Virus record (IMG/VR): IMGVR_UViG_3300027734_000004
Location: 1-57,528 of that record
Length of the DNA stretch: 57,528 nucleotides
DNA from: a virus
Taxonomy: Duplodnaviria; Caudoviricetes
Direction: 5' to 3' (one strand)
Below are positions 1 through 57,528 of the stretch, piece by piece. Numbering within the stretch: the first letter of the stretch is position 1; every line of letters starts with the position of its first letter. The notes under the pieces were generated by a model, which had not been told where the DNA came from, ran no database searches, and saw only the letters and a list, made by a program, of their open reading frames with translations. A program made the position numbers and the translations under genes.

Positions 1-127
1 AGGAAATCCTGTACGCCATGCAGGAGGCATGGACATCCAAGCGCCCATGGTCGAACCATTACCATGCAAAGCGCGATGGTCGATATGCCGTCACATTGAT
101 TGCAAGCCGCTGGGGCATTCCGCCTGA
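1..127. repeat. Terminal direct overlap, identical to 57402-57528 (circular contig; unique length 57401 bp)
   Basis: Exact sequence identity aggaaatcctg...ccgcctga at both ends. It lies inside a coding frame, and 127 is a common assembler k-mer size. Confidence 0.95.
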
Positions 128-281
128 AACGGTTGAAAAGATGGTTGAAGCGTGGCTGATCAATGAGGTTATTGAGGTCAGCACGGCAGACTATAAAACA
201 AAAACCCGTGGGCTGAAGGTGCTGCGCAATCTTTATGATGAAAGCGGACCACCAGCAAACGCAAATTGGTACAATGATTAA
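1..281 (+). CDS. C-terminal end of the Prim-Pol/helicase (wraps from 55556)
   Basis: ATG at 18 corresponds to 57419, which is in frame with 55556; stop at 281. Confidence 0.85.
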   Translation, partial: EILYAMQEAWTSKRPWSNHYHAKRDGRYAVTLIASRWGIPPETVEKMVEAWLINEVIEVSTADYKTKTRGLKVLRNLYDESGPPANANWYND

Positions 282-489
282 GGATGATTTTATGACTTTT
301 GGAAGGACATCTACATACGGTTTGATCGAAATGACGGTTGGTGAGTCAAAGACTTTTCCAGCCCCAACGCCTGCGGACACACGCAGGATTTCCCGTAACA
401 CCAGCCAGTGCGGCATCAGGCATGATCGCTGTTACCGGTGCAAGTTAGATAGGAAGACGCGCATTACAACCGTGACGCGCATTAGATAA
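274..489 (+). CDS. Hypothetical small basic protein
   Basis: Overlaps the helicase stop in a tightly packed operon; start uncertain. Confidence 0.6.
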   Translation: MIKDDFMTFGRTSTYGLIEMTVGESKTFPAPTPADTRRISRNTSQCGIRHDRCYRCKLDRKTRITTVTRIR

Positions 490-500
490 GGAGCAAGTAA

Positions 501-758
501 ATGACTGACGAACAAATTACCAAAGCTGCCCGCGCCATCTGCGTCGAGCAATCCAGCAAGCAGGATAACGGTGACGCACAAATATATGCTTCAGGCGGCT
601 GGGACCACACCATCTGGATGCGCCTTGTCGAAGCTGGCATCCGTAAGGGCATGGAGATCGAACGCGCTGCTGTAGCTGAATGGCTGCTAAGTTATGGCGA
701 ACGTCAAACGGCAGACGGCGTAAAACGCGCCGACTATCTAAAGGGGCAAAGCCAATGA
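501..758 (+). CDS. Hypothetical protein
   Basis: AAGGAG ribosome-binding site (RBS); ATGA coupling to the next gene. Confidence 0.75.
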   Translation: MTDEQITKAARAICVEQSSKQDNGDAQIYASGGWDHTIWMRLVEAGIRKGMEIERAAVAEWLLSYGERQTADGVKRADYLKGQSQ

Positions 759-937
759 TGATTGATATAGATGTAAACCAGCTAGATGGCATTGTCCGCG
801 CATGGCTAAAGGATACATTGGAAACGGTGCAGCACAACTTAGCATATGGTTACGTTCACCCTGATGATGCCAAGCAATACAAAAAAGACATCAAGGCGTT
901 GAAGTGGGTGTTGGAATATATCGGGGAAGACGGATGA
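755..937 (+). CDS. Hypothetical protein (MMIDIDVNQL...)
   Basis: ATGA overlap with the upstream stop. Confidence 0.7.
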   Translation: MMIDIDVNQLDGIVRAWLKDTLETVQHNLAYGYVHPDDAKQYKKDIKALKWVLEYIGEDG

Positions 938-967
938 CCGGTTTGTCAATCAAAAGGATGAGGTAGC

Positions 968-1135
968 ATGATCAAAGAACGTATCGAAGCGCTGCGCAAG
1001 CGCGAAGCCGTATGCTGGGAAATGTCGGAGGTGTTCTTGCATGCCAAGGACGCGCACGGCCTGCATGACATGGGTGTAGAGATCCAAGGCATCCAGCGGG
1101 CCATCCGGGAATTGGGGCATCTATTACGCATATAA
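968..1135 (+). CDS. Hypothetical 55-aa protein (MIKERIEALRK...)
   Basis: GAGG RBS; fills the operon gap; read manually. Confidence 0.65.
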   Translation: MIKERIEALRKREAVCWEMSEVFLHAKDAHGLHDMGVEIQGIQRAIRELGHLLRI

Positions 1136-1147
1136 AGGATAAAGAAA

Positions 1148-1336
1148 ATGACATTGATAGAACTTAGAAACGTGGTCGCGGACCATGTCCAAACAAAACA
1201 CGGCAATGCGGAATTTGTCCGCCAGATCCGTTTCGGTGAGCAAGATGACGGCCCATTTATTACAGGCGCTTTGGCAGTCTGGGCCAAGTTCATGGAGGGC
1301 TTGCAACCAGCGCCGGAGGTATTGGCAGATGACTGA
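1148..1336 (+). CDS. Hypothetical protein
   Basis: AAGGA RBS; operon context. Confidence 0.7.
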   Translation: MTLIELRNVVADHVQTKHGNAEFVRQIRFGEQDDGPFITGALAVWAKFMEGLQPAPEVLADD

Positions 1337-1357
1337 GGCGGTATTGGAGCAATCACC

Positions 1358-1513
1358 ATGCAAATAAAAGCAGTTGTCGCATTGATGCAGGCAGGCGATT
1401 TTACCTTCAAGGAAGCTGCCGTGATCATCACCAAATTGGAAGAGCAGGGGTTGGCTATTTACAAAAAGAAGACCCCTAAATTGATCCGCGCAACCATCAA
1501 TAAGCCATCATAA
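1358..1513 (+). CDS. Hypothetical 51-aa protein (MQIKAVVALMQ...)
   Basis: GGAG RBS; ends just before the repeat cluster; read manually. Confidence 0.55.
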   Translation: MQIKAVVALMQAGDFTFKEAAVIITKLEEQGLAIYKKKTPKLIRATINKPS

Positions 1514-1517
1514 AGTT

Positions 1518-1732
1518 GGCGGAGGTAAGCAAAATCTACTTCCGCCAAATGGCGGAGGTAAGCATAAATCTACTTCCGCTTACTTCCGCTTTCCAAGGAT
1601 TCCCTAGGCGGAGGTAGGCGGAGGTAAGTGGCGGAGGTAAGTTGGCGGAGGTAAACCAAAGCAACGTGTAGTTACTTCCGCCTTTCCAGCTTTCTCTAGG
1701 CGGAGGTAGGCGGAAGTAAATTGGCGGAAGTA
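1518..1732. repeat. Iteron-like cluster of 13 copies of GGCGGA(G/A)GTA (9 forward, 4 inverted); candidate replication origin
   Basis: Forward copies at 1518, 1551, 1607, 1617, 1630, 1644, 1699, 1709, 1723; inverted TACTTCCGC at 1537, 1571, 1581, 1673. Non-coding and downstream of the primase-helicase operon. Confidence 0.8.
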
Positions 1733-1937
1733 CCCTGATACTAAACGTATACAGAGGGTGGGCGTAATCGCCATCCACCCTTATGGGCTGCGGGTTTTAG
1801 GGTTGTTGAACATATGCGGAAGCTTCGCCCAGCGCGGAAGGTCGCCTGTGGCTCCCATCCGCTCTCCCGTTGGTCGTGGTCAATGCATCCGCTGACAATA
1901 TGGGAAACAGGTTAAATGAAATGAAAGGAGCAATGAC

Positions 1938-2327
1938 ATGGCAAGACGAATACCGGATGTTGGTGAGATTGGAATGCGATACGGCAGACGGAATTATTTG
2001 CGGACGAAACAGCACCTGCTGCTGGCCAAACGTGCAAATTGGCATTTGGTCATATGTCCGGACAAATGCATGGACGGCTGGATTAATTTGAGATTGCATC
2101 TGGATCAACCGGCCAAAAAGAATTCTTTTGAGATTGGCGTGTTTGATGGAAAGGCAGCGCCGAAGGTGGATGTCCAATTGCTAAATGAAAATCATCCAAA
2201 GATGATGGCATGGGTGATGGACAGGGTTGCTGCATATGTCGATGGCAAGATTACCCTTAAGCCAGAGGCCGGTACGCCTGTGATCTACACAAGGGGTAGG
2301 CGTTGGAAACTTTTACATAAGGGATGA
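1938..2327 (+). CDS. Hypothetical protein
   Basis: AAAGGAG RBS; 129-aa ORF. Confidence 0.75.
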   Translation: MARRIPDVGEIGMRYGRRNYLRTKQHLLLAKRANWHLVICPDKCMDGWINLRLHLDQPAKKNSFEIGVFDGKAAPKVDVQLLNENHPKMMAWVMDRVAAYVDGKITLKPEAGTPVIYTRGRRWKLLHKG

Positions 2328-2331
2328 TATT

Positions 2332-2967
2332 ATGGCCAAGGCCGGAACAAAGAAGTACCGCCAAGAAAATGAATGGCGCACGATCCTGCCTAAAGAGCGC
2401 AGGCGTGACAGCGCACCATGGCAAGCTACCTACGCCATGTATGTCACAGGACAGGCATGGGTTGATGAGGTGACGCTGTGCGTTGAGCGTATGGAAAAGA
2501 AATGGGGATCTGGCCGGTTGCGGTTGATGGTTGGCCCAGAATTGAGGGATAAGTTTGATCGGCAGAGGTATCTGACCAACCAAGCTATTTACCATGGGGG
2601 TCTGGAAGACCTTAGGATGCATTGTAAGCGCATGCTGACTGGCTGGGCTACCTTGGATAGGGCGGCGGATGAAATGGGCTTAGAACGCTTCCCTGTGGAC
2701 GCATGGGACGTTGTTGGGGCGTCAGGCACAGTGCATGTGATCGTCAGGACGTTGGATGATGCCGTTGACTATCGCAAAGGGCGTCAGAACGTCTGCCTGT
2801 ATACGTTGGATGAGATCGCGGTGTTGCTTGACGGGCAGGGGCTGCTGGGAGCCGCTAAGGCTGCGTTTCCGGATGCGGAGATAGTCAAGGTGCGTAGAAG
2901 TGTCGGGGACGCCCTTAATGATATTGATACCAGTAAGGACGCCCTAGACGATGAGATCCCGTTTTAG
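2332..2967 (+). CDS. Hypothetical protein with an SSB-like acidic C-terminal tip (DDEIPF)
   Basis: 211-aa ORF ending DALDDEIPF. Confidence 0.8.
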   Translation: MAKAGTKKYRQENEWRTILPKERRRDSAPWQATYAMYVTGQAWVDEVTLCVERMEKKWGSGRLRLMVGPELRDKFDRQRYLTNQAIYHGGLEDLRMHCKRMLTGWATLDRAADEMGLERFPVDAWDVVGASGTVHVIVRTLDDAVDYRKGRQNVCLYTLDEIAVLLDGQGLLGAAKAAFPDAEIVKVRRSVGDALNDIDTSKDALDDEIPF

Positions 2968-3200
2968 GCACGGTCACCTGAAGCATAGGGCGGTGGCAAC
3001 GGGATCTTTTTCTTTAGCCACCGTGGGGTAATGCGGCCTTCCTCAAGGGCCGTCAGTAAAAGGGAAACAGACTGGGGTATTGGGGTAGTGCCATTGGCCC
3101 ACTTTCGACCGTGGCGGTGCGTGACGCCGGTTATCCATGACACGTCCACCTGACGGAGCCCCATGCGTTCAAGCGTGGCGCGGTATTCGTCTTTGGTCAT
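2964..3200 (-). CDS. XRE/Cro-type helix-turn-helix regulator
   Basis: MTKDEYRATLERMGLRQVDVSWITGVTHRHGRKWANGTTPIP fits an XRE HTH pattern; ATG coupled (TAATG) to the upstream peptide. Confidence 0.75.
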   Translation of the reverse strand: MTKDEYRATLERMGLRQVDVSWITGVTHRHGRKWANGTTPIPQSVSLLLTALEEGRITPRWLKKKIPLPPPYASGDRA

Positions 3201-3286
3201 TAATCCCACCAGTCGGTGTCAGTGTCGTTGCCGCCCACCAGCCCGATCAGGAGCAGGAAGGCGGCAAAGATTAATACGACATGCAT
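3200..3286 (-). CDS. 28-aa single-pass membrane peptide MHVVLIFAAFLLLIGLVGGNDTDTDWWD
   Basis: Read manually. It fills the gap between two minus-strand genes and its TAA overlaps the next ATG. Confidence 0.6.
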   Translation of the reverse strand: MHVVLIFAAFLLLIGLVGGNDTDTDWWD

Positions 3287-3289
3287 GGA

Positions 3290-3523
3290 TTAATCCATCT
3301 CGCTTCGGTCATAGACAGGGGCGCTTGCCTCTGCCGGTGTCGGCAGGGATATGCTAATATTAGCGCCGCCGTCACGCATAACGACATATTCGTCCTTATG
3401 CTTGTCGTGTTTCATCGAAAGGCGCGAAGCCTTGCTCATAATCCTTAGGAACGCTTGTGCGTCTGATATGTCGATCAGGTAATCCATATATTCAATGGTG
3501 ATCTTTGCGTATTGCTTGGTCAT
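3290..3523 (-). CDS. Hypothetical protein
   Basis: Packed minus-strand early operon. Confidence 0.7.
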   Translation of the reverse strand: MTKQYAKITIEYMDYLIDISDAQAFLRIMSKASRLSMKHDKHKDEYVVMRDGGANISISLPTPAEASAPVYDRSEMD

Positions 3524-3525
3524 GA

Positions 3526-3846
3526 TTAAGCCTTTCTTGCTGCAAGCTTGAGGGATGTATAACCAGACGTCTTTTTCTGGTTTGCCTTTGCGAATGATGC
3601 GAAAGCCTTTTCGCCCAGCATCTCGCGCAGTTTCTTTTCGACCGCCTTGGGGTCAGTCGAATAACGGTCATCGACCTTGCAGACGGTTGCCGTGAACAGG
3701 TCGCCATCATGACCACCTGCGCCAAGATCCTTGATCTCCGCTGCAAGCTTGTCAGCGACAGATGTCAGGTCAGCAATCTGCGCCTTGATCTCGCCAAGCT
3801 GGTCGATGTTGCACAGGTTGTGTGCGCGTGAAAAAAGTGTAGCCAT
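3526..3846 (-). CDS. Hypothetical protein (coiled-coil N-terminus)
   Basis: GGAGA RBS; promoter upstream. Confidence 0.75.
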   Translation of the reverse strand: MATLFSRAHNLCNIDQLGEIKAQIADLTSVADKLAAEIKDLGAGGHDGDLFTATVCKVDDRYSTDPKAVEKKLREMLGEKAFASFAKANQKKTSGYTSLKLAARKA

Positions 3847-3913
3847 CTCAAATCTCCAATAAAATAAAATAAAATAAAATTTTGTGCGGTTGGTAATTTG
3901 CTGCCGCCTGACT

Positions 3914-3943
3914 TTACTAGGGCATGTCGCCCTAGTATGTCAA
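3914..3943 (-). promoter_or_regulatory. Sigma70-like promoter with GGGC-N5-GCCC palindrome in the spacer
   Basis: Minus strand reads TTGACA-TACTA-GGGC-GACAT-GCCC-TAGTAA. Confidence 0.7.
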
Positions 3944-3956
3944 ACACCAAATGATA

Positions 3957-4814
3957 TTATGCAGCGATATTTTCGATTATTTCCTCCTGATTGATCAAGA
4001 ATTCCGATGAACGCTTTGCCTGCGATGATGCAGTAAAGATCGCCCGCTTGTCTGCCTTCAGGACCTTCAGCCACGATGCCAGATAGTTGGTGTGCTGTAA
4101 GCCCTCCAACGGGATGCCCATCTGTGCGCAGACAAAGGCGCTGCCGATCTCTGCGACCAGTTCTTCGAACGCATAAGCGTCATCACCAAAGCGCTTGCCA
4201 AACTGACGGTCGCAGCGTGACTTGTGTCCGGTCCAGTGGACCAGTTCATGTGCAAGGGTCGCGGCATATGCCTCTTGGCTGCTGAAGCTGTCAGCGGTTG
4301 GCATGCCGATAAAGTCTGCCTGTGGCGTGTAGTAAGCTTTCGCTCCGCCATGCTGAACATCTGCGCCGACACGCGCTGCCAGTGCGTTGATCGATGTGTC
4401 GCCTGCGACAACGGGCTCCATGCCTTTTAGCTTGGCAGGGTCAAGACCATCGACCTGCTGCACGTTGAAAACGGTGAAGCCCTTAGCGAACGGTACGACC
4501 TTCATGGTGCCGTCATCCTGTTGGATCTTGGGGAATGACCAGAACACGATGGACGTGCCCTTTTCGCCCTTACGGACCTGACCGCCAAGTTCCGCTGCCT
4601 GCTTGTATGTCAGCCAGCCGTCAGCGGCATAAGCAGAGCAGGACAGGACCAGCCAATTAATGCCGTTATATGCGCGACCGGATGCTGCGTTGTGTGGGCC
4701 GCTGCCGCCGCACTTGCCATCTGCCCATGGCTTCAGCCAAGGGGCTGCGCCGGTTTCAAGCGCTGTGACGATGCGGTCGGTGACGTCCTGATAAATGTCA
4801 AACTTAATAGCCAT
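3957..4814 (-). CDS. ardC: ArdC-family antirestriction protein (ssDNA-binding N-domain plus zincin-like metallopeptidase)
   Basis: PWLKPW, YNGINWLVL, WLTYKQA...GGQVRKGEKG, FTVFNV, AYY.P..DFI.MP, HELVHWTGH, YAFEELVAEIGSAF. Confidence 0.9.
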   Translation of the reverse strand: MAIKFDIYQDVTDRIVTALETGAAPWLKPWADGKCGGSGPHNAASGRAYNGINWLVLSCSAYAADGWLTYKQAAELGGQVRKGEKGTSIVFWSFPKIQQDDGTMKVVPFAKGFTVFNVQQVDGLDPAKLKGMEPVVAGDTSINALAARVGADVQHGGAKAYYTPQADFIGMPTADSFSSQEAYAATLAHELVHWTGHKSRCDRQFGKRFGDDAYAFEELVAEIGSAFVCAQMGIPLEGLQHTNYLASWLKVLKADKRAIFTASSQAKRSSEFLINQEEIIENIAA

Positions 4815-4855
4815 ATATAATTCCTTATAAGATCGTATTTGGTTGCTGTTAGAAG

Positions 4856-4884
4856 TTCGTAGGGCATTATGCCCTATTTGTAAA
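4856..4884 (-). promoter_or_regulatory. Promoter with GGGC-N5-GCCC spacer palindrome (ardC)
   Basis: Minus strand reads TTTACA-AATA-GGGC-ATAAT-GCCC-TACGAA. Confidence 0.7.
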
Positions 4885-5043
4885 CCGCTATTTGATATTT
4901 AGCGTGTATAATATCGATTAATGGGTGGTGATTAAGTGGGTGGGGCGATTAGCGATTATTGCCCCTGAGCGTCCGCACAATGGCGGCAACGCTCAGTGAC
5001 AGAACGCCCACAAAGAACAGGGTGGATGCGATGTGCGCTGCGT

Positions 5044-5292
5044 TCATTCGATCCAGTCCACTTCCGGCGCACCGTTGACCAATTCAATGACCTCACCAAG
5101 GGCCTTGCACATAATGCCGTTTGCCAAGCACACGTCGATCAGTTCGAGCAACGAGGGCTCAAGCGCATCAAGGGCCTTGAGGCTTTCGACGCTATCACCA
5201 TACAACTCGCCACCATCGTTGACGGCATTGCCGTACAGGACGTTGGAGCGGCTATCGATCAGGTCACGAACCACTTTAAATATGTCGGTCAT
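5044..5292 (-). CDS. Hypothetical acidic protein
   Basis: ATGA-coupled early operon. Confidence 0.7.
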   Translation of the reverse strand: MTDIFKVVRDLIDSRSNVLYGNAVNDGGELYGDSVESLKALDALEPSLLELIDVCLANGIMCKALGEVIELVNGAPEVDWIE

Positions 5293-5540
5293 GACATGTC
5301 TCCGCCGTTGTCGGCATAGTTGTTGATGTCGCTAAGCCAGTCGGCATAGCCTTCATGCAGGTCAGGATCTGCAAGCTTGTAGCTTACGCTATTGCAGTAC
5401 TTGTACCGGTTGGTGTACTCGCGGAAGAACAGCGCGAACAGGCTGGCCTTGTCATCCGCTTGGATGACTATGGACTGATCCGGCAGGGGCTTGAAGTAGA
5501 ATGGCTCATAGCCGCTCTTGATGATGGTTGCGTGTATCAT
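5289..5540 (-). CDS. Hypothetical protein (MIHATII...)
   Basis: ATGA coupling on both sides. Confidence 0.7.
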   Translation of the reverse strand: MIHATIIKSGYEPFYFKPLPDQSIVIQADDKASLFALFFREYTNRYKYCNSVSYKLADPDLHEGYADWLSDINNYADNGGDMS

Positions 5541-5770
5541 GCTGCCTTCCCCTTTACAAAGACGGTGGAGCATAGCGTTATGGCCCACAGCATCGCGTCA
5601 TCCCTGTTGGTGCGCGTCTCGCGGCTGTCGCCACCTATGCGCTGGTTGATGTACCAGAGGCCGTTGTCGCCTCGCTCGACGTAGGCGCTGCCAAGCTTCC
5701 CCTTAACGATGAAGCTGTCGGGGCCGGTGTCTTCGCTTACACGGGTGATAGTGAGGTCGGTGGTATTCAT
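5537..5770 (-). CDS. Hypothetical protein (MNTTDLT...)
   Basis: AAGGA RBS; first gene after the promoter. Confidence 0.7.
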   Translation of the reverse strand: MNTTDLTITRVSEDTGPDSFIVKGKLGSAYVERGDNGLWYINQRIGGDSRETRTNRDDAMLWAITLCSTVFVKGKAA

Positions 5771-5804
5771 GTTACTAGTTCCTTTTTGCTTGGTTGCTGC
5801 ATTA

Positions 5805-5833
5805 TCAGTAGGGCGGTTCGCCCACATGGTCAA
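5805..5833 (-). promoter_or_regulatory. Leftward promoter with GGGC-N5-GCCC spacer palindrome
   Basis: Minus strand reads TTGACC-ATGT-GGGC-GAACC-GCCC-TACTGA. Confidence 0.7.
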
Positions 5834-5898
5834 CAACAATCGACATTTATTTATGCAAAAATTCGATTAATAAAATGCCATTGATCGATATTTCCCTA

Positions 5899-5927
5899 TT
5901 TACATACTGGGCAGCTTGCCCTAGTGA
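5899..5927 (+). promoter_or_regulatory. Rightward (divergent) promoter with GGGC-N5-GCCC spacer palindrome
   Basis: TTTACA-TACT-GGGC-AGCTT-GCCC-TAGTGA. Confidence 0.7.
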
Positions 5928-5953
5928 TTGGGTGTCAACAAGGAGCAAATGAC

Positions 5954-6154
5954 ATGAACGTAGAAGTAGAAGCAAAATGCACCATCACCCACGAATGGGC
6001 CACGGTAGCTAAGTTCTTTAGCGCCGTCGAAGCTGGCTATGCAGCCCGCGCACTGAGCAAGTCGAGCAACAGCACATACCGCACCAGCGACTACCGCTGG
6101 CCGGAAGAGGGCGTCAACGTCACCGTCTACACCGGCGGGGAGATCGCAGCATGA
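5954..6154 (+). CDS. Hypothetical early protein
   Basis: AAGGAG RBS; ATGA-coupled to the next gene. Confidence 0.7.
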   Translation: MNVEVEAKCTITHEWATVAKFFSAVEAGYAARALSKSSNSTYRTSDYRWPEEGVNVTVYTGGEIAA

Positions 6155-6381
6155 GCACCCTGCACTACATCGTAAGCCAGCAGGACGCTGGCTTCCAAGG
6201 GGAGTGGCGCGAACGCGCCGCCTTCCGCTGGTTCATAGACGCACGGAACTACGCGCTGCGCACCAGCAAGACAGACCACCTTGACCGCTATGTGCGCGTC
6301 GAGCGTGAGGGATCTGAGCCCAACTACTTCTACCACGGTCGAGCCGCTGACCATCTGTATGGGGAGGACATGGCAGCATGA
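6151..6381 (+). CDS. Hypothetical early protein
   Basis: ATGA coupling; GGAG RBS. Confidence 0.7.
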   Translation: MSTLHYIVSQQDAGFQGEWRERAAFRWFIDARNYALRTSKTDHLDRYVRVEREGSEPNYFYHGRAADHLYGEDMAA

Positions 6382-6809
6382 GCGCCGCAGCATACACGGT
6401 GCGCCTCAGGGACGCCCACGCCTTCAGCCTCAGCGGCAGAAGCTTTGAAGCCTTTGTCGGTGAGATCGTTCGCATCGACACTGGCAAAGTCGCTTACAGC
6501 AGCAAGCTCTATGAAGAGAAACGCACTGCGCGTCTTCAGGCTGCGCGCTACCTCAAGCGGTATGAGCATCACCTTGTCAAGCATGGCATTGGCTTTGAAG
6601 AGCAGGAGGCACAGCGCAGGGCGGCAGAGCGCGCAGCGCGTGACGCCAAGCGCGCAGCCGACCGGCTGGTGCGTGACGCAGCCCATGACCTACTGGCCGC
6701 GCTGCTGCCACTGGTCGAGGCATCGCCTGTCGGTGGCGGCATGATCCGCTTCGATGGCGACGAACTGCAAGCCGCCCGCGCTGCCATCGCCAAGGCAACG
6801 GGTAGCTAA
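6378..6809 (+). CDS. Hypothetical early protein
   Basis: GGAGG RBS; C-terminal AAHDLLAAL...ARAAIAKATG, a motif common in small phage proteins. Confidence 0.75.
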   Translation: MSAAAYTVRLRDAHAFSLSGRSFEAFVGEIVRIDTGKVAYSSKLYEEKRTARLQAARYLKRYEHHLVKHGIGFEEQEAQRRAAERAARDAKRAADRLVRDAAHDLLAALLPLVEASPVGGGMIRFDGDELQAARAAIAKATGS

Positions 6810-7331
6810 GCCCCGCGCCCGTGTGCTGTCGTGCCTATGGTGCGGCAGCGCGCCCGCGCCCGCGCCCGCCAGCCGTAGGCTGGTCAGCATACATGCGCCT
6901 GCCCGTAGGGCAGTCATCCAACAAGCAAACAAACAAACAGACGTCTGTCCGAAGGACAGTCAGCTAATCGTCAGGTAGAGAATATCTGTCAAATAAGGGT
7001 AGGGGGTACACCCCTTTTTATTATAGTTTAGGTACCATGGGGGGTTACAAGCAGAGCAATCGGCATACCCTCCACAAACACACTTGCACACATACGCACG
7101 TCCCTGTATACATACGGAACACGTTTGGTTGCTCCTTGCGTCGTTGATAGCAGTCGGTTAGCTGCCTTTCCCCTCTCTTGGTAGTTAACCGACTGTTTTT
7201 CCTGCACAAAAGCAATCCTGCCCCAGTAAGGGGGTACCCCTTCGCAAAATAAAAGGTGGGGGGTATATTTACAAAATAGCGATACTTGCTCAAATGCCCG
7301 ATTCGTATTAGATAGGGGCATATTCAATTTA

Positions 7332-7952
7332 GTGAGCATATCGATGGCGTCTAAATCTAAAAGCCTTATTATTCAGGACGGTGAGCCAACCGACGTTGAC
7401 GGCATTGACAAGCGCTACACTGTCTCCCCGATCCGCGCATTGCTTCCGGGCGGGAATGTAAAGCGCAAAAGCCCCAATGAACATATACCAACGGACAAAA
7501 GCCGCCGGGGTGTATTGCATGCAGTTGGCCTTGGCATGAACCATGAGAACATTGCCAAGGTGATGGGGATTAGTGTCACGGCCCTGACCAATCATTACCG
7601 TAATGAACTTGACACTGGCCTGAGCCTTTTGATGGATGACGTGAAGACCAACCTGTACAACATTGCCCGCGATGAGAACCACAAGGGCACGGTACAGGCT
7701 GGGATCTATTTGCTCAGCCGTCTGGGTGGCGACAGCTTCAAGGACATTAAGCGCATTGAGATGACAGGCGCAGATGGCAAGGCGTTGGAGATTAGCCAGA
7801 AGACGCAGACTGTTGACCCGCGCTTGCTGGATGCTGACCAGCGTGAGGCGTTGCGGGATATATTAAATTCGGCCCTAAGGTTGGCAGCGCCCAATGCGCA
7901 GGCCCAGCCAAATATTATTGACGGTGAATATGAGGAAGTTAGCGATGCCTGA
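7332..7952 (+). CDS. Terminase small subunit
   Basis: HTH (ENIAKVMGISVTALTNHYRNEL), AGIYLL and IEMTGADG motifs; upstream of the large subunit. Start could be 7344. Confidence 0.8.
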   Translation: MSISMASKSKSLIIQDGEPTDVDGIDKRYTVSPIRALLPGGNVKRKSPNEHIPTDKSRRGVLHAVGLGMNHENIAKVMGISVTALTNHYRNELDTGLSLLMDDVKTNLYNIARDENHKGTVQAGIYLLSRLGGDSFKDIKRIEMTGADGKALEISQKTQTVDPRLLDADQREALRDILNSALRLAAPNAQAQPNIIDGEYEEVSDA

Positions 7953-8130
7953 TCCGGTAGAGTGGGTTGCAATGACGTTTGATCCCAAGATGCGTGTTGA
8001 CCCGCATTTCTTAATTCGCGTGATGAAGGGGCAGGTCAGCACCTTGACGGCTGATCAGTGGGAAGATGCCAAGGAATGCTGCGCTGACATTATTGAGCAG
8101 TTTATCTCTTTGCGGGAAGAGCATGACTGA
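7945..8130 (+). CDS. Hypothetical protein between the terminase subunits
   Basis: GAGG RBS; overlaps both neighbours. Confidence 0.6.
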   Translation: MPDPVEWVAMTFDPKMRVDPHFLIRVMKGQVSTLTADQWEDAKECCADIIEQFISLREEHD

Positions 8131-9749
8131 TGCTTGACTTCGATATTTCGAAGATCGACATACAGCGCCAGTTGATGGAACTGGACCGGGCTGACTGTGA
8201 AGAAAGCCTGTATTATTTTTTGACCAATGCATGGAAGTACATTGACGCCAGCACATGGAAAGACGGATGGCCAATTGAGGCTGTGGCGGAGCATTTGCAG
8301 GCTGTAGTTGATGGCGACATTAAGCGGCTAATCATTAACATCCCGCCGCGCATGGGTAAGAGTACCATTACGTCTGTGGCGTTCCCTGCGTGGACATGGG
8401 CGCAGCCTGAATCTTCCGCTACGTCAGGGCCGGGTGTGCAGTTCCTTATGGCGTCCTATGCCAACCAGTTGGTGCTGCGTGACAGCGTTAAGTGTAGGCG
8501 GTTGATTGAATCGCCATGGTATCAGAGCATGTGGGGTGAGCGCTTTAAGCTTAATTCCGACCAGAACACCAAGTCCCGCTTTTCCAATGACCGGGGCGGT
8601 GAGCGCCTGATTACATCCGTTGGTGCGGCGGTGACCGGTGAAGGTGGATCGATCATTGTGGTCGATGACCCTAACTCTGCGTCTGAGGCATTTTCGGATG
8701 CCAACATCGAAAGCACGATTGAATGGTGGGATGGGACAATGTCCACCCGTCTTAATGATTCCAAGACTGGTGCGTATGTCATTATTCAGCAGAGACTAGC
8801 CGAAAATGACTTGACTGGGCACGTTATTGAAAAAGATGTGGGCGAATGGACGCACCTGTGCCTGCCCATGAAGTATGAGCCTGACCGTTCGTTTGTTACC
8901 AACATTGGCTGGAAAGATCCACGCACTGAAGACGGTGAGTTGCTTTGGCCTGACCGCTTTGGGGTGAAGGAAGTTTTGGGGCTGGAGCGCTCACTTGGGC
9001 CATTTATGTCCGCAGGGCAGTTGCAGCAGCGCCCAGAGCCAGCCGGTGGCGGTGTCATCAAGCGCGAATGGTGGAAGCTGTGGGAAGAGCAAAGCTATCC
9101 GCCCATGGATTATATCATTGCGTCACTGGATACGGCATACACAACCAAAACCACCAACGATTACTCCGCAATTTCGATCTGGGGCGTGTTTACGACTGAT
9201 TCCACGGCCATTGCTAACCGCATTTTGGACAAAGATGGCCGTCCAATGTACTTTGACCGTGGCTATGCAGAGACTGCACCGCGCCTAATGCTGATGCATT
9301 CATGGCAGGAGCGCCTTGAATTCCATGATCTTGTCGAAAAAGTGGCAAAGACATGTAAGTCATTGAAAGTAGACAAGCTTTTGGTTGAGAATAAGGCTGC
9401 GGGTATATCTGTATCACAGGAATTGCGGCGACTTTATGGCAGCGAAGGCTTTGCTGTGCAGCTTTGTGACCCTAAAAGTCAGGACAAGCTGTCGCGGTTG
9501 TATTCTGTTCAGCATTTATTTGCTGACGGTATGGTGTATGCGCCTGATAAGGTGTGGGCAGAGCAGTTAATTACCCAAGTTGGCCAATTCCCTAAGGGAA
9601 AGCATGACGATTTGGTTGACACTGTGTCTATGAGCATACGGCACTTGCGTGATATTGGGCTTTTGACCCGGTCGCAGGAGCGTATTGAAGAGATTGAGAA
9701 CATGAAAGTGTATCCGGGCAAGCAAAGTGTTCCTTTGTACCCGGCATAA
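8130..9749 (+). CDS. terL: Terminase large subunit
   Basis: Walker A IPPRMGKS; Walker B IIVVDDP; nuclease motifs SLDTA, VENKAAG, HDDLVD. Confidence 0.95.
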   Translation: MLDFDISKIDIQRQLMELDRADCEESLYYFLTNAWKYIDASTWKDGWPIEAVAEHLQAVVDGDIKRLIINIPPRMGKSTITSVAFPAWTWAQPESSATSGPGVQFLMASYANQLVLRDSVKCRRLIESPWYQSMWGERFKLNSDQNTKSRFSNDRGGERLITSVGAAVTGEGGSIIVVDDPNSASEAFSDANIESTIEWWDGTMSTRLNDSKTGAYVIIQQRLAENDLTGHVIEKDVGEWTHLCLPMKYEPDRSFVTNIGWKDPRTEDGELLWPDRFGVKEVLGLERSLGPFMSAGQLQQRPEPAGGGVIKREWWKLWEEQSYPPMDYIIASLDTAYTTKTTNDYSAISIWGVFTTDSTAIANRILDKDGRPMYFDRGYAETAPRLMLMHSWQERLEFHDLVEKVAKTCKSLKVDKLLVENKAAGISVSQELRRLYGSEGFAVQLCDPKSQDKLSRLYSVQHLFADGMVYAPDKVWAEQLITQVGQFPKGKHDDLVDTVSMSIRHLRDIGLLTRSQERIEEIENMKVYPGKQSVPLYPA

Positions 9750-9759
9750 TGGAGGATTT

Positions 9760-9972
9760 ATGAAGTATATTGGTCGCGTTAACGCATCTTGCACGGTTGA
9801 AGACCTTGGTCATAAGCAATTTGAGGTAGAAGTGTGGGGCGAAGTGCCTTTTGACCACAAGCGCACCTATACATTGAACGCTAAAGATGATAATTCAGCA
9901 GCAGAAGAAGGATTGCGTCTTTTTTGCGATGAGATGGAATGCCTTAGAAGCGCAGAAGCAAAGGAAGATTGA
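9760..9972 (+). CDS. Hypothetical protein
   Basis: GGAGG RBS; lies between terL and portal. Confidence 0.65.
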   Translation: MKYIGRVNASCTVEDLGHKQFEVEVWGEVPFDHKRTYTLNAKDDNSAAEEGLRLFCDEMECLRSAEAKED

Positions 9973-12284
9973 TGGCAACGCAACCGGGCCTCGCTCCAAT
10001 GAATATTCGTCAGCCTGCTCCAGATGAGCCGGGTGCGATTGACACGTCACCGATCCAAATCGACTTTGCAGATGAGAGTGGAGACACTCCTGAGACAGAT
10101 GAGAACGGGAATATCCTTTCAATTGAGCATGATGACGGTTCAATAACTGTTTCGCTTGATGGAAACCCGCTTGAATCGGCTGAAAATGGCGATGACGGCG
10201 ACTGGTTTGCCAATCTGGTCGATAAAATTGACGAAGCTGAACTTAATTCTATTTCTGGTGACCTGTTTCGCGGAATTGATGACGATTTGCTATCGCGTAA
10301 GGACTGGGTTGAGACACGGGCGCAGGGAATTAAGCTTCTTGGCCTGAAAATAGAGATTCCGGGCCTCACAGGGGCCGTTGACGGCGCACCGGTTGAAGGC
10401 ATGTCGCGTGTACGCCACCCATTGCTGCTTGAAGCTGTATTGCGCTTCCAAGCCAACTCCCGGTCGGAACTTTTGCCGACAGATGGACCTGTTAAGATCC
10501 GCAATGACGATAACAATGCGTCATTGCAGGAAGACCAGATTGCAAACGCGCTTGAGCGTGACCTTAATCACTATTTGACATCGACGGCGACGGAATATTA
10601 CCCCGACACCGACCGTATGTTGCTGATGCTGGGCTTTGGCGGCACGTCATTTAAAAAAGTTTATTATTGCCCGCTGCGTAACCGCCCTGTTTCAGAGACT
10701 GTGGACGCAGATGACCTGATCGTAAGCAATGACGCAACGGATTTGTCCAATGCGCGCCGCATTACGCACCGGATCATGATGCGCCCGTCAATTGTGAAGC
10801 GTATGCAGATCCTTGGCGTCTATCGTGACGTTGATTTAGGCACACCTAGCATGCGCCGCCTTGATCCATTGCAGCGCGAAGAGCGTGAGCAGCAGGGGAT
10901 TTCGTCTGATGCCACCAATCCGTTGGATCGTGATCGCGAAATTTACGAATGCTATTGCGAACTGGACATCAAGGGCTTTGAGCATAAGCACAAAGGCAAA
11001 ATATCTGGGCTTGAGATCCCATACCGTGTGACCGTTGACGTTTCCTCAAAGGAAATCTTGTCAATTGTCCGTAATTTTGATGAAGACACAGCAGACCTGC
11101 CAATAGCCAAGAGCAGCTTTGTTAAATACACGTTCGTACCGGGCCTTGGCTTTTACGACATTGGCCTGCTGCACATTCTGGGCAACACCACCAACGCCAT
11201 CACGGCTGCATGGCGCGAATTGCTGGATGCAGGTATGTATTCCAACTTCCCCGGCTTCCTAATGGCTGACACGGGCGCACGGCAGAACACCAACATCTTC
11301 CGGGTTCCTCCCGGCGGCGGCGCGTTAATTAAGACTGGCGGCATGCCAATATCACAAGCGGTTATGCCCCTGCCCTACCAGCCGCCATCGCAGGCGCTGA
11401 TGCAGCTTGTTAGCGACATGGCGCAGACCGGTGCTCGTATTGGCGGCACGTCTGAAATGCAGGTCGGTGAAGGCCGTGCTGATGCCCCTGTGGGCACCAC
11501 CATTGCCATGATTGAACAGGCCACCAAGGTCATGAACGCCGTTCACAAACGCCTCCACGCTGCACAAGCGGAAGAATTCCGTTTGCTGTGCGAGTGCTTC
11601 CGCGAAAACCCAGAAAGCTTTTGGCAGCGCAATGCCAAGCCAACTATGTCTTGGGATCAGGCAACATTTATTCAGGCGCTTGATGACTACGACCTTACGC
11701 CTCAGGCAGACCCCAACACAGCGTCACATGGTCAGCGCATCATGAAGATTACTGCCCTAAAGCAGCTTCAGCAGGCAAACCCATCGATGTACGATCCTAT
11801 CGCCATCGACGTTGCTGCATTGCAAGCTATTGGCTGGTCGAACCCGTCGCAGTTTATGGCACCGGCAAATGCGCAAGCATCACCACCGCCAGAACTGTTG
11901 CAGGCTCAGGCAAAAATGAAGAACGACGAAATGACCGCAAATGCGCGGATGATGGAAGCGCAGGCACGGGCAGCAGAAACACAAGCCAAGATCCAGTCTG
12001 GTGCATTTGCGCCAAAGCAAGAAGGTCCAGAAATGGGTCAGGCAGCGCTCAACGCCGCACAGGCAGATCTTATCAATGCCGAAACCAAGCGCAGCGAAAT
12101 TGGCGTCCGCCATCAAGAGCGTATGGTTGAAGATCAGAACCGCGATTTGGATCGTCAGAGCCGTGAGCGTGTTGCCATGTTGCAGCTTGCCCGTGACCTT
12201 GTAATGCATCCGGAGCAGGCTGAAGCTGTCGAGCCATTGGTTGGCCCGTCAGAGCGTAAATTTAATGAGGGCGAAGGCGAATGA
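9969..12284 (+). CDS. Portal protein (podovirus type with long C-terminal helical extension)
   Basis: Position after terL; HPLLLEAVLRFQA, GTSFKKVYY, GFYDIGL, VGTTIAMIEQ..KVMNAVHKRLH motifs. Confidence 0.88.
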   Translation: MMATQPGLAPMNIRQPAPDEPGAIDTSPIQIDFADESGDTPETDENGNILSIEHDDGSITVSLDGNPLESAENGDDGDWFANLVDKIDEAELNSISGDLFRGIDDDLLSRKDWVETRAQGIKLLGLKIEIPGLTGAVDGAPVEGMSRVRHPLLLEAVLRFQANSRSELLPTDGPVKIRNDDNNASLQEDQIANALERDLNHYLTSTATEYYPDTDRMLLMLGFGGTSFKKVYYCPLRNRPVSETVDADDLIVSNDATDLSNARRITHRIMMRPSIVKRMQILGVYRDVDLGTPSMRRLDPLQREEREQQGISSDATNPLDRDREIYECYCELDIKGFEHKHKGKISGLEIPYRVTVDVSSKEILSIVRNFDEDTADLPIAKSSFVKYTFVPGLGFYDIGLLHILGNTTNAITAAWRELLDAGMYSNFPGFLMADTGARQNTNIFRVPPGGGALIKTGGMPISQAVMPLPYQPPSQALMQLVSDMAQTGARIGGTSEMQVGEGRADAPVGTTIAMIEQATKVMNAVHKRLHAAQAEEFRLLCECFRENPESFWQRNAKPTMSWDQATFIQALDDYDLTPQADPNTASHGQRIMKITALKQLQQANPSMYDPIAIDVAALQAIGWSNPSQFMAPANAQASPPPELLQAQAKMKNDEMTANARMMEAQARAAETQAKIQSGAFAPKQEGPEMGQAALNAAQADLINAETKRSEIGVRHQERMVEDQNRDLDRQSRERVAMLQLARDLVMHPEQAEAVEPLVGPSERKFNEGEGE

Positions 12285-15200
12285 ACGACCCAAAGGCTAT
12301 CCGCAAAGCAATCATGACCGCACGAAACATTGCGGCTATGATCGATCCAAACTTTGCGCGTGTGCCTTTGCCCCAAATTGGGGAGCCTGATTACGAAGAG
12401 CAAAGGCCACCCTTGCAGTTTTCTATGGGTGGCAGGCTTCCTGCTCAACGGTCTGACAATCCATTTGAGCAATTCCAGTCACAAGATCCTTTTTCTTTCA
12501 ATTTGCCTGACCACCAATATGCTGCTGGCGGTGAGGTCTACGGCGACAATAGTAAGATCAAGGTTGTTGGAAATTACAAAGGTGAGCATCGTCTTGTTCC
12601 CATCAGCCCTAAAAATACTAATTACCGGCATGTTATGGAATATGTGCCAATTGACTGGCTTATGGAGCGGCGCGGCAATGAATATCGCCACTCGCCTGAG
12701 CGTATGGAGCAGCTTCGTAACGAGATTCAGGAAGAAGGACTGCGTGAACCGGTGCTTATCAGCACGGGTAAGAATTCCCGAACTTCAATTGTTGGTGAAG
12801 GAAATCACCGTGTTCTTGCCGCTAAACAGCTTGGCTACACCCATATCCCGGTAAGGGCTATGGTGGGTAGTTCAGCCGGTAGCGATGTGTTTCCGGAAGG
12901 CGCGCACGACGAAGATATTATCCCAAAGCCAAACGAGTATTTCCCATCTGACGCCAAGCCATCTCGCGTCATGCGCAGCTTGGGCTACGAAGGTCAGCCA
13001 GAACTTCCTGAGGATTGGTGGGAAAAGGGGTACGCCACTGGCGGTGGGGTTGATGACCACGTTGTCAATAATCCAATGTCAGTCTTTCCAAAGCCCCAGC
13101 GCATGTTTGACGAAGATATGCCGGGTGGCGCGTATCTATCCATGCCCGACAAGGAAGACGTTACGGGGCACCGCGCCGCGCAGGCGTCCATTGGCATTGG
13201 TGAAGGCGGCAAGCCATACTTCCACGCCTCACGCGATGCGGCTGACGAAACAGGTTCGCCCGGTAAAGGCAGCGCGCTGGTCAAGACCAATCTGTTTAAG
13301 CAACGTGCTGGATGGCGCTGGTTGGATGCGCCTGAGGGCCATGAAGGCACCAGTACCATTGTCTCTGTCGAGCATCGCGGCAAGCACCATTATGTGATGG
13401 ATGCGCATTTCCCCAAGGGCGTTGATCTTAGCCGCTACCCTGACGCCCCTTCTGAGCCTCGCCTGCGCCCCACTACCCGTGGTAACGTCGAACTGGGCCC
13501 ACAGGTAGGGTCGATCCTTGTTCGTGGTCGTGAGCATCCCGTACACAGCCACGCCATCGTGCGCGAGTATGGCGGGCGTGTGGGCTATGCTGACGGCGGC
13601 ATGCTTGATGATGAGCAACCCACAGACTATGCAGCACCAGACAATATGGGCTTGTACAGCCATGGTGCAGCAACGGCAGCAGCTTCCCCGCAGGCAAAGG
13701 CATCGCCCCAAGAGTTCCGCAGCATGCTGACCAATCGCGGCGTCAAGCCCAGCGAGTTTCAGGCATCTGGTTACGACCAAGCTTTTGCTGATCAGCCGCA
13801 GGTTACCCGCGAACAGGTTGCAGAGCATTTCCACCAAAACCGGACGCCGATTAAGGAAAGAGGTTTCTACACCGAAGACGCTAATACTGAAAGCATGGCT
13901 GCGCTTGAAAATGAATATTGGGATAAGAAGCGCGATTTGCAGGATCGCAAGTTGGCGTATCGCAATGCAAACCCAGATGCAGACATTTCCAACTTTGGCC
14001 GTGAGGAAGAAGAAGCCTTACGCCGTGAATTAACCGAAAAGCGCAGAGCCCTAAGGGAATCTGAATTACATATCGAAAGCGCAGGAGATCCGCACCACGA
14101 GGAGCATATGCTTCCGGGCGGTGAAAATTACCGCGAAATTGCTTTAAAGCATGGCGGCGATGATGTCATGTTTAAGGGGGTTAGTGGCCACCTTGGCGGT
14201 GAGCAGAATATTCTAGCGCATGTATTGATGAAGGACCGCACCGATTCTGAGGGTAAGCGCATCTTACATCTTGATGAATTGCAGAGCGACTGGGCCCAGC
14301 AGGGTCGTGAAAAAGGCTTTGATCAAGATCCAGAAACAAGCAAAAAGATTATTTCTGAATTTGACGATTACCACAAAAACCTTCGCGATCGCGCTTTAGA
14401 TCAGGTCACAAAACGCGCCAGAGATCTTGGCATGCCTGATGAAGATCTTTCAGACATTCGCAATGCAATTGCAAGTGAGCATGCCCACGAAAACTTGGCT
14501 TACTTTGCCGGTGGCGAAGAAGAGGCTGACCGCTACATAAAAATGCGCCAAAATGCAGAAAAAGCCCGTAACACAATGAGCCCAGCCCCTTACGTCACAA
14601 AGACGGATGACTGGGTTGATCTAGGGCTAAAGCGCGCCATGATGGAAGCTGCAAAAGGCGGGCACGATAAGCTTGCATGGTCGCCGGGTGACGTTGTTGC
14701 TGACCGCTACAACCTCAGCAAGCACATCAAAGACATCCACCACGAAAAGAACGATGATGGAACGTACAACGTCATAGCCCGCAGTCATCGGGGTGCAAAA
14801 GTTTATGACCAAGACGGGCTTGCTGAAAAAGACGTGGTAGATGCCTTAGGCAAGGAAGTTGCAGGTAAGATCTTTTCTGGCGAAGGAACTGGTCGCGAAG
14901 AGATTCAAGCTAAAATTGATGCTGCAAACAAAGACTTTGAAGATTTTAAAAGCAGGGCAGTTGAGGCTGACCTGCAAAGGCGCATTGGTGAATCGGACTC
15001 AAATGCAGATTTTATCAAAAAAAATCAGCAGGAATACAAAAATGTAATTAGCAATAATTTTGAAGAAAGTCCTTACACTTTTTCTCAAAACCTTGGCCTT
15101 GTCGATGAGTATAATGCGCTAACAAACAAATTAAGGCGCGCACATGATGACATGAAATTAGGCCCTTACTCCCCGTACCGTGATTGGCGCACGTTAAGCG

Positions 15201-17677
15201 GCGTCGATCTTACAATTGGCGGCGAGGGTATGAAGAAATTTTACAATGAGATGCTGCCTAAGCGCTTGATGAAGCTTGCCAAGCAGCATGATCCTGACGC
15301 CAAATTTTCTGTTTCAACCGTCAAGCATCCGTCAGAATATTCTGATGATTACGACAGAAGAGATTACATTTCCGACACCACTACCGACCTACCCACTTTG
15401 GAGATGACACCCAAGATGCGCGAAAGCATTTTGAAGAAGGGTTTTGCTGCCTATGCTGACGGCGGTGAGGTTGATGGTTACGACAAGGGTGGAAGCGTCG
15501 ATAGCTACCAAGATCCCGCCACGCAGCACATATCCGACTGGAACTGGCGTTCCGTTGGAGATGTTCAGGACAGCCTTGGCGGGATGAAGGAAATTCCTTC
15601 GCACGTCGAAAAGTTTGGCGACTTTATGGACACCATTGCTCAGCGCGCTGGTGGCAGCGGCCTTACGCCACGCGACCTGATCAAGGCATACACAATTACC
15701 CGGTCAAGCATTCAGCGTCGGGCCGCAGACGTTGATAAGCTGCGCGCATCTGGCCTTGATCTACCGGAGGAAATGACTGGTAAAATCCGCCCTGAAGGTG
15801 CTTTTGGCGAATGGTTGCACACACCAGCAGGCCAAGCATACCTTGACGCAGCGGAAAAGGGCAAGGTACACCAGACTGCAATCCAAAACGCAATTCAAGT
15901 CATGGCACCATTTGGCCGTCACCAGACAGACATTCCTGATGCCTTGACATGGGCTGCGCTTAACCTTCCGGGCAAGGAAAAGCAGGTATCTGAACTTGTT
16001 CACGCCGGTCACTTGATGGCAAGCACCCCAGAAGAATGGCGGGCGTTTACACAGCACATTCGCGGTGTCGGCCCCAGCAAGTCTGGTTTCCTTGCATCGC
16101 TTATGGGGCGCGGTGACCAGCCAACATTGGATGCGCGCCAGATTATCCTGCACACCGGGCGTCCAACCAAGGAAGCCAGCAAGTATATCGCCAAAAAGGG
16201 TGGCGCAGGAGGCGTTGAAGCCGTTGACCGCCTTGCAGCGCGCCAGAGCGCCATGGATCTGTCCCTTCCTGACCGTTTGAAGCCGTATTACCAGCACCTT
16301 GCTCACCATGCGGTTTGGGATAAGGCTGGCGATGAAGAAACAACGCACGAAGATGTTGTGCGCGCTATGCACCACGCTGCAAAGGGTGGTGCGCAAAATG
16401 CATACGACCAGCCCAGCATGCTTGAGCATCCGGTCACCAAGATATTTCAGGCAATCGGCATGGCTGGGTTGAATGACCCAAGCGTTGATCCTGCGAAATT
16501 CAAAGAATACCTAAAGCGGGCACAATACGCACTTGCGCGTAAGATTACGACTAAGGGTTCCGACGTTCTTGCATCCTATCCGGGCGCTGCAAACGTCAAG
16601 ATGAGTAAGTTTGGCAAGCCCCTTAGCGAAATGGAATCTACCACTGTTCAAAAGGGCTTTATGCTTCCGCGCAAAGAGGCCGACATTGAAGAAATGCAGC
16701 GGCGTGGTTCGCGAATTTTCCCATTCTTGGGTGATTTGTCACCCGCTGACCAAATCTTGCTCAAGACAGGTCAAACAAGCCTTGTTGACCCCAGCGAACA
16801 GCAGGGTGGCGCTGGTTTTATGCGCTCAGAGTTTGCGCAGGGCCGCGATCCCGCTGCTTATGGCAATCGTATTGGTGCAGCCAAAACACTTGCCAAAAAG
16901 ATTGCAGCACAGACGCCAGAGGGTACGCCTGCAATCGGTACGCACGTTGCCATGGGGCTTGGCAGCGTTGATTCATCGCACCATGCTTATGAGCCTATTT
17001 TGCGCATGATACCTAATTCACCAATTGCGCAAAAGCATATTGATGATTTTGATGACATGATGCGCGAAGCGCTACCGGCAACAAAAAAGTACCCCATGGC
17101 GTGGCCGGGTATCATGAACACCAAAGAGGCTGAGCAATTTTTTGCGGGCAGACCCGGTACACACGCATCGTTCTTTGCTAAAAAGATTGACAGTTCAAGA
17201 TGGCAGAAAGCTGGGTTCCCAGACATTGGAGAAGTCCGTTTTTCTGCATCAACACCAGAACTTCTTGGCGCACCGCGCTTATCAACTGGCAGCGCTTTTT
17301 CGCAGGTTGAGCCATCTGGTCGTATTGTAACCAATCCAGACCTTAAACATAAAACTTATCCTGCCCTTATCCCGTCTGAGGGTGAAGGGTATATGGGTGG
17401 ATCAAGCATCCCAATTCCAGCCAAACTAATGTTTAGTGATTTTTTTAAAACCATGAAAACAAAGGATAAAAGCGGGAAGGCCATTAATTACGACTCACCT
17501 ACTGGCCAAACTTTGTTTCAGCAGTCACTAATGACTAAAGTCCCATTCCAAGATGCTACGCAGGAATGGTTGGATAACATCATGGAAGACCGCCGCCAAA
17601 AGCAAGAGCAAGGCTTTAAAAAGGGCGGTAAAGTTCGTAGTGCGTTGATGATTGCCAAGGGTATGAAAAAAAGGTAA
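12281..17677 (+). CDS. 1798-aa modular (polyvalent-type) putative internal virion protein: ParB/Srx-like, unknown, ELQSDW module, HhH-GPD glycosylase-like and unknown modules separated by xxxGG motifs
   Basis: ParB-like EGLREPVLI...GEGNHRVLAAKQLGYTHIPV; HhH IRGVGPSKSGF...PTLDARQI; ATGA-coupled to portal. Confidence 0.75.
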   Translation: MNDPKAIRKAIMTARNIAAMIDPNFARVPLPQIGEPDYEEQRPPLQFSMGGRLPAQRSDNPFEQFQSQDPFSFNLPDHQYAAGGEVYGDNSKIKVVGNYKGEHRLVPISPKNTNYRHVMEYVPIDWLMERRGNEYRHSPERMEQLRNEIQEEGLREPVLISTGKNSRTSIVGEGNHRVLAAKQLGYTHIPVRAMVGSSAGSDVFPEGAHDEDIIPKPNEYFPSDAKPSRVMRSLGYEGQPELPEDWWEKGYATGGGVDDHVVNNPMSVFPKPQRMFDEDMPGGAYLSMPDKEDVTGHRAAQASIGIGEGGKPYFHASRDAADETGSPGKGSALVKTNLFKQRAGWRWLDAPEGHEGTSTIVSVEHRGKHHYVMDAHFPKGVDLSRYPDAPSEPRLRPTTRGNVELGPQVGSILVRGREHPVHSHAIVREYGGRVGYADGGMLDDEQPTDYAAPDNMGLYSHGAATAAASPQAKASPQEFRSMLTNRGVKPSEFQASGYDQAFADQPQVTREQVAEHFHQNRTPIKERGFYTEDANTESMAALENEYWDKKRDLQDRKLAYRNANPDADISNFGREEEEALRRELTEKRRALRESELHIESAGDPHHEEHMLPGGENYREIALKHGGDDVMFKGVSGHLGGEQNILAHVLMKDRTDSEGKRILHLDELQSDWAQQGREKGFDQDPETSKKIISEFDDYHKNLRDRALDQVTKRARDLGMPDEDLSDIRNAIASEHAHENLAYFAGGEEEADRYIKMRQNAEKARNTMSPAPYVTKTDDWVDLGLKRAMMEAAKGGHDKLAWSPGDVVADRYNLSKHIKDIHHEKNDDGTYNVIARSHRGAKVYDQDGLAEKDVVDALGKEVAGKIFSGEGTGREEIQAKIDAANKDFEDFKSRAVEADLQRRIGESDSNADFIKKNQQEYKNVISNNFEESPYTFSQNLGLVDEYNALTNKLRRAHDDMKLGPYSPYRDWRTLSGVDLTIGGEGMKKFYNEMLPKRLMKLAKQHDPDAKFSVSTVKHPSEYSDDYDRRDYISDTTTDLPTLEMTPKMRESILKKGFAAYADGGEVDGYDKGGSVDSYQDPATQHISDWNWRSVGDVQDSLGGMKEIPSHVEKFGDFMDTIAQRAGGSGLTPRDLIKAYTITRSSIQRRAADVDKLRASGLDLPEEMTGKIRPEGAFGEWLHTPAGQAYLDAAEKGKVHQTAIQNAIQVMAPFGRHQTDIPDALTWAALNLPGKEKQVSELVHAGHLMASTPEEWRAFTQHIRGVGPSKSGFLASLMGRGDQPTLDARQIILHTGRPTKEASKYIAKKGGAGGVEAVDRLAARQSAMDLSLPDRLKPYYQHLAHHAVWDKAGDEETTHEDVVRAMHHAAKGGAQNAYDQPSMLEHPVTKIFQAIGMAGLNDPSVDPAKFKEYLKRAQYALARKITTKGSDVLASYPGAANVKMSKFGKPLSEMESTTVQKGFMLPRKEADIEEMQRRGSRIFPFLGDLSPADQILLKTGQTSLVDPSEQQGGAGFMRSEFAQGRDPAAYGNRIGAAKTLAKKIAAQTPEGTPAIGTHVAMGLGSVDSSHHAYEPILRMIPNSPIAQKHIDDFDDMMREALPATKKYPMAWPGIMNTKEAEQFFAGRPGTHASFFAKKIDSSRWQKAGFPDIGEVRFSASTPELLGAPRLSTGSAFSQVEPSGRIVTNPDLKHKTYPALIPSEGEGYMGGSSIPIPAKLMFSDFFKTMKTKDKSGKAINYDSPTGQTLFQQSLMTKVPFQDATQEWLDNIMEDRRQKQEQGFKKGGKVRSALMIAKGMKKR

Positions 17678-17743
17678 TGTCTTTTTGGCCACAATTCTGT
17701 GGAAGCTTTTATTCGCCGGTAATTCGGTAAGACAGGAGACTGT

Positions 17744-19372
17744 ATGTCAGAGATGTCCCGCAACGCTCGTCGTGCAATGCGCGCTAAAATTCACCGCCTA
17801 ACCTCAGCACAAACGGGCAAGGTTGACGCTTCTGACTACGGTCCTGAGCAAGTTCTTGATTCTGAGGCCAAGACGGGCATGCGCCCAGTTTCGCGCCGCG
17901 CTTACAAGAAGGGCGGCAAGGTTGTCGCTGTTGCTGGCGCTGATGCCAAGCAGAATGCAGGCAAGAAGCCACGCGCAGGTAAGAAGCATCTTACCGTTGA
18001 CGCACTGGTTAACCGCAATTTGAAAGATGCAAACGAAGCCCGCGAAGGCAAGAAGCATATTGGTGGTTTGAAAACAGGCGGTCGGGCTACAAAGAAAGCT
18101 TATGGCGGATCGATGGATGAGGATATTTCCACGCGCCCAACAGACAGATACGGTAACCGCGCTACAGACAGAGATCTTGGCATGGTTCGTACTTCTGGCG
18201 GCATGCCAGATAGGGATATTTCTTCGCGCCCAACAGATAGTTCCGGTCGCCGCATAACCAATGAAGAACTTGGCATGGGTTACCCAGCAGAAGCGCGTCC
18301 AATGAAGCGTATGCCTCCCAAAGAGGCAGCTAAAGATGTTATGCGCGCTAAGCCTTCAGCAATGTCTGTGTCGGAAGCTATGGCCGGTATGCGTAATGGT
18401 CGCAAGCATGGCGGCGAGGCTTGGGAAGGTTCCGCTAAGGACGAATCGCAAGACAAGAAGCTTGCTAAAAAGTATGGCATGTCGATGGCAGCGTGGGAAA
18501 AGTCCCAGATGGACAAGAAGCACGACACCCAGCATTCGTCAAAGGGCTTGAATAAGGGCGGTCGCACTGGCAAGAGCCTTGGCGGTGTTTTGAAAGATGT
18601 CGGCAAATATGCCGCACTTGGCGTTGCGGGCAATGAAATTTTGAAAAACCCGTCCTTGCTCATGGGTGGTCTTGGCGCTTTGGCGTACAGCCGGTTTGGC
18701 AAGAAAAAGGGCGCACCGGGCGCACCGGGCGCACCGGGCGCAACGGCAAACGCATCACCAACGCCAGCAGTCGCAGGCAAGAAGAGTGGTGGCGGTTTGT
18801 ACGCAAACATCAACGCCAAGCAGGAGCGGATCGCGAATGGCTCAAAGGAGCGTATGCGCAAGGTCGGCAGCAAGGGTGCGCCAACCGCAGAAGCATTTAA
18901 GCAATCTGCGCGTACTGCTAAAGCCCGTGGCGGTTACACCTCACTGGATGGCGAAATGCAGACACAAGAAAAGGTAAGCGGTCGCGTTGCCAAGTATCAG
19001 GGCGGTAGCCTTTCTGGCCTTGAAATGAATGCTGGTGGTCGTGCTAAGAAGAAGAAGAGCGGCACCAATATCAACATTGTAATTGCAACTGGTAAGGGCC
19101 AGCCACAAATGGACCCTAATATGCAGCAAGCACCTTCACCTCAGGGTGTACCGGTGCAGATGCCACCTCCACCACAGGCTGGCGCTCCTATGCCTATGCC
19201 CATGCCAATGCCAATCCCAATGCCGCAAGCAGGCGGTCCGGGCGCAGGTCCTGCACCAATGCCACGCAAGGCTGGTGGCCGCACCTACCGTTCTTATAAG
19301 GACATGGATGCAGGCGCTGGAAGCGGTCTGGGTCGTTTGGAAAAGACGGAGATCCAAAAACGTAAAAAGTAG
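17744..19372 (+). CDS. 542-aa Lys/Gly-rich low-complexity protein with about 12 xxxGG motifs (putative internal head protein)
   Basis: AGGAG RBS; basic composition; Pro/Met-rich tail. Confidence 0.75.
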   Translation: MSEMSRNARRAMRAKIHRLTSAQTGKVDASDYGPEQVLDSEAKTGMRPVSRRAYKKGGKVVAVAGADAKQNAGKKPRAGKKHLTVDALVNRNLKDANEAREGKKHIGGLKTGGRATKKAYGGSMDEDISTRPTDRYGNRATDRDLGMVRTSGGMPDRDISSRPTDSSGRRITNEELGMGYPAEARPMKRMPPKEAAKDVMRAKPSAMSVSEAMAGMRNGRKHGGEAWEGSAKDESQDKKLAKKYGMSMAAWEKSQMDKKHDTQHSSKGLNKGGRTGKSLGGVLKDVGKYAALGVAGNEILKNPSLLMGGLGALAYSRFGKKKGAPGAPGAPGATANASPTPAVAGKKSGGGLYANINAKQERIANGSKERMRKVGSKGAPTAEAFKQSARTAKARGGYTSLDGEMQTQEKVSGRVAKYQGGSLSGLEMNAGGRAKKKKSGTNINIVIATGKGQPQMDPNMQQAPSPQGVPVQMPPPPQAGAPMPMPMPMPIPMPQAGGPGAGPAPMPRKAGGRTYRSYKDMDAGAGSGLGRLEKTEIQKRKK

Positions 19373-19378
19373 TTAAGC

Positions 19379-19422
19379 TTGGGCGGCGTTGATTAAAAGA
19401 TCGTCGCCCAATATTTTATTTT
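19379..19422 (+). terminator. Rho-independent terminator
   Basis: TTGGGCGGCG...CGTCGCCCAA stem followed by TATTTTATTTT. Confidence 0.65.
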
Positions 19423-19435
19423 ATGGAATATATCG

Positions 19436-19633
19436 ATGAACTTTAACAATCTATTTGAATTTGAATTAATGAAACTTGTTGAGGCGCGCATTGCGACCCT
19501 TTCAGAAAACATCACAAACGCACATGCAGTCGTTGATTATTCCGACTATAAATACCAAGTTGGTAGAATCGCTGGCCTTCGCGAGTTCGAAGACCTGCGT
19601 GAAGAGGTCAATAAAATTATTGCTGAACGATAA
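19436..19633 (+). CDS. Small hypothetical protein upstream of GroES
   Basis: 65 aa with DYSDYKYQVGRIAGL, a pattern typical of the pre-GroES gene in such phages. Confidence 0.75.
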   Translation: MNFNNLFEFELMKLVEARIATLSENITNAHAVVDYSDYKYQVGRIAGLREFEDLREEVNKIIAER

Positions 19634-19650
19634 ATATGGAGAAAAATTAA

Positions 19651-20043
19651 ATGCCACATATGAATATGACTCATGAAGAAGACCCAAAGGAACTGATTCT
19701 TCAAGCATTGGGCGATATTGAAAAGTTTAAAGTGTTCCACAATGAAGTGGTTGTCGCTGTGTATTTGCGTCCGGAAAAGACCAAAAGCGGCATTTACTTG
19801 CCGGATCAGCACCGCGACGAAGACCGCCACCAGAGCAAGGTCGGACTTGTTGTTAAGATGGGTTCTGAAGCTTTTGACGATCCCAACGGTAACTGGTTCC
19901 GGGGTATGGATGTAAAGCTACATGATTGGGTTGTTTACCGCCCGTCAGACGGCTGGACAATTACCGTCAACAACGTGCTTTGCCGTGCGTTAAAAGATAC
20001 AAACATTCGGGGCAGCGTCCCCCATCCCGATATGATCTGGTAA
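19651..20043 (+). CDS. groES: GroES/Cpn10-like co-chaperonin
   Basis: Mobile loop EKTKSGIYLPD, VGLVVKMG, VKLHDWVVY, ALKDTNI. Confidence 0.85.
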   Translation: MPHMNMTHEEDPKELILQALGDIEKFKVFHNEVVVAVYLRPEKTKSGIYLPDQHRDEDRHQSKVGLVVKMGSEAFDDPNGNWFRGMDVKLHDWVVYRPSDGWTITVNNVLCRALKDTNIRGSVPHPDMIW

Positions 20044-20053
20044 GGAAGCTAAA

Positions 20054-20938
20054 ATGAATATTGAAGATAATGCAGAAGAGCAGTTTGAAATTGAACTGAG
20101 CGAAGATCCAAAGCCAGCGGAAGACATTATTGTTGAAAAATCGGAGGATAAAAACTCTGACCCGGTAGATGACACCCTTGAGGCCCTAAAGGGTCAATTG
20201 GAAGAAGAGCGCAAAGCGCGTCAGGAAGCCCAGCGCCGTGCAAGCGAAGCCGAATATTCGGCGTATGAGGCAAAGGGTGAGGTGCAGGACACAAGCTTGC
20301 ATCTGGTGTCAAATGCCATCGATACAGTCCTTCAGAACAATAATATCCTAAAAGCAAATTACCGTGACGCAATGTCTATGGGTGATTTTGACACTGCGGC
20401 TGACATTCAGTCGGAGATGTCTTCCAACGCAGCCAAACTTCTTCAGCTTGAGCAAGGTAAGCAGGCGCTGGAAAATCAACCACGTCAACCAGCCCCAACG
20501 CCTTATGTTTCTGACCCTGTTGAGGCTTTGGCATCGCAGCTTTCGCCACGATCTGCTGACTGGGTGCGCCGGAATCCGCAATTTGCCACAGAACCGCGCC
20601 TGTATCAAAAGATGCTGGCAGCGCACAATCTGGCGATGGCAGATGACATTCCTGCGGATTCTGACGATTATTTTGACGCAATTGAAGATATTCTCCACGT
20701 CCGCAGTCAGGATAATAGACGTGATTATGACGCCATGGCTGACGCTGCAAAGCCAACGCAGCGCCGCGCAGCACCGCCAGCAGCCCCTGTTTCGCGCAGT
20801 GGCGGCGGCGGCGGAAGCAGGCCAAACCGTGTGACGCTTACCGCAGCAGAGCGCGATATAGCCAGCATGATGGGTATGACGCCTGAGGAATATGGCCGCA
20901 ACAAGCTTACCCTTCAAAAAGAAGGTAAAATGAATTAA
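20054..20938 (+). CDS. Putative capsid scaffolding protein
   Basis: Acidic coiled coil; C-terminal VTLTAAERDIASMMGMTPEEY; position before the capsid genes. Confidence 0.7.
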   Translation: MNIEDNAEEQFEIELSEDPKPAEDIIVEKSEDKNSDPVDDTLEALKGQLEEERKARQEAQRRASEAEYSAYEAKGEVQDTSLHLVSNAIDTVLQNNNILKANYRDAMSMGDFDTAADIQSEMSSNAAKLLQLEQGKQALENQPRQPAPTPYVSDPVEALASQLSPRSADWVRRNPQFATEPRLYQKMLAAHNLAMADDIPADSDDYFDAIEDILHVRSQDNRRDYDAMADAAKPTQRRAAPPAAPVSRSGGGGGSRPNRVTLTAAERDIASMMGMTPEEYGRNKLTLQKEGKMN

Positions 20939-20955
20939 ATTTAAGGAGTATTATT

Positions 20956-21621
20956 ATGGAAACTATTGCACCAAAAAAGCGCGGACGCCCACCAAAGGTT
21001 AAGGAAGCCCTTGATCAAGCAGCCCAAAATGCCGCAGAGGCGGTAAATATAAATGATTTGGAAGAGGCATATGAGCCCCTTGCTGTTGCACCAGAGGCAA
21101 CGCATGCAGACATTACGCCAACAATTCGTGAAGATATTCGGGCCCCAATGCGTGAAGAAGATCCCCGCACCCGTGCTGCGCGCCGTGCCGCAGAACTTCG
21201 TGATCACCTTGGCGATTTGGATGAAGGCACTGATGACTTTTACATCAATAAGGCTGACATCCCACCGGGCTGGGAATATGAATGGAAGCGTAAGCTTTTG
21301 ATGGGCGCTGAAGATCCTGCCTATCAAGTGGCGCTGGCCCGCTCCGGTTGGGAAGCTGTTCCCACGTCGCGTCACCCATCCTACATGCCAAATAGCGGCA
21401 ACCACCCTATAATTGAACGCAAGGGTATGGTCCTTATGGAGCGTCCATCAGAAATATCTGATGAGTCCCGTGCAATTGAATTACGCAAGGCGCGTAATCA
21501 GGTCAGGCAAAAGGAAGCCCAGCTAAATTCCGCAGAAGGCGGGCAGTTTGAGCGGGCAAATAAAGACCAATCGCTGGTCAATATTCGAAAATCATACGAC
21601 TCAATTCCAATTCCGCAGTAA
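20956..21621 (+). CDS. Conserved head-module hypothetical protein
   Basis: AAGGAG RBS; IPPGWEYEW...GWEAV...GMVLMERP. Confidence 0.75.
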   Translation: METIAPKKRGRPPKVKEALDQAAQNAAEAVNINDLEEAYEPLAVAPEATHADITPTIREDIRAPMREEDPRTRAARRAAELRDHLGDLDEGTDDFYINKADIPPGWEYEWKRKLLMGAEDPAYQVALARSGWEAVPTSRHPSYMPNSGNHPIIERKGMVLMERPSEISDESRAIELRKARNQVRQKEAQLNSAEGGQFERANKDQSLVNIRKSYDSIPIPQ

Positions 21622-21637
21622 GGAAATTGGGTAAATC

Positions 21638-21662
21638 GGGCGGCTATATGCCGCCCTTTTTA
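21638..21662 (+). terminator. Rho-independent terminator
   Basis: GGGCGGC-TATAT-GCCGCCC-TTTTT. Confidence 0.8.
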
Positions 21663-21670
21663 TTGTATTG

Positions 21671-21703
21671 TTGACAAACAACAAAAAATAAACGATTTAT
21701 AGG
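21671..21703 (+). promoter_or_regulatory. Putative capsid-operon promoter
   Basis: TTGACA at 21671 just after a terminator, with an AT-rich spacer; the -10 element is weak. Confidence 0.5.
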
Positions 21704-21704
21704 A

Positions 21705-21761
21705 AATCTCCCCCGGTGCGGAGATTCAAAAAACCCAGTCTTAGTCGCCCCGGTGCGCGAT
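21705..21761 (+). promoter_or_regulatory. Twin hairpins with identical CCCGGTGC loops in the 5' leader of the capsid operon
   Basis: AATCTCC-CCCGGTGC-GGAGATT and GTCGC-CCCGGTGC-GCGAT. Confidence 0.6.
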
Positions 21762-21788
21762 GATGGCTTCCTAAAAAGGAGACCCGTC

Positions 21789-22376
21789 ATGGCCAATACC
21801 AATGCGCCTTTCGGTTTTAGACAGTTAAGTGGGACTGGTTCTGCTCCGACTTACGAGCAGGTTGTGGGCTTTTGCGCTTACAATACCGCTGCTATGTATT
21901 TCGGTGACCCCATTTACCAGAACGCTAACGGTTCAGTATTCCCTGACACACCCGGCACTGGCATCCTTGCTGGTGTTTTCGCTGGTTGTAAGTATCTTTC
22001 AGTTTCGCAGAAGCGTACCGTTTGGTCAAACTTCTGGGGCGCTGCTGACGTAGCTTCTGGCAACACCGTTGAAGTTTACTTTGTTAACGATCCGAATGCC
22101 AAGTTCTTGGTTCAGACGGGTTCGACGGGCGCAACAGTTGCGGCCATCGGCGCTAACGTGCAGTTTTCATACGGTACGCCAAACACGATGAGCGGCATTT
22201 CAGGCGCTTTTGTGGACATCACCACCGCAGCAACCACGGCTACTTTGCCGTTCAAGGTTGTTAGCCTTGACGTAGACCCGCCCGGTTCAAATGGTTCCGA
22301 AGCTGGCGCATACAATTATGTAATTGTTGCGTTCAACAACGTATCCACCAAGACCCTAAACGCCATCCACACATAA
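21789..22376 (+). CDS. Minor capsid/cement-like protein (MANTNAPFGF...)
   Basis: AAGGAG RBS; directly upstream of the major capsid gene; beta-rich. Confidence 0.7.
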   Translation: MANTNAPFGFRQLSGTGSAPTYEQVVGFCAYNTAAMYFGDPIYQNANGSVFPDTPGTGILAGVFAGCKYLSVSQKRTVWSNFWGAADVASGNTVEVYFVNDPNAKFLVQTGSTGATVAAIGANVQFSYGTPNTMSGISGAFVDITTAATTATLPFKVVSLDVDPPGSNGSEAGAYNYVIVAFNNVSTKTLNAIHT

Positions 22377-22390
22377 GGGAGTAAGGTACC

Positions 22391-23305
22391 ATGGCTGTTA
22401 ATTTATCAGCAATTAAAGACCTTCTGCTCCCCGGTTTACGGGGCGTAGAAGGCAAGTACGAGATGATCCCATCTCAGTACGACAAGATCTTCACAAAGCA
22501 CGATTCGAAGCTTGCGCTCGAACGTACCGCTGAAATGCGTTACCTTGGTCTTGCTCAGTTGAAGACTGAAGGCGGTCAAACGTCTTTCGATAACGGCGCT
22601 GGTGAGCGTTATGTATACAACCAAGAGCATAACGAAATTGCTCTTGGCTATGCAATCACGCGCAAAGCCATCGACGATAACCTGTACAAGACCCAGTTCC
22701 AACCATCGAACCTTGGCTTGATTGAATCATTCCAGCAGACCAAGGAAATCTACGGTTCGAACATCTTGAACACGGCAACAACCTACAACGCCAACATTGG
22801 CGGTGACGGCGTAGCACTTTGCTCGACTGCTCACCCTATTGATGGTGGTACGGTTGCCAACACGCCGACCACTCAGGTCGATCTGAACGAAGCCACGCTG
22901 TTGAATGCAATGATTTCAATTCGCACAAACTTCAAGGATCAAGCTGGTCTGAAGGTCTTCGCCCGTGGCCGTAAGCTTATCGTTCCGCCGCAGCTTGAGC
23001 CTGTCGCTATCCGCCTTACCAAGACGGAACTCCGTCCGGGTACAGCAGATAATGATGTCAATGCTGTGCTCAGCACCAGTGGTGGCCTTCCAGAAGGCTA
23101 CATGGTCAACGACTTCTTGACGTCGGCCTACGCTTGGTTCCTTCTGACCAACATCGACGGTTTGTCGTACATGGAGCGCGTCAAGTTCGAAACCGACATG
23201 CAAGTCGATTTCGTAACCGACAACCTCTTGGTCAAGGGTTATGAGCGTTATAGCTTTGGCTATTACAACTGGCGTTCGATCTACGGTTCGTTCCCAACGT
23301 CTTAA
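22391..23305 (+). CDS. Major capsid protein (HK97 fold, Mu gpT-like group)
   Basis: LLLPGL, KTEGG, ALGYAITRKAIDDNLY, GGDGVALCSTAHP, LIVPPQL, ERYSFGYYNWRSIYGS. Confidence 0.9.
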   Translation: MAVNLSAIKDLLLPGLRGVEGKYEMIPSQYDKIFTKHDSKLALERTAEMRYLGLAQLKTEGGQTSFDNGAGERYVYNQEHNEIALGYAITRKAIDDNLYKTQFQPSNLGLIESFQQTKEIYGSNILNTATTYNANIGGDGVALCSTAHPIDGGTVANTPTTQVDLNEATLLNAMISIRTNFKDQAGLKVFARGRKLIVPPQLEPVAIRLTKTELRPGTADNDVNAVLSTSGGLPEGYMVNDFLTSAYAWFLLTNIDGLSYMERVKFETDMQVDFVTDNLLVKGYERYSFGYYNWRSIYGSFPTS

Positions 23306-23359
23306 TTAATCGGCACCCCCTCTCTTAACGGGGAGGGGGAAACCTTAAAGGAGGTCCAA

Positions 23360-23854
23360 ATGGGTATTACCACTTTTACCGGGCCGATTATGGCAGGCAA
23401 CGTGCTTAAGAGCGATGGCAGCGGCAACCTTGCCGGTGCTGGCGGTGATAGCGGGTTGGCCAATGTTGGCTACACTACAATGGCTCAGTCTCAGGCAATA
23501 ACGCAGGCAACTAACGGATCGTCTGCTGGTGTTTACACGACAGACATTGTCATCCCTGCTGACAGTCAGATTATTGGCATTGATTTGCTGGTATCTACTA
23601 TTTGGTCAGGTGCTGCGTCCACGCTTGGAATCGGAACCACAGTTTCAGCTACGGCGCTGACTGCTGCTGGCGCTGTTGCAGGCGGAACCAAGGGTGTCGT
23701 TGCTGCCAATCCCGGCACAGTCGATGCTGCAATCGCCAATTGGCGTGATGTTGGTGCAAACGACATCCGTATTTTGGTGACATCTACCAATACGGGTACT
23801 GGCGTCGGTGTTTTGACCGTTCGCTATATTCAGTCCAACAACCTCACGGCATAA
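23360..23854 (+). CDS. Putative capsid decoration protein
   Basis: MGITTFTGPI start; small beta-rich protein right after the capsid gene. Confidence 0.6.
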   Translation: MGITTFTGPIMAGNVLKSDGSGNLAGAGGDSGLANVGYTTMAQSQAITQATNGSSAGVYTTDIVIPADSQIIGIDLLVSTIWSGAASTLGIGTTVSATALTAAGAVAGGTKGVVAANPGTVDAAIANWRDVGANDIRILVTSTNTGTGVGVLTVRYIQSNNLTA

Positions 23855-23865
23855 GGAGACTCATC

Positions 23866-24150
23866 ATGAAGGGTCGTAAATCACGCGCATCTGGTGGCGT
23901 TAATGAAATGGCGCAGAATCAATCACAAAAGAACATGCGCTACACCTACGAAAGCAATGTCAACGACGAAGCTGAAAAGCGTAAGCGCGGTGGCAAGACT
24001 GTCGGTAAAGTCAAAGGCATGGATGCTATGGCCTGCGCAAGCCGCAAGCCACGCAAGTCCGGTGGATCTTGCGATAGCGGCAGTCCGTTTTCGTCCGCCC
24101 GCGCAGGTACCCCTGCAAAGGGTCGTAATGTCAGCGGTTCGTTAAGCTAA
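23866..24150 (+). CDS. Small basic protein with three xxxGG motifs
   Basis: AAGGAG RBS; RASGG, RKRGG, RKSGG. Confidence 0.7.
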   Translation: MKGRKSRASGGVNEMAQNQSQKNMRYTYESNVNDEAEKRKRGGKTVGKVKGMDAMACASRKPRKSGGSCDSGSPFSSARAGTPAKGRNVSGSLS

Positions 24151-24175
24151 TCGCTAAGACTTTGTGAAAATAAGG

Positions 24176-24199
24176 CGGGGGCTTAGCGGCCCCCGTTTT
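24176..24199 (+). terminator. Rho-independent terminator
   Basis: CGGGGGC-TTAGCG-GCCCCCG-TTTT. Confidence 0.7.
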
Positions 24200-24214
24200 A
24201 CTATGGAGAGCAGT

Positions 24215-24484
24215 ATGTCTGATACTTGGCAGCGTAAAGAGGGCCAGTCTAAGTCTGGTGGATTGAACGACAAGGGGCGCGCTTCCCTTCGTGCAGAAGG
24301 TCACGACATAAAGCGCCCGGTCACCGCTGGCGAAGCGGATCGCAGCCCTGCGGCAGCAGATAGGCGCGATAACTTCCGTTCACGGATGTGCGGAATGAAA
24401 GAAAAACTCACGTCAGCAAAGACAGCGCATGATCCGAATAGCCGGATTAATTTGGCTCTTAAAAGATGGGACGTGAAGTGCTAG
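24215..24484 (+). CDS. Small basic conserved phage protein (DUF6321-like)
   Basis: WQRKEG..KSGGLN.KGRAS...RR..F..RM.GM...DPNSRIN.AL.RW; family name from memory. Confidence 0.6.
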   Translation: MSDTWQRKEGQSKSGGLNDKGRASLRAEGHDIKRPVTAGEADRSPAAADRRDNFRSRMCGMKEKLTSAKTAHDPNSRINLALKRWDVKC

Positions 24485-24542
24485 TCTAGCGCTTCAATAA
24501 GTGCTATTTAACAACATAGAATTTTGAAAAAGGAAAATTGGC

Positions 24543-25346
24543 ATGGCCACCTTTAATACCACTGGCGTTGTTAACCAATCCATTAGTCGCATTGGCGTCA
24601 CTGAACCGTTCGAACTTCAAGTCTCCCGTGGCCAGATCACAGGCCATGCGGTTGAACTTATTTCCGGGATAAGCGGTAGCGTTGGAACGTCTTACATAAC
24701 AGTTTGGAACCAAAACACGGTTTACGCCTATCTTTCTACAGCTTCGGTTATGAAGATTTCAAGCAGCAGCGCAAGTGATACCGCTGCGGGTACTGGAGCC
24801 CGCACCATTTTAATTGATGGCTTGGATGCCGATTATAACCAGATCAGCGAGACAGTGACGCTCAATGGGCAGACAGCCGTTAATACCGCTAATAGCTACC
24901 TTCGCGTTTTTCACATTGCTGTATTAACGGCAGGAACTGGGGAAGCCGCTGCCGGTTCAATATATGCTGGAACAGGAACAGTAACCTCTGGTGTTCCAGC
25001 CGTAATCTACAGCGTTTATGCTACTGCCAATGGCGCAACCGCAGCTATTTGGACTGTCCCTGCCGGATATACAGCATATCTGACAGGGTACGCATCAGGC
25101 TATTCAAATGCTTCTGCAACCGCAAATGGAACTGTCTCTCTTTGCGTAAGGCCGTTTGGATCTGTTTTTGACACTATTTCGCAGCTTCGCGTTTCCAACG
25201 GTGTTCAGGGATGGATCGCGTTTCAGTACCCCATCGCTGTCGCTGAAAAGTCTGATATTGAAATTCGGGCTGTTTCTTCAGCGGCAAGTTCTGGTGTGAC
25301 CACTGAATTCCAACTTGTATATATCAAGAACGAAGGCGCTCTTTAA
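24543..25346 (+). CDS. Putative virion structural protein
   Basis: Ser/Thr/Gly-rich beta protein (AGTGARTILIDGLDADY) in the structural module. Confidence 0.6.
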   Translation: MATFNTTGVVNQSISRIGVTEPFELQVSRGQITGHAVELISGISGSVGTSYITVWNQNTVYAYLSTASVMKISSSSASDTAAGTGARTILIDGLDADYNQISETVTLNGQTAVNTANSYLRVFHIAVLTAGTGEAAAGSIYAGTGTVTSGVPAVIYSVYATANGATAAIWTVPAGYTAYLTGYASGYSNASATANGTVSLCVRPFGSVFDTISQLRVSNGVQGWIAFQYPIAVAEKSDIEIRAVSSAASSGVTTEFQLVYIKNEGAL

Positions 25347-25357
25347 GGGGTAACGGC

Positions 25358-26047
25358 ATGACCGTAAGCGGCACTTTTAATTACAATCCGTCGCTTGGCG
25401 AACTGACACTGTATGCCTTTAACCTGTGCGGCATTCGCAATACTGCGTTGCTTCAGGAGCATATGGAATCAGCGCGCATGGCAGCGAACCTGTTGCTTGG
25501 CCGCTGGTCTTCTGAGGGTGTTAACCTGTGGATGGTAAACCTTCAAACAATCCCACTGGTTGCAGGCCAATCAGAATACACATTGCCTGCCAATAACATT
25601 GTCATGCTCGACACCTATATTGAGACTGACGATGGCTCTGGACCGCCAATTGACCGCTTGATCTTGCCAATCAGCCGCACTGAATATGCTTCATACCCCA
25701 ATAAAGAGCAGCAGGGCTTCCCCACAACGTACTGGCAGGACCGTCAGATCACTAGCACTGTGTCGCTGTGGCCAGTCCCTGATGGCACCCAGACGTCTTT
25801 GAAATACTATCAGGTATGCCAGATTGATGACGCTGACTTTGCCAACGGACAAACGGTCAACGCCCCTGTCTATTTCCTTGAGGCTTTTGCTTATGGGTTG
25901 GCGCAGCGTTTAGCCATGATTTGGGCTCCAGATCGCCTTCAGATCTTAAAGCCTTTGGCCGACGAAGCTTATCAAATTGCAGCAATGCAGAACGTGGAAA
26001 CAGCCCAGCAGTACATTTCCCCAATGATCTCTGGCTATTTTAGGTAG
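25358..26047 (+). CDS. Head-tail adaptor / tail tubular protein A-like
   Basis: ANLLL..W..EGVNLW, ISRTEY...PNK..QG.P, LWPVPD; position. Confidence 0.65.
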   Translation: MTVSGTFNYNPSLGELTLYAFNLCGIRNTALLQEHMESARMAANLLLGRWSSEGVNLWMVNLQTIPLVAGQSEYTLPANNIVMLDTYIETDDGSGPPIDRLILPISRTEYASYPNKEQQGFPTTYWQDRQITSTVSLWPVPDGTQTSLKYYQVCQIDDADFANGQTVNAPVYFLEAFAYGLAQRLAMIWAPDRLQILKPLADEAYQIAAMQNVETAQQYISPMISGYFR

Positions 26048-26052
26048 GATAA

Positions 26053-26859
26053 ATGGCATACGCCTCACAGTCAGGTCGGGCCAGAACAAGTTCATCAGGG
26101 CCCCAAGCGCATGCAATCTGTGACCGCTGCGGGTTTCGTTACAACCATGTCGATCTTCAGTGGCAGTATGACTGGCGCGGTGCGGCATTGCAGAATACCC
26201 GCATCCTTGTCTGCAATAGCTGCTTGGATACACCTCAAGACCAATTGCGGGCTATCGTGGTCCCTGCTGACCCTGTGCCAATCATGCAGGCGCGTGTGCA
26301 GGATTTTCAGACGGCTGAAACCGATTATCAGACTGTCACTGCGCCACCCATCATTGATCCGACTACGGGCATCCCAATACCTGTTAACGTGACGCTCACA
26401 ACTGAGGATGGGGTGAATTTGGTTACGCAGCAGGTTGGTCCGCCACTTGGCTTGACCCAAGGTGCCGTTATGCCGCTGGTTGGTAAGGAGCATTTTTCCG
26501 TCAAGCTTAACCCACTGTCGATTACTTCAATTGGAACGGATGTAGTTACAGTCACGTTTGCAACCCCCCATGGCCTTTCAACAAATGATCAGATTTCCGT
26601 TGAAGGGCTTGAAGCCCCTCAGGCAAACGGGTTTTACAGCATAACAGTTACGACAGCTACAGCATTTACCTATCAAACAAATACGGTTATATCTGCCGGG
26701 TCGCTGCTTACCGCTTCGACAAACGTGGTCACGGCTCTGGTTGGTATCCCATACGGCTTCACTCAGATACCGCAAACTGGTATCGGTGTTTCCGGCACTA
26801 CCGGCCTTTCCTATGGGGTTTGGGACCAGTCACTCTGGGATCAGGCTAATTGGAGTTAG
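26053..26859 (+). CDS. CxxC zinc-ribbon protein fused to an FCCH-like beta domain (tail/neck)
   Basis: AICDRCGF...VCNSC; VTVTFATPHGLSTNDQISVEG...NGFYSITVTTATAFTY. Confidence 0.6.
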   Translation: MAYASQSGRARTSSSGPQAHAICDRCGFRYNHVDLQWQYDWRGAALQNTRILVCNSCLDTPQDQLRAIVVPADPVPIMQARVQDFQTAETDYQTVTAPPIIDPTTGIPIPVNVTLTTEDGVNLVTQQVGPPLGLTQGAVMPLVGKEHFSVKLNPLSITSIGTDVVTVTFATPHGLSTNDQISVEGLEAPQANGFYSITVTTATAFTYQTNTVISAGSLLTASTNVVTALVGIPYGFTQIPQTGIGVSGTTGLSYGVWDQSLWDQANWS

Positions 26860-26862
26860 ACG

Positions 26863-28419
26863 ATGACAGTACCGTATATCTTCACGTCTGGAACGCCCAT
26901 CAGCGCATCGCAGGTCAACGTTAATTTTGCTGCGGTCGTTGAATACGATCCGCCATTTACTGGTGCAGTAACCAGCGGGTACACGATAGCCGATAGATTG
27001 TCTCAGACCGTTTCCGTTAAGGATTTTGGCGCTGTTGGCAATGGCGTGGCTGACGATACAGCAGCAATTCAGGCGGCAATTTCTTACGCCGCTTCTGCCG
27101 CACAATCTATCCAGTATACGTCGATTTCGGCGCAATCATCAATAACTGTATGTTTCCCTGCCGGTCTATATTTAGTTACATCAACCATTACGGTTCCTAA
27201 CGCACAAGTTAATTTTCTTCTTTCAGGAATGGGTGGGCGCGCAACTTTTGTAGGTGCAAATCCTGCTACCATTAAGTGCTTTGTCATGCAGCAAGTACGT
27301 AACATAATTTTTAGTAACTTAAATTGGATTGGTTTTACCACTGCAACTGAGTGGGACACAAACAACATAGACACCAATCTTATTAGATATATTGATTGCG
27401 ATTTTATTAACTGCGGGATTGGCGTTGACACTGTATCATTCGCTACAAGCCGATCTACGGTTCTGGTTTTTGATAGATGTCGCGCAGGTGGAACCAACCT
27501 ATTTGTTAAGTCATTTTGTGATATGACTATAATCAACAATAGTCATTTTAGGAACGCTGACGCAGACGGCGCGTTTATTTTTGCTGATAGCCAGTTAATT
27601 ATAAACAATACGCTATTCACACCGTATTTTGCAGGAGCAAATTGCAGGTGGATTGACATTACAAATGAGTTTTCAGCAGCGTATGGTAGGTCATCGGTTT
27701 CATTAAATAGCTGCCGATTTGGGCCTGAAAGTGGCGGTGGTATTCCGATTATATATTCATCCTTAGACGGAAATACCGCGCAAGGACAACGCACTACAGT
27801 TACTCATATTAGTATTCGTGACTGCTATATGGGCTGCGCCAATACTTTAACACCGCGAGCATTGATAGTTTTGCGTACTAACTCGGCAGGGACAGCTACT
27901 TTAGCCCCTAACCTAATATTAATTTCAGGTGGTAGTTCGAATGCATACAACGGATTAGTTGTAACCGAAAGCGATTCTTTACCCACTGGATATAATGTTG
28001 GGCAGTTCGTAATTGACATTGATGCAACGGCGCAAGGCGGATACGGATCAAGCACTACTGCCCCAACAAGACCTCTTGTCGAAGCACAATTGGAAATGTT
28101 CGTTGCAAACTGGATTTATGACATTAAGACTATAACTTCCGCTGGGGGCGCTATTACTTATGACACTGGCAGTCGTACATTCCTCAGGTTTGCTACAGAC
28201 TACGATACTAGGTTAATCAATCTAACGCAAGTTCGTGATGGCCACAAAGTTACTATGCTTTTCACAAATTCCAAATGGACTATATATGATGCAAGCCAAT
28301 CAGGAAATTTCAAGTTGGCTGGAGGCGCTAATTTTTATTCCTCAGCTAACGACACTTTATCGGTCGTTTATAACGGAACGACAGGCCTGTGGTATGAAAC
28401 AAGCCGTTCGCTAAATTAG
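26863..28419 (+). CDS. Tailspike with pectate-lyase-like right-handed beta-helix (depolymerase)
   Basis: VSVKDFGAVGNGVADDTAAIQAAI...FPAGLYLVTSTI. Confidence 0.8.
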   Translation: MTVPYIFTSGTPISASQVNVNFAAVVEYDPPFTGAVTSGYTIADRLSQTVSVKDFGAVGNGVADDTAAIQAAISYAASAAQSIQYTSISAQSSITVCFPAGLYLVTSTITVPNAQVNFLLSGMGGRATFVGANPATIKCFVMQQVRNIIFSNLNWIGFTTATEWDTNNIDTNLIRYIDCDFINCGIGVDTVSFATSRSTVLVFDRCRAGGTNLFVKSFCDMTIINNSHFRNADADGAFIFADSQLIINNTLFTPYFAGANCRWIDITNEFSAAYGRSSVSLNSCRFGPESGGGIPIIYSSLDGNTAQGQRTTVTHISIRDCYMGCANTLTPRALIVLRTNSAGTATLAPNLILISGGSSNAYNGLVVTESDSLPTGYNVGQFVIDIDATAQGGYGSSTTAPTRPLVEAQLEMFVANWIYDIKTITSAGGAITYDTGSRTFLRFATDYDTRLINLTQVRDGHKVTMLFTNSKWTIYDASQSGNFKLAGGANFYSSANDTLSVVYNGTTGLWYETSRSLN

Positions 28420-28476
28420 TATATTGTATTAGTAACATAGAACCCTGTTACCTCATCAGGGATTTGGAGTTAGACG

Positions 28477-30234
28477 ATGGCAGTACCATATACCTTCACT
28501 TCTAGCACGCTCATCAGAGCATCGCAGGTCAACGATAATTTTTCCACGTTGTCCGACGAGGTTAATATCGCCCTTGGGGATCGTGGCCCTGTCCTGATTG
28601 CCATTACAGGTCAATCGAACGCCGTGGGCGTCTACAGCGGCGGTAACAACCCTTTGAACCCGTTGGTCAAGACGTGGAACCCCCTTACGTCTGCATGGGT
28701 GTCTGGTGGCCAGTATACGGCAGCGCCTTGGACTTCTTCATCCCCAACCGGCAACAGCAGCAACAATAATTTCTCGCTGTCCGCCGCGCACTACATTGCT
28801 GAAAAAACAGGACGCAAAGTCTACATTGTCTATGACGCCGTTGGTGGTCAGAGCATCACCCAATGGGTTCCAGCCACCCAACCACGCTACGTCGGAATCA
28901 AGACTAAGGTTCAGGCCGCAATCGCATCCCCAGAGCTTGTTGCTGCTGGCAAAACAACCATTGACTTCTTGATATGGGCGCAGGGTGAAGAGAACGGTGC
29001 TGGCGAAAACGGAATGACGTTTGCGACTTACACGACATACATAACCAACCTTGACAAGCAGTTCCGTGGTGATCCGGCTGACCCTGTCACCTACCCCGGC
29101 GAAAGCTGGGTTGAGGACTTCACCCCGTTCTTCATCATGGGGATGTCCCCGCTCCACGACCGTTATATGATTAGCCCTGCGTTGCAGTCGTTTTCCAATT
29201 TGTCAAATGGCCGTTGGCGCTATCTTTCGACCCGCAGCTTGCGGACGGAGTATCAGGAACTTGGCACTGGCGATTACACGCACTGGCTTGGCCCATCGCT
29301 CTGGGACGGTGGCTACAACATCATTGGCCCTGCGTTTGTTAATAACGAGCGCGTTGCCCAACAGGCAGATGGAACACTGTTCTGGGATCGGGGTAGTGGT
29401 ACGGCTAATGCGGCTGATACTATTGTCATTTCGACGTTTGATACGCTGGTTAGCTGGGATAGCCGCACCAGCGGTGTGCTGTTGCAAGAGACTTTTTCTG
29501 GCACTGGAGCGGCGGTTTCTTTTGTGCTGGATTATCGCGGCACCACCATTTCTGAAGTGACTGTTGGCGGCGTAGTCAAGACCAGCCCGACCGATTATTC
29601 AGTTAGCACGGCCAGCGATGGTCGCAAAACGATTACATTTGTAGTGGCCCCTGCTTCCGGCACGGACAATGTTGTAGTCAAGTATGGCGCAGCAATCAAT
29701 GCGGTAGGTGCAGCCAATAGTTTCGCTTGGGGCTATGCCTGCTATCCTGATGGCAACTACACGTTTACGGGTGGCTATGTTGTTGCCACTTCTAACCTAT
29801 GTAACTACTCTTTTGCCTATGGCCGCGAACTCTATCTTGGCGATGCGGGCGACTTTGGCGCATTGTTTGGCTTCCAGAACAACCTTGCAGCGCCTTACAG
29901 TTTTGCGGCTGGGCGTGGCCACACGGTGTCTGATGATTACAGCGCTGCGGTCGGCAAGTTTTCTACATATACTACAACACAAGCTGATCCTGTTGCGTTT
30001 CAGATTGGTGTTGGAACGACCACAAGTAACCGCGCCAATGCTTTTGCTGTTCGTGCTTCTGGTGTCACAGAACATAAGACGTTGACGGTTGCTACGCTTC
30101 CCGCTGCGGGAACAATTGGTCGCAGGGCTTTTGTTACCGACGCTACAGCCACAACATTTGCTTCGACCGTTGCAGGCGGTGGGTCTAACAAAGTTCCGGT
30201 CTATGACAACGGTACTAATTGGGTTATAGGTTAA
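28477..30234 (+). CDS. Tailspike with SGNH/SASA-type carbohydrate esterase domain
   Basis: ITGQSNA (catalytic Ser), AVGGQSI, IWAQGE, DYTH; C-terminal repeats resembling trimeric adhesin heads. Confidence 0.75.
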   Translation: MAVPYTFTSSTLIRASQVNDNFSTLSDEVNIALGDRGPVLIAITGQSNAVGVYSGGNNPLNPLVKTWNPLTSAWVSGGQYTAAPWTSSSPTGNSSNNNFSLSAAHYIAEKTGRKVYIVYDAVGGQSITQWVPATQPRYVGIKTKVQAAIASPELVAAGKTTIDFLIWAQGEENGAGENGMTFATYTTYITNLDKQFRGDPADPVTYPGESWVEDFTPFFIMGMSPLHDRYMISPALQSFSNLSNGRWRYLSTRSLRTEYQELGTGDYTHWLGPSLWDGGYNIIGPAFVNNERVAQQADGTLFWDRGSGTANAADTIVISTFDTLVSWDSRTSGVLLQETFSGTGAAVSFVLDYRGTTISEVTVGGVVKTSPTDYSVSTASDGRKTITFVVAPASGTDNVVVKYGAAINAVGAANSFAWGYACYPDGNYTFTGGYVVATSNLCNYSFAYGRELYLGDAGDFGALFGFQNNLAAPYSFAAGRGHTVSDDYSAAVGKFSTYTTTQADPVAFQIGVGTTTSNRANAFAVRASGVTEHKTLTVATLPAAGTIGRRAFVTDATATTFASTVAGGGSNKVPVYDNGTNWVIG

Positions 30235-30259
30235 GCGCATGTATAAACAGGATTAGATC

Positions 30260-31828
30260 ATGGCCAATACAACAATTCCTCAACTTCCACTTGCAATCTC
30301 CCTAAGTGGTACAGAGCAATTAGAAATCGTTCAGGATGGCGTTTCCCGCCGCACAACAACCGGGACTGTCGCTGGCATCATAGCTGGCCCAACGGGACCA
30401 GCAGGGAATGCAGGCCCAACTGGCCCAACTGGTATAGTTGGCCCAACTGGACCAACAGGCCCTACAGGCGCTACAGGCGCTGCATCTTCTGTTGCTGGCC
30501 CAACAGGCCCTACTGGACCAACCGGCCCTACGGGCGCTGCATCTTCTGTTGCTGGCCCAACAGGCCCTACTGGCCCAACAGGTGCAACAGGGCCTACAGG
30601 CGCTGCATCGACGGTGGCAGGGCCTACAGGCCCAACAGGTGCAACAGGGCCTACAGGCGCTGCATCGACGGTGGCAGGGCCTACAGGGCCAACGGGCCCT
30701 ACAGGCACTACAGGCGCTGCATCGACGGTGGCAGGGCCTACAGGGCCTACAGGGCCAACGGGCCCTACAGGGCCTACAGGGCCAACGGGCCCTACAGGCA
30801 CTACAGGCGCTGCATCGACGGTGGCAGGGCCTACAGGGCCAACGGGCCCTACAGGCGCTGCATCGACGGTGGCAGGGCCTACGGGCCCAACAGGCACAGC
30901 AGGCACAGCAGGCCCAACTGGCCCTACAGGCGCGACTGGATCTGGTAGCATGGTCTATCCCGGCGCTGGCATAGCAAACTCCACTGGCACAGCTTGGGGT
31001 ACTAGTTATACGACAACAGGCACTGGCACAGTCGTGGCACTGGCAACATCGCCTGTATTTACAACGCCAGACCTCGGTACTCCATCTGCTGTAACTCTGA
31101 CTAGCGGAACTGGACTGCCGTTGACTACGGGTGTTACTGGCATTTTGCCATATGCCAACGGCGGCACAGGCGTTGCCGGTATTGCTAACGAAAACCGAAT
31201 AGTTAAGTCAAATAGTGGTAATACGGCATTAGCTTCATCGTCTATTACCGACGATGGTACCGTAGTTAGTATCGCTTACGGATTAACCGCATTGGGGATT
31301 GTAACTTGTAGTAGTGTTAACGCTACTACTGTTGGTGCCTCAAGTGCTTTTGCTGGCCCTGTAACTATAACAGGCGCAACCAGCGGCATAGTTTTCACTG
31401 TAACTGGTACCAGTTTGACAATAAATCCAAGTACCAGTGGCACTATAGCGATAGGGCTCACGTCTGGCACTGGCCTTATCACTGTGGGCCGATCTACCGC
31501 CTCGCAAACTGTAGGTATTGCTACTGGGGTGACCGCAAGCGGTAGCACTAAAACAGTCAACCTTGGTACAAGCGGCGCTGCTGGCAGCACAACCAACATA
31601 ACAGTTGGTTCAACAACTGGCACAAGCACCACAACGATGAACGGTAATACTGCCACTCCTGCTGGCGCAACGGCTATGACCAGTGGCTTCTTCTACATCC
31701 CCGCCGCTGCGGGCGCACCTAGCGGCGTACCTACAGCTATCACTGGAACTGTGCCGATGTACTATGATACAACAAACAACAGGTTTTATATATACAATGG
31801 CGCATGGAAACTCGTAGCATTAGTTTAA
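30260..31828 (+). CDS. Collagen-like tail fibre/whisker
   Basis: Long (GPT)n tract broken by GAAS(S/T)VA; Thr-rich C-terminus. Confidence 0.85.
30385..30942 (+). repeat. Collagen-coding tandem repeats (GPT triplets; GAASTVA units)
   Basis: Recurrent ggcgctgcatcgacggtggcagggcctaca units. Confidence 0.9.
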
Positions 31829-31838
31829 AGGAAAAATC

Positions 31839-32123
31839 ATGGCACTTTTACTGAGCATTGAAACTGAATTTGGCGTTCCAGCTACCTACTGGCGCGTGAG
31901 TGGGTACATGGAAAATTTCAAGCCTACCGGTACCACTAAGGCCAATGGTACGGTTATTATGGACGGTTTTGCAAATCAAGCTGCGGCTAGTGCGGCTGCG
32001 GCACCAATGGCGACCAAGGCATTTGAGATTTTGGGTGAAGATTATACCCCAGAAATGGATCGTGTAGCCATATACAACATAGCCAAGAAGCGTGAAGAGT
32101 TTGCAGGTGCAAAAGACGCTTAG
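31839..32123 (+). CDS. Small protein after the fibre (possible fibre chaperone)
   Basis: AAGGA RBS; position. Confidence 0.55.
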   Translation: MALLLSIETEFGVPATYWRVSGYMENFKPTGTTKANGTVIMDGFANQAAASAAAAPMATKAFEILGEDYTPEMDRVAIYNIAKKREEFAGAKDA

Positions 32124-32175
32124 TTTAGCAATAGGCTTGGCTTTAGATATTTAACAATAATATAAGATTATATTT

Positions 32176-33231
32176 ATGAAAATATGTGTTTATGCTATTT
32201 CAAAAAATGAAGAGATGTTTGTCGAGCGTTTTTGCAATTCCGCCAAAGATGCTGATCTAATCCTGATTGCGGACACTGGATCGACCGACAACACAGTCAA
32301 GCTTGCAAAAAAGCATGGCGCAAAAGTGTTGCCAATTTGCATCACACCTTGGCGTTTTGATGATGCGCGCAACGCTGCGTTGGCCCTAATTCCTAAAGAC
32401 ATTGACATCTGCGTCAGTCTGGATCTTGACGAAGAACTTCAGCCGGGATGGCGTGAAGAAATTGAGTGCGTATGGGAAGAAGACACAACCCGTCTGCGTT
32501 ATAAGTTTGATTGGGGCGCTGGGATTGCCTTCTTTTATGAAAAGATCCACGCACGTCATGGCTATCGCTGGGTTCATCCCTGCCACGAATACCCCATGCC
32601 ATATTTGATTGATGAGAAATACGCCCAGACTGAAATGCTTTTGGTGATCCACAAGCCGGATAACATGAAGAGCCGTGGCCAGTATCTACCGCTATTGGAG
32701 ATGTCCGTTAAGGAAGACCCGATTGATCCGCGAAATGCGTTTTATTACGCCCGCGAACTGTCATTTCACGGGGATTGGGCCAAGGCCATTGATGAGTGCA
32801 ATCGGTATTTGGCTTTGCCCGGTGCTAACTGGCCTAATGAGCGTTGCTACGCATATAGGGTAATATCACGCTGCCATTCGGAACTTGGCGATTGGGACAG
32901 TGCTATACGCGCTGCGCGTATGGGTGTTGTGGAAGCACCTAATACCCGCGAACCTTGGGTTGAGATAGCTAAGCTGGCATATGAAAAGCATATGTGGGCT
33001 GAATGCTACGGCGCTGCTCTGTCTGCATTGGCCATAAAAGACCGTGAATTGGTCTATACAGTCGATCCTGAGGTGTGGGGATCAAAGCCACATGACTATG
33101 CAAGCATTGCCGCTTGGAACCTTGGCATGAAGGAATCAGCCATTGAGCAGTGCGAATTGGCAATCCAGCATGCCCCAGATGACGAGCGGTTGCTTAAAAA
33201 CCTAAAGATGATGACAGAAAAAGCCGATTGA
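32176..33231 (+). CDS. Glycosyltransferase family 2 with C-terminal TPR repeats
   Basis: VYAISKNEE, ADTGSTD, FDDARN, SLDLDE (DxD); helical TPR-like C-terminus. Confidence 0.88.
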   Translation: MKICVYAISKNEEMFVERFCNSAKDADLILIADTGSTDNTVKLAKKHGAKVLPICITPWRFDDARNAALALIPKDIDICVSLDLDEELQPGWREEIECVWEEDTTRLRYKFDWGAGIAFFYEKIHARHGYRWVHPCHEYPMPYLIDEKYAQTEMLLVIHKPDNMKSRGQYLPLLEMSVKEDPIDPRNAFYYARELSFHGDWAKAIDECNRYLALPGANWPNERCYAYRVISRCHSELGDWDSAIRAARMGVVEAPNTREPWVEIAKLAYEKHMWAECYGAALSALAIKDRELVYTVDPEVWGSKPHDYASIAAWNLGMKESAIEQCELAIQHAPDDERLLKNLKMMTEKAD

Positions 33232-33301
33232 TTATCAGCACTAGAACATTGTCTTAATATTTGGTAGAACGCAGCGAACACTTTTATTGCAGCGGGACGC
33301 C

Positions 33302-34084
33302 ATGCCAGCAACACCTCAGACAACACCACTTACCTATAACGGCTATGTGACGCAAGTCGCCACCATGGCCGTTGTTAATGTGCAGACCACCTCAGGTGTT
33401 GTTGAAGGGGTAGATGCAGCATTCAACGCTATTATCCCTCAGATGCTGAACTATGCGGAATTAAGGATTCAGCGCGATCTTGACCTACTTCCATCTCAGA
33501 CATCGCGTCCATACACGCTGACCACTGGCAACAACCAATTGCAGCTTGGGGCATATGATTTTGTCACAGTACAAACAATTACCATAAACGTGAACAATGC
33601 CACATACCCACTGCTTCCGGTAACAAAAGAATATTTGCAAAATGTGTACGGCTCTTCCGCCTCTGCAAACGCAGCGCAGCCAAAGCTGTTTGCTATGCTT
33701 GGCGGTGACCTTTCAACCGGCGGCGAAACTACCAACAATATTCTTGTCGGCCCTTATCCTGACACTACATATAGCGTCAATGTAATTGGTACGGTGCGCC
33801 TGCCAACGCTGTACGAAAATGCGACAACGCCCTTGGCCAGCACCGGCACAACTTTTATCAGCACCTACTTTCCGGATCTTCTGGTCCAAGCGTCACTGAT
33901 CTACATATCCCAGTTCCAACGCAACTTTGGTGCAGCATCTAATGACCCATCAATGGGGCCAACATATGAATTGCAGTATCAGAACCTACTGAAGGGGGCT
34001 TCAGTTGAAGAGGGGCGCAAGAAGTTCAGCGCATCCGCTTGGTCATCTATGCAGCCTCCCGTTGCGGCAACTCCAACAAGGTAG
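33302..34084 (+). CDS. Tail adaptor/tubular-like structural protein
   Basis: AELRIQRDL, ILVGPYPD, FPDLL...SL; position before the nozzle gene. Confidence 0.65.
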   Translation: MPATPQTTPLTYNGYVTQVATMAVVNVQTTSGVVEGVDAAFNAIIPQMLNYAELRIQRDLDLLPSQTSRPYTLTTGNNQLQLGAYDFVTVQTITINVNNATYPLLPVTKEYLQNVYGSSASANAAQPKLFAMLGGDLSTGGETTNNILVGPYPDTTYSVNVIGTVRLPTLYENATTPLASTGTTFISTYFPDLLVQASLIYISQFQRNFGAASNDPSMGPTYELQYQNLLKGASVEEGRKKFSASAWSSMQPPVAATPTR

Positions 34085-34090
34085 CGCTTC

Positions 34091-36187
34091 ATGCCTCATG
34101 CCAGTTTGAAGCTACGCCCCGGCGTTGATCAGAATGAAACACTAGCCTTGAATGAGGCTGGTATTTCATCAAGTGAACTTGTTCGCTTTATTCCTGATCA
34201 GCAGCAGGGCGCTTTGGTCCAAAAGCTTGGCGGCTGGGATAGGTATTACCCTAATACCATGCCAGCCATTACCCGCGCTCTATGGGCTTGGCAGGACACA
34301 CTAGCAGTAAAGCATCTTGCTTTTGGAACTGAAGAAATTGGCGTTACAGGCTCTGCCCAGCTTGGCGTTATCACAAATGGTACCCTTTCAAACATTACGC
34401 CGCGCTCAACCGCTGACGATGTGGCAGCGGCAGCTTCGGCCACGGCTGGAAGTAGCTACGTTATTATTACGGATGCAACCACCACAGGCATAACCCAGTA
34501 CAATACAGTCTACATCGCAACGCAAATATCTGTTGGTGGCCTTGTTTTGTTTGGGTTGTACCAGTGTGACCCTGATGGATACCTTGGGGGAACGTCATAT
34601 ACTGTGCAGGCGCTGGACAGCCTTGGGTCGCCGCTTCCTGCCACCTCGACATCTACCACGACAACACTGCCGCTATTCTCTGTTGTATCAGCAAGTCCCG
34701 CTGTAACTGTAACACTGGCTAATCACGGCTACAGTGTGGGATCTACCTTTCCTGTCCTTATGTCCACGACAGTTGGCGGAACGACTTTCTATGGCGACTT
34801 TGTTGTCCAATCTGTCATCAGCAGCAGCCAGTTTACAATTAATGCGCTGACGCTCCCAGCATCCACCACCACCGGCTATTTAAATGGCAACCAAGCCCAT
34901 TTTATTTATACCTTTGGTGTCGGCGCTATTTCTTCCGGCACTGGGTACGGTGTCGGAGCATATGGGCGCGGTGGCTACGGTACAGGTACTGCCGTTGCCC
35001 CAAGCACTGGTACCGCAATTAATGCAGACGATTGGACGCTTGATAACTGGGGCGAAATTCTTCTTTCCTGCCCAACTTACGAACAGTCTCCGCAATTCCA
35101 GCCTATTTACGAATGGGACCCAACTAACTCCGCCCCTCAGGCGACTGTTATTCCGCAAGCACCACCCGTCAATAGTGGTATATTTGTGGCCATGCCCCAG
35201 CGCCAAATTATTGCTTACGGCTCTACCTTTACCGGTATTCAAGACCCTTTGCTTGTTCGTTGGTGCGATGTCAGCAACTATAATGATTGGATTGGCACGG
35301 TCATTAATCAGGCAGGCTCCTATCGTATCCCTAAGGGTTCTAGAATTGTTGGCGCTATTCAAGCGGCGCAGCAGGCGTTGCTCTGGACGGACATTGGCGT
35401 GTGGTCAATGCAGTATATCGGTCAGCCTTATGTCTACTCTTTCAACGAAGTGGGTTCCGGATGCGGTTTAATCGCCAAGAAGGCCGCTGCGTCTATCAAT
35501 GGGTCCGTTTACTGGATGGGGCCATCGCAATTCTTTTCAATGACCGCAGAGGGTGTGCAGCCTGTTTTCTGTCCTATTTGGGACGTTATCTTCCAAGACC
35601 TCGACCAAACAAACTTAGATAAAATCCGGGTTGCAGTAAACTCGCGGTTTGGTGAAATTACTTGGTATTATCCGACCATGAGCAATGGCGGCGAGGTTAA
35701 CGCATACGCCAAGTACAATGTGGCTTTAAAGGCTTGGGATTTTGGAACGCTTGGCAGAACAGCTTGGGTTGATCAATCGGTTATTGGACCTCCTGTTGGC
35801 GCAGATCCGACCAGCCGGTATATTTACCAGCATGAGACATCACAAAACGCTGACGGCCAGCCCATGCTTTCTAGCTTCCAAACGGGCTATTTTGCCATGT
35901 CTGAGGCAGACGTGAAGACCTTTGTCGATCAGGTTTGGCCAGATATGAAGTGGGGGTATTATGGCGGCGCTCAGAACGCCACGGTTAACCTTACATTTTA
36001 TGTTGCCGATTATGCAGGCCAGACACCAATTACATACGGCCCCTATCTCTTGAACCAAAGCACAACCTTCATTTCCCCGCGCTTCCGGGGGCGTTTGGTT
36101 TCAATTGGCGTTGGCAGTAGCGACATTGATTCCTTTTGGCGGATTGGGAATATCCGCTATCGCATCCAACCGGACGGGAAGTTTTAA
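34091..36187 (+). CDS. Tail nozzle / packaged-DNA stabilisation protein (P22 gp10-like beta-propeller)
   Basis: LVRWCD, NQAGSYRI, LLWTD, GCGLI, VYWMG, EITWYYP, RFRGR; size and position. Confidence 0.7.
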   Translation: MPHASLKLRPGVDQNETLALNEAGISSSELVRFIPDQQQGALVQKLGGWDRYYPNTMPAITRALWAWQDTLAVKHLAFGTEEIGVTGSAQLGVITNGTLSNITPRSTADDVAAAASATAGSSYVIITDATTTGITQYNTVYIATQISVGGLVLFGLYQCDPDGYLGGTSYTVQALDSLGSPLPATSTSTTTTLPLFSVVSASPAVTVTLANHGYSVGSTFPVLMSTTVGGTTFYGDFVVQSVISSSQFTINALTLPASTTTGYLNGNQAHFIYTFGVGAISSGTGYGVGAYGRGGYGTGTAVAPSTGTAINADDWTLDNWGEILLSCPTYEQSPQFQPIYEWDPTNSAPQATVIPQAPPVNSGIFVAMPQRQIIAYGSTFTGIQDPLLVRWCDVSNYNDWIGTVINQAGSYRIPKGSRIVGAIQAAQQALLWTDIGVWSMQYIGQPYVYSFNEVGSGCGLIAKKAAASINGSVYWMGPSQFFSMTAEGVQPVFCPIWDVIFQDLDQTNLDKIRVAVNSRFGEITWYYPTMSNGGEVNAYAKYNVALKAWDFGTLGRTAWVDQSVIGPPVGADPTSRYIYQHETSQNADGQPMLSSFQTGYFAMSEADVKTFVDQVWPDMKWGYYGGAQNATVNLTFYVADYAGQTPITYGPYLLNQSTTFISPRFRGRLVSIGVGSSDIDSFWRIGNIRYRIQPDGKF

Positions 36188-36190
36188 ACC

Positions 36191-36532
36191 ATGGCATCAT
36201 TAAGCGATCTTCTTACTACCGCAAAAAACATTGCATCAGCTATCAACGGTGTGGCGCAAACTTATGTGGCCGTGCAGGGCGCAAGGGTCGTTCAAAACAT
36301 TACTGCTACGGCTGTTGTAAACAATGCTGCTGGGCGGCTGGCGGTGGTCACCGTCACGACCGCAGGCTCAACTGTCGGTACCATTTATGACGCAAACACA
36401 AGCAGTATAACAACACGTCCCATTTACACTATACCAAACACGGTTGGTGTTGTATTCGTTAACCTTCCAGTGGTTTACGGGATTGTTGTAATTCCGGGCA
36501 CAGGTCAAGCTGTCACAGTCAGCTATTCGTGA
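36191..36532 (+). CDS. Hypothetical structural protein
   Basis: 113 aa, operon context. Confidence 0.65.
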   Translation: MASLSDLLTTAKNIASAINGVAQTYVAVQGARVVQNITATAVVNNAAGRLAVVTVTTAGSTVGTIYDANTSSITTRPIYTIPNTVGVVFVNLPVVYGIVVIPGTGQAVTVSYS

Positions 36533-36539
36533 GGTTATT

Positions 36540-37115
36540 ATGCCATTAAAGCACGGTAAATCGCAAAAAGTCATTAGTGGCAATATTGCTGAGATGATTA
36601 AGTCTGGGCACCCTCGCGATCAGAGCATTGCGGCAGCGCTTTCAACTGCGCGCACAACCCGCGCCACAGGCGGTCAAGTCAACACAAAGGTTCACAGCGG
36701 GCCTATTCACAGCGCCGTAGCAGGCCGCACAGACCACCTTCCAATGCATGTGGCATCCGGATCTTATGTCATCCCCGCTGACATCATCAGCGCAATGGGT
36801 GAGGGCAATACCATGGCTGGCTTTAAGCATATGCGCACCATCTTTGGCGGCATCCCCTACGGCAATGTGCAAGAGCCCTATGGCGTCGAAGGCGGACCTT
36901 ATGGTGAGCCACTGCCCGGTAAAGCTGAGGGTGGCGCTGCGACTGTTCCTATTGTAGCGGCTGGCGGGGAATATGTCGTAACGCCAGAGCAGGTAATTGA
37001 GGCTGGCGGCGGCGATCTTGACACAGGTCACAGGGTGTTGGATGAATTTGTTAAGCGTATGCGCGCTGAAACTGTTAATACATTAAAGAACCTACCCGGA
37101 CCTAAGAAAGATTAA
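36540..37115 (+). CDS. Conserved internal-virion-associated protein with a duplicated (G)xYV[IV] motif
   Basis: GRTDHLPMHVASGSYVIPAD and TVPIVAAGGEYVVTPE, each following an xxxGG motif. Confidence 0.7.
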   Translation: MPLKHGKSQKVISGNIAEMIKSGHPRDQSIAAALSTARTTRATGGQVNTKVHSGPIHSAVAGRTDHLPMHVASGSYVIPADIISAMGEGNTMAGFKHMRTIFGGIPYGNVQEPYGVEGGPYGEPLPGKAEGGAATVPIVAAGGEYVVTPEQVIEAGGGDLDTGHRVLDEFVKRMRAETVNTLKNLPGPKKD

Positions 37116-37117
37116 TT

Positions 37118-37624
37118 ATGAAAGATAAAACAAACCCAAAAGACCTATATATTCGTGTCGGTACGCCTGAAGATATTGATGAAATTATGGTTGTTGCCAT
37201 GCAGGCGACTGAGGAAAATGGGTTTCTTGAAGCCAGCCCTGAAAAATTGGCCCAAGAAATATATCCTGCCCTTTGCCAAGACCACGGTATTGTTGGCCTG
37301 ATTGGCCCCAAAGATGGCGCAATTGAGGGCATTGTGGTCCTGCGTATTGGCACAATGTGGTACTCAGATGCGCCGGTTGTTGAAGAAAAAGCTATATTTG
37401 TTCACCCCGAATTTCGCAGCGCCAGAGGGGCCCGTGCAAGGCGTTTGTGCGATTTTAGCAAAAAAGTATCTGATACCCTTGGAATTCCTTTAATAATTGG
37501 TGTATTGTCCAATAACAGGACGGAAGCTAAGGTACGGATGTATGAGCGCCAGTTTGGGAAGCCAAGCGGTGCTTTTTTCCTATACGGCGCGAAAACTGGA
37601 GAACCCTCCAGAACGGAGCATTAA
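37118..37624 (+). CDS. GNAT-fold acyltransferase-like protein
   Basis: IRVGTPEDIDEI...IFVHPEFRS...RRL...MYER; abuts the ejection-protein gene. Confidence 0.7.
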   Translation: MKDKTNPKDLYIRVGTPEDIDEIMVVAMQATEENGFLEASPEKLAQEIYPALCQDHGIVGLIGPKDGAIEGIVVLRIGTMWYSDAPVVEEKAIFVHPEFRSARGARARRLCDFSKKVSDTLGIPLIIGVLSNNRTEAKVRMYERQFGKPSGAFFLYGAKTGEPSRTEH

Positions 37625-40600
37625 ATGGGCGGTAAAACCTCTAAGTCAACGCAGCAGATTACCATCCCACCAGAGGTGTTGGCTAGGTATAGGGCAATTA
37701 ATGCGCGTGCCGATACGGTAACTAACAGGCCATATCAATATTACGGTGGAGAGTTTGTTGCTCCGCTAAATGCAACGCAACAATCAGGTATTGCCAACAC
37801 CAATGCTGCTGCAAACATGGCGCAGCCATATTTTGGTGCTGCAACAAATCAGCTTATGAACGCTCAGGGCGCAGCGACACCTTATTATCAGACTGCCACC
37901 AACCAACTAAACCAAGGTGTAAATACCGGTCAGCAGCTTGCGGGCCAGTCGTATAATACACTAAATAACGCTCAGAACGTCGGAAACCAGTTTGCTGGGC
38001 AATCTTCAGATACAATTAATGCAGCGCAAAGTCAGGGCGCTGGAATACAGCAGAATGCGCTTAACAATTTGGGTGCTGCCTATTCATCAGCCCAGCCATA
38101 TAACCAAGCGGCTGGTGGCCTGTACCAACAGGGATTGGGGCAGGGCAGCAATATAACAGGACAAGCCTTATCTGGAACGCAGCAGGCTCTTATTGGCGCA
38201 CAGCCATATCAGGGGATGGCAACTGATTACATGAATAGCGGCGCTCAAGCGGTTAACCCTTATGATCTGGGCGCTGATCAGATTAATAAATACATGTCGC
38301 CATATCTTAACACCGTTTTGCAGGGTACCGCTGGAATTCTAAATCAGCAGAACCAGCAGCAGCAAGCTGGACAGATGGGCAATGCCATTCGCTCTGGGGC
38401 TTTTGGCGGTGATCGTAGCGGGATTGCTGCGGCGAACCTTAACCAGCAGCAAAACTTGGCTAATGCCCAAATCTATTCCGGCATTCTTAACCAAGGCTAT
38501 GGTCAGGCGCTTGGCACCGCCCAGCAGCAACAGCAACTTGGCCTTAGCGCTGCCCAAGCAAACCGTGCCGCTCAACAGCAGGCGTCAACGCAGGCACTTG
38601 CCATTGGCCAGCAGGGTTTTGGACAAGGGCTTTCCGCTGCACAGCAGCAGGGCGCTCTTGGGCAGCAACTTTTTAACATGAACTCCACTACTGGCCAAAA
38701 CACCGCCGCCCTTGGGCAGCAGGTTTACGGCCAAGGCACAAACACTGCTCAACAGCAATCCAATGTGGGCAATACACTTTTTAATCAAGGCGCTACCACA
38801 GCAGCGCAGCAAGCTGCTTTAGGTCAGCAGCAGTTTGCCCAAGGCGCTACCACAGCAGCGCAGCAAGCTGCTCTTGGCCAGCAGCAGTTTGCCCAAGGCA
38901 ACACAGCGGCAGGAACGTCAGCGGCATTGGGCCAAGGGCTTTACGGCATGGGAGCCAACACATCTGAGCAGCTTGCTGCCCTTGGTACTGGTGCTCAAAA
39001 CACAGCCCTTACAGGCGCTGCGGCGCAGATGGCAGCAGGCCAGACAGAGCAGGCTACGCAGCAGGCTTTGGACACTGCTAAGTACAATGAATTCCTTCAG
39101 GCTCAATCGCTGCCATACCAGCAGCTTAAACTGGCAGGCGACATTGCCCTTGGCACTGGTACGGCTTCTGGATCTACAACCACAACATCACAGCCCGGTG
39201 GCTTCTTCTCCGACGAACGTCTGAAGGAAAACATTAAGGCTGTTGGTAAGACTTTCGATGGTCAGACCATCCATAGCTATAACTATAAGGGTGACCCACG
39301 CACACAGATTGGTCTGATTGCGCAAGAGGTTCAGAAGCATCACCCAGAGGCTGTTGGCCTTGCTGGTGGCTACAAGACCGTTAATTACGACAAGGCAACT
39401 GAAGATGCCGCTGACCGGGGTCACATGGCCTCTGGTGGCCTTGCAAGCGCTGGTGGCAGTGTAATGCCATATAACGCAGGCCAAGGGTTTGCTGGCGGTG
39501 GCGTGGCTGGATTTGACCCAGCTATAATGCAGCAGATCCTTGCGGCACAGCAAGCCATGTACGCCCCACTTTCTGAGGGTGGCATGTACGCTGGCGGTCC
39601 GAATGCTGGCGGTGGCCTTGTTCCGCAGACTGAACTTACTGCGCATCAATTGATGGTGCCTGCTGAATTGGCACGTCAGGCTACTGGCGCTGAGCAGGCT
39701 AAGACGATGGTAGATCTTGGAAACAGCGTCAATAAGTTTGGCGAAGGCATAGGCGCTTGGGGTGGCGATAAGAAGCCTGCCGATAAGGGCTTTGAAATTT
39801 CAAAAGGCACATCAAAAGACATAAGCGCTTTATCTGAAGCTGAAAAAGCTCAAAAAGACCAAGATGAATATTTGTTCAAAGCCCTTGGCGGCGGTATACC
39901 ATATAGCGGTCAGGGTTTAGATATTCCTGATTCTGGCCTTGCTGCGGGCTCAGGTAGCCCAATGACGGCTGGCGCTCTTCCGGGCCAGCAAAGTGGCCTT
40001 GATAAGCTTAATAAGGTCGCAAATATTGCCGACACAGGAATGAAATTAGGCAAATTTGGTAAAAAGATTGGGCTCTTTTCGACCGGCGGTACGCCTTATG
40101 GTGGTCACGGTCTGGACATTCCTGAGGAAGACAGCTTAGATAAAACTTACCAGCTTCCAACTGCTGGGGAGATGCCCGGTAAGCCCGAAAGCGGGGTCGA
40201 TAAGATTGGCAAAATTGCCAAAATTGCGGGTACTGTGGCATCGTTATTCTCCGACGAACGCATGAAGGAAAACATCAAACCCGTTGGCAAGCTGTTTGAC
40301 GGTCAGATTGTCCATAGCTTCAATTACAAGGGCGATCCTCGCACCCAGATTGGTTTGATTGCCCAAGAGGTCGAAGACCATAAGCCACATGCTGTTGGCT
40401 TGGCTGGCAAGTACAAAACTGTAGACTACGACAAGGCAACGTCAGCGGCTGCGCATCGTGGCCATTTTGCCATGGGTGGTGAGCCTGAGGGCGGTGGTCT
40501 TATGGGCGCTGAAATGGCAGGTCCTGATCAAAATGAACAGGGTTTCGATTTTAACCTAGATCCTGAGGATCTTATCGCTGGCAGCGATAGCCAATTTGAG

Positions 40601-42904
40601 TCGCTATTGCGTAGCAAGCCTGAGGCTGCGCCGCAGCAGGCTAATGGACTCGCCGCATCTGGCGAAGAATTCCGCAAAGAAATGGAAGCCCGCAAGAATG
40701 CTCCGCATGGCATGGGTCTTGCAGCGGCTACAAAGGCTCCGCCACGCATAATTCCCAATGTTAATCGCGGTTCAGGCCCGCGCTCTGTCCGTAACAATAA
40801 TCCCGGCAACATTGAAGACGGCAGCTTAGCCAAAAGCATGCCGGGGTACGCTGGCAGTGATGGACGCTTTGCTATTTTTAATGCGCCGCAAGCCGGTCGT
40901 GCAGCGCAGATGGCCCTCATCCGCAGCTATATCAATCGCGGTTATGATACGCCGTGGGAGATTGCCCACCGCTGGGCACCGCCCAAAGAAAAGGGCAATA
41001 ACCCTGTTGCATACGCAAATTCCATTGCCAAAATGGCTGGGGTTGGCGTCCACGACCGTGTACCCATGAGCGCCATTCCGTTGGTAGCTAATGCTCAGAC
41101 GATGGTTGAAGGCGGACAGCGGGCTTTGTCGCACTTTACGCAAAGAGGAAATGCAGATCATTTTGCCGCTGGTGGCCTTGCGGGGCGTGATGGTTATCAA
41201 ACTGCGGGCACTGTTGTGCCTTCAGCTTCGCAGCAAGAACAAATTGATTTTGAAGAAAAGAAGCGCATTGCAGAAGAGGAAAAAGCTGCTGCGGAAGCTC
41301 CCGCTAAAGGCGTTGCAGCAGCGGGGCCAAGCGCCACTACTACTGTTACCGTTCCGCCAGCATCTACCAACCCTGACGCCACTGGTGTTGCGCCACCAGA
41401 AGATATTGTGGTAAACGCGCAGACAGCCAAGGCAGACCCTCGCGGCGAGCCGCAACCTACCATGCGTGAAACTATTTATGGTCGCGGGAAGCAACAGCCC
41501 ATCAGCCTTGAAGGAGGTTCAATCGCGCCATTTAATTACGACTACATGTCGGAACCATTTTTCAAAGGCATTAAGCGCGGATCTGCTGGCTCAATCATCC
41601 CATTGTTGACCGGCATTGCTGCAATGGGCACCGCGCCTACACGCAGCCTTGGCGTTGCGCTTGCAACTGGCCTTGGTGCTGGTGCGCAATCGTATCAAAA
41701 CTTATCCAATGAGCGCAACAAGCAGCTTCCTATACGCCAAGCCGCCGCCGCTAAGCAGGCTGAGGTTGCTAAGATGCTGGCCGACCGATTCTTCCGCCTT
41801 TCGGATGATGGTAAGAATTTCCTTTACACACCTCCCGGAGGCGAAACCATTCTACTCACGCCCGGTGAAAGGATGGCAATGTTGCAGGAAATGACAACGG
41901 GAAATATGCAGTTTTTCCCACGCACTCCTAAAAATGCTCCATTATTTGCCCAAGATAATGCTGCGCCAAAAACACTCAAATTTAAGTCTACCGTTGCCCC
42001 CGGCAACGATAGTGTCGAAGCTATTATAGCTGGGGCTAACGCCAACCCAACCGTTGCTGAAGCTTTCAATGCCCGCGCTCAAGCAGAGGCTGAAATGGAG
42101 AAGCAAAAGCGCTTGGCTGGTAGCCCATTTGCTGCACCAGAAGATGTTGTTTTGGCTGGGCAAAGGTTGGAAAATGCTACAAGAACTTTCACAGCCAACG
42201 ATAAAATTTACAATGATGCATTGAGCGCAATAGCTGATTCCAAGCTGGCATCATTTGGCACCAGTGTTAATAATATCGGAACTGCAAACCTTGAAACATA
42301 CAGCAGGGCGCAAGATCGTCTATTGGAACTTCAACCGCTTATCCCTGTGGTTAAGGAATACCAAAAAATTATTGCAAGTGGAGGTCTTACGGGTGGTACA
42401 ACAACAACATTCTGGAACAGACTTGCCAGCGCCGCTTTGGCTCTTGGTGCTTCCCCAGAAGTTGTTGGCAATGGCCAGACTGCCGCGCAGAAACAAGCTG
42501 CTCTTGCAGCCCTACTGCCCGGAAATATGTCTGCTGCCCTTAGTGTTGAAAATACTCCGGCGGCTATTCAAGCGGTTGTCGGGGCTCTTGATAGCACCAT
42601 TAGCACTGCTCAGCAGCAATCCGACAGGGCATCGCAGTCAATGCGCCCAACAGCTACTCCAAAGATCAACCGAGCCATTACGCCGGAAGCGGCTCCGGCA
42701 GCGGCTGCTCCGGCAGCGGCACCGGCAGCATCCGCACCCAGTGCATCTGGCATTAGGAAGCACCCCAATAGCACACCTCAAAACCCAATGGTCATTGCCC
42801 CGTCATATGAGGCGGCAGTAAGTGATCGCAGCATTCCAAATGGCACTATGGTTTATTATCGGGACGCCAATGGAAACATGGCAAAAAGACCATTGAAACG
42901 GTAA
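37625..42904 (+). CDS. 1759-aa internal virion/ejection protein: Q/A/G-rich N-terminus, two peptidase S74 domains, RNNNPGNI lysozyme-like domain
   Basis: SDERLKENI...GLIAQEV...YKTVNY at aa 529; SDERMKENI...GLIAQEV...YKTVDY at aa 876; RNNNPGNI...RWAP...AY. Confidence 0.8.
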   Translation: MGGKTSKSTQQITIPPEVLARYRAINARADTVTNRPYQYYGGEFVAPLNATQQSGIANTNAAANMAQPYFGAATNQLMNAQGAATPYYQTATNQLNQGVNTGQQLAGQSYNTLNNAQNVGNQFAGQSSDTINAAQSQGAGIQQNALNNLGAAYSSAQPYNQAAGGLYQQGLGQGSNITGQALSGTQQALIGAQPYQGMATDYMNSGAQAVNPYDLGADQINKYMSPYLNTVLQGTAGILNQQNQQQQAGQMGNAIRSGAFGGDRSGIAAANLNQQQNLANAQIYSGILNQGYGQALGTAQQQQQLGLSAAQANRAAQQQASTQALAIGQQGFGQGLSAAQQQGALGQQLFNMNSTTGQNTAALGQQVYGQGTNTAQQQSNVGNTLFNQGATTAAQQAALGQQQFAQGATTAAQQAALGQQQFAQGNTAAGTSAALGQGLYGMGANTSEQLAALGTGAQNTALTGAAAQMAAGQTEQATQQALDTAKYNEFLQAQSLPYQQLKLAGDIALGTGTASGSTTTTSQPGGFFSDERLKENIKAVGKTFDGQTIHSYNYKGDPRTQIGLIAQEVQKHHPEAVGLAGGYKTVNYDKATEDAADRGHMASGGLASAGGSVMPYNAGQGFAGGGVAGFDPAIMQQILAAQQAMYAPLSEGGMYAGGPNAGGGLVPQTELTAHQLMVPAELARQATGAEQAKTMVDLGNSVNKFGEGIGAWGGDKKPADKGFEISKGTSKDISALSEAEKAQKDQDEYLFKALGGGIPYSGQGLDIPDSGLAAGSGSPMTAGALPGQQSGLDKLNKVANIADTGMKLGKFGKKIGLFSTGGTPYGGHGLDIPEEDSLDKTYQLPTAGEMPGKPESGVDKIGKIAKIAGTVASLFSDERMKENIKPVGKLFDGQIVHSFNYKGDPRTQIGLIAQEVEDHKPHAVGLAGKYKTVDYDKATSAAAHRGHFAMGGEPEGGGLMGAEMAGPDQNEQGFDFNLDPEDLIAGSDSQFESLLRSKPEAAPQQANGLAASGEEFRKEMEARKNAPHGMGLAAATKAPPRIIPNVNRGSGPRSVRNNNPGNIEDGSLAKSMPGYAGSDGRFAIFNAPQAGRAAQMALIRSYINRGYDTPWEIAHRWAPPKEKGNNPVAYANSIAKMAGVGVHDRVPMSAIPLVANAQTMVEGGQRALSHFTQRGNADHFAAGGLAGRDGYQTAGTVVPSASQQEQIDFEEKKRIAEEEKAAAEAPAKGVAAAGPSATTTVTVPPASTNPDATGVAPPEDIVVNAQTAKADPRGEPQPTMRETIYGRGKQQPISLEGGSIAPFNYDYMSEPFFKGIKRGSAGSIIPLLTGIAAMGTAPTRSLGVALATGLGAGAQSYQNLSNERNKQLPIRQAAAAKQAEVAKMLADRFFRLSDDGKNFLYTPPGGETILLTPGERMAMLQEMTTGNMQFFPRTPKNAPLFAQDNAAPKTLKFKSTVAPGNDSVEAIIAGANANPTVAEAFNARAQAEAEMEKQKRLAGSPFAAPEDVVLAGQRLENATRTFTANDKIYNDALSAIADSKLASFGTSVNNIGTANLETYSRAQDRLLELQPLIPVVKEYQKIIASGGLTGGTTTTFWNRLASAALALGASPEVVGNGQTAAQKQAALAALLPGNMSAALSVENTPAAIQAVVGALDSTISTAQQQSDRASQSMRPTATPKINRAITPEAAPAAAAPAAAPAASAPSASGIRKHPNSTPQNPMVIAPSYEAAVSDRSIPNGTMVYYRDANGNMAKRPLKR

Positions 42905-42916
42905 GGTGATAGCATA

Positions 42917-45900
42917 ATGGCTAAAAATGACGCACCAACAATCGGAACTGCGGAACAGCAAGATGCTCAGGGCCTGCTTGGCGCTGTGGACATGGTTAAG
43001 AATTTTATACAAGCCAAACCCTCTGAGCGTGTGCCGTTTAAAGAGGTCAAGGTAGATGAAAATGGGGAGCCTGTCCTTGGCCCTGACGGGCAACCTATAG
43101 AAATTGAAGTACGCAATTCCCTTATCGATCCCAAATATGGATACCGCACCCAAGAGTCCCCACCCCTTCATGGCTTTAATGAGGGCGCGTTTAATGTCAT
43201 TCACAACTGGCATCCGCTTGAAGTTGCGCGTGATACCGTAAAAGGACTTAAAGATCTACCGCAAGCGATTTCATTTCTTGACTCTTTAAAGCGCGGTTCT
43301 TTTGCTGCTGGCATGACACCTGAGCAATATCGGCAAACATTTTTTGCTGAAGTTTTTCCTAAAATGTATGGCAATCCCATGCTTCTTTCCGTTTCCGGGG
43401 CAATGCATAGGACCATGGACCTAAAGCAAGCCACAGCGCAGCGCGAAAAAGACCTTCAAAACTACAAAATGGCCTTGTCCCTTTACGGGGTATATAATCC
43501 AGAAACCAAAGAATTGTCGTTTGATTGGAATGGATTTGCGCGGGATCTTACTCAGCATCCTGCTGAAGTTGGATCACTTTTTGTTGGTGGTGGCGCTGGG
43601 TTCGCGAAGGCGGCTGCGGGTGTGGCTAAGCTATCTGGCCTTGAAAATGGCTTGTCACTTGTCCAAAATCTTTCGCGCCTTAAAAATATAACTTCCGCTC
43701 CATTTTCAGGCACCTCCTCAGCCATGCAGGCGGTTCGTAACTTTGGTACCGTTGCAGGTGATGTAGTTAAGACTGCCGCCGCCAGCAAGGCTGGGCAAGT
43801 GGTGCGAGGCGGTCTTGATTTAACCGGCAAAGCTTTAAAATTAACCGGTAAGGGCCTTGACCCCGTAACACCTATAGTTGGTAACGTAGCCGGTAAGGCA
43901 ATAGTTGGTGGTGTTAATCTTGCGCGCAAAATAGCACCATTTAAGGCCAGCATATACAGCCCTGAATTTACCCGTGAGTGGGGCGCTTTTTCCAAAGCTA
44001 AAGAGCAGGAGCTTATTGATTATGGTGCCACTGCTGAGGAAATTAAATCGATACCAACGCAAAGAAACATTTGGGAACAGTTTCAATTGGAAACTGGCGA
44101 TAGGTTTACAAACCCATTTTCAAAGGAAGCTAATGCAGCATTTGACACGCTTGAAGCCCAAGGGCGCGGCTTTAAGCGCGAGAACTATGTTCCCCCGTAT
44201 ATTGGCGGCGTAATTGATCAGACGGTCAATCGTAAGGGTAAGGGCATTACGGATGCTATTTTGGCTGAGGGTGCCATCCGCACCGCAGCGCCAGAAGGCG
44301 GCGGATTAGCTGGTACTGCTGCCAGAAACAACAATGATGCCATGGGCGTAACCCGCTCAACGGCTACAAACGAGCCACCGGGTATTATTCAGCAAAATAA
44401 AGGTATAGGGCAAAGCGGTTTTCTTTCTAGCGGTCGTGAAACAGCGGCGCGGACTTCAACTGACACCCAATTGGGCAATTACCTTAGCGAAAACTTGGGC
44501 GGTCAGGGGGCGAACCCATTAACGCACCAAAATATCGCTGATGATTTCATTGCCGCTGATCTTGCAAAGCGTAATGCATATCAGCAGTCATATGATCAAG
44601 CTGTAGCATCTGAAGGTGGCGGTGTTTACACTGACCCCAATGCTTTTGTGACAAAGTTTCAGCAGGAATATGATGCTGCGCTGCGCCAACATGGCTTGAG
44701 CGCACAAGATGTAGCGCAAAACTCAAATCTATATCCAAATGCGTCAGTAGCTTTTGACAGTTCAGCAAAAAACATTGCTGGGTACGGCCACACTGTCGAG
44801 CCGCTCAAAGGTTCAGTGCCCGGTTTGCCGGGAGAGTATATTTATAATCCTGCGGATCGCAATTGGAGGCCAGATTTTGGCAGTCAATCTTTTCGCAGTA
44901 ATCCTGCAAATCGAAGTACTGCTGATTTTCTTAACCAAACCTACTCTGCGGAAATCGCGGCTGGTCAGTCGCCGCCCCGCAACATGCTCAATCTTCAAAG
45001 TTTGGAAGTTGAGCGTAAGCGTTTAAACGCAGTTGCACAAAAAGCTTATAAAAGCGGCAATATGGGTGATTACAACGCTACCATGGCTCAAATTGATGCA
45101 TTGGATAATACTGCAATTGCCATGGCTCCCACACACAATGGCCCCAACGTAAGGCAGGCCGTTGGTCACCTTACAGATGCGCGTCAGCAATTCCGCAACT
45201 GGCGTCAGAATGGGATTGATGCTCCGCCAACGCCTGCAAATGATGTCGTGCGGACAGCAGCACAAAGAACATTTGATCTTACGCAGCGCGATCCTGCAAC
45301 TGGGAAATTTGTTTTTTCAAGTGAGCCTGATGCGGCCACCTATGTTGGTGATGTTTTTAAGGGTAAGTTTGTAGGCGAAAATGGCGTTACACCATCTTAT
45401 TCAGATCCTAATGCCCTTATAGATGTCCTTACAGACCCTAATCGTGGTCTTATGACTAACCCAAGCTTGGTCCCAGATTATCTTCGTACAGGATACGGTA
45501 GACCCGGTGCTTCACCGCAAGATCTTGCGGCGTACCATGGCACTTACAGTGGTCGCAATGTTCTTAACCCTGACGAAACAAACTTTTTTGAGCGCAGCAT
45601 GGCAGCGCGAGCCGCCACTGATCCCAATGCAATTCCGCAAAGGGAGCCTTTCCAGCTTGTTGCCGATTTGGAAGGTGTCACAAATCCAGTTCGTCGAGTT
45701 TATGAAAGGGCAAAACCAGTCATTAGGGGTATTTCCGGGTTCCTTCTTGGCAACACTATCGACCCCTCGCTTGGCTACCTTACTGGAAGCGGGGCATTTG
45801 GCAGTGGGGCGGTTAGCCAAGGGGTAAAGGATCTTGGCCTATTGCGTAATGAACTTGGTGGTGCCCCAAATTACTCAGTAAGCATACCTCAGGCGGCTAT

Positions 45901-46234
45901 CAACGCCCCACTTCGCACATCCGGCCTTCTATCTGGCTACAATGATACAAAGCAAACTGCCCAGAATGATTCAGCGGCAAATGCGATTTTAGAAGACGAA
46001 AACCTATCTATAGCTGAAAAGCTATTGGGTCCACCACCCCAACCCCAAGCCCGTGGCGGTCGTGCTGCGTACAGGGCTGGCGGCAAGGTTGGCGGGATCG
46101 AACCGCTTATTCAGGCATTGATGAATAAGGCAAAAATGGCTAAGAAGGTTTCGAACAAGGCAACGGAGCCCCTTCTTAATGAACGCGATGATGCTATAGC
46201 AAGTGCCTTAGCTGTCGCGCAAAAAGCTATTTAA
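42917..46234 (+). CDS. Large internal virion/ejection protein
   Basis: 1105 aa, Ala/Gly-rich, follows the first ejection gene; C-terminal QARGG and YRAGG motifs. Confidence 0.65.
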   Translation: MAKNDAPTIGTAEQQDAQGLLGAVDMVKNFIQAKPSERVPFKEVKVDENGEPVLGPDGQPIEIEVRNSLIDPKYGYRTQESPPLHGFNEGAFNVIHNWHPLEVARDTVKGLKDLPQAISFLDSLKRGSFAAGMTPEQYRQTFFAEVFPKMYGNPMLLSVSGAMHRTMDLKQATAQREKDLQNYKMALSLYGVYNPETKELSFDWNGFARDLTQHPAEVGSLFVGGGAGFAKAAAGVAKLSGLENGLSLVQNLSRLKNITSAPFSGTSSAMQAVRNFGTVAGDVVKTAAASKAGQVVRGGLDLTGKALKLTGKGLDPVTPIVGNVAGKAIVGGVNLARKIAPFKASIYSPEFTREWGAFSKAKEQELIDYGATAEEIKSIPTQRNIWEQFQLETGDRFTNPFSKEANAAFDTLEAQGRGFKRENYVPPYIGGVIDQTVNRKGKGITDAILAEGAIRTAAPEGGGLAGTAARNNNDAMGVTRSTATNEPPGIIQQNKGIGQSGFLSSGRETAARTSTDTQLGNYLSENLGGQGANPLTHQNIADDFIAADLAKRNAYQQSYDQAVASEGGGVYTDPNAFVTKFQQEYDAALRQHGLSAQDVAQNSNLYPNASVAFDSSAKNIAGYGHTVEPLKGSVPGLPGEYIYNPADRNWRPDFGSQSFRSNPANRSTADFLNQTYSAEIAAGQSPPRNMLNLQSLEVERKRLNAVAQKAYKSGNMGDYNATMAQIDALDNTAIAMAPTHNGPNVRQAVGHLTDARQQFRNWRQNGIDAPPTPANDVVRTAAQRTFDLTQRDPATGKFVFSSEPDAATYVGDVFKGKFVGENGVTPSYSDPNALIDVLTDPNRGLMTNPSLVPDYLRTGYGRPGASPQDLAAYHGTYSGRNVLNPDETNFFERSMAARAATDPNAIPQREPFQLVADLEGVTNPVRRVYERAKPVIRGISGFLLGNTIDPSLGYLTGSGAFGSGAVSQGVKDLGLLRNELGGAPNYSVSIPQAAINAPLRTSGLLSGYNDTKQTAQNDSAANAILEDENLSIAEKLLGPPPQPQARGGRAAYRAGGKVGGIEPLIQALMNKAKMAKKVSNKATEPLLNERDDAIASALAVAQKAI

Positions 46235-46244
46235 GGAATTAACC

Positions 46245-47708
46245 ATGGTCAGTTCGTATACCCCCAACAAGAGAATCGAAAAGCCTGCAAACGGCGACTA
46301 TAACAACACATGGTCGGCTCCGGTCAATGACGACTGGGACATTATTGATAAGGCTTTTGGTGGAACGACAATCATAAATGCTGTTGGCGCATCTGGAACA
46401 GTTGTGCTTACAGCGGCACAATACCGACCGCCGATCATAACTATCAACGGGGCATTAACTGCGAACGTAAATTACCAGCTACCGGCAGGAGTTGGTGGAT
46501 TTTTTTACATCTTCAACAATACGTCTGGGGCATTTTCCGTACTCTTTTCTTCGGCGGGTGGTGGCAGCACTGTTACCCTCCCACGGGGCTACACAATCGC
46601 GGTGATTTCTGACGGCACCAATATTGGCTTAGGTACAACCAATGCCGCGCTGATTAGTTCCACCTACGCTGATCCGGCGTGGATTACATCGCTTGCTACC
46701 TCAAAGCTGACAGGGACTGTCTCTATTGCCAATGGTGGCACTGGCCAAACCACAGCGCCCTTGGCGCGCACTGCGCTTGCCGCTGCGGCTTCGGGAGCAA
46801 ACACTGATATTACATCCATCAGCCCGACTGGTAGCCTTACGTTTAACCCAACGACGGGTACACTAGTCGGTGCGCCAACTGGCGGCGCACAGGGTGCAGG
46901 TACGATCAACGCAACTGGTTTGTTTGTTAATGGTGCTGCTGTAGGAACAAGCACCGGAACTGTTAGTATAGTATCCGTCACTTCTGCTAACGGGTTTGCG
47001 GGTACAGTAGCAAACGCTAATTCAACTCCTGCCATAACGCTCACAACCACCATTACAGGCGTCTTAAAAGGTAATGGTACTGCAATATCAGCGGCTGTTG
47101 CTGGTACGGACTACCTTGTTCCGGGCGGCGCACTGGGCACGCCATCGTCGGGTACACTGACAAACTGCACATTCCCAACGCTCAACCAGAATACAACAGG
47201 TAGCGCGGCTACATTGACTACGGCCCGTACCTTAACTATTGGCTCCACTGGCAAGACGTTTAATGGATCAGCCAACGTAGCGTGGACCCTTGCAGAAATT
47301 GGTGCGGCGGCTTCGGGTGCAAATACTGACATTACTGCGCTTGACCAAGACATTACAATTACGGCTACTGGTACAATTGCAGCCAACACCATTGGCTATC
47401 GCGGGTTGCCACAGAATGCTCAGACGGCATCATACACTCTTGCGCTTTCTGATGCGGGCAAGCACATCAGCATTACCACTGGCGGCGTTGTAGTCCCAGC
47501 AAACAGCTCTATTGCGTTCCCGATTGGCTCTGCCATAAGCGTTTACAACGACAGCGCCAGCAGCCAGACTATCAGCATTACGACAGATACCATGTATCTT
47601 GCGGGTACAGCCACCACTGGCTCACGCACCCTTGCTCAACGTGGTATAGCAACAATTCTCAAAGTGGCCGCGACTACGTGGGTTATCTCTGGGGGAGGTT
47701 TATCATAA
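46245..47708 (+). CDS. Tail fibre/needle-like protein
   Basis: Thr/Gly/Ala-rich; IANGGTG, ALGTPSSG, AASGANTDIT x2. Confidence 0.7.
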   Translation: MVSSYTPNKRIEKPANGDYNNTWSAPVNDDWDIIDKAFGGTTIINAVGASGTVVLTAAQYRPPIITINGALTANVNYQLPAGVGGFFYIFNNTSGAFSVLFSSAGGGSTVTLPRGYTIAVISDGTNIGLGTTNAALISSTYADPAWITSLATSKLTGTVSIANGGTGQTTAPLARTALAAAASGANTDITSISPTGSLTFNPTTGTLVGAPTGGAQGAGTINATGLFVNGAAVGTSTGTVSIVSVTSANGFAGTVANANSTPAITLTTTITGVLKGNGTAISAAVAGTDYLVPGGALGTPSSGTLTNCTFPTLNQNTTGSAATLTTARTLTIGSTGKTFNGSANVAWTLAEIGAAASGANTDITALDQDITITATGTIAANTIGYRGLPQNAQTASYTLALSDAGKHISITTGGVVVPANSSIAFPIGSAISVYNDSASSQTISITTDTMYLAGTATTGSRTLAQRGIATILKVAATTWVISGGGLS

Positions 47709-48148
47709 TGAGCGGTATCCAGATGGCACTGTTAGGTTCTGGGAGTGACGGCTCATATATTGTCAATGTCGGCAAAAGTGAGTTAAATGGTAAGGTAAAC
47801 ATAGACGATTATGGGTTTCTGATCAGCAGTATTCAAGGCACTCCCGGCTCCATAACCCCAACAGGAGCGACTTTCAAAGGTGTGACAATCGTAGCCGTGT
47901 ACTCAAGGGGTACAACTATCGGCAATGCAAGTTCCTATTTTGTTTATTTTCAAGGTGACAGAAGAACACCTGCTGGGTTCTTTAATACACTAAAAGTGAA
48001 CGGCACGACCGTTGTTGGTACCTTAAACTCCCCAGTCTATGACGGCGGCAATAATTGGACGAGTTTCGAAATCAGCCTAACTTCATCGCCTGCGGCTACA
48101 CTATTTGGGACAACAGTCGGTGACCCAATACCAATTATAATGACTTAA
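47708..48148 (+). CDS. Fibre-associated protein (possible tip or adhesin)
   Basis: TAATG coupling; MSGIQMALLG start. Confidence 0.55.
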   Translation: MSGIQMALLGSGSDGSYIVNVGKSELNGKVNIDDYGFLISSIQGTPGSITPTGATFKGVTIVAVYSRGTTIGNASSYFVYFQGDRRTPAGFFNTLKVNGTTVVGTLNSPVYDGGNNWTSFEISLTSSPAATLFGTTVGDPIPIIMT

Positions 48149-48159
48149 AGGACGAGAAT

Positions 48160-48279
48160 ATGGCTGAAGAAACTGCTAACTTAGAGCCAACACTTGGAAC
48201 AGAGCCCGTTGTTGAAATTTATGACAGCCCCGAAGCCAACATTTATGTGGAAACCCACAACGAGATGGAGCCCCTCTGA
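48160..48279 (+). CDS. 39-aa acidic peptide
   Basis: AAGGA RBS; TGATG coupling to the next gene; read manually. Confidence 0.5.
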   Translation: MAEETANLEPTLGTEPVVEIYDSPEANIYVETHNEMEPL

Positions 48280-48758
48280 TGCGTGATCTTTGTCGCCGCT
48301 ATCCGATGTTTAATGTCGATCTAGTTTATCTTGATCCCAACGAGAAATTTGACTCCCCCGTTGCTCACAGCACATGCATCGCTGGTTTCGTATTTCAAGG
48401 GAATACGGTGTATAATTCTTTGCGAAATAAAGAAGGTGATTTTCTCACACCATGCAATGGTGGCTTATTTGAAATTTCACCTAAAAATAAACTTTACCCA
48501 ATGATCGTTACGGCGGGCGATAGCGGCGCTTCATGGCTATGTGTGTCTTACAAAGTTGAGGGCACCTATGAGGCCCAGCATGTAAATGTAGCTGGTGACT
48601 ACACCCTGCCTGCTGGCTGGGGCTTTGCCGTGGCCCAAGGCGAGGTGACCGCTGATGGTAAAACTGCTACACAGGGTTTGTATTTTGGACCAAGAGCAGT
48701 AGATATAACTGTTTCAGGCTCCGCAGACTTGATAATTTTAAGGAAGACAGATGGTTGA
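48279..48758 (+). CDS. Hypothetical protein (possibly cupin-like)
   Basis: 159-aa beta-rich ORF. Confidence 0.55.
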   Translation: MRDLCRRYPMFNVDLVYLDPNEKFDSPVAHSTCIAGFVFQGNTVYNSLRNKEGDFLTPCNGGLFEISPKNKLYPMIVTAGDSGASWLCVSYKVEGTYEAQHVNVAGDYTLPAGWGFAVAQGEVTADGKTATQGLYFGPRAVDITVSGSADLIILRKTDG

Positions 48759-48915
48759 TGATGAGATAAATTTGCGCTTGACCACGCATGAAGCCGTCTG
48801 CGCTGAACGCTGGACAGAAACCATACTGCGTATTAAGCGCCTTGAAAATGTTAGCATTACAGTTGCTGGCGCAATCATCATGCTGCTAATTGGCATTATT
48901 TTGAAGATGAACTGA
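48751..48915 (+). CDS. Small membrane protein (holin/antiholin-like)
   Basis: MVDDEINLRLTTHEAVCAERW...VAGAIIMLLIGIILKMN; one C-terminal TM helix; directly before the endolysin; read manually. Confidence 0.65.
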   Translation: MVDDEINLRLTTHEAVCAERWTETILRIKRLENVSITVAGAIIMLLIGIILKMN

Positions 48916-48916
48916 C

Positions 48917-49309
48917 ATGAGCATTATACTTGGCCCACGATCATTAACACGCCTTGAGGGCGTCCACCCTGACCTTGTGCGCATCGTCAAGACCGCCGCC
49001 TCAATATCCGACCTTGACTTTACCGTTTTGGAAGGATTGCGCACGGTTGAGCGGCAGAAGCAGCTTTTTGCGCAGAAGGCCACAAAGACCATGAACTCGC
49101 GCCACCTGACAGGCCATGCAGTCGATCTGGCACCTATGATTGGCGGCAAAATATCGTGGGACTGGCCGCTATACAATCGATTAGCTAAGGTTGTGAAAGC
49201 TGCTGCGGCAGAAGAGAAAATACCGCTCCAGTGGGGTGGTGATTGGCGTCAGTTCAAGGACGGCCCGCATTGGGAACTGCCTTGGGCCTTTTATCCAAAG
49301 GAGAAATGA
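48917..49309 (+). CDS. Endolysin, peptidase M15 (L-Ala-D-Glu peptidase type)
   Basis: EGLRT..RQ, SRHLTGHAVD, WGGDW, DGPHWEL. Confidence 0.9.
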   Translation: MSIILGPRSLTRLEGVHPDLVRIVKTAASISDLDFTVLEGLRTVERQKQLFAQKATKTMNSRHLTGHAVDLAPMIGGKISWDWPLYNRLAKVVKAAAAEEKIPLQWGGDWRQFKDGPHWELPWAFYPKEK

Positions 49310-49310
49310 A

Positions 49311-49496
49311 ATGAAGATTGTATCTTGGTTAGTTAGCCGTTTAAAAGAGCCTAGCACATATGCCGGTCTTGCTGGCGTTGCTCTGGCCCTTGGCCTGTCT
49401 GATGCAGAATGGGCAACGGTATCTACTGCACTAGCTGGCTTGGCTGGACTAGCTGCTATGTTGCTGTCTGAATCACCCGCAGATGTAGCTGAATAA
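49311..49496 (+). CDS. Holin-like two-TM protein
   Basis: RLKEPSTYAGL; two hydrophobic segments; AAGGAG RBS. Confidence 0.65.
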   Translation: MKIVSWLVSRLKEPSTYAGLAGVALALGLSDAEWATVSTALAGLAGLAAMLLSESPADVAE

Positions 49497-49708
49497 TGAA
49501 GTTCCTGACGCTCTTGCTGGGTGTTCTGAACAAGCTGTTGGGTGCTTGGGGGGAATATCGTTGGAAGCGGCAGGGGCGTCAGGAAACTATCAAGGAGCAA
49601 AACGATGCCATCAATAGGCAAATTGAGTTGGGCGAGGCTGCTGTCAGCATCCCTGATCCTGAGCGCACTGAACGGCTGCGCGACCGTTTCGACCGTTCCC
49701 GTAAATAG
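49496..49708 (+). CDS. i-spanin (Rz-like)
   Basis: N-terminal TM followed by a charged helical region; overlaps the lipoprotein gene. Confidence 0.7.
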   Translation: MKFLTLLLGVLNKLLGAWGEYRWKRQGRQETIKEQNDAINRQIELGEAAVSIPDPERTERLRDRFDRSRK

Positions 49709-49838
49709 CTATTGCGCTATTGCGAAACCTATCACCTATGACGCAAAGCAAGACACGCCTGAAACGGTAGCAGAAGTCGAGCTCCATAATAGCGTATTTA
49801 TTTGTCTTTGCGAGGATGATTGTCCGAAAGGCAAGTAA
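49605..49838 (+). CDS. o-spanin (Rz1-like lipoprotein)
   Basis: AAGGAG RBS; lipobox LNGC; overlaps the i-spanin in another frame. Confidence 0.75.
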   Translation: MPSIGKLSWARLLSASLILSALNGCATVSTVPVNSYCAIAKPITYDAKQDTPETVAEVELHNSVFICLCEDDCPKGK

Positions 49839-51020
49839 ATGGCTTTCCCATTAAAAATAGACGAAGCGTTGTTTGCATACGCTACGCCTCGCCAGCGCGA
49901 GGTGCTTGAAGCAGTCAACCTACATGGAAGCGCCAAAGCTGCGTCCATTTCATTAGGTATCAATGTCGGTGCGGCAAGCGATGCCTACATTGCAGTCAAG
50001 AAAAAAGCAGCAATGCACGGGTACGCGCCAGAGCATGATTTCACCCGGCCAGTGCCGCAGGGCTATGTCACCAAGGGCGTGTCAACATACTATAATTCTG
50101 AAGGCAAACCATCTGGTCAATGGGTAAAGGCTTCACTAACGCATGAAGCGCTCATAGAAGCCATGCGTGAGACAGTTGCGGGCTTCAAGGATCAAATAGA
50201 GCCAGCGGCTGCTATTGCTGCTCCAGCGGCTTCTGAGGAGCATCTGTGCAACCTATACACGTTTACCGATTACCATCTTGGGATGCTGGCATGGCATAAA
50301 GAAGGCGGGAGCGATTGGAACATATCCATCGCAGAAAAAACCATCATTGCTGCGCTGGTACAGATGGTCAATCAAAGCCCCAACGCACACACAGCAGTGC
50401 TCAATATCCAAGGTGACTTCCTGCACACTGACGGCAAGACGCCTGTGACGCCAGCCTCTAAACATGTGTTGGACGCAGACAGCCGTTTCCCAAAAATCCG
50501 CCGTGCCGCAATCCGCATCATCCGCTCACTGATGGCGATATGTTTGCAGCGCCATCAGGAAGTCTATCTAATTATAGCTGAAGGCAATCACGACGAGGAG
50601 AGCGCCGGATGGCTGGCCGACCTGTTCGCGGTGCATTACGAAGAAGAACCTCGCGTGACTGTCAATGACAGCGTTTTGCCATTCTATGTGTTTGAATGGG
50701 GTAGCACGATGCTGGGCGTTCACCACGGGCACAAGGTCAAGAACGAAAGCCTACCGCTTCTATTTGCCGCTCAATTCCCTGAAGCATGGGGCCGGACTAA
50801 GCATCGTGAAATTTCGTGCGGGCACCGACATCATCGTGATGAAAAAGAATATAATGGTGTGACAATTATACAACACCCTACACTTAGTGCCAGAGATGCT
50901 TATGCAGCGCGTGGCGGATGGATTGCTGATCGTGCTGCATGGGCTATAACGTACCATAAAAAGTACGGCGCTGTTGGCCGTGTAATGGTAACGACTGAAA
51001 TGTTGAATATTATAGACTGA
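49839..51020 (+). CDS. Calcineurin-like metallophosphoesterase with N-terminal HTH
   Basis: DYHLG, GDFLH, GNHD, HHGH, GHRHH. Confidence 0.8.
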   Translation: MAFPLKIDEALFAYATPRQREVLEAVNLHGSAKAASISLGINVGAASDAYIAVKKKAAMHGYAPEHDFTRPVPQGYVTKGVSTYYNSEGKPSGQWVKASLTHEALIEAMRETVAGFKDQIEPAAAIAAPAASEEHLCNLYTFTDYHLGMLAWHKEGGSDWNISIAEKTIIAALVQMVNQSPNAHTAVLNIQGDFLHTDGKTPVTPASKHVLDADSRFPKIRRAAIRIIRSLMAICLQRHQEVYLIIAEGNHDEESAGWLADLFAVHYEEEPRVTVNDSVLPFYVFEWGSTMLGVHHGHKVKNESLPLLFAAQFPEAWGRTKHREISCGHRHHRDEKEYNGVTIIQHPTLSARDAYAARGGWIADRAAWAITYHKKYGAVGRVMVTTEMLNIID

Positions 51021-51291
51021 CGGCCCGTTCCAAATACCAAATCGCTTTGCGCAAATCTTCGTTCGCGTCTTCCTTATGATTGGCGCGGCTGATGTATTTT
51101 AGGGCATTGCCTTTGCAGTATCCGGAAAACTCTTCGCCGGTTAGCTTGGCCTGAATGTAGTCAATAGCTTCAATGCCTCCCACCTTATAATGCGCCGGTT
51201 GGTTAACCATGTCTGAAACGGCAATGCATTCGTCGCAAAGCATGGTCAGAAGAGTGCCATGGCCGCATTTAAAATCTTTAAGTGATGTCAT
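51010..51291 (-). CDS. DUF3310 / T7 gp1.7-like protein (putative nucleotide kinase)
   Basis: DMVNQPAHY..GGIEAIDYI...GNALKYISR..K....EDLRKAIWYL. Confidence 0.85.
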   Translation of the reverse strand: MTSLKDFKCGHGTLLTMLCDECIAVSDMVNQPAHYKVGGIEAIDYIQAKLTGEEFSGYCKGNALKYISRANHKEDANEDLRKAIWYLERAVSL

Positions 51292-51533
51292 GACTGAAGA
51301 ACCTTAACCTTGCCAATAAACAGTGGGTTGAGGGCAATTTTACCAACACTGTAAAAGTTGCCAGATCCCCTGACGGCTTCGTTGTCCTTATAGATCTCAT
51401 CGACAATGATAAAATCAGAATCGCTCAATTCGCGGGTCAATTCTTCCAAGCTTTGTGCCCGATGCTCACCAATAATCTGGTGGACTGAATTACCACTGCG
51501 CGATGGCATGTTCATTGTGATCTGAAATCTCAT
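51288..51533 (-). CDS. Hypothetical protein (MRFQITMN...)
   Basis: GAAGG RBS; ATGA coupling. Confidence 0.7.
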   Translation of the reverse strand: MRFQITMNMPSRSGNSVHQIIGEHRAQSLEELTRELSDSDFIIVDEIYKDNEAVRGSGNFYSVGKIALNPLFIGKVKVLQS

Positions 51534-51545
51534 AATAATACCTTC

Positions 51546-51580
51546 AAAAAGATGGGCGGGATATAGCACCCCGCCCACCC
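51546..51580 (-). terminator. Rho-independent terminator after the SSB-like gene
   Basis: Minus strand GGGTGGGCGGG...CCCGCCCATC-TTTTT. Confidence 0.65.
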
Positions 51581-51589
51581 CCTTGTCCA

Positions 51590-52267
51590 TTAGCCGAAAT
51601 CGTCATCCGACGATGGTACGGCGGCAGGGGCTGAAACCTGTGTCGAGCCAGTCGAAGGAGGTAATGCAGGGGCTGCTTGCATAGGCGCAGGGGAAACGCC
51701 ACCACCATTCTTAGGGCTGAACACAAGATCAGCAGGACGGTCAACCCAGCTTACGATCTTGAAGACCGGAGCATAGTTGGTTGTCTTTACGGCTTCACCC
51801 TTGTCGTTGCGTCCTTGCGTAACGATAGGGATTACGGTTTCAAGTTCGACAACAGGAAGCTTACCTGCGTTTGCCTTAACACCGGTCAAATATTCTGTGT
51901 GGCAAGTGTCGAAAGCGCCCAGCATGGCCTTGGCCGTGGAAGCAATCTCACGCACATCTCCACCGGAATCCTTGCCCAGCTTCAGCATCATGCGGATGCC
52001 CTGCTTGAAATTACCGTTTGGCTTTTCAGGCATAGGCTGACCAATTGGCGCAACCCGGAATTCAGGTGCTGCACCGGCTGGGAAATGAATGAAACCCACT
52101 TCGATGTTTTCAAAGTCCATGACGGCTTTGAAAGATCCGGTGATGTCCACGGGATTGTTGACACCGTCCGTGCGGTCGATGCGGAAGAAGCGGCCTGCCC
52201 GTGCGTCAAACTTGACGATAGGGATGATTTCGCCGCCAGTAGATTCGTAATTAAAACCAAATGCCAT
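51590..52267 (-). CDS. Phage single-stranded DNA-binding protein-like
   Basis: Beta-rich core (NYAPVFKIVSWVDRP), Pro/Ala linker and acidic tip DDDFG; next to the exonuclease. Confidence 0.65.
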   Translation of the reverse strand: MAFGFNYESTGGEIIPIVKFDARAGRFFRIDRTDGVNNPVDITGSFKAVMDFENIEVGFIHFPAGAAPEFRVAPIGQPMPEKPNGNFKQGIRMMLKLGKDSGGDVREIASTAKAMLGAFDTCHTEYLTGVKANAGKLPVVELETVIPIVTQGRNDKGEAVKTTNYAPVFKIVSWVDRPADLVFSPKNGGGVSPAPMQAAPALPPSTGSTQVSAPAAVPSSDDDFG

Positions 52268-52333
52268 TTTACATTTTCCTTTTATGGTGCTGTCTAGCCA
52301 GCACCTTGCTTCCCCGCATTGTGCGGAAACTGG

Positions 52334-53089
52334 TTATATGCCCCAGATCTCAAACGCCTGCTGGCGCGAAACTGGGTCATTGAAATAGAAAGTGTCCGTA
52401 TCCGGAACGATAAACGATGCCAATTCCATAGGATCATCGCTGAGCGCCAAGAAGCGCTGTATGGCCATCCCTATCTTGCCAAGCGCCTCAACGTGTTCAC
52501 GGGCGTTTTCTAGGGCGTATGTGGCGTGTTTCTTGGCTGTTATATATGTTACCCGCGCAGACAGGTTGTCACCCCTTGCAGCACGATACAGGGCCACCTG
52601 ACGGGCATGCGGCTGGCTGATCTTGCTTGGCAGCGCGTGGGTGGTCTTTAGGTCGGTCAGCATGCCATGCTGCTCCCATTCAAAGTCATAATAACCGATC
52701 ATAGGCACAAGCAGGCCCTCAATGTCGAGGCTAACACTGCCTTGTGCAGATGAAGGTGTGCCGTAACCGCGCAATTCGCGCAAGCCCATCTCCACCATGT
52801 CTGGTATTGCCTTGCGTTCCTTATCGACCTTGTCGCCGCTGATAAAAGATGCCAGCGTGTTAAACTTGTCCAATGCAATTTTGGAACAGTCAGCCAATGA
52901 CGCATCAAGGTTAAAGAGCCCGTGGGCAACACCATCTTCAACAGCCGTACCGCGATAAGCGGCAGGGCCAACAGACGATGTTTTCTTTAGGCACTTGTTC
53001 ATGACGAAGGTGGCTAATGATGACGTGAACAGGTTGCATGTCGATGGTGACAGATGCTGTATATTATGCACTTCAAACGGATTGATCAT
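52334..53089 (-). CDS. PD-(D/E)xK exonuclease (recombination)
   Basis: HLSPS, RGTAVE, IGYYD...DLKT, QVALY. Confidence 0.85.
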   Translation of the reverse strand: MINPFEVHNIQHLSPSTCNLFTSSLATFVMNKCLKKTSSVGPAAYRGTAVEDGVAHGLFNLDASLADCSKIALDKFNTLASFISGDKVDKERKAIPDMVEMGLRELRGYGTPSSAQGSVSLDIEGLLVPMIGYYDFEWEQHGMLTDLKTTHALPSKISQPHARQVALYRAARGDNLSARVTYITAKKHATYALENAREHVEALGKIGMAIQRFLALSDDPMELASFIVPDTDTFYFNDPVSRQQAFEIWGI

Positions 53090-53277
53090 TAATCTTCCTC
53101 AATAGTGATACGATATGATTGGCCATTGCGGCCAACAATCCGCAGCGATGAAACCGCCGATTGCAGGTCATTTGTTACCTCCTGTGGCGCGGAAAGCAAG
53201 CCCTCAGGATCTGCAAAAGAAAACTGCTGTGCGATGCGGTAAAATATATATTCCTGCATTTTTGAATGCGTCTGCAT
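53089..53277 (-). CDS. Hypothetical protein
   Basis: GGAG RBS; TAATG coupling. Confidence 0.65.
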   Translation of the reverse strand: MQTHSKMQEYIFYRIAQQFSFADPEGLLSAPQEVTNDLQSAVSSLRIVGRNGQSYRITIEED

Positions 53278-53357
53278 AAAATCTCCATAGGTAGGTAATT
53301 AATCGATATGCAGGACAGTACGCCCGCGAAATAATTACGTCAACCCAAAAAATAATG

Positions 53358-53386
53358 TTGACATTTCGGGCAGTGCGCCCGTACCT
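53358..53386 (+). promoter_or_regulatory. Promoter with GGGC-N5-GCCC spacer palindrome
   Basis: TTGACA-TTTC-GGGC-AGTGC-GCCC-GTACCT. Confidence 0.7.
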
Positions 53387-53425
53387 AGACGGGCTAAATG
53401 CAAATTTAATCAGTGGAGATTAATT

Positions 53426-53632
53426 ATGAATAATAATCAAGTGTATGAAATAATTAAGAGATCGCAGCGGGCATTTAAGCGCGCAGATAAAATAGCAAAA
53501 GAAAAGCGAGAAATTGAAAATGAAATTAAAGCCCTGTGCCGTGAATATGGTGATGCTTGCAGGGTTTGGAATTGGCAACCGCATATGCTGCGTCAGGAAG
53601 TCAATGCCCGCATGGGTAAAAAGGCCGCTTGA
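53426..53632 (+). CDS. Hypothetical protein
   Basis: GGAG RBS; first gene after the promoter. Confidence 0.7.
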   Translation: MNNNQVYEIIKRSQRAFKRADKIAKEKREIENEIKALCREYGDACRVWNWQPHMLRQEVNARMGKKAA

Positions 53633-53658
53633 CATCAAAGGACGCCTCGCCCTAATTG
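53629..53658 (+). promoter_or_regulatory. Promoter with a one-mismatch palindrome (GGAC-N5-GCCC), upstream of the HTH gene
   Basis: TTGACA-TCAAA-GGAC-GCCTC-GCCC-TAATTG. Confidence 0.6.
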
Positions 53659-53692
53659 GGGTGCCGATACCTATCGAGCAATTGGAGTTACA

Positions 53693-53902
53693 ATGAAGCA
53701 GACCAAAGAAGAATTCGCAATGGCGCGTGGTGCGCTGAACATGACAACCCCTCAACTGGCTAAGGCTTTGCGGATGGGGATAGGTTCAGATCGCACAATC
53801 AGGCGCTATGAAAGCGGAGAGTGCCCCGTGCCGGGACCAACGTCAGTTGCGGTGGAAGCCCTGCTGACAGGGTTCAGGCCAAAGGGATTTGAAGAAGGTT
53901 AA
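53693..53902 (+). CDS. XRE/Cro-type HTH regulator
   Basis: EEFAMARGALNMTTPQLAKAL...RTIRRYESGECPVPGP. Confidence 0.8.
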   Translation: MKQTKEEFAMARGALNMTTPQLAKALRMGIGSDRTIRRYESGECPVPGPTSVAVEALLTGFRPKGFEEG

Positions 53903-53927
53903 TAATTTTATTTAAAGGAGCAAAGAA

Positions 53928-54302
53928 ATGTTAGAAGTTCAAGAAAAGAAGTTGAAGCAAGCTGTTGATATACTCGCCCTGCTGGGTACGCAATTCAAGG
54001 TCATTACGCCAGATGGCGAAGAGTATGGTGAACTTGAGGTTAAGCCACCAAAGCCCGCGCCCAAAATTACAAAACTGCCTAAATATCCCCGTGGTGAAGT
54101 ACGCAGTTTCTTTTTGCCATTTTTGGAAAACATGAATGCTGGGGCCGCGAAGGTTATTGACTGCAAGTCTTATGATGCCCGTGTGATTTCTCGCGACATC
54201 TCATCGTATTCCGTCAACCATTTTGGTCATGGGGCTATATCGTGCCATACGGATCGCGACCAAAATAAGGTCCAAATACTTGCCTTAAAAAATCTAGGAT
54301 GA
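53928..54302 (+). CDS. Hypothetical protein
   Basis: AAGGAG RBS. Confidence 0.75.
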   Translation: MLEVQEKKLKQAVDILALLGTQFKVITPDGEEYGELEVKPPKPAPKITKLPKYPRGEVRSFFLPFLENMNAGAAKVIDCKSYDARVISRDISSYSVNHFGHGAISCHTDRDQNKVQILALKNLG

Positions 54303-54541
54303 CTGTCATTTCGACCGACCACATAGAAACGGTCGAAGATTTGGTGACCGCGATGGCGAAGGCTATCAACCCTGCTGCCTTTTCAGATGGTGGTTCAAAC
54401 AGGGAGATAGCCCTTTGCCGTTTCGCAGCCAGACGGGCTTTGGCGGTAGTCGCACCGATAATGGTGCGTGAGGCTGCTGCCTTGGCCGGTGATCACAAAG
54501 AGATCGCATCAAACATTATGCGGTTAAACGAAATTTTTTAA
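54299..54541 (+). CDS. Hypothetical protein
   Basis: ATGA coupling. Confidence 0.7.
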   Translation: MTVISTDHIETVEDLVTAMAKAINPAAFSDGGSNREIALCRFAARRALAVVAPIMVREAAALAGDHKEIASNIMRLNEIF

Positions 54542-54557
54542 GGTTAAGGGAATAATT

Positions 54558-54836
54558 ATGAAAGACGTTATAGTGCCAATGGACGAACAGGGGCTTATGT
54601 TAGCCGCTGACAAGGTCCAAAAGTTTGTGTTGGAGGTTACGCAAAATCCCGGTGATGGGCTTGGCATAGCTGCCATGCTTATGACCAATTTTCTTGCGTC
54701 CGGCATAGCCTGCGGGATCTGTGATGATGATGTTGTTGATTTAGTTTTGAATTCAATCCGCCAGAACGTCAGCGATACCGTTGCCGCCATTTACGATGGC
54801 ATGGCCGCAGAGGCTTTAACCGAAACAATTCAATAA
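54558..54836 (+). CDS. Hypothetical protein
   Basis: AAGGG RBS; operon context. Confidence 0.7.
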   Translation: MKDVIVPMDEQGLMLAADKVQKFVLEVTQNPGDGLGIAAMLMTNFLASGIACGICDDDVVDLVLNSIRQNVSDTVAAIYDGMAAEALTETIQ

Positions 54837-54842
54837 AAGGAA

Positions 54843-55064
54843 ATGATTATGAAAGATAAATACGCTTACCCGTCCCTGTATAACACAGGCCCAAGGCCCG
54901 GAATGGAACTTCGCGACTGGTTTGCTGGCATGGCGTTAAATGGCATGTTGGCAGAATTTATGAGCGAACCTCACGTTGATGTAGATTACCAGCCTCATGA
55001 ATATGCATGCATGGCATATGCATATGCTGATGCAGTGATGAAAGAAAGAGATAAGGGCCTGTGA
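54843..55064 (+). CDS. Conserved small phage protein (GMELRDWFAGMAL...AYAYADA motif)
   Basis: Recurrent phage motif of unknown function. Confidence 0.75.
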   Translation: MIMKDKYAYPSLYNTGPRPGMELRDWFAGMALNGMLAEFMSEPHVDVDYQPHEYACMAYAYADAVMKERDKGL

Positions 55065-55531
55065 TTATCCTTGGCATAGATCCCGGCCTTAGTGGGGCGC
55101 TGGCGTTCTACGATACGGTCGAACAGGCTGTCGAGGTAATCGACATGCCGGTGCTGGAACTTATGCGTAATGGCAAGAAGAAACGGGAGGTCAGTGCGCA
55201 AGCGCTGGCCAACCACATCGCAGGCAGGAAGATCAGTGCAGCTTATTTGGAGCGCGTCAATGCAATGACCGGACAGGGCGTGACATCTGTTTTTAGCTTT
55301 GGTCGATCATTGGGGATTGTCGAGGGCATCCTTGCTGCATATGATATTCCAACAACGCTTGTAACGCCTCAGGCGTGGCAGAAGGCTGTCAATCAACGCG
55401 CAGGTAAAGACGGAAGCCGTGAAAGAGCAATGCAGCTTTTTCCTGCGCAGGTCGATCTGTTCCAGCGCAAGAAAGACGATGGTCGATCTGACGCTACCCT
55501 CATAGCTTATTACGGAGCGAAAACGCTTTAA
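55061..55531 (+). CDS. ruvC: RuvC-like Holliday junction resolvase
   Basis: ILGIDPG, YLERV, FSFG, VTPQAW, DGRSDA. Confidence 0.85.
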   Translation: MIILGIDPGLSGALAFYDTVEQAVEVIDMPVLELMRNGKKKREVSAQALANHIAGRKISAAYLERVNAMTGQGVTSVFSFGRSLGIVEGILAAYDIPTTLVTPQAWQKAVNQRAGKDGSRERAMQLFPAQVDLFQRKKDDGRSDATLIAYYGAKTL

Positions 55532-55555
55532 TTACACATAGATCAGGGGCTGATA

Positions 55556-57528
55556 GTGGAAAATATTCAATTCGATTACGATTTTGCAGGTCCTGCTGAC
55601 TATGCCAAAATGTACCGCAAGTTAGGCATTCAGGTCGTACCGGCCAAGATGCCTCGCGAAGATAAGGCATGGAAGCGTCCCGTCATCAAGTGGCGTGATT
55701 ACGAAGATCACATTGCAGACGATGACACGTTTAACAATTGGTTTGGCGCAAACGGTGAATTCCGCTCTCGCCCAAACATGGGCATCATCACAGGCGATGC
55801 ATCCGGCGGCATTTTTGTCCTCGACATCGACCTGCATAACCATCCCAAAGCCAAAGTGTGGTTGGATGACCTGATAGATGACCACAATCATGGCATGTCA
55901 ATCAATGCGCCAACGCAGCGCACGGGTGGCGGTGGCCTGCAATTGCTGTTCAAGGCCCCTGACGGCTGGGTGTCCCCTACCAACAAGACAAGCATGGGCG
56001 TGGACATAAGGGGACAGGGTGGCTTTGCCATGCTGCCGCCCAGTCAACACGAAAGTGGCAAGTCTTACGAATGGGTCAAGGGCTTTGAACCTTGGACCAT
56101 TGCCATCCCTGAAGCCCCCATGTGGCTTATTGAAGCCATTGACGATCTGTTGGCGCAATACACCAAGGTCGAGCGCGGTGAGCGTATAGACAGCCCTGCG
56201 ACAGCGACAGATGCCTTTGGTCAGATCGTGGATGGTCGCGAAGATTATATGACGCGCCTGATCTGGGCGCGGGTTGTGCAATTGTACCGTGACGCCCCTT
56301 GGATCAGCCATGAACAATCAATGGAGGCAATGCGCGAGGCGTTCACAAAGTACGACCAGAACGTCAAGAGCAGGCTGTTTGAGCCGGGAACATCTAACCA
56401 CATCTTATTGGAGCGCGAAGGGCGGGGTGCGACCCTGTTCTTGCAGAAATGGCAAACTGCCATGGCCCAGTGGGATGGTCGCGTAAAGGAAGCGGCGGCT
56501 GTCTCCGCACCAGAAAAAAAGCCCGATACGGCTTTTCATGAACAGACCGGTGACGGTGGCGATGGGTTGCACACCTTAACGCAGGCTGACATCGACATTT
56601 ATGAAAGGCTGAGCGTCAAGGACATCAAGGCATTGCCAGATCCAAAGTATTTGATCGAAGGCATTGTGATCGAAAATTCCCTGATGTTTGTCTACGGGCC
56701 TCCGGGCTGCGGCAAGACGTTCATTGGCCTTGGCATGGGTCTGTCCATTGCCGCTGGCTTGGATGAGTGGTGGGGGCGCAAGATCAACAAGCATGGCCCT
56801 GTTGTGCTTTTGTCAAGCGAAGGTGTCGCGGATCTTAAATTCCGTATTATGGCATGGGAAAAGGAAACGGGCATCAGCGTTGATGACATCCCGTTTTATC
56901 TAATCCGCCAGACCATTAACTTTATGGCTGAGGCAGATGTCGATAAGCTTTTGCGCACCGTACTGGACATCACCAACCAGCTTGGTGAGCCTCCGGTCAT
57001 GATCATGGTCGATACGGTTAGCCGTGTACTTCCCGGAGCAGACGAAAACCTGCAAAAGGATATGACGCTGTTTATATCCGCCTGTGATCGCGTCAGGGAG
57101 GTTTTTGGATCGACTGTGGCTGGTTACCACCACACAAGCCGTAATGGCAACCTACGGGGCTCTACGGTCTTTGACGGGGCTGGTGACGCGCTGTTGTCGA
57201 TCACCCGCGAAGAGGGCGCTGAGATCGGTGAGATGCTGGCAAAGAAGATTAAGTCTGCACCGGACGGCTGGAAGCAAAACTTCCGCCTAAAGAAGGTCGA
57301 ACTCGGCGACATCAAAGGCTCCACCAGCCTGTATGCTGAGCCGACCAACGATAGCGCGGGGGAAGATTCCAAAGATGATTGGCCTGCAAAGTCTGTATGT
57401 CAGGAAATCCTGTACGCCATGCAGGAGGCATGGACATCCAAGCGCCCATGGTCGAACCATTACCATGCAAAGCGCGATGGTCGATATGCCGTCACATTGA
57501 TTGCAAGCCGCTGGGGCATTCCGCCTGA
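55556..57528 (+). CDS. Bifunctional primase/polymerase (Prim-Pol) fused to a RepA-like AAA helicase; continues across the junction to 281 (about 708 aa)
   Basis: Missing from the ORF track because it has no stop before the window end. GTG at 55556; N-terminal KRPVIKW...NMGIITG...FVLDID...RTGGGGLQLLF...GVDIRGQGG...PPS (Prim-Pol motifs); Walker A GPPGCGKT; Walker B IMVDTVSR; HHTS...RGS. In frame with the ORF at 18..281. Confidence 0.9.
   Translation, partial: MENIQFDYDFAGPADYAKMYRKLGIQVVPAKMPREDKAWKRPVIKWRDYEDHIADDDTFNNWFGANGEFRSRPNMGIITGDASGGIFVLDIDLHNHPKAKVWLDDLIDDHNHGMSINAPTQRTGGGGLQLLFKAPDGWVSPTNKTSMGVDIRGQGGFAMLPPSQHESGKSYEWVKGFEPWTIAIPEAPMWLIEAIDDLLAQYTKVERGERIDSPATATDAFGQIVDGREDYMTRLIWARVVQLYRDAPWISHEQSMEAMREAFTKYDQNVKSRLFEPGTSNHILLEREGRGATLFLQKWQTAMAQWDGRVKEAAAVSAPEKKPDTAFHEQTGDGGDGLHTLTQADIDIYERLSVKDIKALPDPKYLIEGIVIENSLMFVYGPPGCGKTFIGLGMGLSIAAGLDEWWGRKINKHGPVVLLSSEGVADLKFRIMAWEKETGISVDDIPFYLIRQTINFMAEADVDKLLRTVLDITNQLGEPPVMIMVDTVSRVLPGADENLQKDMTLFISACDRVREVFGSTVAGYHHTSRNGNLRGSTVFDGAGDALLSITREEGAEIGEMLAKKIKSAPDGWKQNFRLKKVELGDIKGSTSLYAEPTNDSAGEDSKDDWPAKSVCQEILYAMQEAWTSKRPWSNHYHAKRDGRYAVTLIASRWGIPP
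57402..57528. repeat. Terminal direct overlap copy (equals 1-127)
   Basis: Exact identity with the window start. Confidence 0.95.

Follow-up and report, generated by a model that had tools for sequence, protein, structure and literature searches.

What is the function of the short double-glycine motif that recurs in six predicted proteins of the window, a stretch of 57,528 nucleotides corresponding to the complete 57.5-kb genome of an HTVC023P-like podophage? The initial annotation had described the motif in a loose form, [YFMLKR]xxGGx[VLA], and had read it as a maturation-protease site or a targeting tag for packaging. All 32 pentapeptide types that it listed were found in the six ORFs, whose coordinates were confirmed, with 34 occurrences. 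The loose pattern proved to be a mixture of at least two flavours, a sharp core [YF]-[AK]-x-G-G-x-V and a basic form [RK]-K-x-G-G-[RK]-A, a repeat found in the family of the 542-aa protein. The conserved positions of the motif are the aromatic residue (Y/F) at -3, A/K at -2 and V at +2, and the residue that follows GG is mostly charged (E or K) and precedes a single hydrophobic residue. [KR]-A-x-G-G and H-F-A-x-G-G are two related forms of the core, which is replaced by the variant H-[FM]-A-x-G-G in the 1759-aa protein.

Enrichment of the motif in the window and in related phages

Each protein was shuffled 300 times, globally and within 50-aa blocks. The six proteins contain 22 matches to [YFMLKR]xxGGx[VLA] compared to a shuffle mean of 3.8-4.2 (4.2 with the 50-aa blocks), and none of the 300 shuffles reached 22, with the caveat that the choice of both proteins and pattern was made post hoc on the same data. 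The shorter pattern [YFMLKR]xxGG was observed 44 times versus 17.3 after shuffling, and the GG dipeptide itself was in modest excess (92 versus 66). By contrast, the 46 other ORFs (11,439 aa) hold 7 matches versus 4.9 expected from shuffling, a number reached by 61 of 300 shuffles, and 86 GG dipeptides versus 98, in agreement with the earlier claim that capsid, terminase and tail proteins are not similarly enriched.

The relatives of this phage provided an independent test of specificity. In loci L003-L082 (about 80 relatives), the motif is near-exclusive to the ORFs located after the portal gene, with 112 matches to [YF]xxGGx[VIL] in 78,497 aa compared to only 2 in the remaining ORFs of 100 aa or more (175,224 aa). 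Together, the window shuffles and this after-portal bias establish that the double-glycine observation is real and stronger than first stated, the motif being a genuine conserved signal that is specific to virion-internal or injected proteins. It is also present in homologues of the 1759-aa and 1105-aa proteins, with 7 occurrences across 10 ORFs homologous to the latter.

A DNA pattern for YADGGEV matched at least 119 viral stretches. The match was in frame within an open frame of at least 100 aa in 73 of the 82 examined, and 33 of 80 loci carried a frame with at least two copies; three tape-measure proteins and one DNA ejection protein were recognised among 10 multi-copy ORFs that were scanned. 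The motif extends to unrelated viral contigs and to tape-measure or ejection proteins, lambda gpH included.

Module junctions and terminal helices

The positions of the motif and of the associated features are given in Table 1. The ORF of the 1798-aa protein starts in overlap with the portal stop, and its product gave ParB-like or methyltransferase matches in PHROG (E 8.5e-10 to 4e-8). When this protein was aligned with its relatives by BLASTP, 41 of the 82 internal alignment endpoints fell within 10 aa of a motif, compared to 6.2 expected, although these endpoints are not independent as the sequences are related. The motif thus marks the junctions between shuffled modules of this polyvalent-type protein, as anticipated by the proposal that places it at domain boundaries and close to termini. 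In the relatives, a single [GH]YAxGGEV copy is present at every junction. An additional REYGGRV is located at aa 428, ahead of YADGGML, and motif pairs spaced by 9 aa, such as that of the window, are likewise found in two relatives (L005 and L007). The AF2 model of aa 1-520 has a mean pLDDT of 38.5, too low for placing the motifs in linkers.

Table 1. Coordinates of the double-glycine motifs, of the proteins that carry them and of context genes in the window
Feature	Position	Strand	Remark
ArdC (ArdC-N + MPTase-PolyVal zincin)	3957..4814	-	context gene
1798-aa polyvalent-type protein	12281..17677	+	beads-on-a-string cargo protein after portal
N-terminal amphipathic helix core RKAIMTAR	12302..12325	+	aa 8-15
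FSMGGRL	12419..12439	+	aa 47
YAAGGEV	12518..12538	+	aa 80, module junction
ParB_N-like domain	aa 111-194		Pfam ParB_N E 0.0012, below cut-off
YATGGGV	13031..13051	+	aa 251, module junction
YADGGML	13586..13606	+	aa 436, module junction
Tandem YADGGEV + YDKGGSV	15452..15499	+	aa 1058 and 1067, 9 aa apart, module junction
C-terminal two-part signal FKKGGKV, directly then helix RSALMIAK	17615..17659	+	aa 1779; helix aa 1786-1793
542-aa protein	17744..19372	+	basic, Gly-rich, low-complexity
N-terminal helix ARRAMRAKI	17765-17791	+	542-aa protein
YKKGGKV	17903-17923	+	542-aa protein
Basic GG cluster	18062-18109	+	542-aa protein
GroES (Cpn10) phage homologue	19651..20043	+	between cargo genes and scaffold gene; E 4.1e-10, above cut-off
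94-aa basic protein	23866..24150	+	three basic GG sites: RASGG, RKRGGKT, RKPRKSGG
191-aa protein	36540..37115	+	ejection-type
N-terminal helix IAAALSTAR	36627-36653	+	191-aa protein
RATGGQV	36660-36680	+	191-aa protein
KAEGG	36921-36935	+	191-aa protein, aa 128-132
GEYVVTPEQV element	36957-36995	+	191-aa protein
1759-aa protein	37625..42904	+	internal or ejection protein
Two Peptidase_S74 self-cleaving repeats, from FSDER[LM]KENIK	39206-39238, 40247-40279	+	1759-aa protein; 70.2 bits, cut-off 22, two stretches
H[MF]AxGG after each S74 repeat	39422-39439, 40463-40480	+	1759-aa protein
KALGGGI	39878-39898	+	1759-aa protein
Third copy, HFAAGG	41159-41176	+	1759-aa protein, after tape-measure-like segment
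1105-aa protein	42917..46234	+	internal protein
C-terminal two-part signal QARGGRA, YRAGGKV, then helix IQALMNKAK	YRAGGKV 46070-46090; helix 46109-46135	+	1105-aa protein

The motif also accompanies terminal helices, in a mirrored order: at N-termini the helix precedes GG and at C-termini it follows GG, the motif always lying between the helix and the cargo. A helix follows the motif in 22 of 30 distinct C-terminal tails compared to 3-4% of control windows, and the consensus of these helices approximates R-x-A-L-M-x-A-K or V-V-D-R-A-L-x-L-T-R. In the 1798-aa protein, a helix spanning aa 4-27 was modelled by AF2 with a pLDDT of 73-79, and its core, RKAIMTAR, is a candidate anchor or targeting element. 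In the relatives, 26 of 61 distinct ORFs that come first after the portal have a similar helix within their N-terminal 35 aa. In the 542-aa family the motif lies within the first 100 aa in all 32 distinct homologues, and RKPRKSGG of the 94-aa protein fits the consensus of this family, AGRKPRKSGG. In addition, two self-cleaving S74 domains are present in the 1759-aa protein.

Could the motif itself be functionless, generated by low-complexity, Gly-rich linkers and by recombination where short sequences are shared, and then passed on within related module families? The modest excess of GG is compatible with this explanation, many counts come from related sequences, and the coincidence of breakpoints with motifs would also be expected from recombination at a shared 21-nt stretch. 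We nevertheless regard it as improbable, since the nine copies in the window vary at synonymous codon sites with the amino acids unchanged, the excess persists in 50-aa-block shuffles, unrelated tape-measure proteins, among them lambda gpH, carry the motif as well, and it is retained at the termini of cargo proteins with ORFs of their own, a position that needs no linker.

Cleavage and anchoring in other phages

The motif is present in the tape-measure proteins of T5 and lambda. T5 pb2 is cut after R1127 (FVPR|AEGGMM) into pb2* and pb2C; its C-terminal helix, which binds the hub protein pb3, lies downstream of the cut, and the GG beside the cut is the only one in the last 700 residues of pb2. 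This site fits [basic/aromatic]-A-x-G-G-hydrophobic and precedes both a GE..E.VV.P element and the C-terminal anchor helix, an order of motif, linker and terminal helix that is also that of the C-termini of the 1798-aa and 1105-aa proteins. The KAEGG...GEYVVTP stretch of the 191-aa protein resembles the pb2 cut region (R|AEGG...GTEVVTP), a weak local likeness that is not significant (E 0.99; no hhalign match), and the same protein shows a weak likeness to lambda gpH that is not statistically significant either (E 0.058; hhalign E 0.024). T5 differs in being a siphophage whose pb2 is a tape measure with one site, whereas the phage studied here has many. In P22, the injected podophage protein gp7 loses a 20-aa N-terminal leader to the host oligopeptidase A (OpdA), which yields the mature N-terminus KGGKG (E|KGGKG), comparable to the RRAY-KKGGKV stretch (aa 54) behind the N-terminal helix of the 542-aa protein. 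Unlike the window's proteins, gp7 has a single site, a short and largely dispensable leader, and neither an aromatic residue at -3 nor Val at +2. Both mapped cuts lie directly upstream of GG, two residues before it in T5 and one in P22; they make a cleavage or packaging role plausible, as initially proposed, in a register that differs from a cut after Gly-Gly.

In lambda gpH, FATGG (733) and YATGGYV (779) lie in the Gly-rich, structurally unresolved region of the gpH to gpH* cleavage, which removes some 14 kDa from the C-terminus, and the downstream helix 818-849 binds gpI. HFATGG matches HFAMGG and HFAAGG of the 1759-aa protein. Pfam gave no family over the gpH motif stretch, Tape_meas_lam_C ending at 701. 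A link between these motifs and the lambda cleavage is predicted.

The explanation that we tentatively prefer is that the motif is a processing site or hinge that, in proteins exiting through the tail, sets anchor helices and modules apart. For this phage we infer cleavage, its exact position and its enzyme as follows. The motif would connect the exchangeable modules of the giant cargo protein of polyvalent type, whose gene follows that of the portal, and would separate the body of the 1798-, 542-, 191- and 1105-aa proteins from an amphipathic anchor helix at the terminus. The anchor helices would keep the proteins inside the assembling particle, and the exposed Gly-Gly joints may be cleaved, like T5 pb2 and P22 gp7, one or two residues upstream of GG, or serve as release hinges, the anchors and modules thereby being set free for ejection through the tail channel. 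The cutting enzyme would not be a recognisable phage protease, the likeliest being a host peptidase (compare OpdA of P22) or an assembly-dependent event. Internal joints of a 1798-aa protein would, however, not be an expected substrate of an M3 oligopeptidase such as OpdA. Further points against this reading are the strong conservation of Val at +2, on the would-be primed side of the cut, the unequal register of the T5 and P22 cuts, and the fact that the tape-measure proteins of HK97 and SPP1 hold only degenerate versions of the motif.

A possible but less probable alternative is that the motif stays uncut and serves in docking or as a hinge. Its Gly-Gly turn, with the aromatic residue and Val as anchors, would act jointly with the terminal helices to tether cargo and ejection proteins to the scaffold, the capsid wall, the portal or a tail plug, in a manner resembling encapsulin cargo-loading peptides. 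As a flexible joint, the motif would also facilitate unfolding and passage through the channel. Conservation flanks GG on both sides, and tandem pairs would strengthen combined binding. In lambda and T5, the C-terminal helix of the tape-measure protein is an anchor that binds gpI and pb3, respectively. Moreover, gp66c of Caulobacter phage RW ends exactly at YMDGGRV, where a cut would serve no purpose, an argument for binding, and in locus L146 the motif is 7 aa from the protein end. By contrast, the mirrored order of helix and GG better suits an anchor-cargo boundary than a fixed two-part ligand, both mapped cuts fall right at such sites, and no receptor for such docking was found. That no protease was found in the genome (see below) is in its favour.

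Candidate enzymes and the GroES homologue

Among the ORFs scanned in the complete genome, no prohead protease, adenovirus/ASFV-type protease or GG-specific protease was recognised, which upholds the earlier remark that a classical prohead protease gene was not seen. None of the candidates put forward instead holds up. For 20956-21621, which encodes a head-module protein of 221 aa, fold comparison gave no protease-like match, and an invariant Ser or Cys is lacking; 36540-37115 encodes the motif-bearing ejection-type protein; and 24215-24484 belongs to an ORF (24164-24484) that corresponds to DUF6321. ArdC was judged unlikely as a processing peptidase, its peptidase family being absent from all five near-complete relatives. 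A SprT-like peptidase is present in only one of these five.

The adenovirus protease and ASFV pS273R act at Gly-Gly, with the consensus (M/I/L)XGG|X. The likeness to the window's phage lies in a short Gly-Gly consensus on internal virion proteins, basic DNA-associated ones included; the register, the flanking residues and the virus realm differ, and the analogy, drawn in the initial annotation, was not supported; a cysteine protease of this kind was not found among the ORFs scanned. It is very unlikely that a dedicated, novel phage-encoded enzyme of this type cuts after Gly-Gly to mature head polyproteins. The enrichment of the motif in internal proteins and at module boundaries would suit such an enzyme, and several conserved head-module genes are without known function, but such a peptidase family is in no scanned ORF, the 221-aa candidate is disfavoured as described above, the conserved motif positions differ from the consensus, and the mapped phage cuts precede GG. 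Furthermore, HTVC023P and RW have the same head-module gene set yet few motifs. In T4, a short terminal capsid targeting sequence on internal proteins is removed after assembly by gp21, a dedicated prohead protease, at L/I-x-E sites. The logic of a terminal targeting peptide with a short consensus site is alike, whereas such a protease gene or site type is absent here.

Polyvalent proteins have been predicted to be packaged and injected, with zincin MPTase domains proposed as their processing enzymes (Iyer et al. 2017, PMC5512222), in an article whose main text contains neither "glycine" nor "linker". They share with the proteins studied here a giant multidomain architecture encoded beside the portal gene and domains of the PolyVal set, ParB-like in the window, ART-PolyVal and InPase in MW202675.1, in which the motifs lie between GNAT, M15, ART-PolyVal and InPase domains. 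Unlike the polyvalent proteins, the MPTase is encoded here in a separate gene, that of ArdC, missing from the relatives as described above.

It is also highly improbable that A-x-G-G with its hydrophobic residues mimics the GroES mobile loop, by which the large proteins would engage GroEL. The GroES mobile loop has three hydrophobic residues, whereas GG is usually followed here by a charged residue and then by one hydrophobic only, and the loop of the window's own GroES homologue, KTKSGIYLP, is without GG. By its title, Zweig and Cummings 1973 reports that the cleavage of T5 tail protein depends on a host function, and a passage of PMC3357383 cites it as a chaperone requirement in T5 tail assembly; this GroE dependence may be indirect. 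In support of the chaperonin proposal, a GroES homologue lies between the cargo and scaffold genes throughout the phage group, directly beside the large proteins. It is conserved in HTVC023P and in Caulobacter phage RW, whose mobile loops read KTKGGVI and KTKGGII, respectively.

The Gly-Gly motif in cargo-type proteins

The pentapeptides that the initial annotation had listed from six proteins of the window (the ORFs of 1798, 542, 94, 191, 1759 and 1105 aa) were all recovered, representing 32 types and 34 occurrences. Their enrichment was assessed with 300 shuffles per protein, carried out globally and within 50-aa blocks, and was upheld: the six proteins contain the seven-position pattern 22 times where 3.8-4.2 occurrences would be expected, a count reached by 0 of 300 shuffles, while the five-position form occurs 44 times (17.3 expected) and GG alone 92 times (66 expected). 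The claim that other proteins show no similar enrichment held as well, as the other 46 ORFs contain 7 matches against 4.9 expected, a number that 61 of 300 shuffles reach. Since both the proteins and the pattern had been chosen after looking at the data, relatives of the phage were taken as an independent sample.

The phage group is very abundant in the environment, with at least 597 portal relatives confirmed in IMG/VR, and the best 80 of these 597 loci were used. In ORFs of at least 100 aa located between the portal and GroES genes, [YF]xxGGx[VIL] matched 112 times in 78,497 aa, compared to 2 matches in 175,224 aa of all other ORFs of that size, among them those for terminase, portal, GroES, scaffold, capsid protein and the homologues of the 221-aa and 207-aa proteins. 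All 32 distinct homologues of the 542-aa protein carry the motif within the N-terminal 100 residues, mostly in the form [YF]K[KR]GGKV around residue 55; when this N-terminus was compared by tblastn with named phages, the sole match was MW202675.1, the record of an uncultured relative. A second sample consisted of 80 loci around the 698-aa protein. There, the homologues of the 1105-aa protein gave 7 matches in 10 ORFs, 20-55 aa before the C-terminus, those of the 1759-aa protein 23 matches in 39 ORFs, and the remaining ORF classes 0-0.22 matches per 1000 aa, these counts taking in related sequences and hence not being independent events.

The core of the motif consists of Y or F, A or K (83% of 106 distinct contexts), any residue, G, G, any residue and V. 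Members of the 542-aa family display an additional basic repeat, [RK]-K-x-G-G-[RK]-A, and keep four GG sites in their N-terminal 130 aa, and in the 1759-aa protein H-[FM]-A-x-G-G follows each of two S74 repeats and a tape-measure-like segment. The window's nine strict copies are encoded by codons that vary at synonymous sites. The 522-aa fibre protein has 19.5% Gly and a single GG where about 20 would be expected, like collagen-like Gly-X-Y repeats, and is a useful negative control against the idea of a mere Gly-rich composition.

Breadth beyond the clade was evaluated with a 20-base degenerate pattern for YADGGEV, which matched viral stretches at least 119 times. The 80 loci examined among the matches listed contained 82 matches, 73 in frame within open frames of at least 100 aa and 9 in shorter ones, and 33 of the 80 loci had two or more motif copies per frame. 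A distant homologue of a window structural protein was found in 32 loci and in none of the other 48. Ten ORFs from these 48 loci were scanned against PHROG: three are tail tape-measure proteins (in the fetched loci L185, L193 and L227) whose paired motifs lie 55-115 aa before the C-terminus, and the other seven comprise one DNA ejection protein, two ORFs that carry tail or endolysin segments, one that matches a family of unknown function and three with no match.

Module junctions and terminal helices

The window, 57,528 bases long, is a complete virus record flanked by direct terminal repeats; its features are listed in the table. Its capsid protein shares 41% identity with the one of Pelagibacter phage HTVC023P and 91% with the one of MW202675.1, and the order portal, GroES, scaffold, two further genes and capsid is shared with HTVC023P and Caulobacter phage RW.

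Features of the window and of compared loci (L-numbers, viral loci fetched for comparison)
Feature	Location	Strand	Remarks
ArdC homologue	3957-4814	-	ArdC-N and MPTase-PolyVal zincin with HELVH; early region
Large terminase	8130-9749		
Portal	9969-12284		
1798-aa ORF	12281-17677		Start overlaps portal stop
Helix RKAIMTAR	residues 8-15 of 1798-aa protein		
Helix RSALMIAK	1798-aa protein		Directly after last motif (FKKGGKV-RSALMIAK)
542-aa ORF	17744-19372		Basic, Gly-rich
Helix ARRAMRAKI	542-aa protein		Before motifs (ARRAMRAKI ... YKKGGKV)
phrog_16028 mini-module	18794-18925		542-aa protein, aa 351-394
Cpn10/GroES homologues	19651-20043; L163 6146-6586; L164 28004-28435		Window phage (true homologue), HTVC023P, Caulobacter phage RW
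Scaffold-like 294-aa protein	after GroES gene		
221-aa and 207-aa proteins	between scaffold-like and capsid genes		
Major capsid protein	22391-23305		
Adaptor, tailspike, fibre genes	after capsid gene		
522-aa fibre protein	30260-31828		
698-aa virion protein, 191-aa, GNAT-like, 1759-aa, 1105-aa proteins	after fibre genes, in that order		
Beta-1,4-glycosyltransferase-like gene	32176-33231		Within tail/virion block
Helix IAAALSTAR	191-aa protein		Before motifs (IAAALSTAR..RATGGQV)
His-rich core of 191-aa family	36690-36830		aa 51-97
1759-aa protein with S74 duplication	37625-42904		Duplication at aa 528-605 and 875-952
Helix IQALMNKAK	1105-aa protein		After motif (YRAGGKV...IQALMNKAK)
Small proteins with R-x-A-L-L-A-A-K	L080 212-703; L043 6700-7443; L054 1152-1685; L055 272-982; L058 106-585; L076 1268-1846		

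The initial annotation had placed the motif at domain boundaries, and BLASTP comparison of the 1798-aa protein with the post-portal ORFs of relatives confirmed this by revealing a mosaic in which the motifs are the breakpoints. The ORF of L012 corresponds to residues 1-88 joined to 1067-1797 and that of L008 to residues 1-259 joined to 436-1065, and those of L003, L005, L024 and L076 begin or end at residues 80, 251, 436 and 1058/1067. Overall, 41 of the 82 internal alignment endpoints lie at most 10 aa from a motif compared to 6.2 expected, and the alignment of the 1798-aa protein with its relatives contains one [GH]YAxGGEV per junction, the shuffling delimiting seven modules. The sole domain recognised in the 1798-aa protein is ParB_N-like, below the Pfam cut-off (PHROG E 8.5e-10). 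In MW202675.1 the corresponding region consists of four ORFs, with motifs between GNAT, M15, ART-PolyVal and InPase domains that all score above cut-offs. These post-portal proteins of shuffled modules are probably polyvalent-type in the sense of Iyer et al. 2017, the available text of which describes several unrelated conflict-type domains per polypeptide in phages with portal-terminase packaging (PMC5512222). An AF2 model of residues 1-520 of the 1798-aa protein, built from a 10-row alignment, had a mean pLDDT of 38.5, with confidence limited to the helix at aa 4-27 and to aa 460-520, and is therefore uninformative on whether the motifs sit in linkers. A mini-module of the 542-aa protein, GLYANI(H/N)AK(R/Q)ERI...SKERMRK.GS.GAPTAEAFKQSARTA (phrog_16028), is also inserted in the homologues of the 191-aa family in L088, L094, L103 and L084, bounded by xAxGG each time.

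The ends of these proteins bear short amphipathic helices. A helix of the RKAIMTAR type occurs at the N-terminus of 26 of 61 first post-portal ORFs, and 22 of 30 distinct C-terminal tails of relatives have a helix, typically VVDRALxLTR, 1-48 residues after the last motif; the pattern, defined post hoc after the data had been seen, was present in 163 of 5000 and 49 of 1115 control windows. At N-termini the helix precedes the motif and at C-termini it follows it, so that the motif always lies between helix and cargo. The internal proteins carry a conserved short terminal peptide comparable to the capsid targeting sequence (CTS) of T4-type systems, a candidate targeting element. Complex prediction for the capsid protein, the scaffold and residues 1-130 of the 542-aa protein gave a score of 0.00, which speaks neither for nor against binding. 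A similar helix, R-x-A-L-L-A-A-K, is found about 10 aa before the C-terminus of small proteins that relatives encode upstream of the terminase and portal genes.

Candidate processing enzymes

The signal had been likened to the sites of the adenovirus and ASFV proteases. This analogy is not supported, as Pfam and PHROG scans of the 46 ORFs of at least 80 aa gave no cysteine protease of that clan. The adenain/ASFV consensus is (M/I/L)-X-G-G-X or G-G-X, with the cut after GG; the window motif, with its conserved Y/F at -3, A/K at -2 and V at +2, does not follow it, and the mapped phage analogues of T5 and P22 are cut before GG. The initial annotation had recognised no classical prohead protease gene, which was corroborated: the portal-to-capsid interval holds only cargo genes, GroES and the 294-, 221- and 207-aa proteins, and the same scans of the 46 ORFs yielded no prohead or GG-specific protease. 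The window phage differs in this respect from the T4-type system of CTS and prohead protease, which has a prohead protease gene in the head module.

The peptidases that these scans detected among the 46 ORFs are limited to S74, which is part of the 1759-aa protein, the MPTase of ArdC and a cell-wall peptidase, M15_4. The 221-aa protein, named earlier as a candidate protease, was rejected, its AF2 model (mean pLDDT 69.9) having no Foldseek match in the PDB at E <= 0.001; profile searches against PDB sequences returned nothing below E 0.1 for the 294-aa and 221-aa families. In the protein atlas no named cluster lies near the 221-aa protein, and the nearest ones to the 207-aa protein are phage cement proteins (0.80-0.83, a lead only). 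ArdC is an unlikely candidate: among the fetched loci with enough flanking sequence it occurs only in the three closest relatives (L007, L008 and L010), and MPTase-PolyVal is present in 0 of 5 near-complete relatives. A zincin MPTase has been proposed as the processing enzyme of polyvalent proteins in the available text of PMC5512222; in the window phage, MPTase-PolyVal sits in the separate ArdC gene. One of the five near-complete relatives has a SprT-like protein, and BLASTP detected no likeness between ArdC and the SprT-like protein of MW202675.1. Double-glycine leader export relies on a C39 peptidase-ABC transporter and an LSxxELxxIxGG leader. It was discarded, as no such family appeared in the Pfam and PHROG scans and the motif is internal and repeated.

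The 1759-aa protein contains Peptidase_S74 in two stretches (Pfam, 70.2 bits for a cut-off of 22), with FSDERLK at aa 528 and FSDERMK at aa 875, so that S-D-x-x-x-K is present. The Ser and Lys of this signature play a role in the Peptidase_S74 intramolecular chaperone. By family membership, the protein is probably a self-cleaving polyprotein, and the internal duplication of about 78 aa that includes the S74 domain (FSDER[LM]KENIK...RGH[MF]AxGG) suggests that the protein cuts itself into three. The mechanism is a known one and does not depend on the GG motif. The duplication is preceded by a 520-aa region of Q/N/A-rich repeats.

Processed virion proteins of known phages and the possible role of the motif

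Lambda gpH contains FATGG at 733 and YATGGYV at 779. According to the available text of the Ur-lambda paper (PMC12617516), residues ~690-817 are unresolved, residues 818-849 bind gpI, and the site and catalyst of the conversion of gpH to gpH* are reported unknown. T5 pb2 is cut after R1127, as stated in the main text of PMC10038345, where its last 35 residues are also described as an anchor in pb3; the cut separates FVPR from AEGGMMYPGVSYQMGEHGTEVVTP and adjoins the only GG of the last 700 residues. The N-terminal sequence of P22 gp7 reads MLYAFTLGRKLRGEEPSYPE followed, after the cut, by KGGKGG; the database record gives 20 residues removed by the host OpdA, and the available text of PMC8402733 (2021) gives Lys-Gly-Gly-Lys-Gly as the mature N-terminus. 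From GG counts, and post hoc, the chance that a mapped cut lies directly upstream of GG is roughly 1% for T5 and 3-4% for P22, and two such cuts would be rare by chance. The tape-measure proteins of HK97 and SPP1 contain only degenerate versions (FAKGAGVF and YSGGMV), and no Pfam family covers the motif stretch of lambda or T5.

C-termini of the tape-measure type have [aromatic/basic]-A-x-G-G 55-125 aa before the end and then a terminal anchor helix. The corresponding layout was found in the 1798-aa protein (FKKGGKV, then RSALMIAK) and the 1105-aa protein (YRAGGKV, then IQALMNKAK). This order of motif and terminal helix is common to these two window proteins, lambda, T5 and the tape-measure proteins of L185, L193 and L227. 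In the 191-aa protein, KAEGG...GGEYVVTP resembles the T5 site and HRGEFVFTKEA of lambda without statistical support: homology to T5 pb2C and lambda gpH was insignificant in BLASTP (E 0.99 and 0.058, respectively), and hhalign gave E 0.024 with a probability of 2% for lambda and no match for T5. The likeness of the window proteins to the T5 and lambda tape-measure C-termini, as judged from sequence, is one of motif and layout only. The 191-aa family also has an invariant His-rich core, HSGPIHSxVAGRTDHLPMHVxSGSYVIPADIxSxMGEGNT, which has no family match and may be metal-binding or catalytic.

Most likely, the motif acts as a connector or processing site in virion-packaged proteins that exit via the tail. 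The terminal helices would serve as anchors, with Gly-Gly joints separating them from the protein body and the modules from one another. That a host peptidase or some assembly-dependent event actually cleaves at these joints, or just ahead of them, is a serious possibility that we place just short of even. Against cleavage stand the absence of a protease from the Pfam and PHROG scans of the 46 ORFs, the location of a motif at the extreme C-terminus of RW gp66c, and the dispensability of the P22 leader, whose deletion leaves ~60% of the burst (PMC8402733, available text). A motif that is never cut and acts in docking or as a hinge is an alternative that we regard as somewhat unlikely, with minor rivals taking the remaining weight.

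The arrangement may extend across tailed phages as an 'exit code', in which helix-anchored proteins that exit through the tail (podophage ejection proteins, tape-measure proteins and polyvalent cargo that is injected) would have [aromatic/basic]-[A/K]-x-G-G joints, and either the assembling particle or a peptidase of the host would cut these immediately ahead of GG. We consider this generalisation unlikely. Were it true, the gpH to gpH* site would be predicted after F733 or Y779, and the release of giant cargo proteins as separate enzymes would be explained. As the motif falls in the lambda gpH cleavage region, the prediction is concrete and open to bench tests with lambda, T5 or P22. To our knowledge, the loading of large enzymes into the head and their release into the cell are known in few model phages only. 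The motif provides a simple, searchable mark for such cargo proteins and their module borders, and may be of use when phage capsids are engineered as carriers of selected proteins. Internal phage proteins with targeting peptides or maturation cuts are known kinds already; in open-access text we came across neither the motif itself nor its role at the junctions of polyvalent cargo, its association with terminal helices or its occurrence in the processing regions of T5, lambda and P22.

Some further observations concern the head and tail modules. Within the head module, the GroES (Cpn10) homologue has a fixed place between the post-portal genes and the scaffold gene, and its mobile loop in the window, KTKSGIYLP, is without the usual GG. 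The glycosyltransferase-like gene was assigned through PHROG (E 6.7e-101). When the window capsid protein was compared with those of L012, L078, L049, L032, L021, L055, L058 and L077, it was 86-99% identical among relatives whose portal is only ~66-72% and whose scaffold is 40-60% identical, a pattern that reflects either an unusually strong constraint on the capsid or a recent exchange of the capsid gene.

What the first reader, a model, noticed from the sequence alone, without database searches (positions are those of the whole stretch)
12281..17677. 1798-aa cassette protein after the portal, with five modules bracketed by GG motifs
Seen: GG motifs at nt 12419, 12518, 13031, 13562/13586, 15452/15479, 16376 and 17615 divide the ORF into modules. 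A (about 12533-13030) is ParB/Srx-like with GNHR. B (about 13046-13561) is unknown and His-rich. C (about 13601-15451) contains AHVLMKDR...LHLDELQSDW. D (about 15494-16372) is HhH glycosylase-like. E (about 16391-17614) is unknown. Established: large polyvalent proteins of phages and plasmids deliver arrays of anti-host domains. Inference: this is an interchangeable effector array, packaged and injected with the DNA and released by GG cleavage.
Basis: partly seen in the sequence, partly recalled or inferred. Interest (0 to 1): 0.8.

Follow-up and report, generated by a model that had tools for sequence, protein, structure and literature searches.

The report
Phage cargo protein with glycine joints
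The gene after the portal gene of this uncultured 57.5-kb phage encodes one 1,798-residue protein built from five swappable enzyme-like modules, each fenced by the same short glycine peptide, which looks like an undescribed joint or signal for proteins that the phage probably carries in its head.

Summary
ORF 12281-17677 (1,798 aa) follows the portal gene with a 4-nt overlap. Its strict joint motif, [FYW]-[ASDKEN]-x-G-G-x-[VIL], occurs 7 times against 0.06 in shuffles. It occurs only twice more in the six-frame translation of the genome, once in the next gene.

I counted 59 architectures, some with permuted module order. One relative splits the array into three genes at module borders.

- A: ParB/Srx-like.
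- B: unknown.
- C: the constant core, weakly GNAT-like.
- D: HhH-GPD glycosylase fold (Z 15.8).
- E: weakly YTH/ASCH-like.

A second signal is a basic helix at both protein ends.

Packaging, injection and cutting are inferred. I recognised no head protease. Two mapped cuts support cutting: T5 pb2 (before A-E-G-G) and P22 gp7 (before K-G-G, by a host protease). Motifs at extreme C-termini fit a docking tag instead.

It is a new variant of the known polyvalent proteins. I found no published description of the joint. This scan noted the same motif earlier in other genomes.

The parts
9969..12284 (+). Portal gene (SU10-type). Its stop overlaps the start of the finding's ORF (ATGA).
   Evidence: PHROG portal E 9.8e-31; Pfam SU10_portal E 2.3e-17; overlap seen.
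12281..17677 (+). The 1798-aa polyvalent (multi-module) protein, P0001.
   Evidence: 594 homologues with E<=1e-3 among 8000 scored candidates.
12281..12433 (+). N-terminal leader (aa 1-51): a basic amphipathic helix (about aa 5-21, nt 12293-12343), a Pro-rich spacer and the first GG word (FSMGG at 12419). It is the part shared by most homologues.
   Evidence: Alignment ends at q51 in 28 homologues. The helix pattern is in the first 30 aa of 122 of 258 relatives.
12518..12538 (+). Joint 1 (YAAGGEV), between the leader and module A.
   Evidence: 24 homologues break here.
12533..13030 (+). Module A: ParB/Srx-like domain with GNHR.
   Evidence: PHROGs ParB-like and methyltransferase N-domain E 8.5e-10 to 4.8e-8, aa 111-194; Pfam ParB_N E 0.0012, below the cut-off.
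13031..13051 (+). Joint 2 (YATGGGV), between A and B.
   Evidence: 38 homologues break here.
13046..13561 (+). Module B: fold and function unknown. It is mobile: found before C, after C, or absent.
   Evidence: no Pfam, PDB or Atlas lead. Not folded here.
13562..13606 (+). Joint 3, tandem (EYGGRV + YADGGML), between B and C.
   Evidence: 85-87 homologues break here.
13601..15451 (+). Module C: the constant core. A mixed sheet with invariant His/Asp/Glu/Arg residues plus long helical inserts; weakly GNAT-like. Internal variable stretch at about aa 860-980.
   Evidence: AF2 pLDDT 84.9; VIA Z 8-9.9 to acetyltransferases; 9296 representative clusters with E<=1e-3; BFVD hits to phage polyvalent proteins.
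15452..15499 (+). Joint 4, tandem (YADGGEV + YDKGGSV), between C and D.
   Evidence: 28 and 73 homologues break here. The helix just before it is part of the folded C domain.
15494..16372 (+). Module D: HhH-GPD DNA-glycosylase fold (Ogg2/EndoIII-like). It carries the GVGxxK...D pattern, invariant in 37 sequences.
   Evidence: VIA Z 15.8, rmsd 3.0, 205 of 209 residues of 3n0u; Foldseek prob 0.99, TM 0.61, E 0.14; invariant K196 and D213 of the segment.
16373..16630 (+). Joint 5 (AAKGGAQ at 16376) and a stretch of about 85 aa predicted disordered.
   Evidence: pLDDT under 50 for model residues 294-379; 37 homologues break at the GG.
16631..17611 (+). Module E core: alpha/beta domain, weakly YTH/ASCH/EVE (PUA-like). 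It is always the last module. A second version only about 28% identical replaces it in many relatives.
   Evidence: AF2; VIA Z 7.8 to 4.4, about 125 residues aligned.
17615..17674 (+). Last joint (FKKGGKV) followed by the C-terminal basic helix (aa 1786-1798).
   Evidence: Tail logo from 154 relatives anchored at the last GG; helix predicted at model residues 713-724 with low confidence.
17744..19372 (+). Next gene: a 542-aa basic, Gly-rich protein with the same kind of N-terminal helix and many [K/R/Y]-x-x-G-G words. Probably a second member of the same cargo set.
   Evidence: 16 GG. Loose motif 10 times against 0.8 in shuffles, maximum 5; one strict motif; orthologues in 9 related loci.
19651..23305 (+). 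Rest of the head module: GroES-like gene (19651-20043), scaffold-like gene (20054-20938), two unknown genes, major capsid gene (22391-23305). No protease recognised.

Best explanation
P0001 is a phage-type polyvalent protein: a string of unrelated enzyme-like modules. From its place and its relatives, it is probably loaded into the procapsid with or next to the portal and leaves the virion at infection.

The array is leader - ParB/Srx-like - unknown B - GNAT-like core C - HhH-GPD glycosylase-like D - PUA-like E - tail helix. It is built from cassettes. Each cassette ends in the seven-residue joint G-[Y/F]-A-x-G-G-x-V. Lineages gain, lose and reorder cassettes exactly at that joint.

Two signals frame the cargo. 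One is a short basic amphipathic helix at the N-end and/or the C-end, which I read as the loading signal. The other is the joint, which always lies between that helix and the cargo and between cargoes.

My preferred reading is that the joint is a recognition site at which the chain is cut, at or just before the A/K-x-G-G. Cutting would free the modules and shed the helices. The protease would not be a recognisable phage gene; a host enzyme is the leading candidate.

Shown here: the ORF, the motif statistics, the cassette behaviour, the folds of C, D and E, the terminal helices and the conserved gene order. Inferred: packaging, ejection, cutting, the identity of the protease and every enzymatic activity.

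The confidence given is for the whole statement including the cut. The cassette architecture alone I hold at about 0.9.
For: - Motif: 7 against 0.06 in shuffles, and nearly confined to this gene and the next one in the whole genome.
- Cassette behaviour: 325 of 533 alignment ends lie at the nine joints. There are 59 architectures in 119 homologues, including N-D-C-B-E. Joints are residue-exact: the leader is joined straight to B in P0007, and A straight to C in P0003.
- Mosaic identities within one protein pair, for example P0029: N-A 93%, C 59%, E 28%.
- In phage MW202675 and locus L077 the array is three genes, split at the start of C and the start of D. Each product keeps a terminal helix and/or an end joint.
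- The same helix pattern sits in the first 30 aa of 122 of 258 relatives and in the last 25 aa of 106 of 258. Internally it occurs about 0.009 times per 30-aa window.
- The motif is general. In 136 diverse representatives of module C there are 218 instances against 11.8 in shuffles, and 121 of 136 have at least one.
- Virion context: the order TerL - portal - polyvalent gene(s) - basic GG protein - GroES - scaffold - two unknowns - capsid protein is conserved in 8 related loci, and the ORF start overlaps the portal stop.
- Relatives carry cell-wall hydrolase and amidase modules, which would act at entry, and ART-PolyVal.
- Precedents for cutting next to such a word: T5 tape measure pb2 is cut after R1127 (passage in PMC10038345), and the T5 record reads ...P-R | A-E-G-G-M-M... 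there.
- Lambda gpH carries a perfect G-Y-A-T-G-G-Y-V at aa 778 and F-A-T-G-G-F-T at 733. These lie in the Gly-rich C-terminal region where it is cut at a site and by a catalyst still unknown (passages in PMC12617516).
Against: - No proteomic or other direct evidence shows that P0001 is in virions or is cut.
- I recognised no head protease. Pfam on 21 window ORFs found a peptidase family only in a tail-fibre chaperone, apart from one sub-threshold match noted next. PHROGs on 21 ORFs and NCBIfam on 4 gave none. The scaffold-like gene matches only the C-terminal, non-protease end of Mu gpI, at E 0.019 and below the cut-off. The capsid protein has no propeptide-like N-extension.
- 21 of 258 relatives (17 of the 136 diverse ones) end within six residues after the motif, where there is nothing worth cutting off. 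In the split-gene relatives the upstream protein keeps the whole motif at its end.
- The T5 and P22 sites share only the x-G-G core and a preceding A or K with the joint. They have R or E where the joint has Y/F. They are two single sites.
- Proteins of 2,000-5,000 aa that hold module C mostly lack the motif, so it is not needed for C itself.
Confidence: 0.45

Rival explanations
1. Docking tag, not a cut site. The joint (an aromatic anchor, a tight Gly-Gly turn, then Val) is a short linear motif that binds a pocket inside the procapsid (capsid protein, scaffold or portal), like the cargo-loading peptides of encapsulins. On this reading every module and the many-motif basic protein are tethered to the shell by avidity, and the chain stays whole until ejection.
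For: - The motif sits at the extreme C-terminus in 21 of 258 relatives, and within 25 residues of the end in 145 more.
- Tandem copies occur at two joints.
- The neighbouring basic protein has 10 loose motifs against 0.8 expected.
- No protease gene was recognised.
- The capsid protein is unusually conserved: 85-99% identity in relatives whose portals are 62-66% identical.
- Encapsulin loading peptides are recalled, not tested here.
Against: - No partner is known.
- The joint always lies between the terminal helix and the cargo, an order that a pure docking tag does not need.
- The T5 and P22 precedents are cuts.
- Tethered folded modules of 200-600 aa would still have to unfold and leave through the portal.
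Confidence: 0.27
2. Passive linker and recombination scar. The word is only a flexible, protease-resistant spacer. Its shared coding sequence gives microhomology for in-frame cassette exchange, and no protein reads it.
For: - Break points are exact at the word.
- Two joints in this gene share 15 identical bases (13586 and 15452).
- Terminal motifs could be relics that travel with each cassette.
Against: - Codons differ between most joints of this gene. Meanwhile the peptide is kept across proteins only 33-45% identical in the rest of module C and in hosts' bins of many phyla. That points to selection on the peptide.
- Conserved flanks, Gly at -1 (243 of 457) and Val at +6 (323 of 457), are more than a linker needs.
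- The word recurs in a non-modular basic protein and in tape measure proteins.
Confidence: 0.13
3. Not a virion protein. On this reading it is a late-expressed cytoplasmic multi-enzyme that acts on DNA (ParB-type nuclease, glycosylase, base reader, acyltransferase), for instance in modifying or repairing phage DNA before packaging. Its place beside the portal would reflect timing only.
For: - Modules A, D and E all have nucleic-acid-related folds.
- No direct evidence of packaging exists.
Against: - The position between the portal and scaffold genes is conserved, and the ORF start overlaps the portal stop.
- Relatives swap in peptidoglycan hydrolases and ART-PolyVal modules.
- The terminal helix and joint code is shared with the other genes of the portal-to-scaffold interval.
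Confidence: 0.08

Closest known systems
Phage-type polyvalent proteins (Iyer, Burroughs, Anand, de Souza, Aravind 2017, PMC5512222; passages read)
   Same: - A large single polypeptide that strings together unrelated effector-like domains, encoded among head genes.
- ParB-superfamily and GNAT domains, with ART-PolyVal and InPase in relatives.
- Strong mosaicism.
- Predicted to be packed in the head and injected.
   Different: - That paper proposes processing by an in-chain zincin-like peptidase (MPTase). None is detectable here.
- Its main text holds no occurrence of 'linker' or 'glycine', so the joint word and the terminal helices are not described there.
- HhH-GPD ('glycosylase': 0 occurrences) and a YTH/ASCH-like module are not in its text.
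MuF / SPP1 gp7 type head proteins encoded after the portal, often fused to toxins (as summarised in PMC5512222 and PMC9503650, passages)
   Same: The gene lies directly after the portal gene, and the product carries cargo enzymes.
   Different: No Phage_Mu_F match at E<=1. The constant core here is module C, a different and weakly GNAT-like fold.
Maturation cut of the T5 tape measure protein pb2 into pb2* and pb2C (Linares et al. 2023, PMC10038345, passage); cut of lambda gpH (PMC12617516, passages)
   Same: - An ejected protein is cut between two functional parts next to an A-x-G-G word (T5).
- Lambda gpH holds a perfect copy of the joint word near its cut region.
- The catalyst is unknown in both. 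Host involvement for T5 is known to me only from the title of a 1973 paper in the reference lists.
   Different: - These are tail proteins, not head proteins, with one site each.
- T5 has Arg where the joint has Tyr/Phe.
- The lambda site is not mapped.
- T5 figure S5G and table S3 were not visible to me.
P22 ejection protein gp7, whose 20-residue leader is removed by host oligopeptidase A (note in GenBank record BK000583)
   Same: - A short-tailed phage with no head protease of its own (recalled).
- An ejected protein with an N-terminal leader that is cut off just before K-G-G.
- The cut is made by a host enzyme.
   Different: A single small protein with no modules. The leader sequence is unrelated and the spacing of the aromatic residue differs.
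T4 Alt and internal proteins with capsid-targeting sequences removed by the head protease gp21; adenovirus and African swine fever virus precursor cleavage at Gly-Gly-X (recalled, not tested)
   Same: The logic is the same: a loading signal, then a short conserved cut site, then cargo. Gly-Gly marks the junctions in viral precursor proteins.
   Different: Those systems encode their own protease and the cut sites differ. No homology was found.
Encapsulin cargo-loading peptides (recalled, not tested)
   Same: A short Gly-containing peptide at the end of, or between, cargo domains, inside an HK97-fold shell.
   Different: No sequence match. Binding was not shown here.

Membership tests
Phage-type polyvalent proteins (Iyer et al. 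2017) | One polypeptide with several unrelated globular domains of disparate predicted activity | tested here: met
   Five modules. A is ParB-like, C GNAT-like, D HhH-GPD, E YTH/ASCH-like, B unknown.
Phage-type polyvalent proteins (Iyer et al. 2017) | Encoded by a phage or conjugative element, in phages among virion or head genes | tested here: met
   Lies between the portal and the scaffold and capsid genes. The same order holds in 8 related loci.
Phage-type polyvalent proteins (Iyer et al. 2017) | Shares the family's signature domains (ART-PolyVal, InPase, ParB, LPDs and others) | tested here: met
   Homologues and module-C partners carry PF18760 ART-PolyVal, PF18823 InPase and PcfJ. BFVD matches are named 'Large polyvalent protein associated domain' and 'ART-PolyVal-like'. 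P0001 itself has only the ParB-like one.
Phage-type polyvalent proteins (Iyer et al. 2017) | Packed in the virion and delivered with the DNA | not testable with these tools
   No virion proteome exists for this uncultured phage or for the relatives found.
Phage-type polyvalent proteins (Iyer et al. 2017) | In-chain zincin-like peptidase (MPTase) for processing; a common theme rather than an obligatory feature | tested here: inconclusive
   No Pfam hit. The H-H-E-E-H stretch in C keeps only His166 and Glu167 in relatives.
MuF / SPP1 gp7 head protein family | Phage_Mu_F domain | tested here: not met
   No match at E<=1 in Pfam for P0001 or in 21 members of alignment A1.
ParB/Srx superfamily (module A) | ParB N-terminal domain with the conserved Gly-x-x-Arg box | tested here: inconclusive
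   Pfam ParB_N scores 19.3 bits, under the 26.3 cut-off. Ten PHROG families hit (seven ParB-like partition proteins or nucleases, plus one each annotated DNA methyltransferase, nuclease and unknown function), best E 8.5e-10. G-N-H-R is present. Not folded.
HhH-GPD DNA glycosylases (module D) | Two-lobed all-helical fold of the superfamily | tested here: met
   VIA Z 15.8, rmsd 3.0, 205 of 209 residues of Tm1821 Ogg. Ranks 1-15 are all HhH-GPD-fold enzymes, 13 of them DNA glycosylases or endonuclease III and two the DUF2419 queuine salvage enzyme, and further glycosylases follow down to rank 37. Foldseek prob 0.99, TM 0.61, but E 0.14.
HhH-GPD DNA glycosylases (module D) | Helix-hairpin-helix with Gly-Val-Gly, a Lys in the hairpin and an Asp about 20 residues later (pattern recalled) | tested here: met
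   G-V-G-P-S-K ... L-D-A-R-Q. K196 and D213 of the segment are invariant in 37 sequences. The residue-level match to a solved enzyme was not inspected.
GNAT acyltransferases (module C) | GNAT core fold | tested here: inconclusive
   VIA Z 9.9 to 6.9, 110-140 residues aligned. At least 17 of 50 rows are acetyl- or acyl-transferases by title. Foldseek on PDB gave nothing at E<=1e-3. The tool warns that Z 7-8 is common.
GNAT acyltransferases (module C) | Acyl-CoA pyrophosphate-binding motif Q/R-x-x-G-x-G/A after strand 4 (recalled) | tested here: inconclusive
   A Q-Q-G-R-E-K-G stretch follows the strand L-H-L-D-E-L, but the spacing does not fit the recalled motif.
YTH / ASCH / EVE (PUA-like) base readers (module E) | PUA-like barrel | tested here: inconclusive
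   VIA Z 7.8 to 4.4 to YTH, ASCH, PH1033 and the McrB N-domain, about 120-135 residues aligned across large inserts. Atlas gave no lead.
Viral precursor proteins cut at Gly-Gly by a virus-encoded protease (adenovirus, ASFV type) | A cognate protease gene in the genome | tested here: inconclusive
   None recognised in 21 ORFs by Pfam, 21 by PHROGs and 4 by NCBIfam. Small and early ORFs were not scanned.

The most novel reading that the evidence does not exclude
The basic end helix plus the G-[Y/F]-A-x-G-G-x-V joint would be a general 'load and cut' code for proteins that tailed phages eject. On this reading the code is shared by head cargo arrays, small basic head proteins and tape measure proteins (T5 pb2, lambda gpH). 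It would be read by a host protease or by the assembling particle itself, not by a phage head protease. That would name the unknown site and catalyst of the lambda gpH cut. It would also give a rule for splitting thousands of giant phage proteins into their working parts.
Probability: 0.2. Interest if true: 0.85.

Novelty: new variant of a known kind. Interest (0 to 1): 0.7.

Why it matters
Polyvalent proteins are thought to be a phage's first strike on the host, but how such long chains are loaded, separated and diversified is unknown. This case gives three things.

1. A residue-exact rule for where modules begin and end. Module C alone has 9,296 representative clusters with E<=1e-3, and 121 of the 136 diverse representatives examined carry the joint.
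2. Two candidate signals, the end helix and the joint, that can be tested by simple mutagenesis and virion mass spectrometry.
3. A possible link to two old open questions: what cuts the tape measure proteins of lambda and T5, and where.

If the joints are true cassette borders, they also mark natural places to swap a module of choice into a laboratory phage in order to study delivery.

Tried and rejected
- Megablast of the gene against 50,697 phage records gave no match. tblastn gave only 4 records, and 5 with a diverse representative as query.
- Sequence searches gave nothing for B, C or E: Pfam on P0001, PDB by profile A1 (best E 0.69), Pfam on 21 members of A1, PDB by P0001 (only SbnI, a ParB-fold protein, E 0.2), NCBIfam.
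- Foldseek on PDB with model C gave nothing at E<=1e-3. The protein Atlas gave nothing for B (best 0.87) or E (best 0.81), both in the range that shuffled proteins reach.
- Complex prediction of the capsid protein with the leader (aa 1-95) gave no verdict (score 0.02 against a mark of 0.32). This counts neither for nor against binding.
- Protease hunt: see the Against line. A zincin reading of H-H-E-E-H in C was rejected because only His166 and Glu167 are conserved. A Walker-B reading of L-H-L-D-E-L was rejected because there is no Walker A. Spontaneous Asp-Gly cleavage was rejected because Asp holds that place in only 148 of 457 motif instances.
- Literature: four searches found nothing on the joint. 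They were 'prohead protease' + Gly-Gly + bacteriophage (0 papers); polyvalent protein + capsid + proteolytic + injected (2 irrelevant); six motif strings (491 papers; the 25 listed are mostly PCR-primer papers and none concerns phage proteins); and phage + polyprotein + capsid cargo + portal. PMC5512222 and PMC9503650 hold no 'linker'.
I did not see the Iyer supplements, or T5 figure S5G and table S3.
- The scan's own index had nothing for this genome or for module C by sequence.
Full report
**What is there.** The window is a whole 57,528-base contig, the only one of its assembly. It carries a tailed-phage genome:
- large terminase 8130-9749;
- SU10-type portal 9969-12284;
- two SU10-type adaptor paralogues;
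- tail fibres;
- a Mu gpT-like capsid gene 22391-23305.

The finding's ORF, 12281-17677, is intact, starts at ATG and encodes 1,798 residues. Its start overlaps the portal stop as ATGA.

**The motif.**
- Plain GG is only mildly enriched: 24 against 14 expected.
- The full word is far beyond chance. [FYW][ASDKEN].GG.[VIL] occurs 7 times against a mean of 0.06 and a maximum of 2 in 2000 shuffles.
- In the six-frame translation of the whole genome it occurs only twice more, once in the very next ORF.
- A logo from 457 instances in 120 family members adds positions that my pattern did not force: Gly before the aromatic residue (243 of 457), Val two residues after the Gly-Gly (323 of 457), then Asp or Glu.

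**The modules are cassettes.** A word-indexed search found 594 homologues with E<=1e-3 among 8000 scored candidates, and 120 were listed.
- BLASTP of P0001 against the 119 others gave 533 internal alignment ends. Of these, 325 lie within 12 residues of the nine motif GGs (10.7% of the length), and only 39 lie near the other 14 GGs (16.9% of the length).
- A rough parse gives 59 architectures among the 119. N-C-E is the commonest (15). Permutations such as N-D-C-B-E occur. None equals this one, N-A-B-C-D-E.
- Joints are exact. One relative joins the leader's word straight to the first residues of B, and another joins A's word straight to C.
- Identity jumps at joints within one pair of proteins, for example 93%, 59% and 28%, as expected from recombination.
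- In phage MW202675 and in locus L077 the array is three genes, whose borders are the start of C and the start of D.
- One exception: C has an internal variable stretch (aa 860-980) that is not at a joint.

**What the modules are.**
- **A** (aa 85-250) matches ParB-like families in PHROGs (E 8.5e-10 to 4.8e-8). It matches Pfam ParB_N below the cut-off and has G-N-H-R.
- **B** (aa 256-427) gave no lead and was not folded.
- **C** (aa 441-1057) is the constant core.
  - By itself it finds 9,296 representative clusters at E<=1e-3 (6,528 at 1e-10) among 1.84 billion, in proteins of about 360 to 6,800 residues.
  - Its partners include ART-PolyVal and InPase.
  - The AlphaFold model is good (pLDDT 84.9). 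It has no Foldseek match in the PDB.
  - It matches 25 uncultured-phage proteins in BFVD, several named as polyvalent-protein domains.
  - In the exhaustive aligner, at least 17 of 50 rows are acetyl- or acyl-transferases at Z 9.9-6.9. I call this weakly GNAT-like.
  - Iyer et al. do describe a GNAT family next to ART in phage polyvalent proteins (passage). I could not check whether it is this one.
- **D** (aa 1072-1364) has an HhH-GPD DNA glycosylase fold. The best match is Z 15.8, rmsd 3.0, 205 of 209 residues of the Thermotoga Ogg, followed by endonuclease III, MagIII, OGG1, MutY and others (Foldseek prob 0.99, E 0.14). The hairpin Lys and the downstream Asp are invariant in 37 sequences.
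- After joint 5 comes a stretch of about 85 residues predicted disordered.
- **E core** (aa 1451-1777) resembles YTH, ASCH, EVE and the McrB N-domain at Z 7.8-4.4. This is suggestive only.
- No modelled domain crosses a joint.

**A second signal and a second gene.**
- The pattern [KRQ]-x-[AS]-[ILMV]-x-[ILMVT]-[AT]-[KRQHSN] lies in the first 30 residues of 122 of 258 family proteins and in the last 25 residues of 106 of 258. Internally there are 98 matches in about 320,000 residues.
- At the N-end the helix is followed by a joint, at a median distance of 44 residues. At the C-end the last joint is followed by the helix.
- The next ORF (17744-19372) is a basic, Gly-rich protein with the same kind of N-terminal helix and 10 loose motif words against 0.8 expected.
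- It and the order portal - array - basic protein - GroES-like - scaffold - two unknowns - capsid protein recur in 8 related loci.
- The other genes of the portal-to-GroES interval carry the same end signals.

**How it most likely works.**
- The place after the portal, the start-stop overlap with the portal gene, and relatives that swap in peptidoglycan hydrolase, amidase and ART modules all fit the published idea of head-packed, injected polyvalent proteins. None of this is direct evidence.
- For the joint I weigh three readings.
  - **Cutting.** This is favoured by the constant order helix - joint - cargo - joint - helix and by two mapped cuts.
    - T5 pb2 is cut after R1127 (PMC10038345, passage), which in the T5 record lies immediately before A-E-G-G-M-M.
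    - P22 gp7 loses its first 20 residues to host OpdA according to the record's note, and the cut lies immediately before K-G-G-K-G-G.
    - Lambda gpH has a perfect joint word at aa 778 and a near one at 733, in the region where it is cut at an unmapped site by an unknown catalyst (PMC12617516, passages).
  - **Against cutting.**
    - I recognised no head protease.
    - The scaffold-like gene has no protease part, and the capsid protein has no propeptide.
    - 21 of 258 relatives end within six residues of the word.
  - **Docking** (rival 1) would explain the words at the extreme C-terminus, the tandem words and the many-word basic protein.
  - **A passive linker** (rival 2) explains the shuffling. 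It does not explain why the peptide, with its flanks, is kept across very distant proteins while its codons differ.
- I put cutting at about 0.45, docking at 0.27, a passive linker at 0.13 and 'not in the virion' at 0.08.

**Range.**
- Relatives of module C lie on contigs binned with many bacterial phyla. Many are phage-sized contigs of 50-60 kb. Some lie in long contigs, including one isolate genome, so the host of this phage stays unknown.
- The giant proteins of 2,000-5,000 residues that contain C mostly lack the joint. The joint goes with the phages that have this head module and the helix signal.

**Known or new.**
- The kind, a polyvalent protein, is known.
- I did not find the joint word, the end helices, or an HhH-GPD glycosylase module in such a protein in the text of PMC5512222 or PMC9503650, or by four literature searches. 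Supplements were closed.
- Earlier notes of this same scan report the same word at module borders in other uncultured phages and gave me the T5 lead. I checked that lead against the paper and the T5 sequence. Those notes are not independent evidence.

**Verdict.** It is a new variant of a known kind. The mechanism of the joint is open and testable.

Noticed in passing
window 17744-19372: A 542-aa basic (18% Lys+Arg), Gly-rich (14%) protein with 16 GG. It has an internal 44-residue match to PHROG 16028 (unknown function) and a C-terminal end, ...Y-K-D-M-D-A-G-A-G-S-G-L-G-R-L-E-K..., that is conserved in orthologues of 9 related loci. Its small-residue and Leu pattern loosely recalls encapsulin loading peptides (recalled).
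   Followed up: partly
window 19651-20043: A GroES/Cpn10 homologue (Pfam E 4.1e-10, above the cut-off) sits inside the head module, between the cargo genes and the scaffold gene. It is conserved in 8 related loci.
   Followed up: partly
window 22391-23305 and loci L001, L004, L005, L011, L048, L077: The capsid protein is 85-99% identical across phages whose portals are 62-66% and scaffolds 44-66% identical (L004 and L005 are near-identical throughout). This conservation is unusually strong for a capsid protein.
   Followed up: no
window 20956-21621: A conserved 221-aa protein between scaffold and capsid genes, with an AT-hook-like N-end. It has no family match in Pfam, PHROGs or NCBIfam, and its function is unknown.
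   Followed up: partly
window 25358-26047 and 33287-34084: Two paralogous SU10-type adaptor proteins (Pfam E 6.2e-11 and 1.7e-12) lie 7 kb apart.
   Followed up: no
window 37625-42904: A 1759-aa protein with two stretches of the Peptidase_S74 intramolecular chaperone and tape-measure-like and ejection-protein-like PHROG hits. It does not carry the joint word.
   Followed up: no
window 55556-57526: A PrimPol + AAA_25 primase-helicase ORF runs off the 3' end of the contig. The assembly is therefore cut inside this gene, or is a permuted circle.
   Followed up: no
L087 (lambda J02459), gpH aa 733-739 and 778-785: The lambda tape measure protein carries F-A-T-G-G-F-T and a perfect G-Y-A-T-G-G-Y-V in the C-terminal region that is removed or cut during tail maturation. 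The cut site is unmapped according to PMC12617516.
   Followed up: partly
L088 (P22 BK000583), gp7 aa 1-26: According to the record's note, the P22 gp7 leader is removed by host OpdA after residue 20. Residues 21-26 read K-G-G-K-G-G.
   Followed up: partly
loci L006, L025, L030, L082: In more distant relatives the module-C gene lies between the terminase and portal genes, upstream of the portal instead of downstream.
   Followed up: no
loci L013, L015, L016, L018, L024, L049 and others: Module C also sits deep inside giant proteins of 2,800-5,100 aa, one of them in an isolate genome (Draconibacterium mangrovi). These have few or no joint words.
   Followed up: partly
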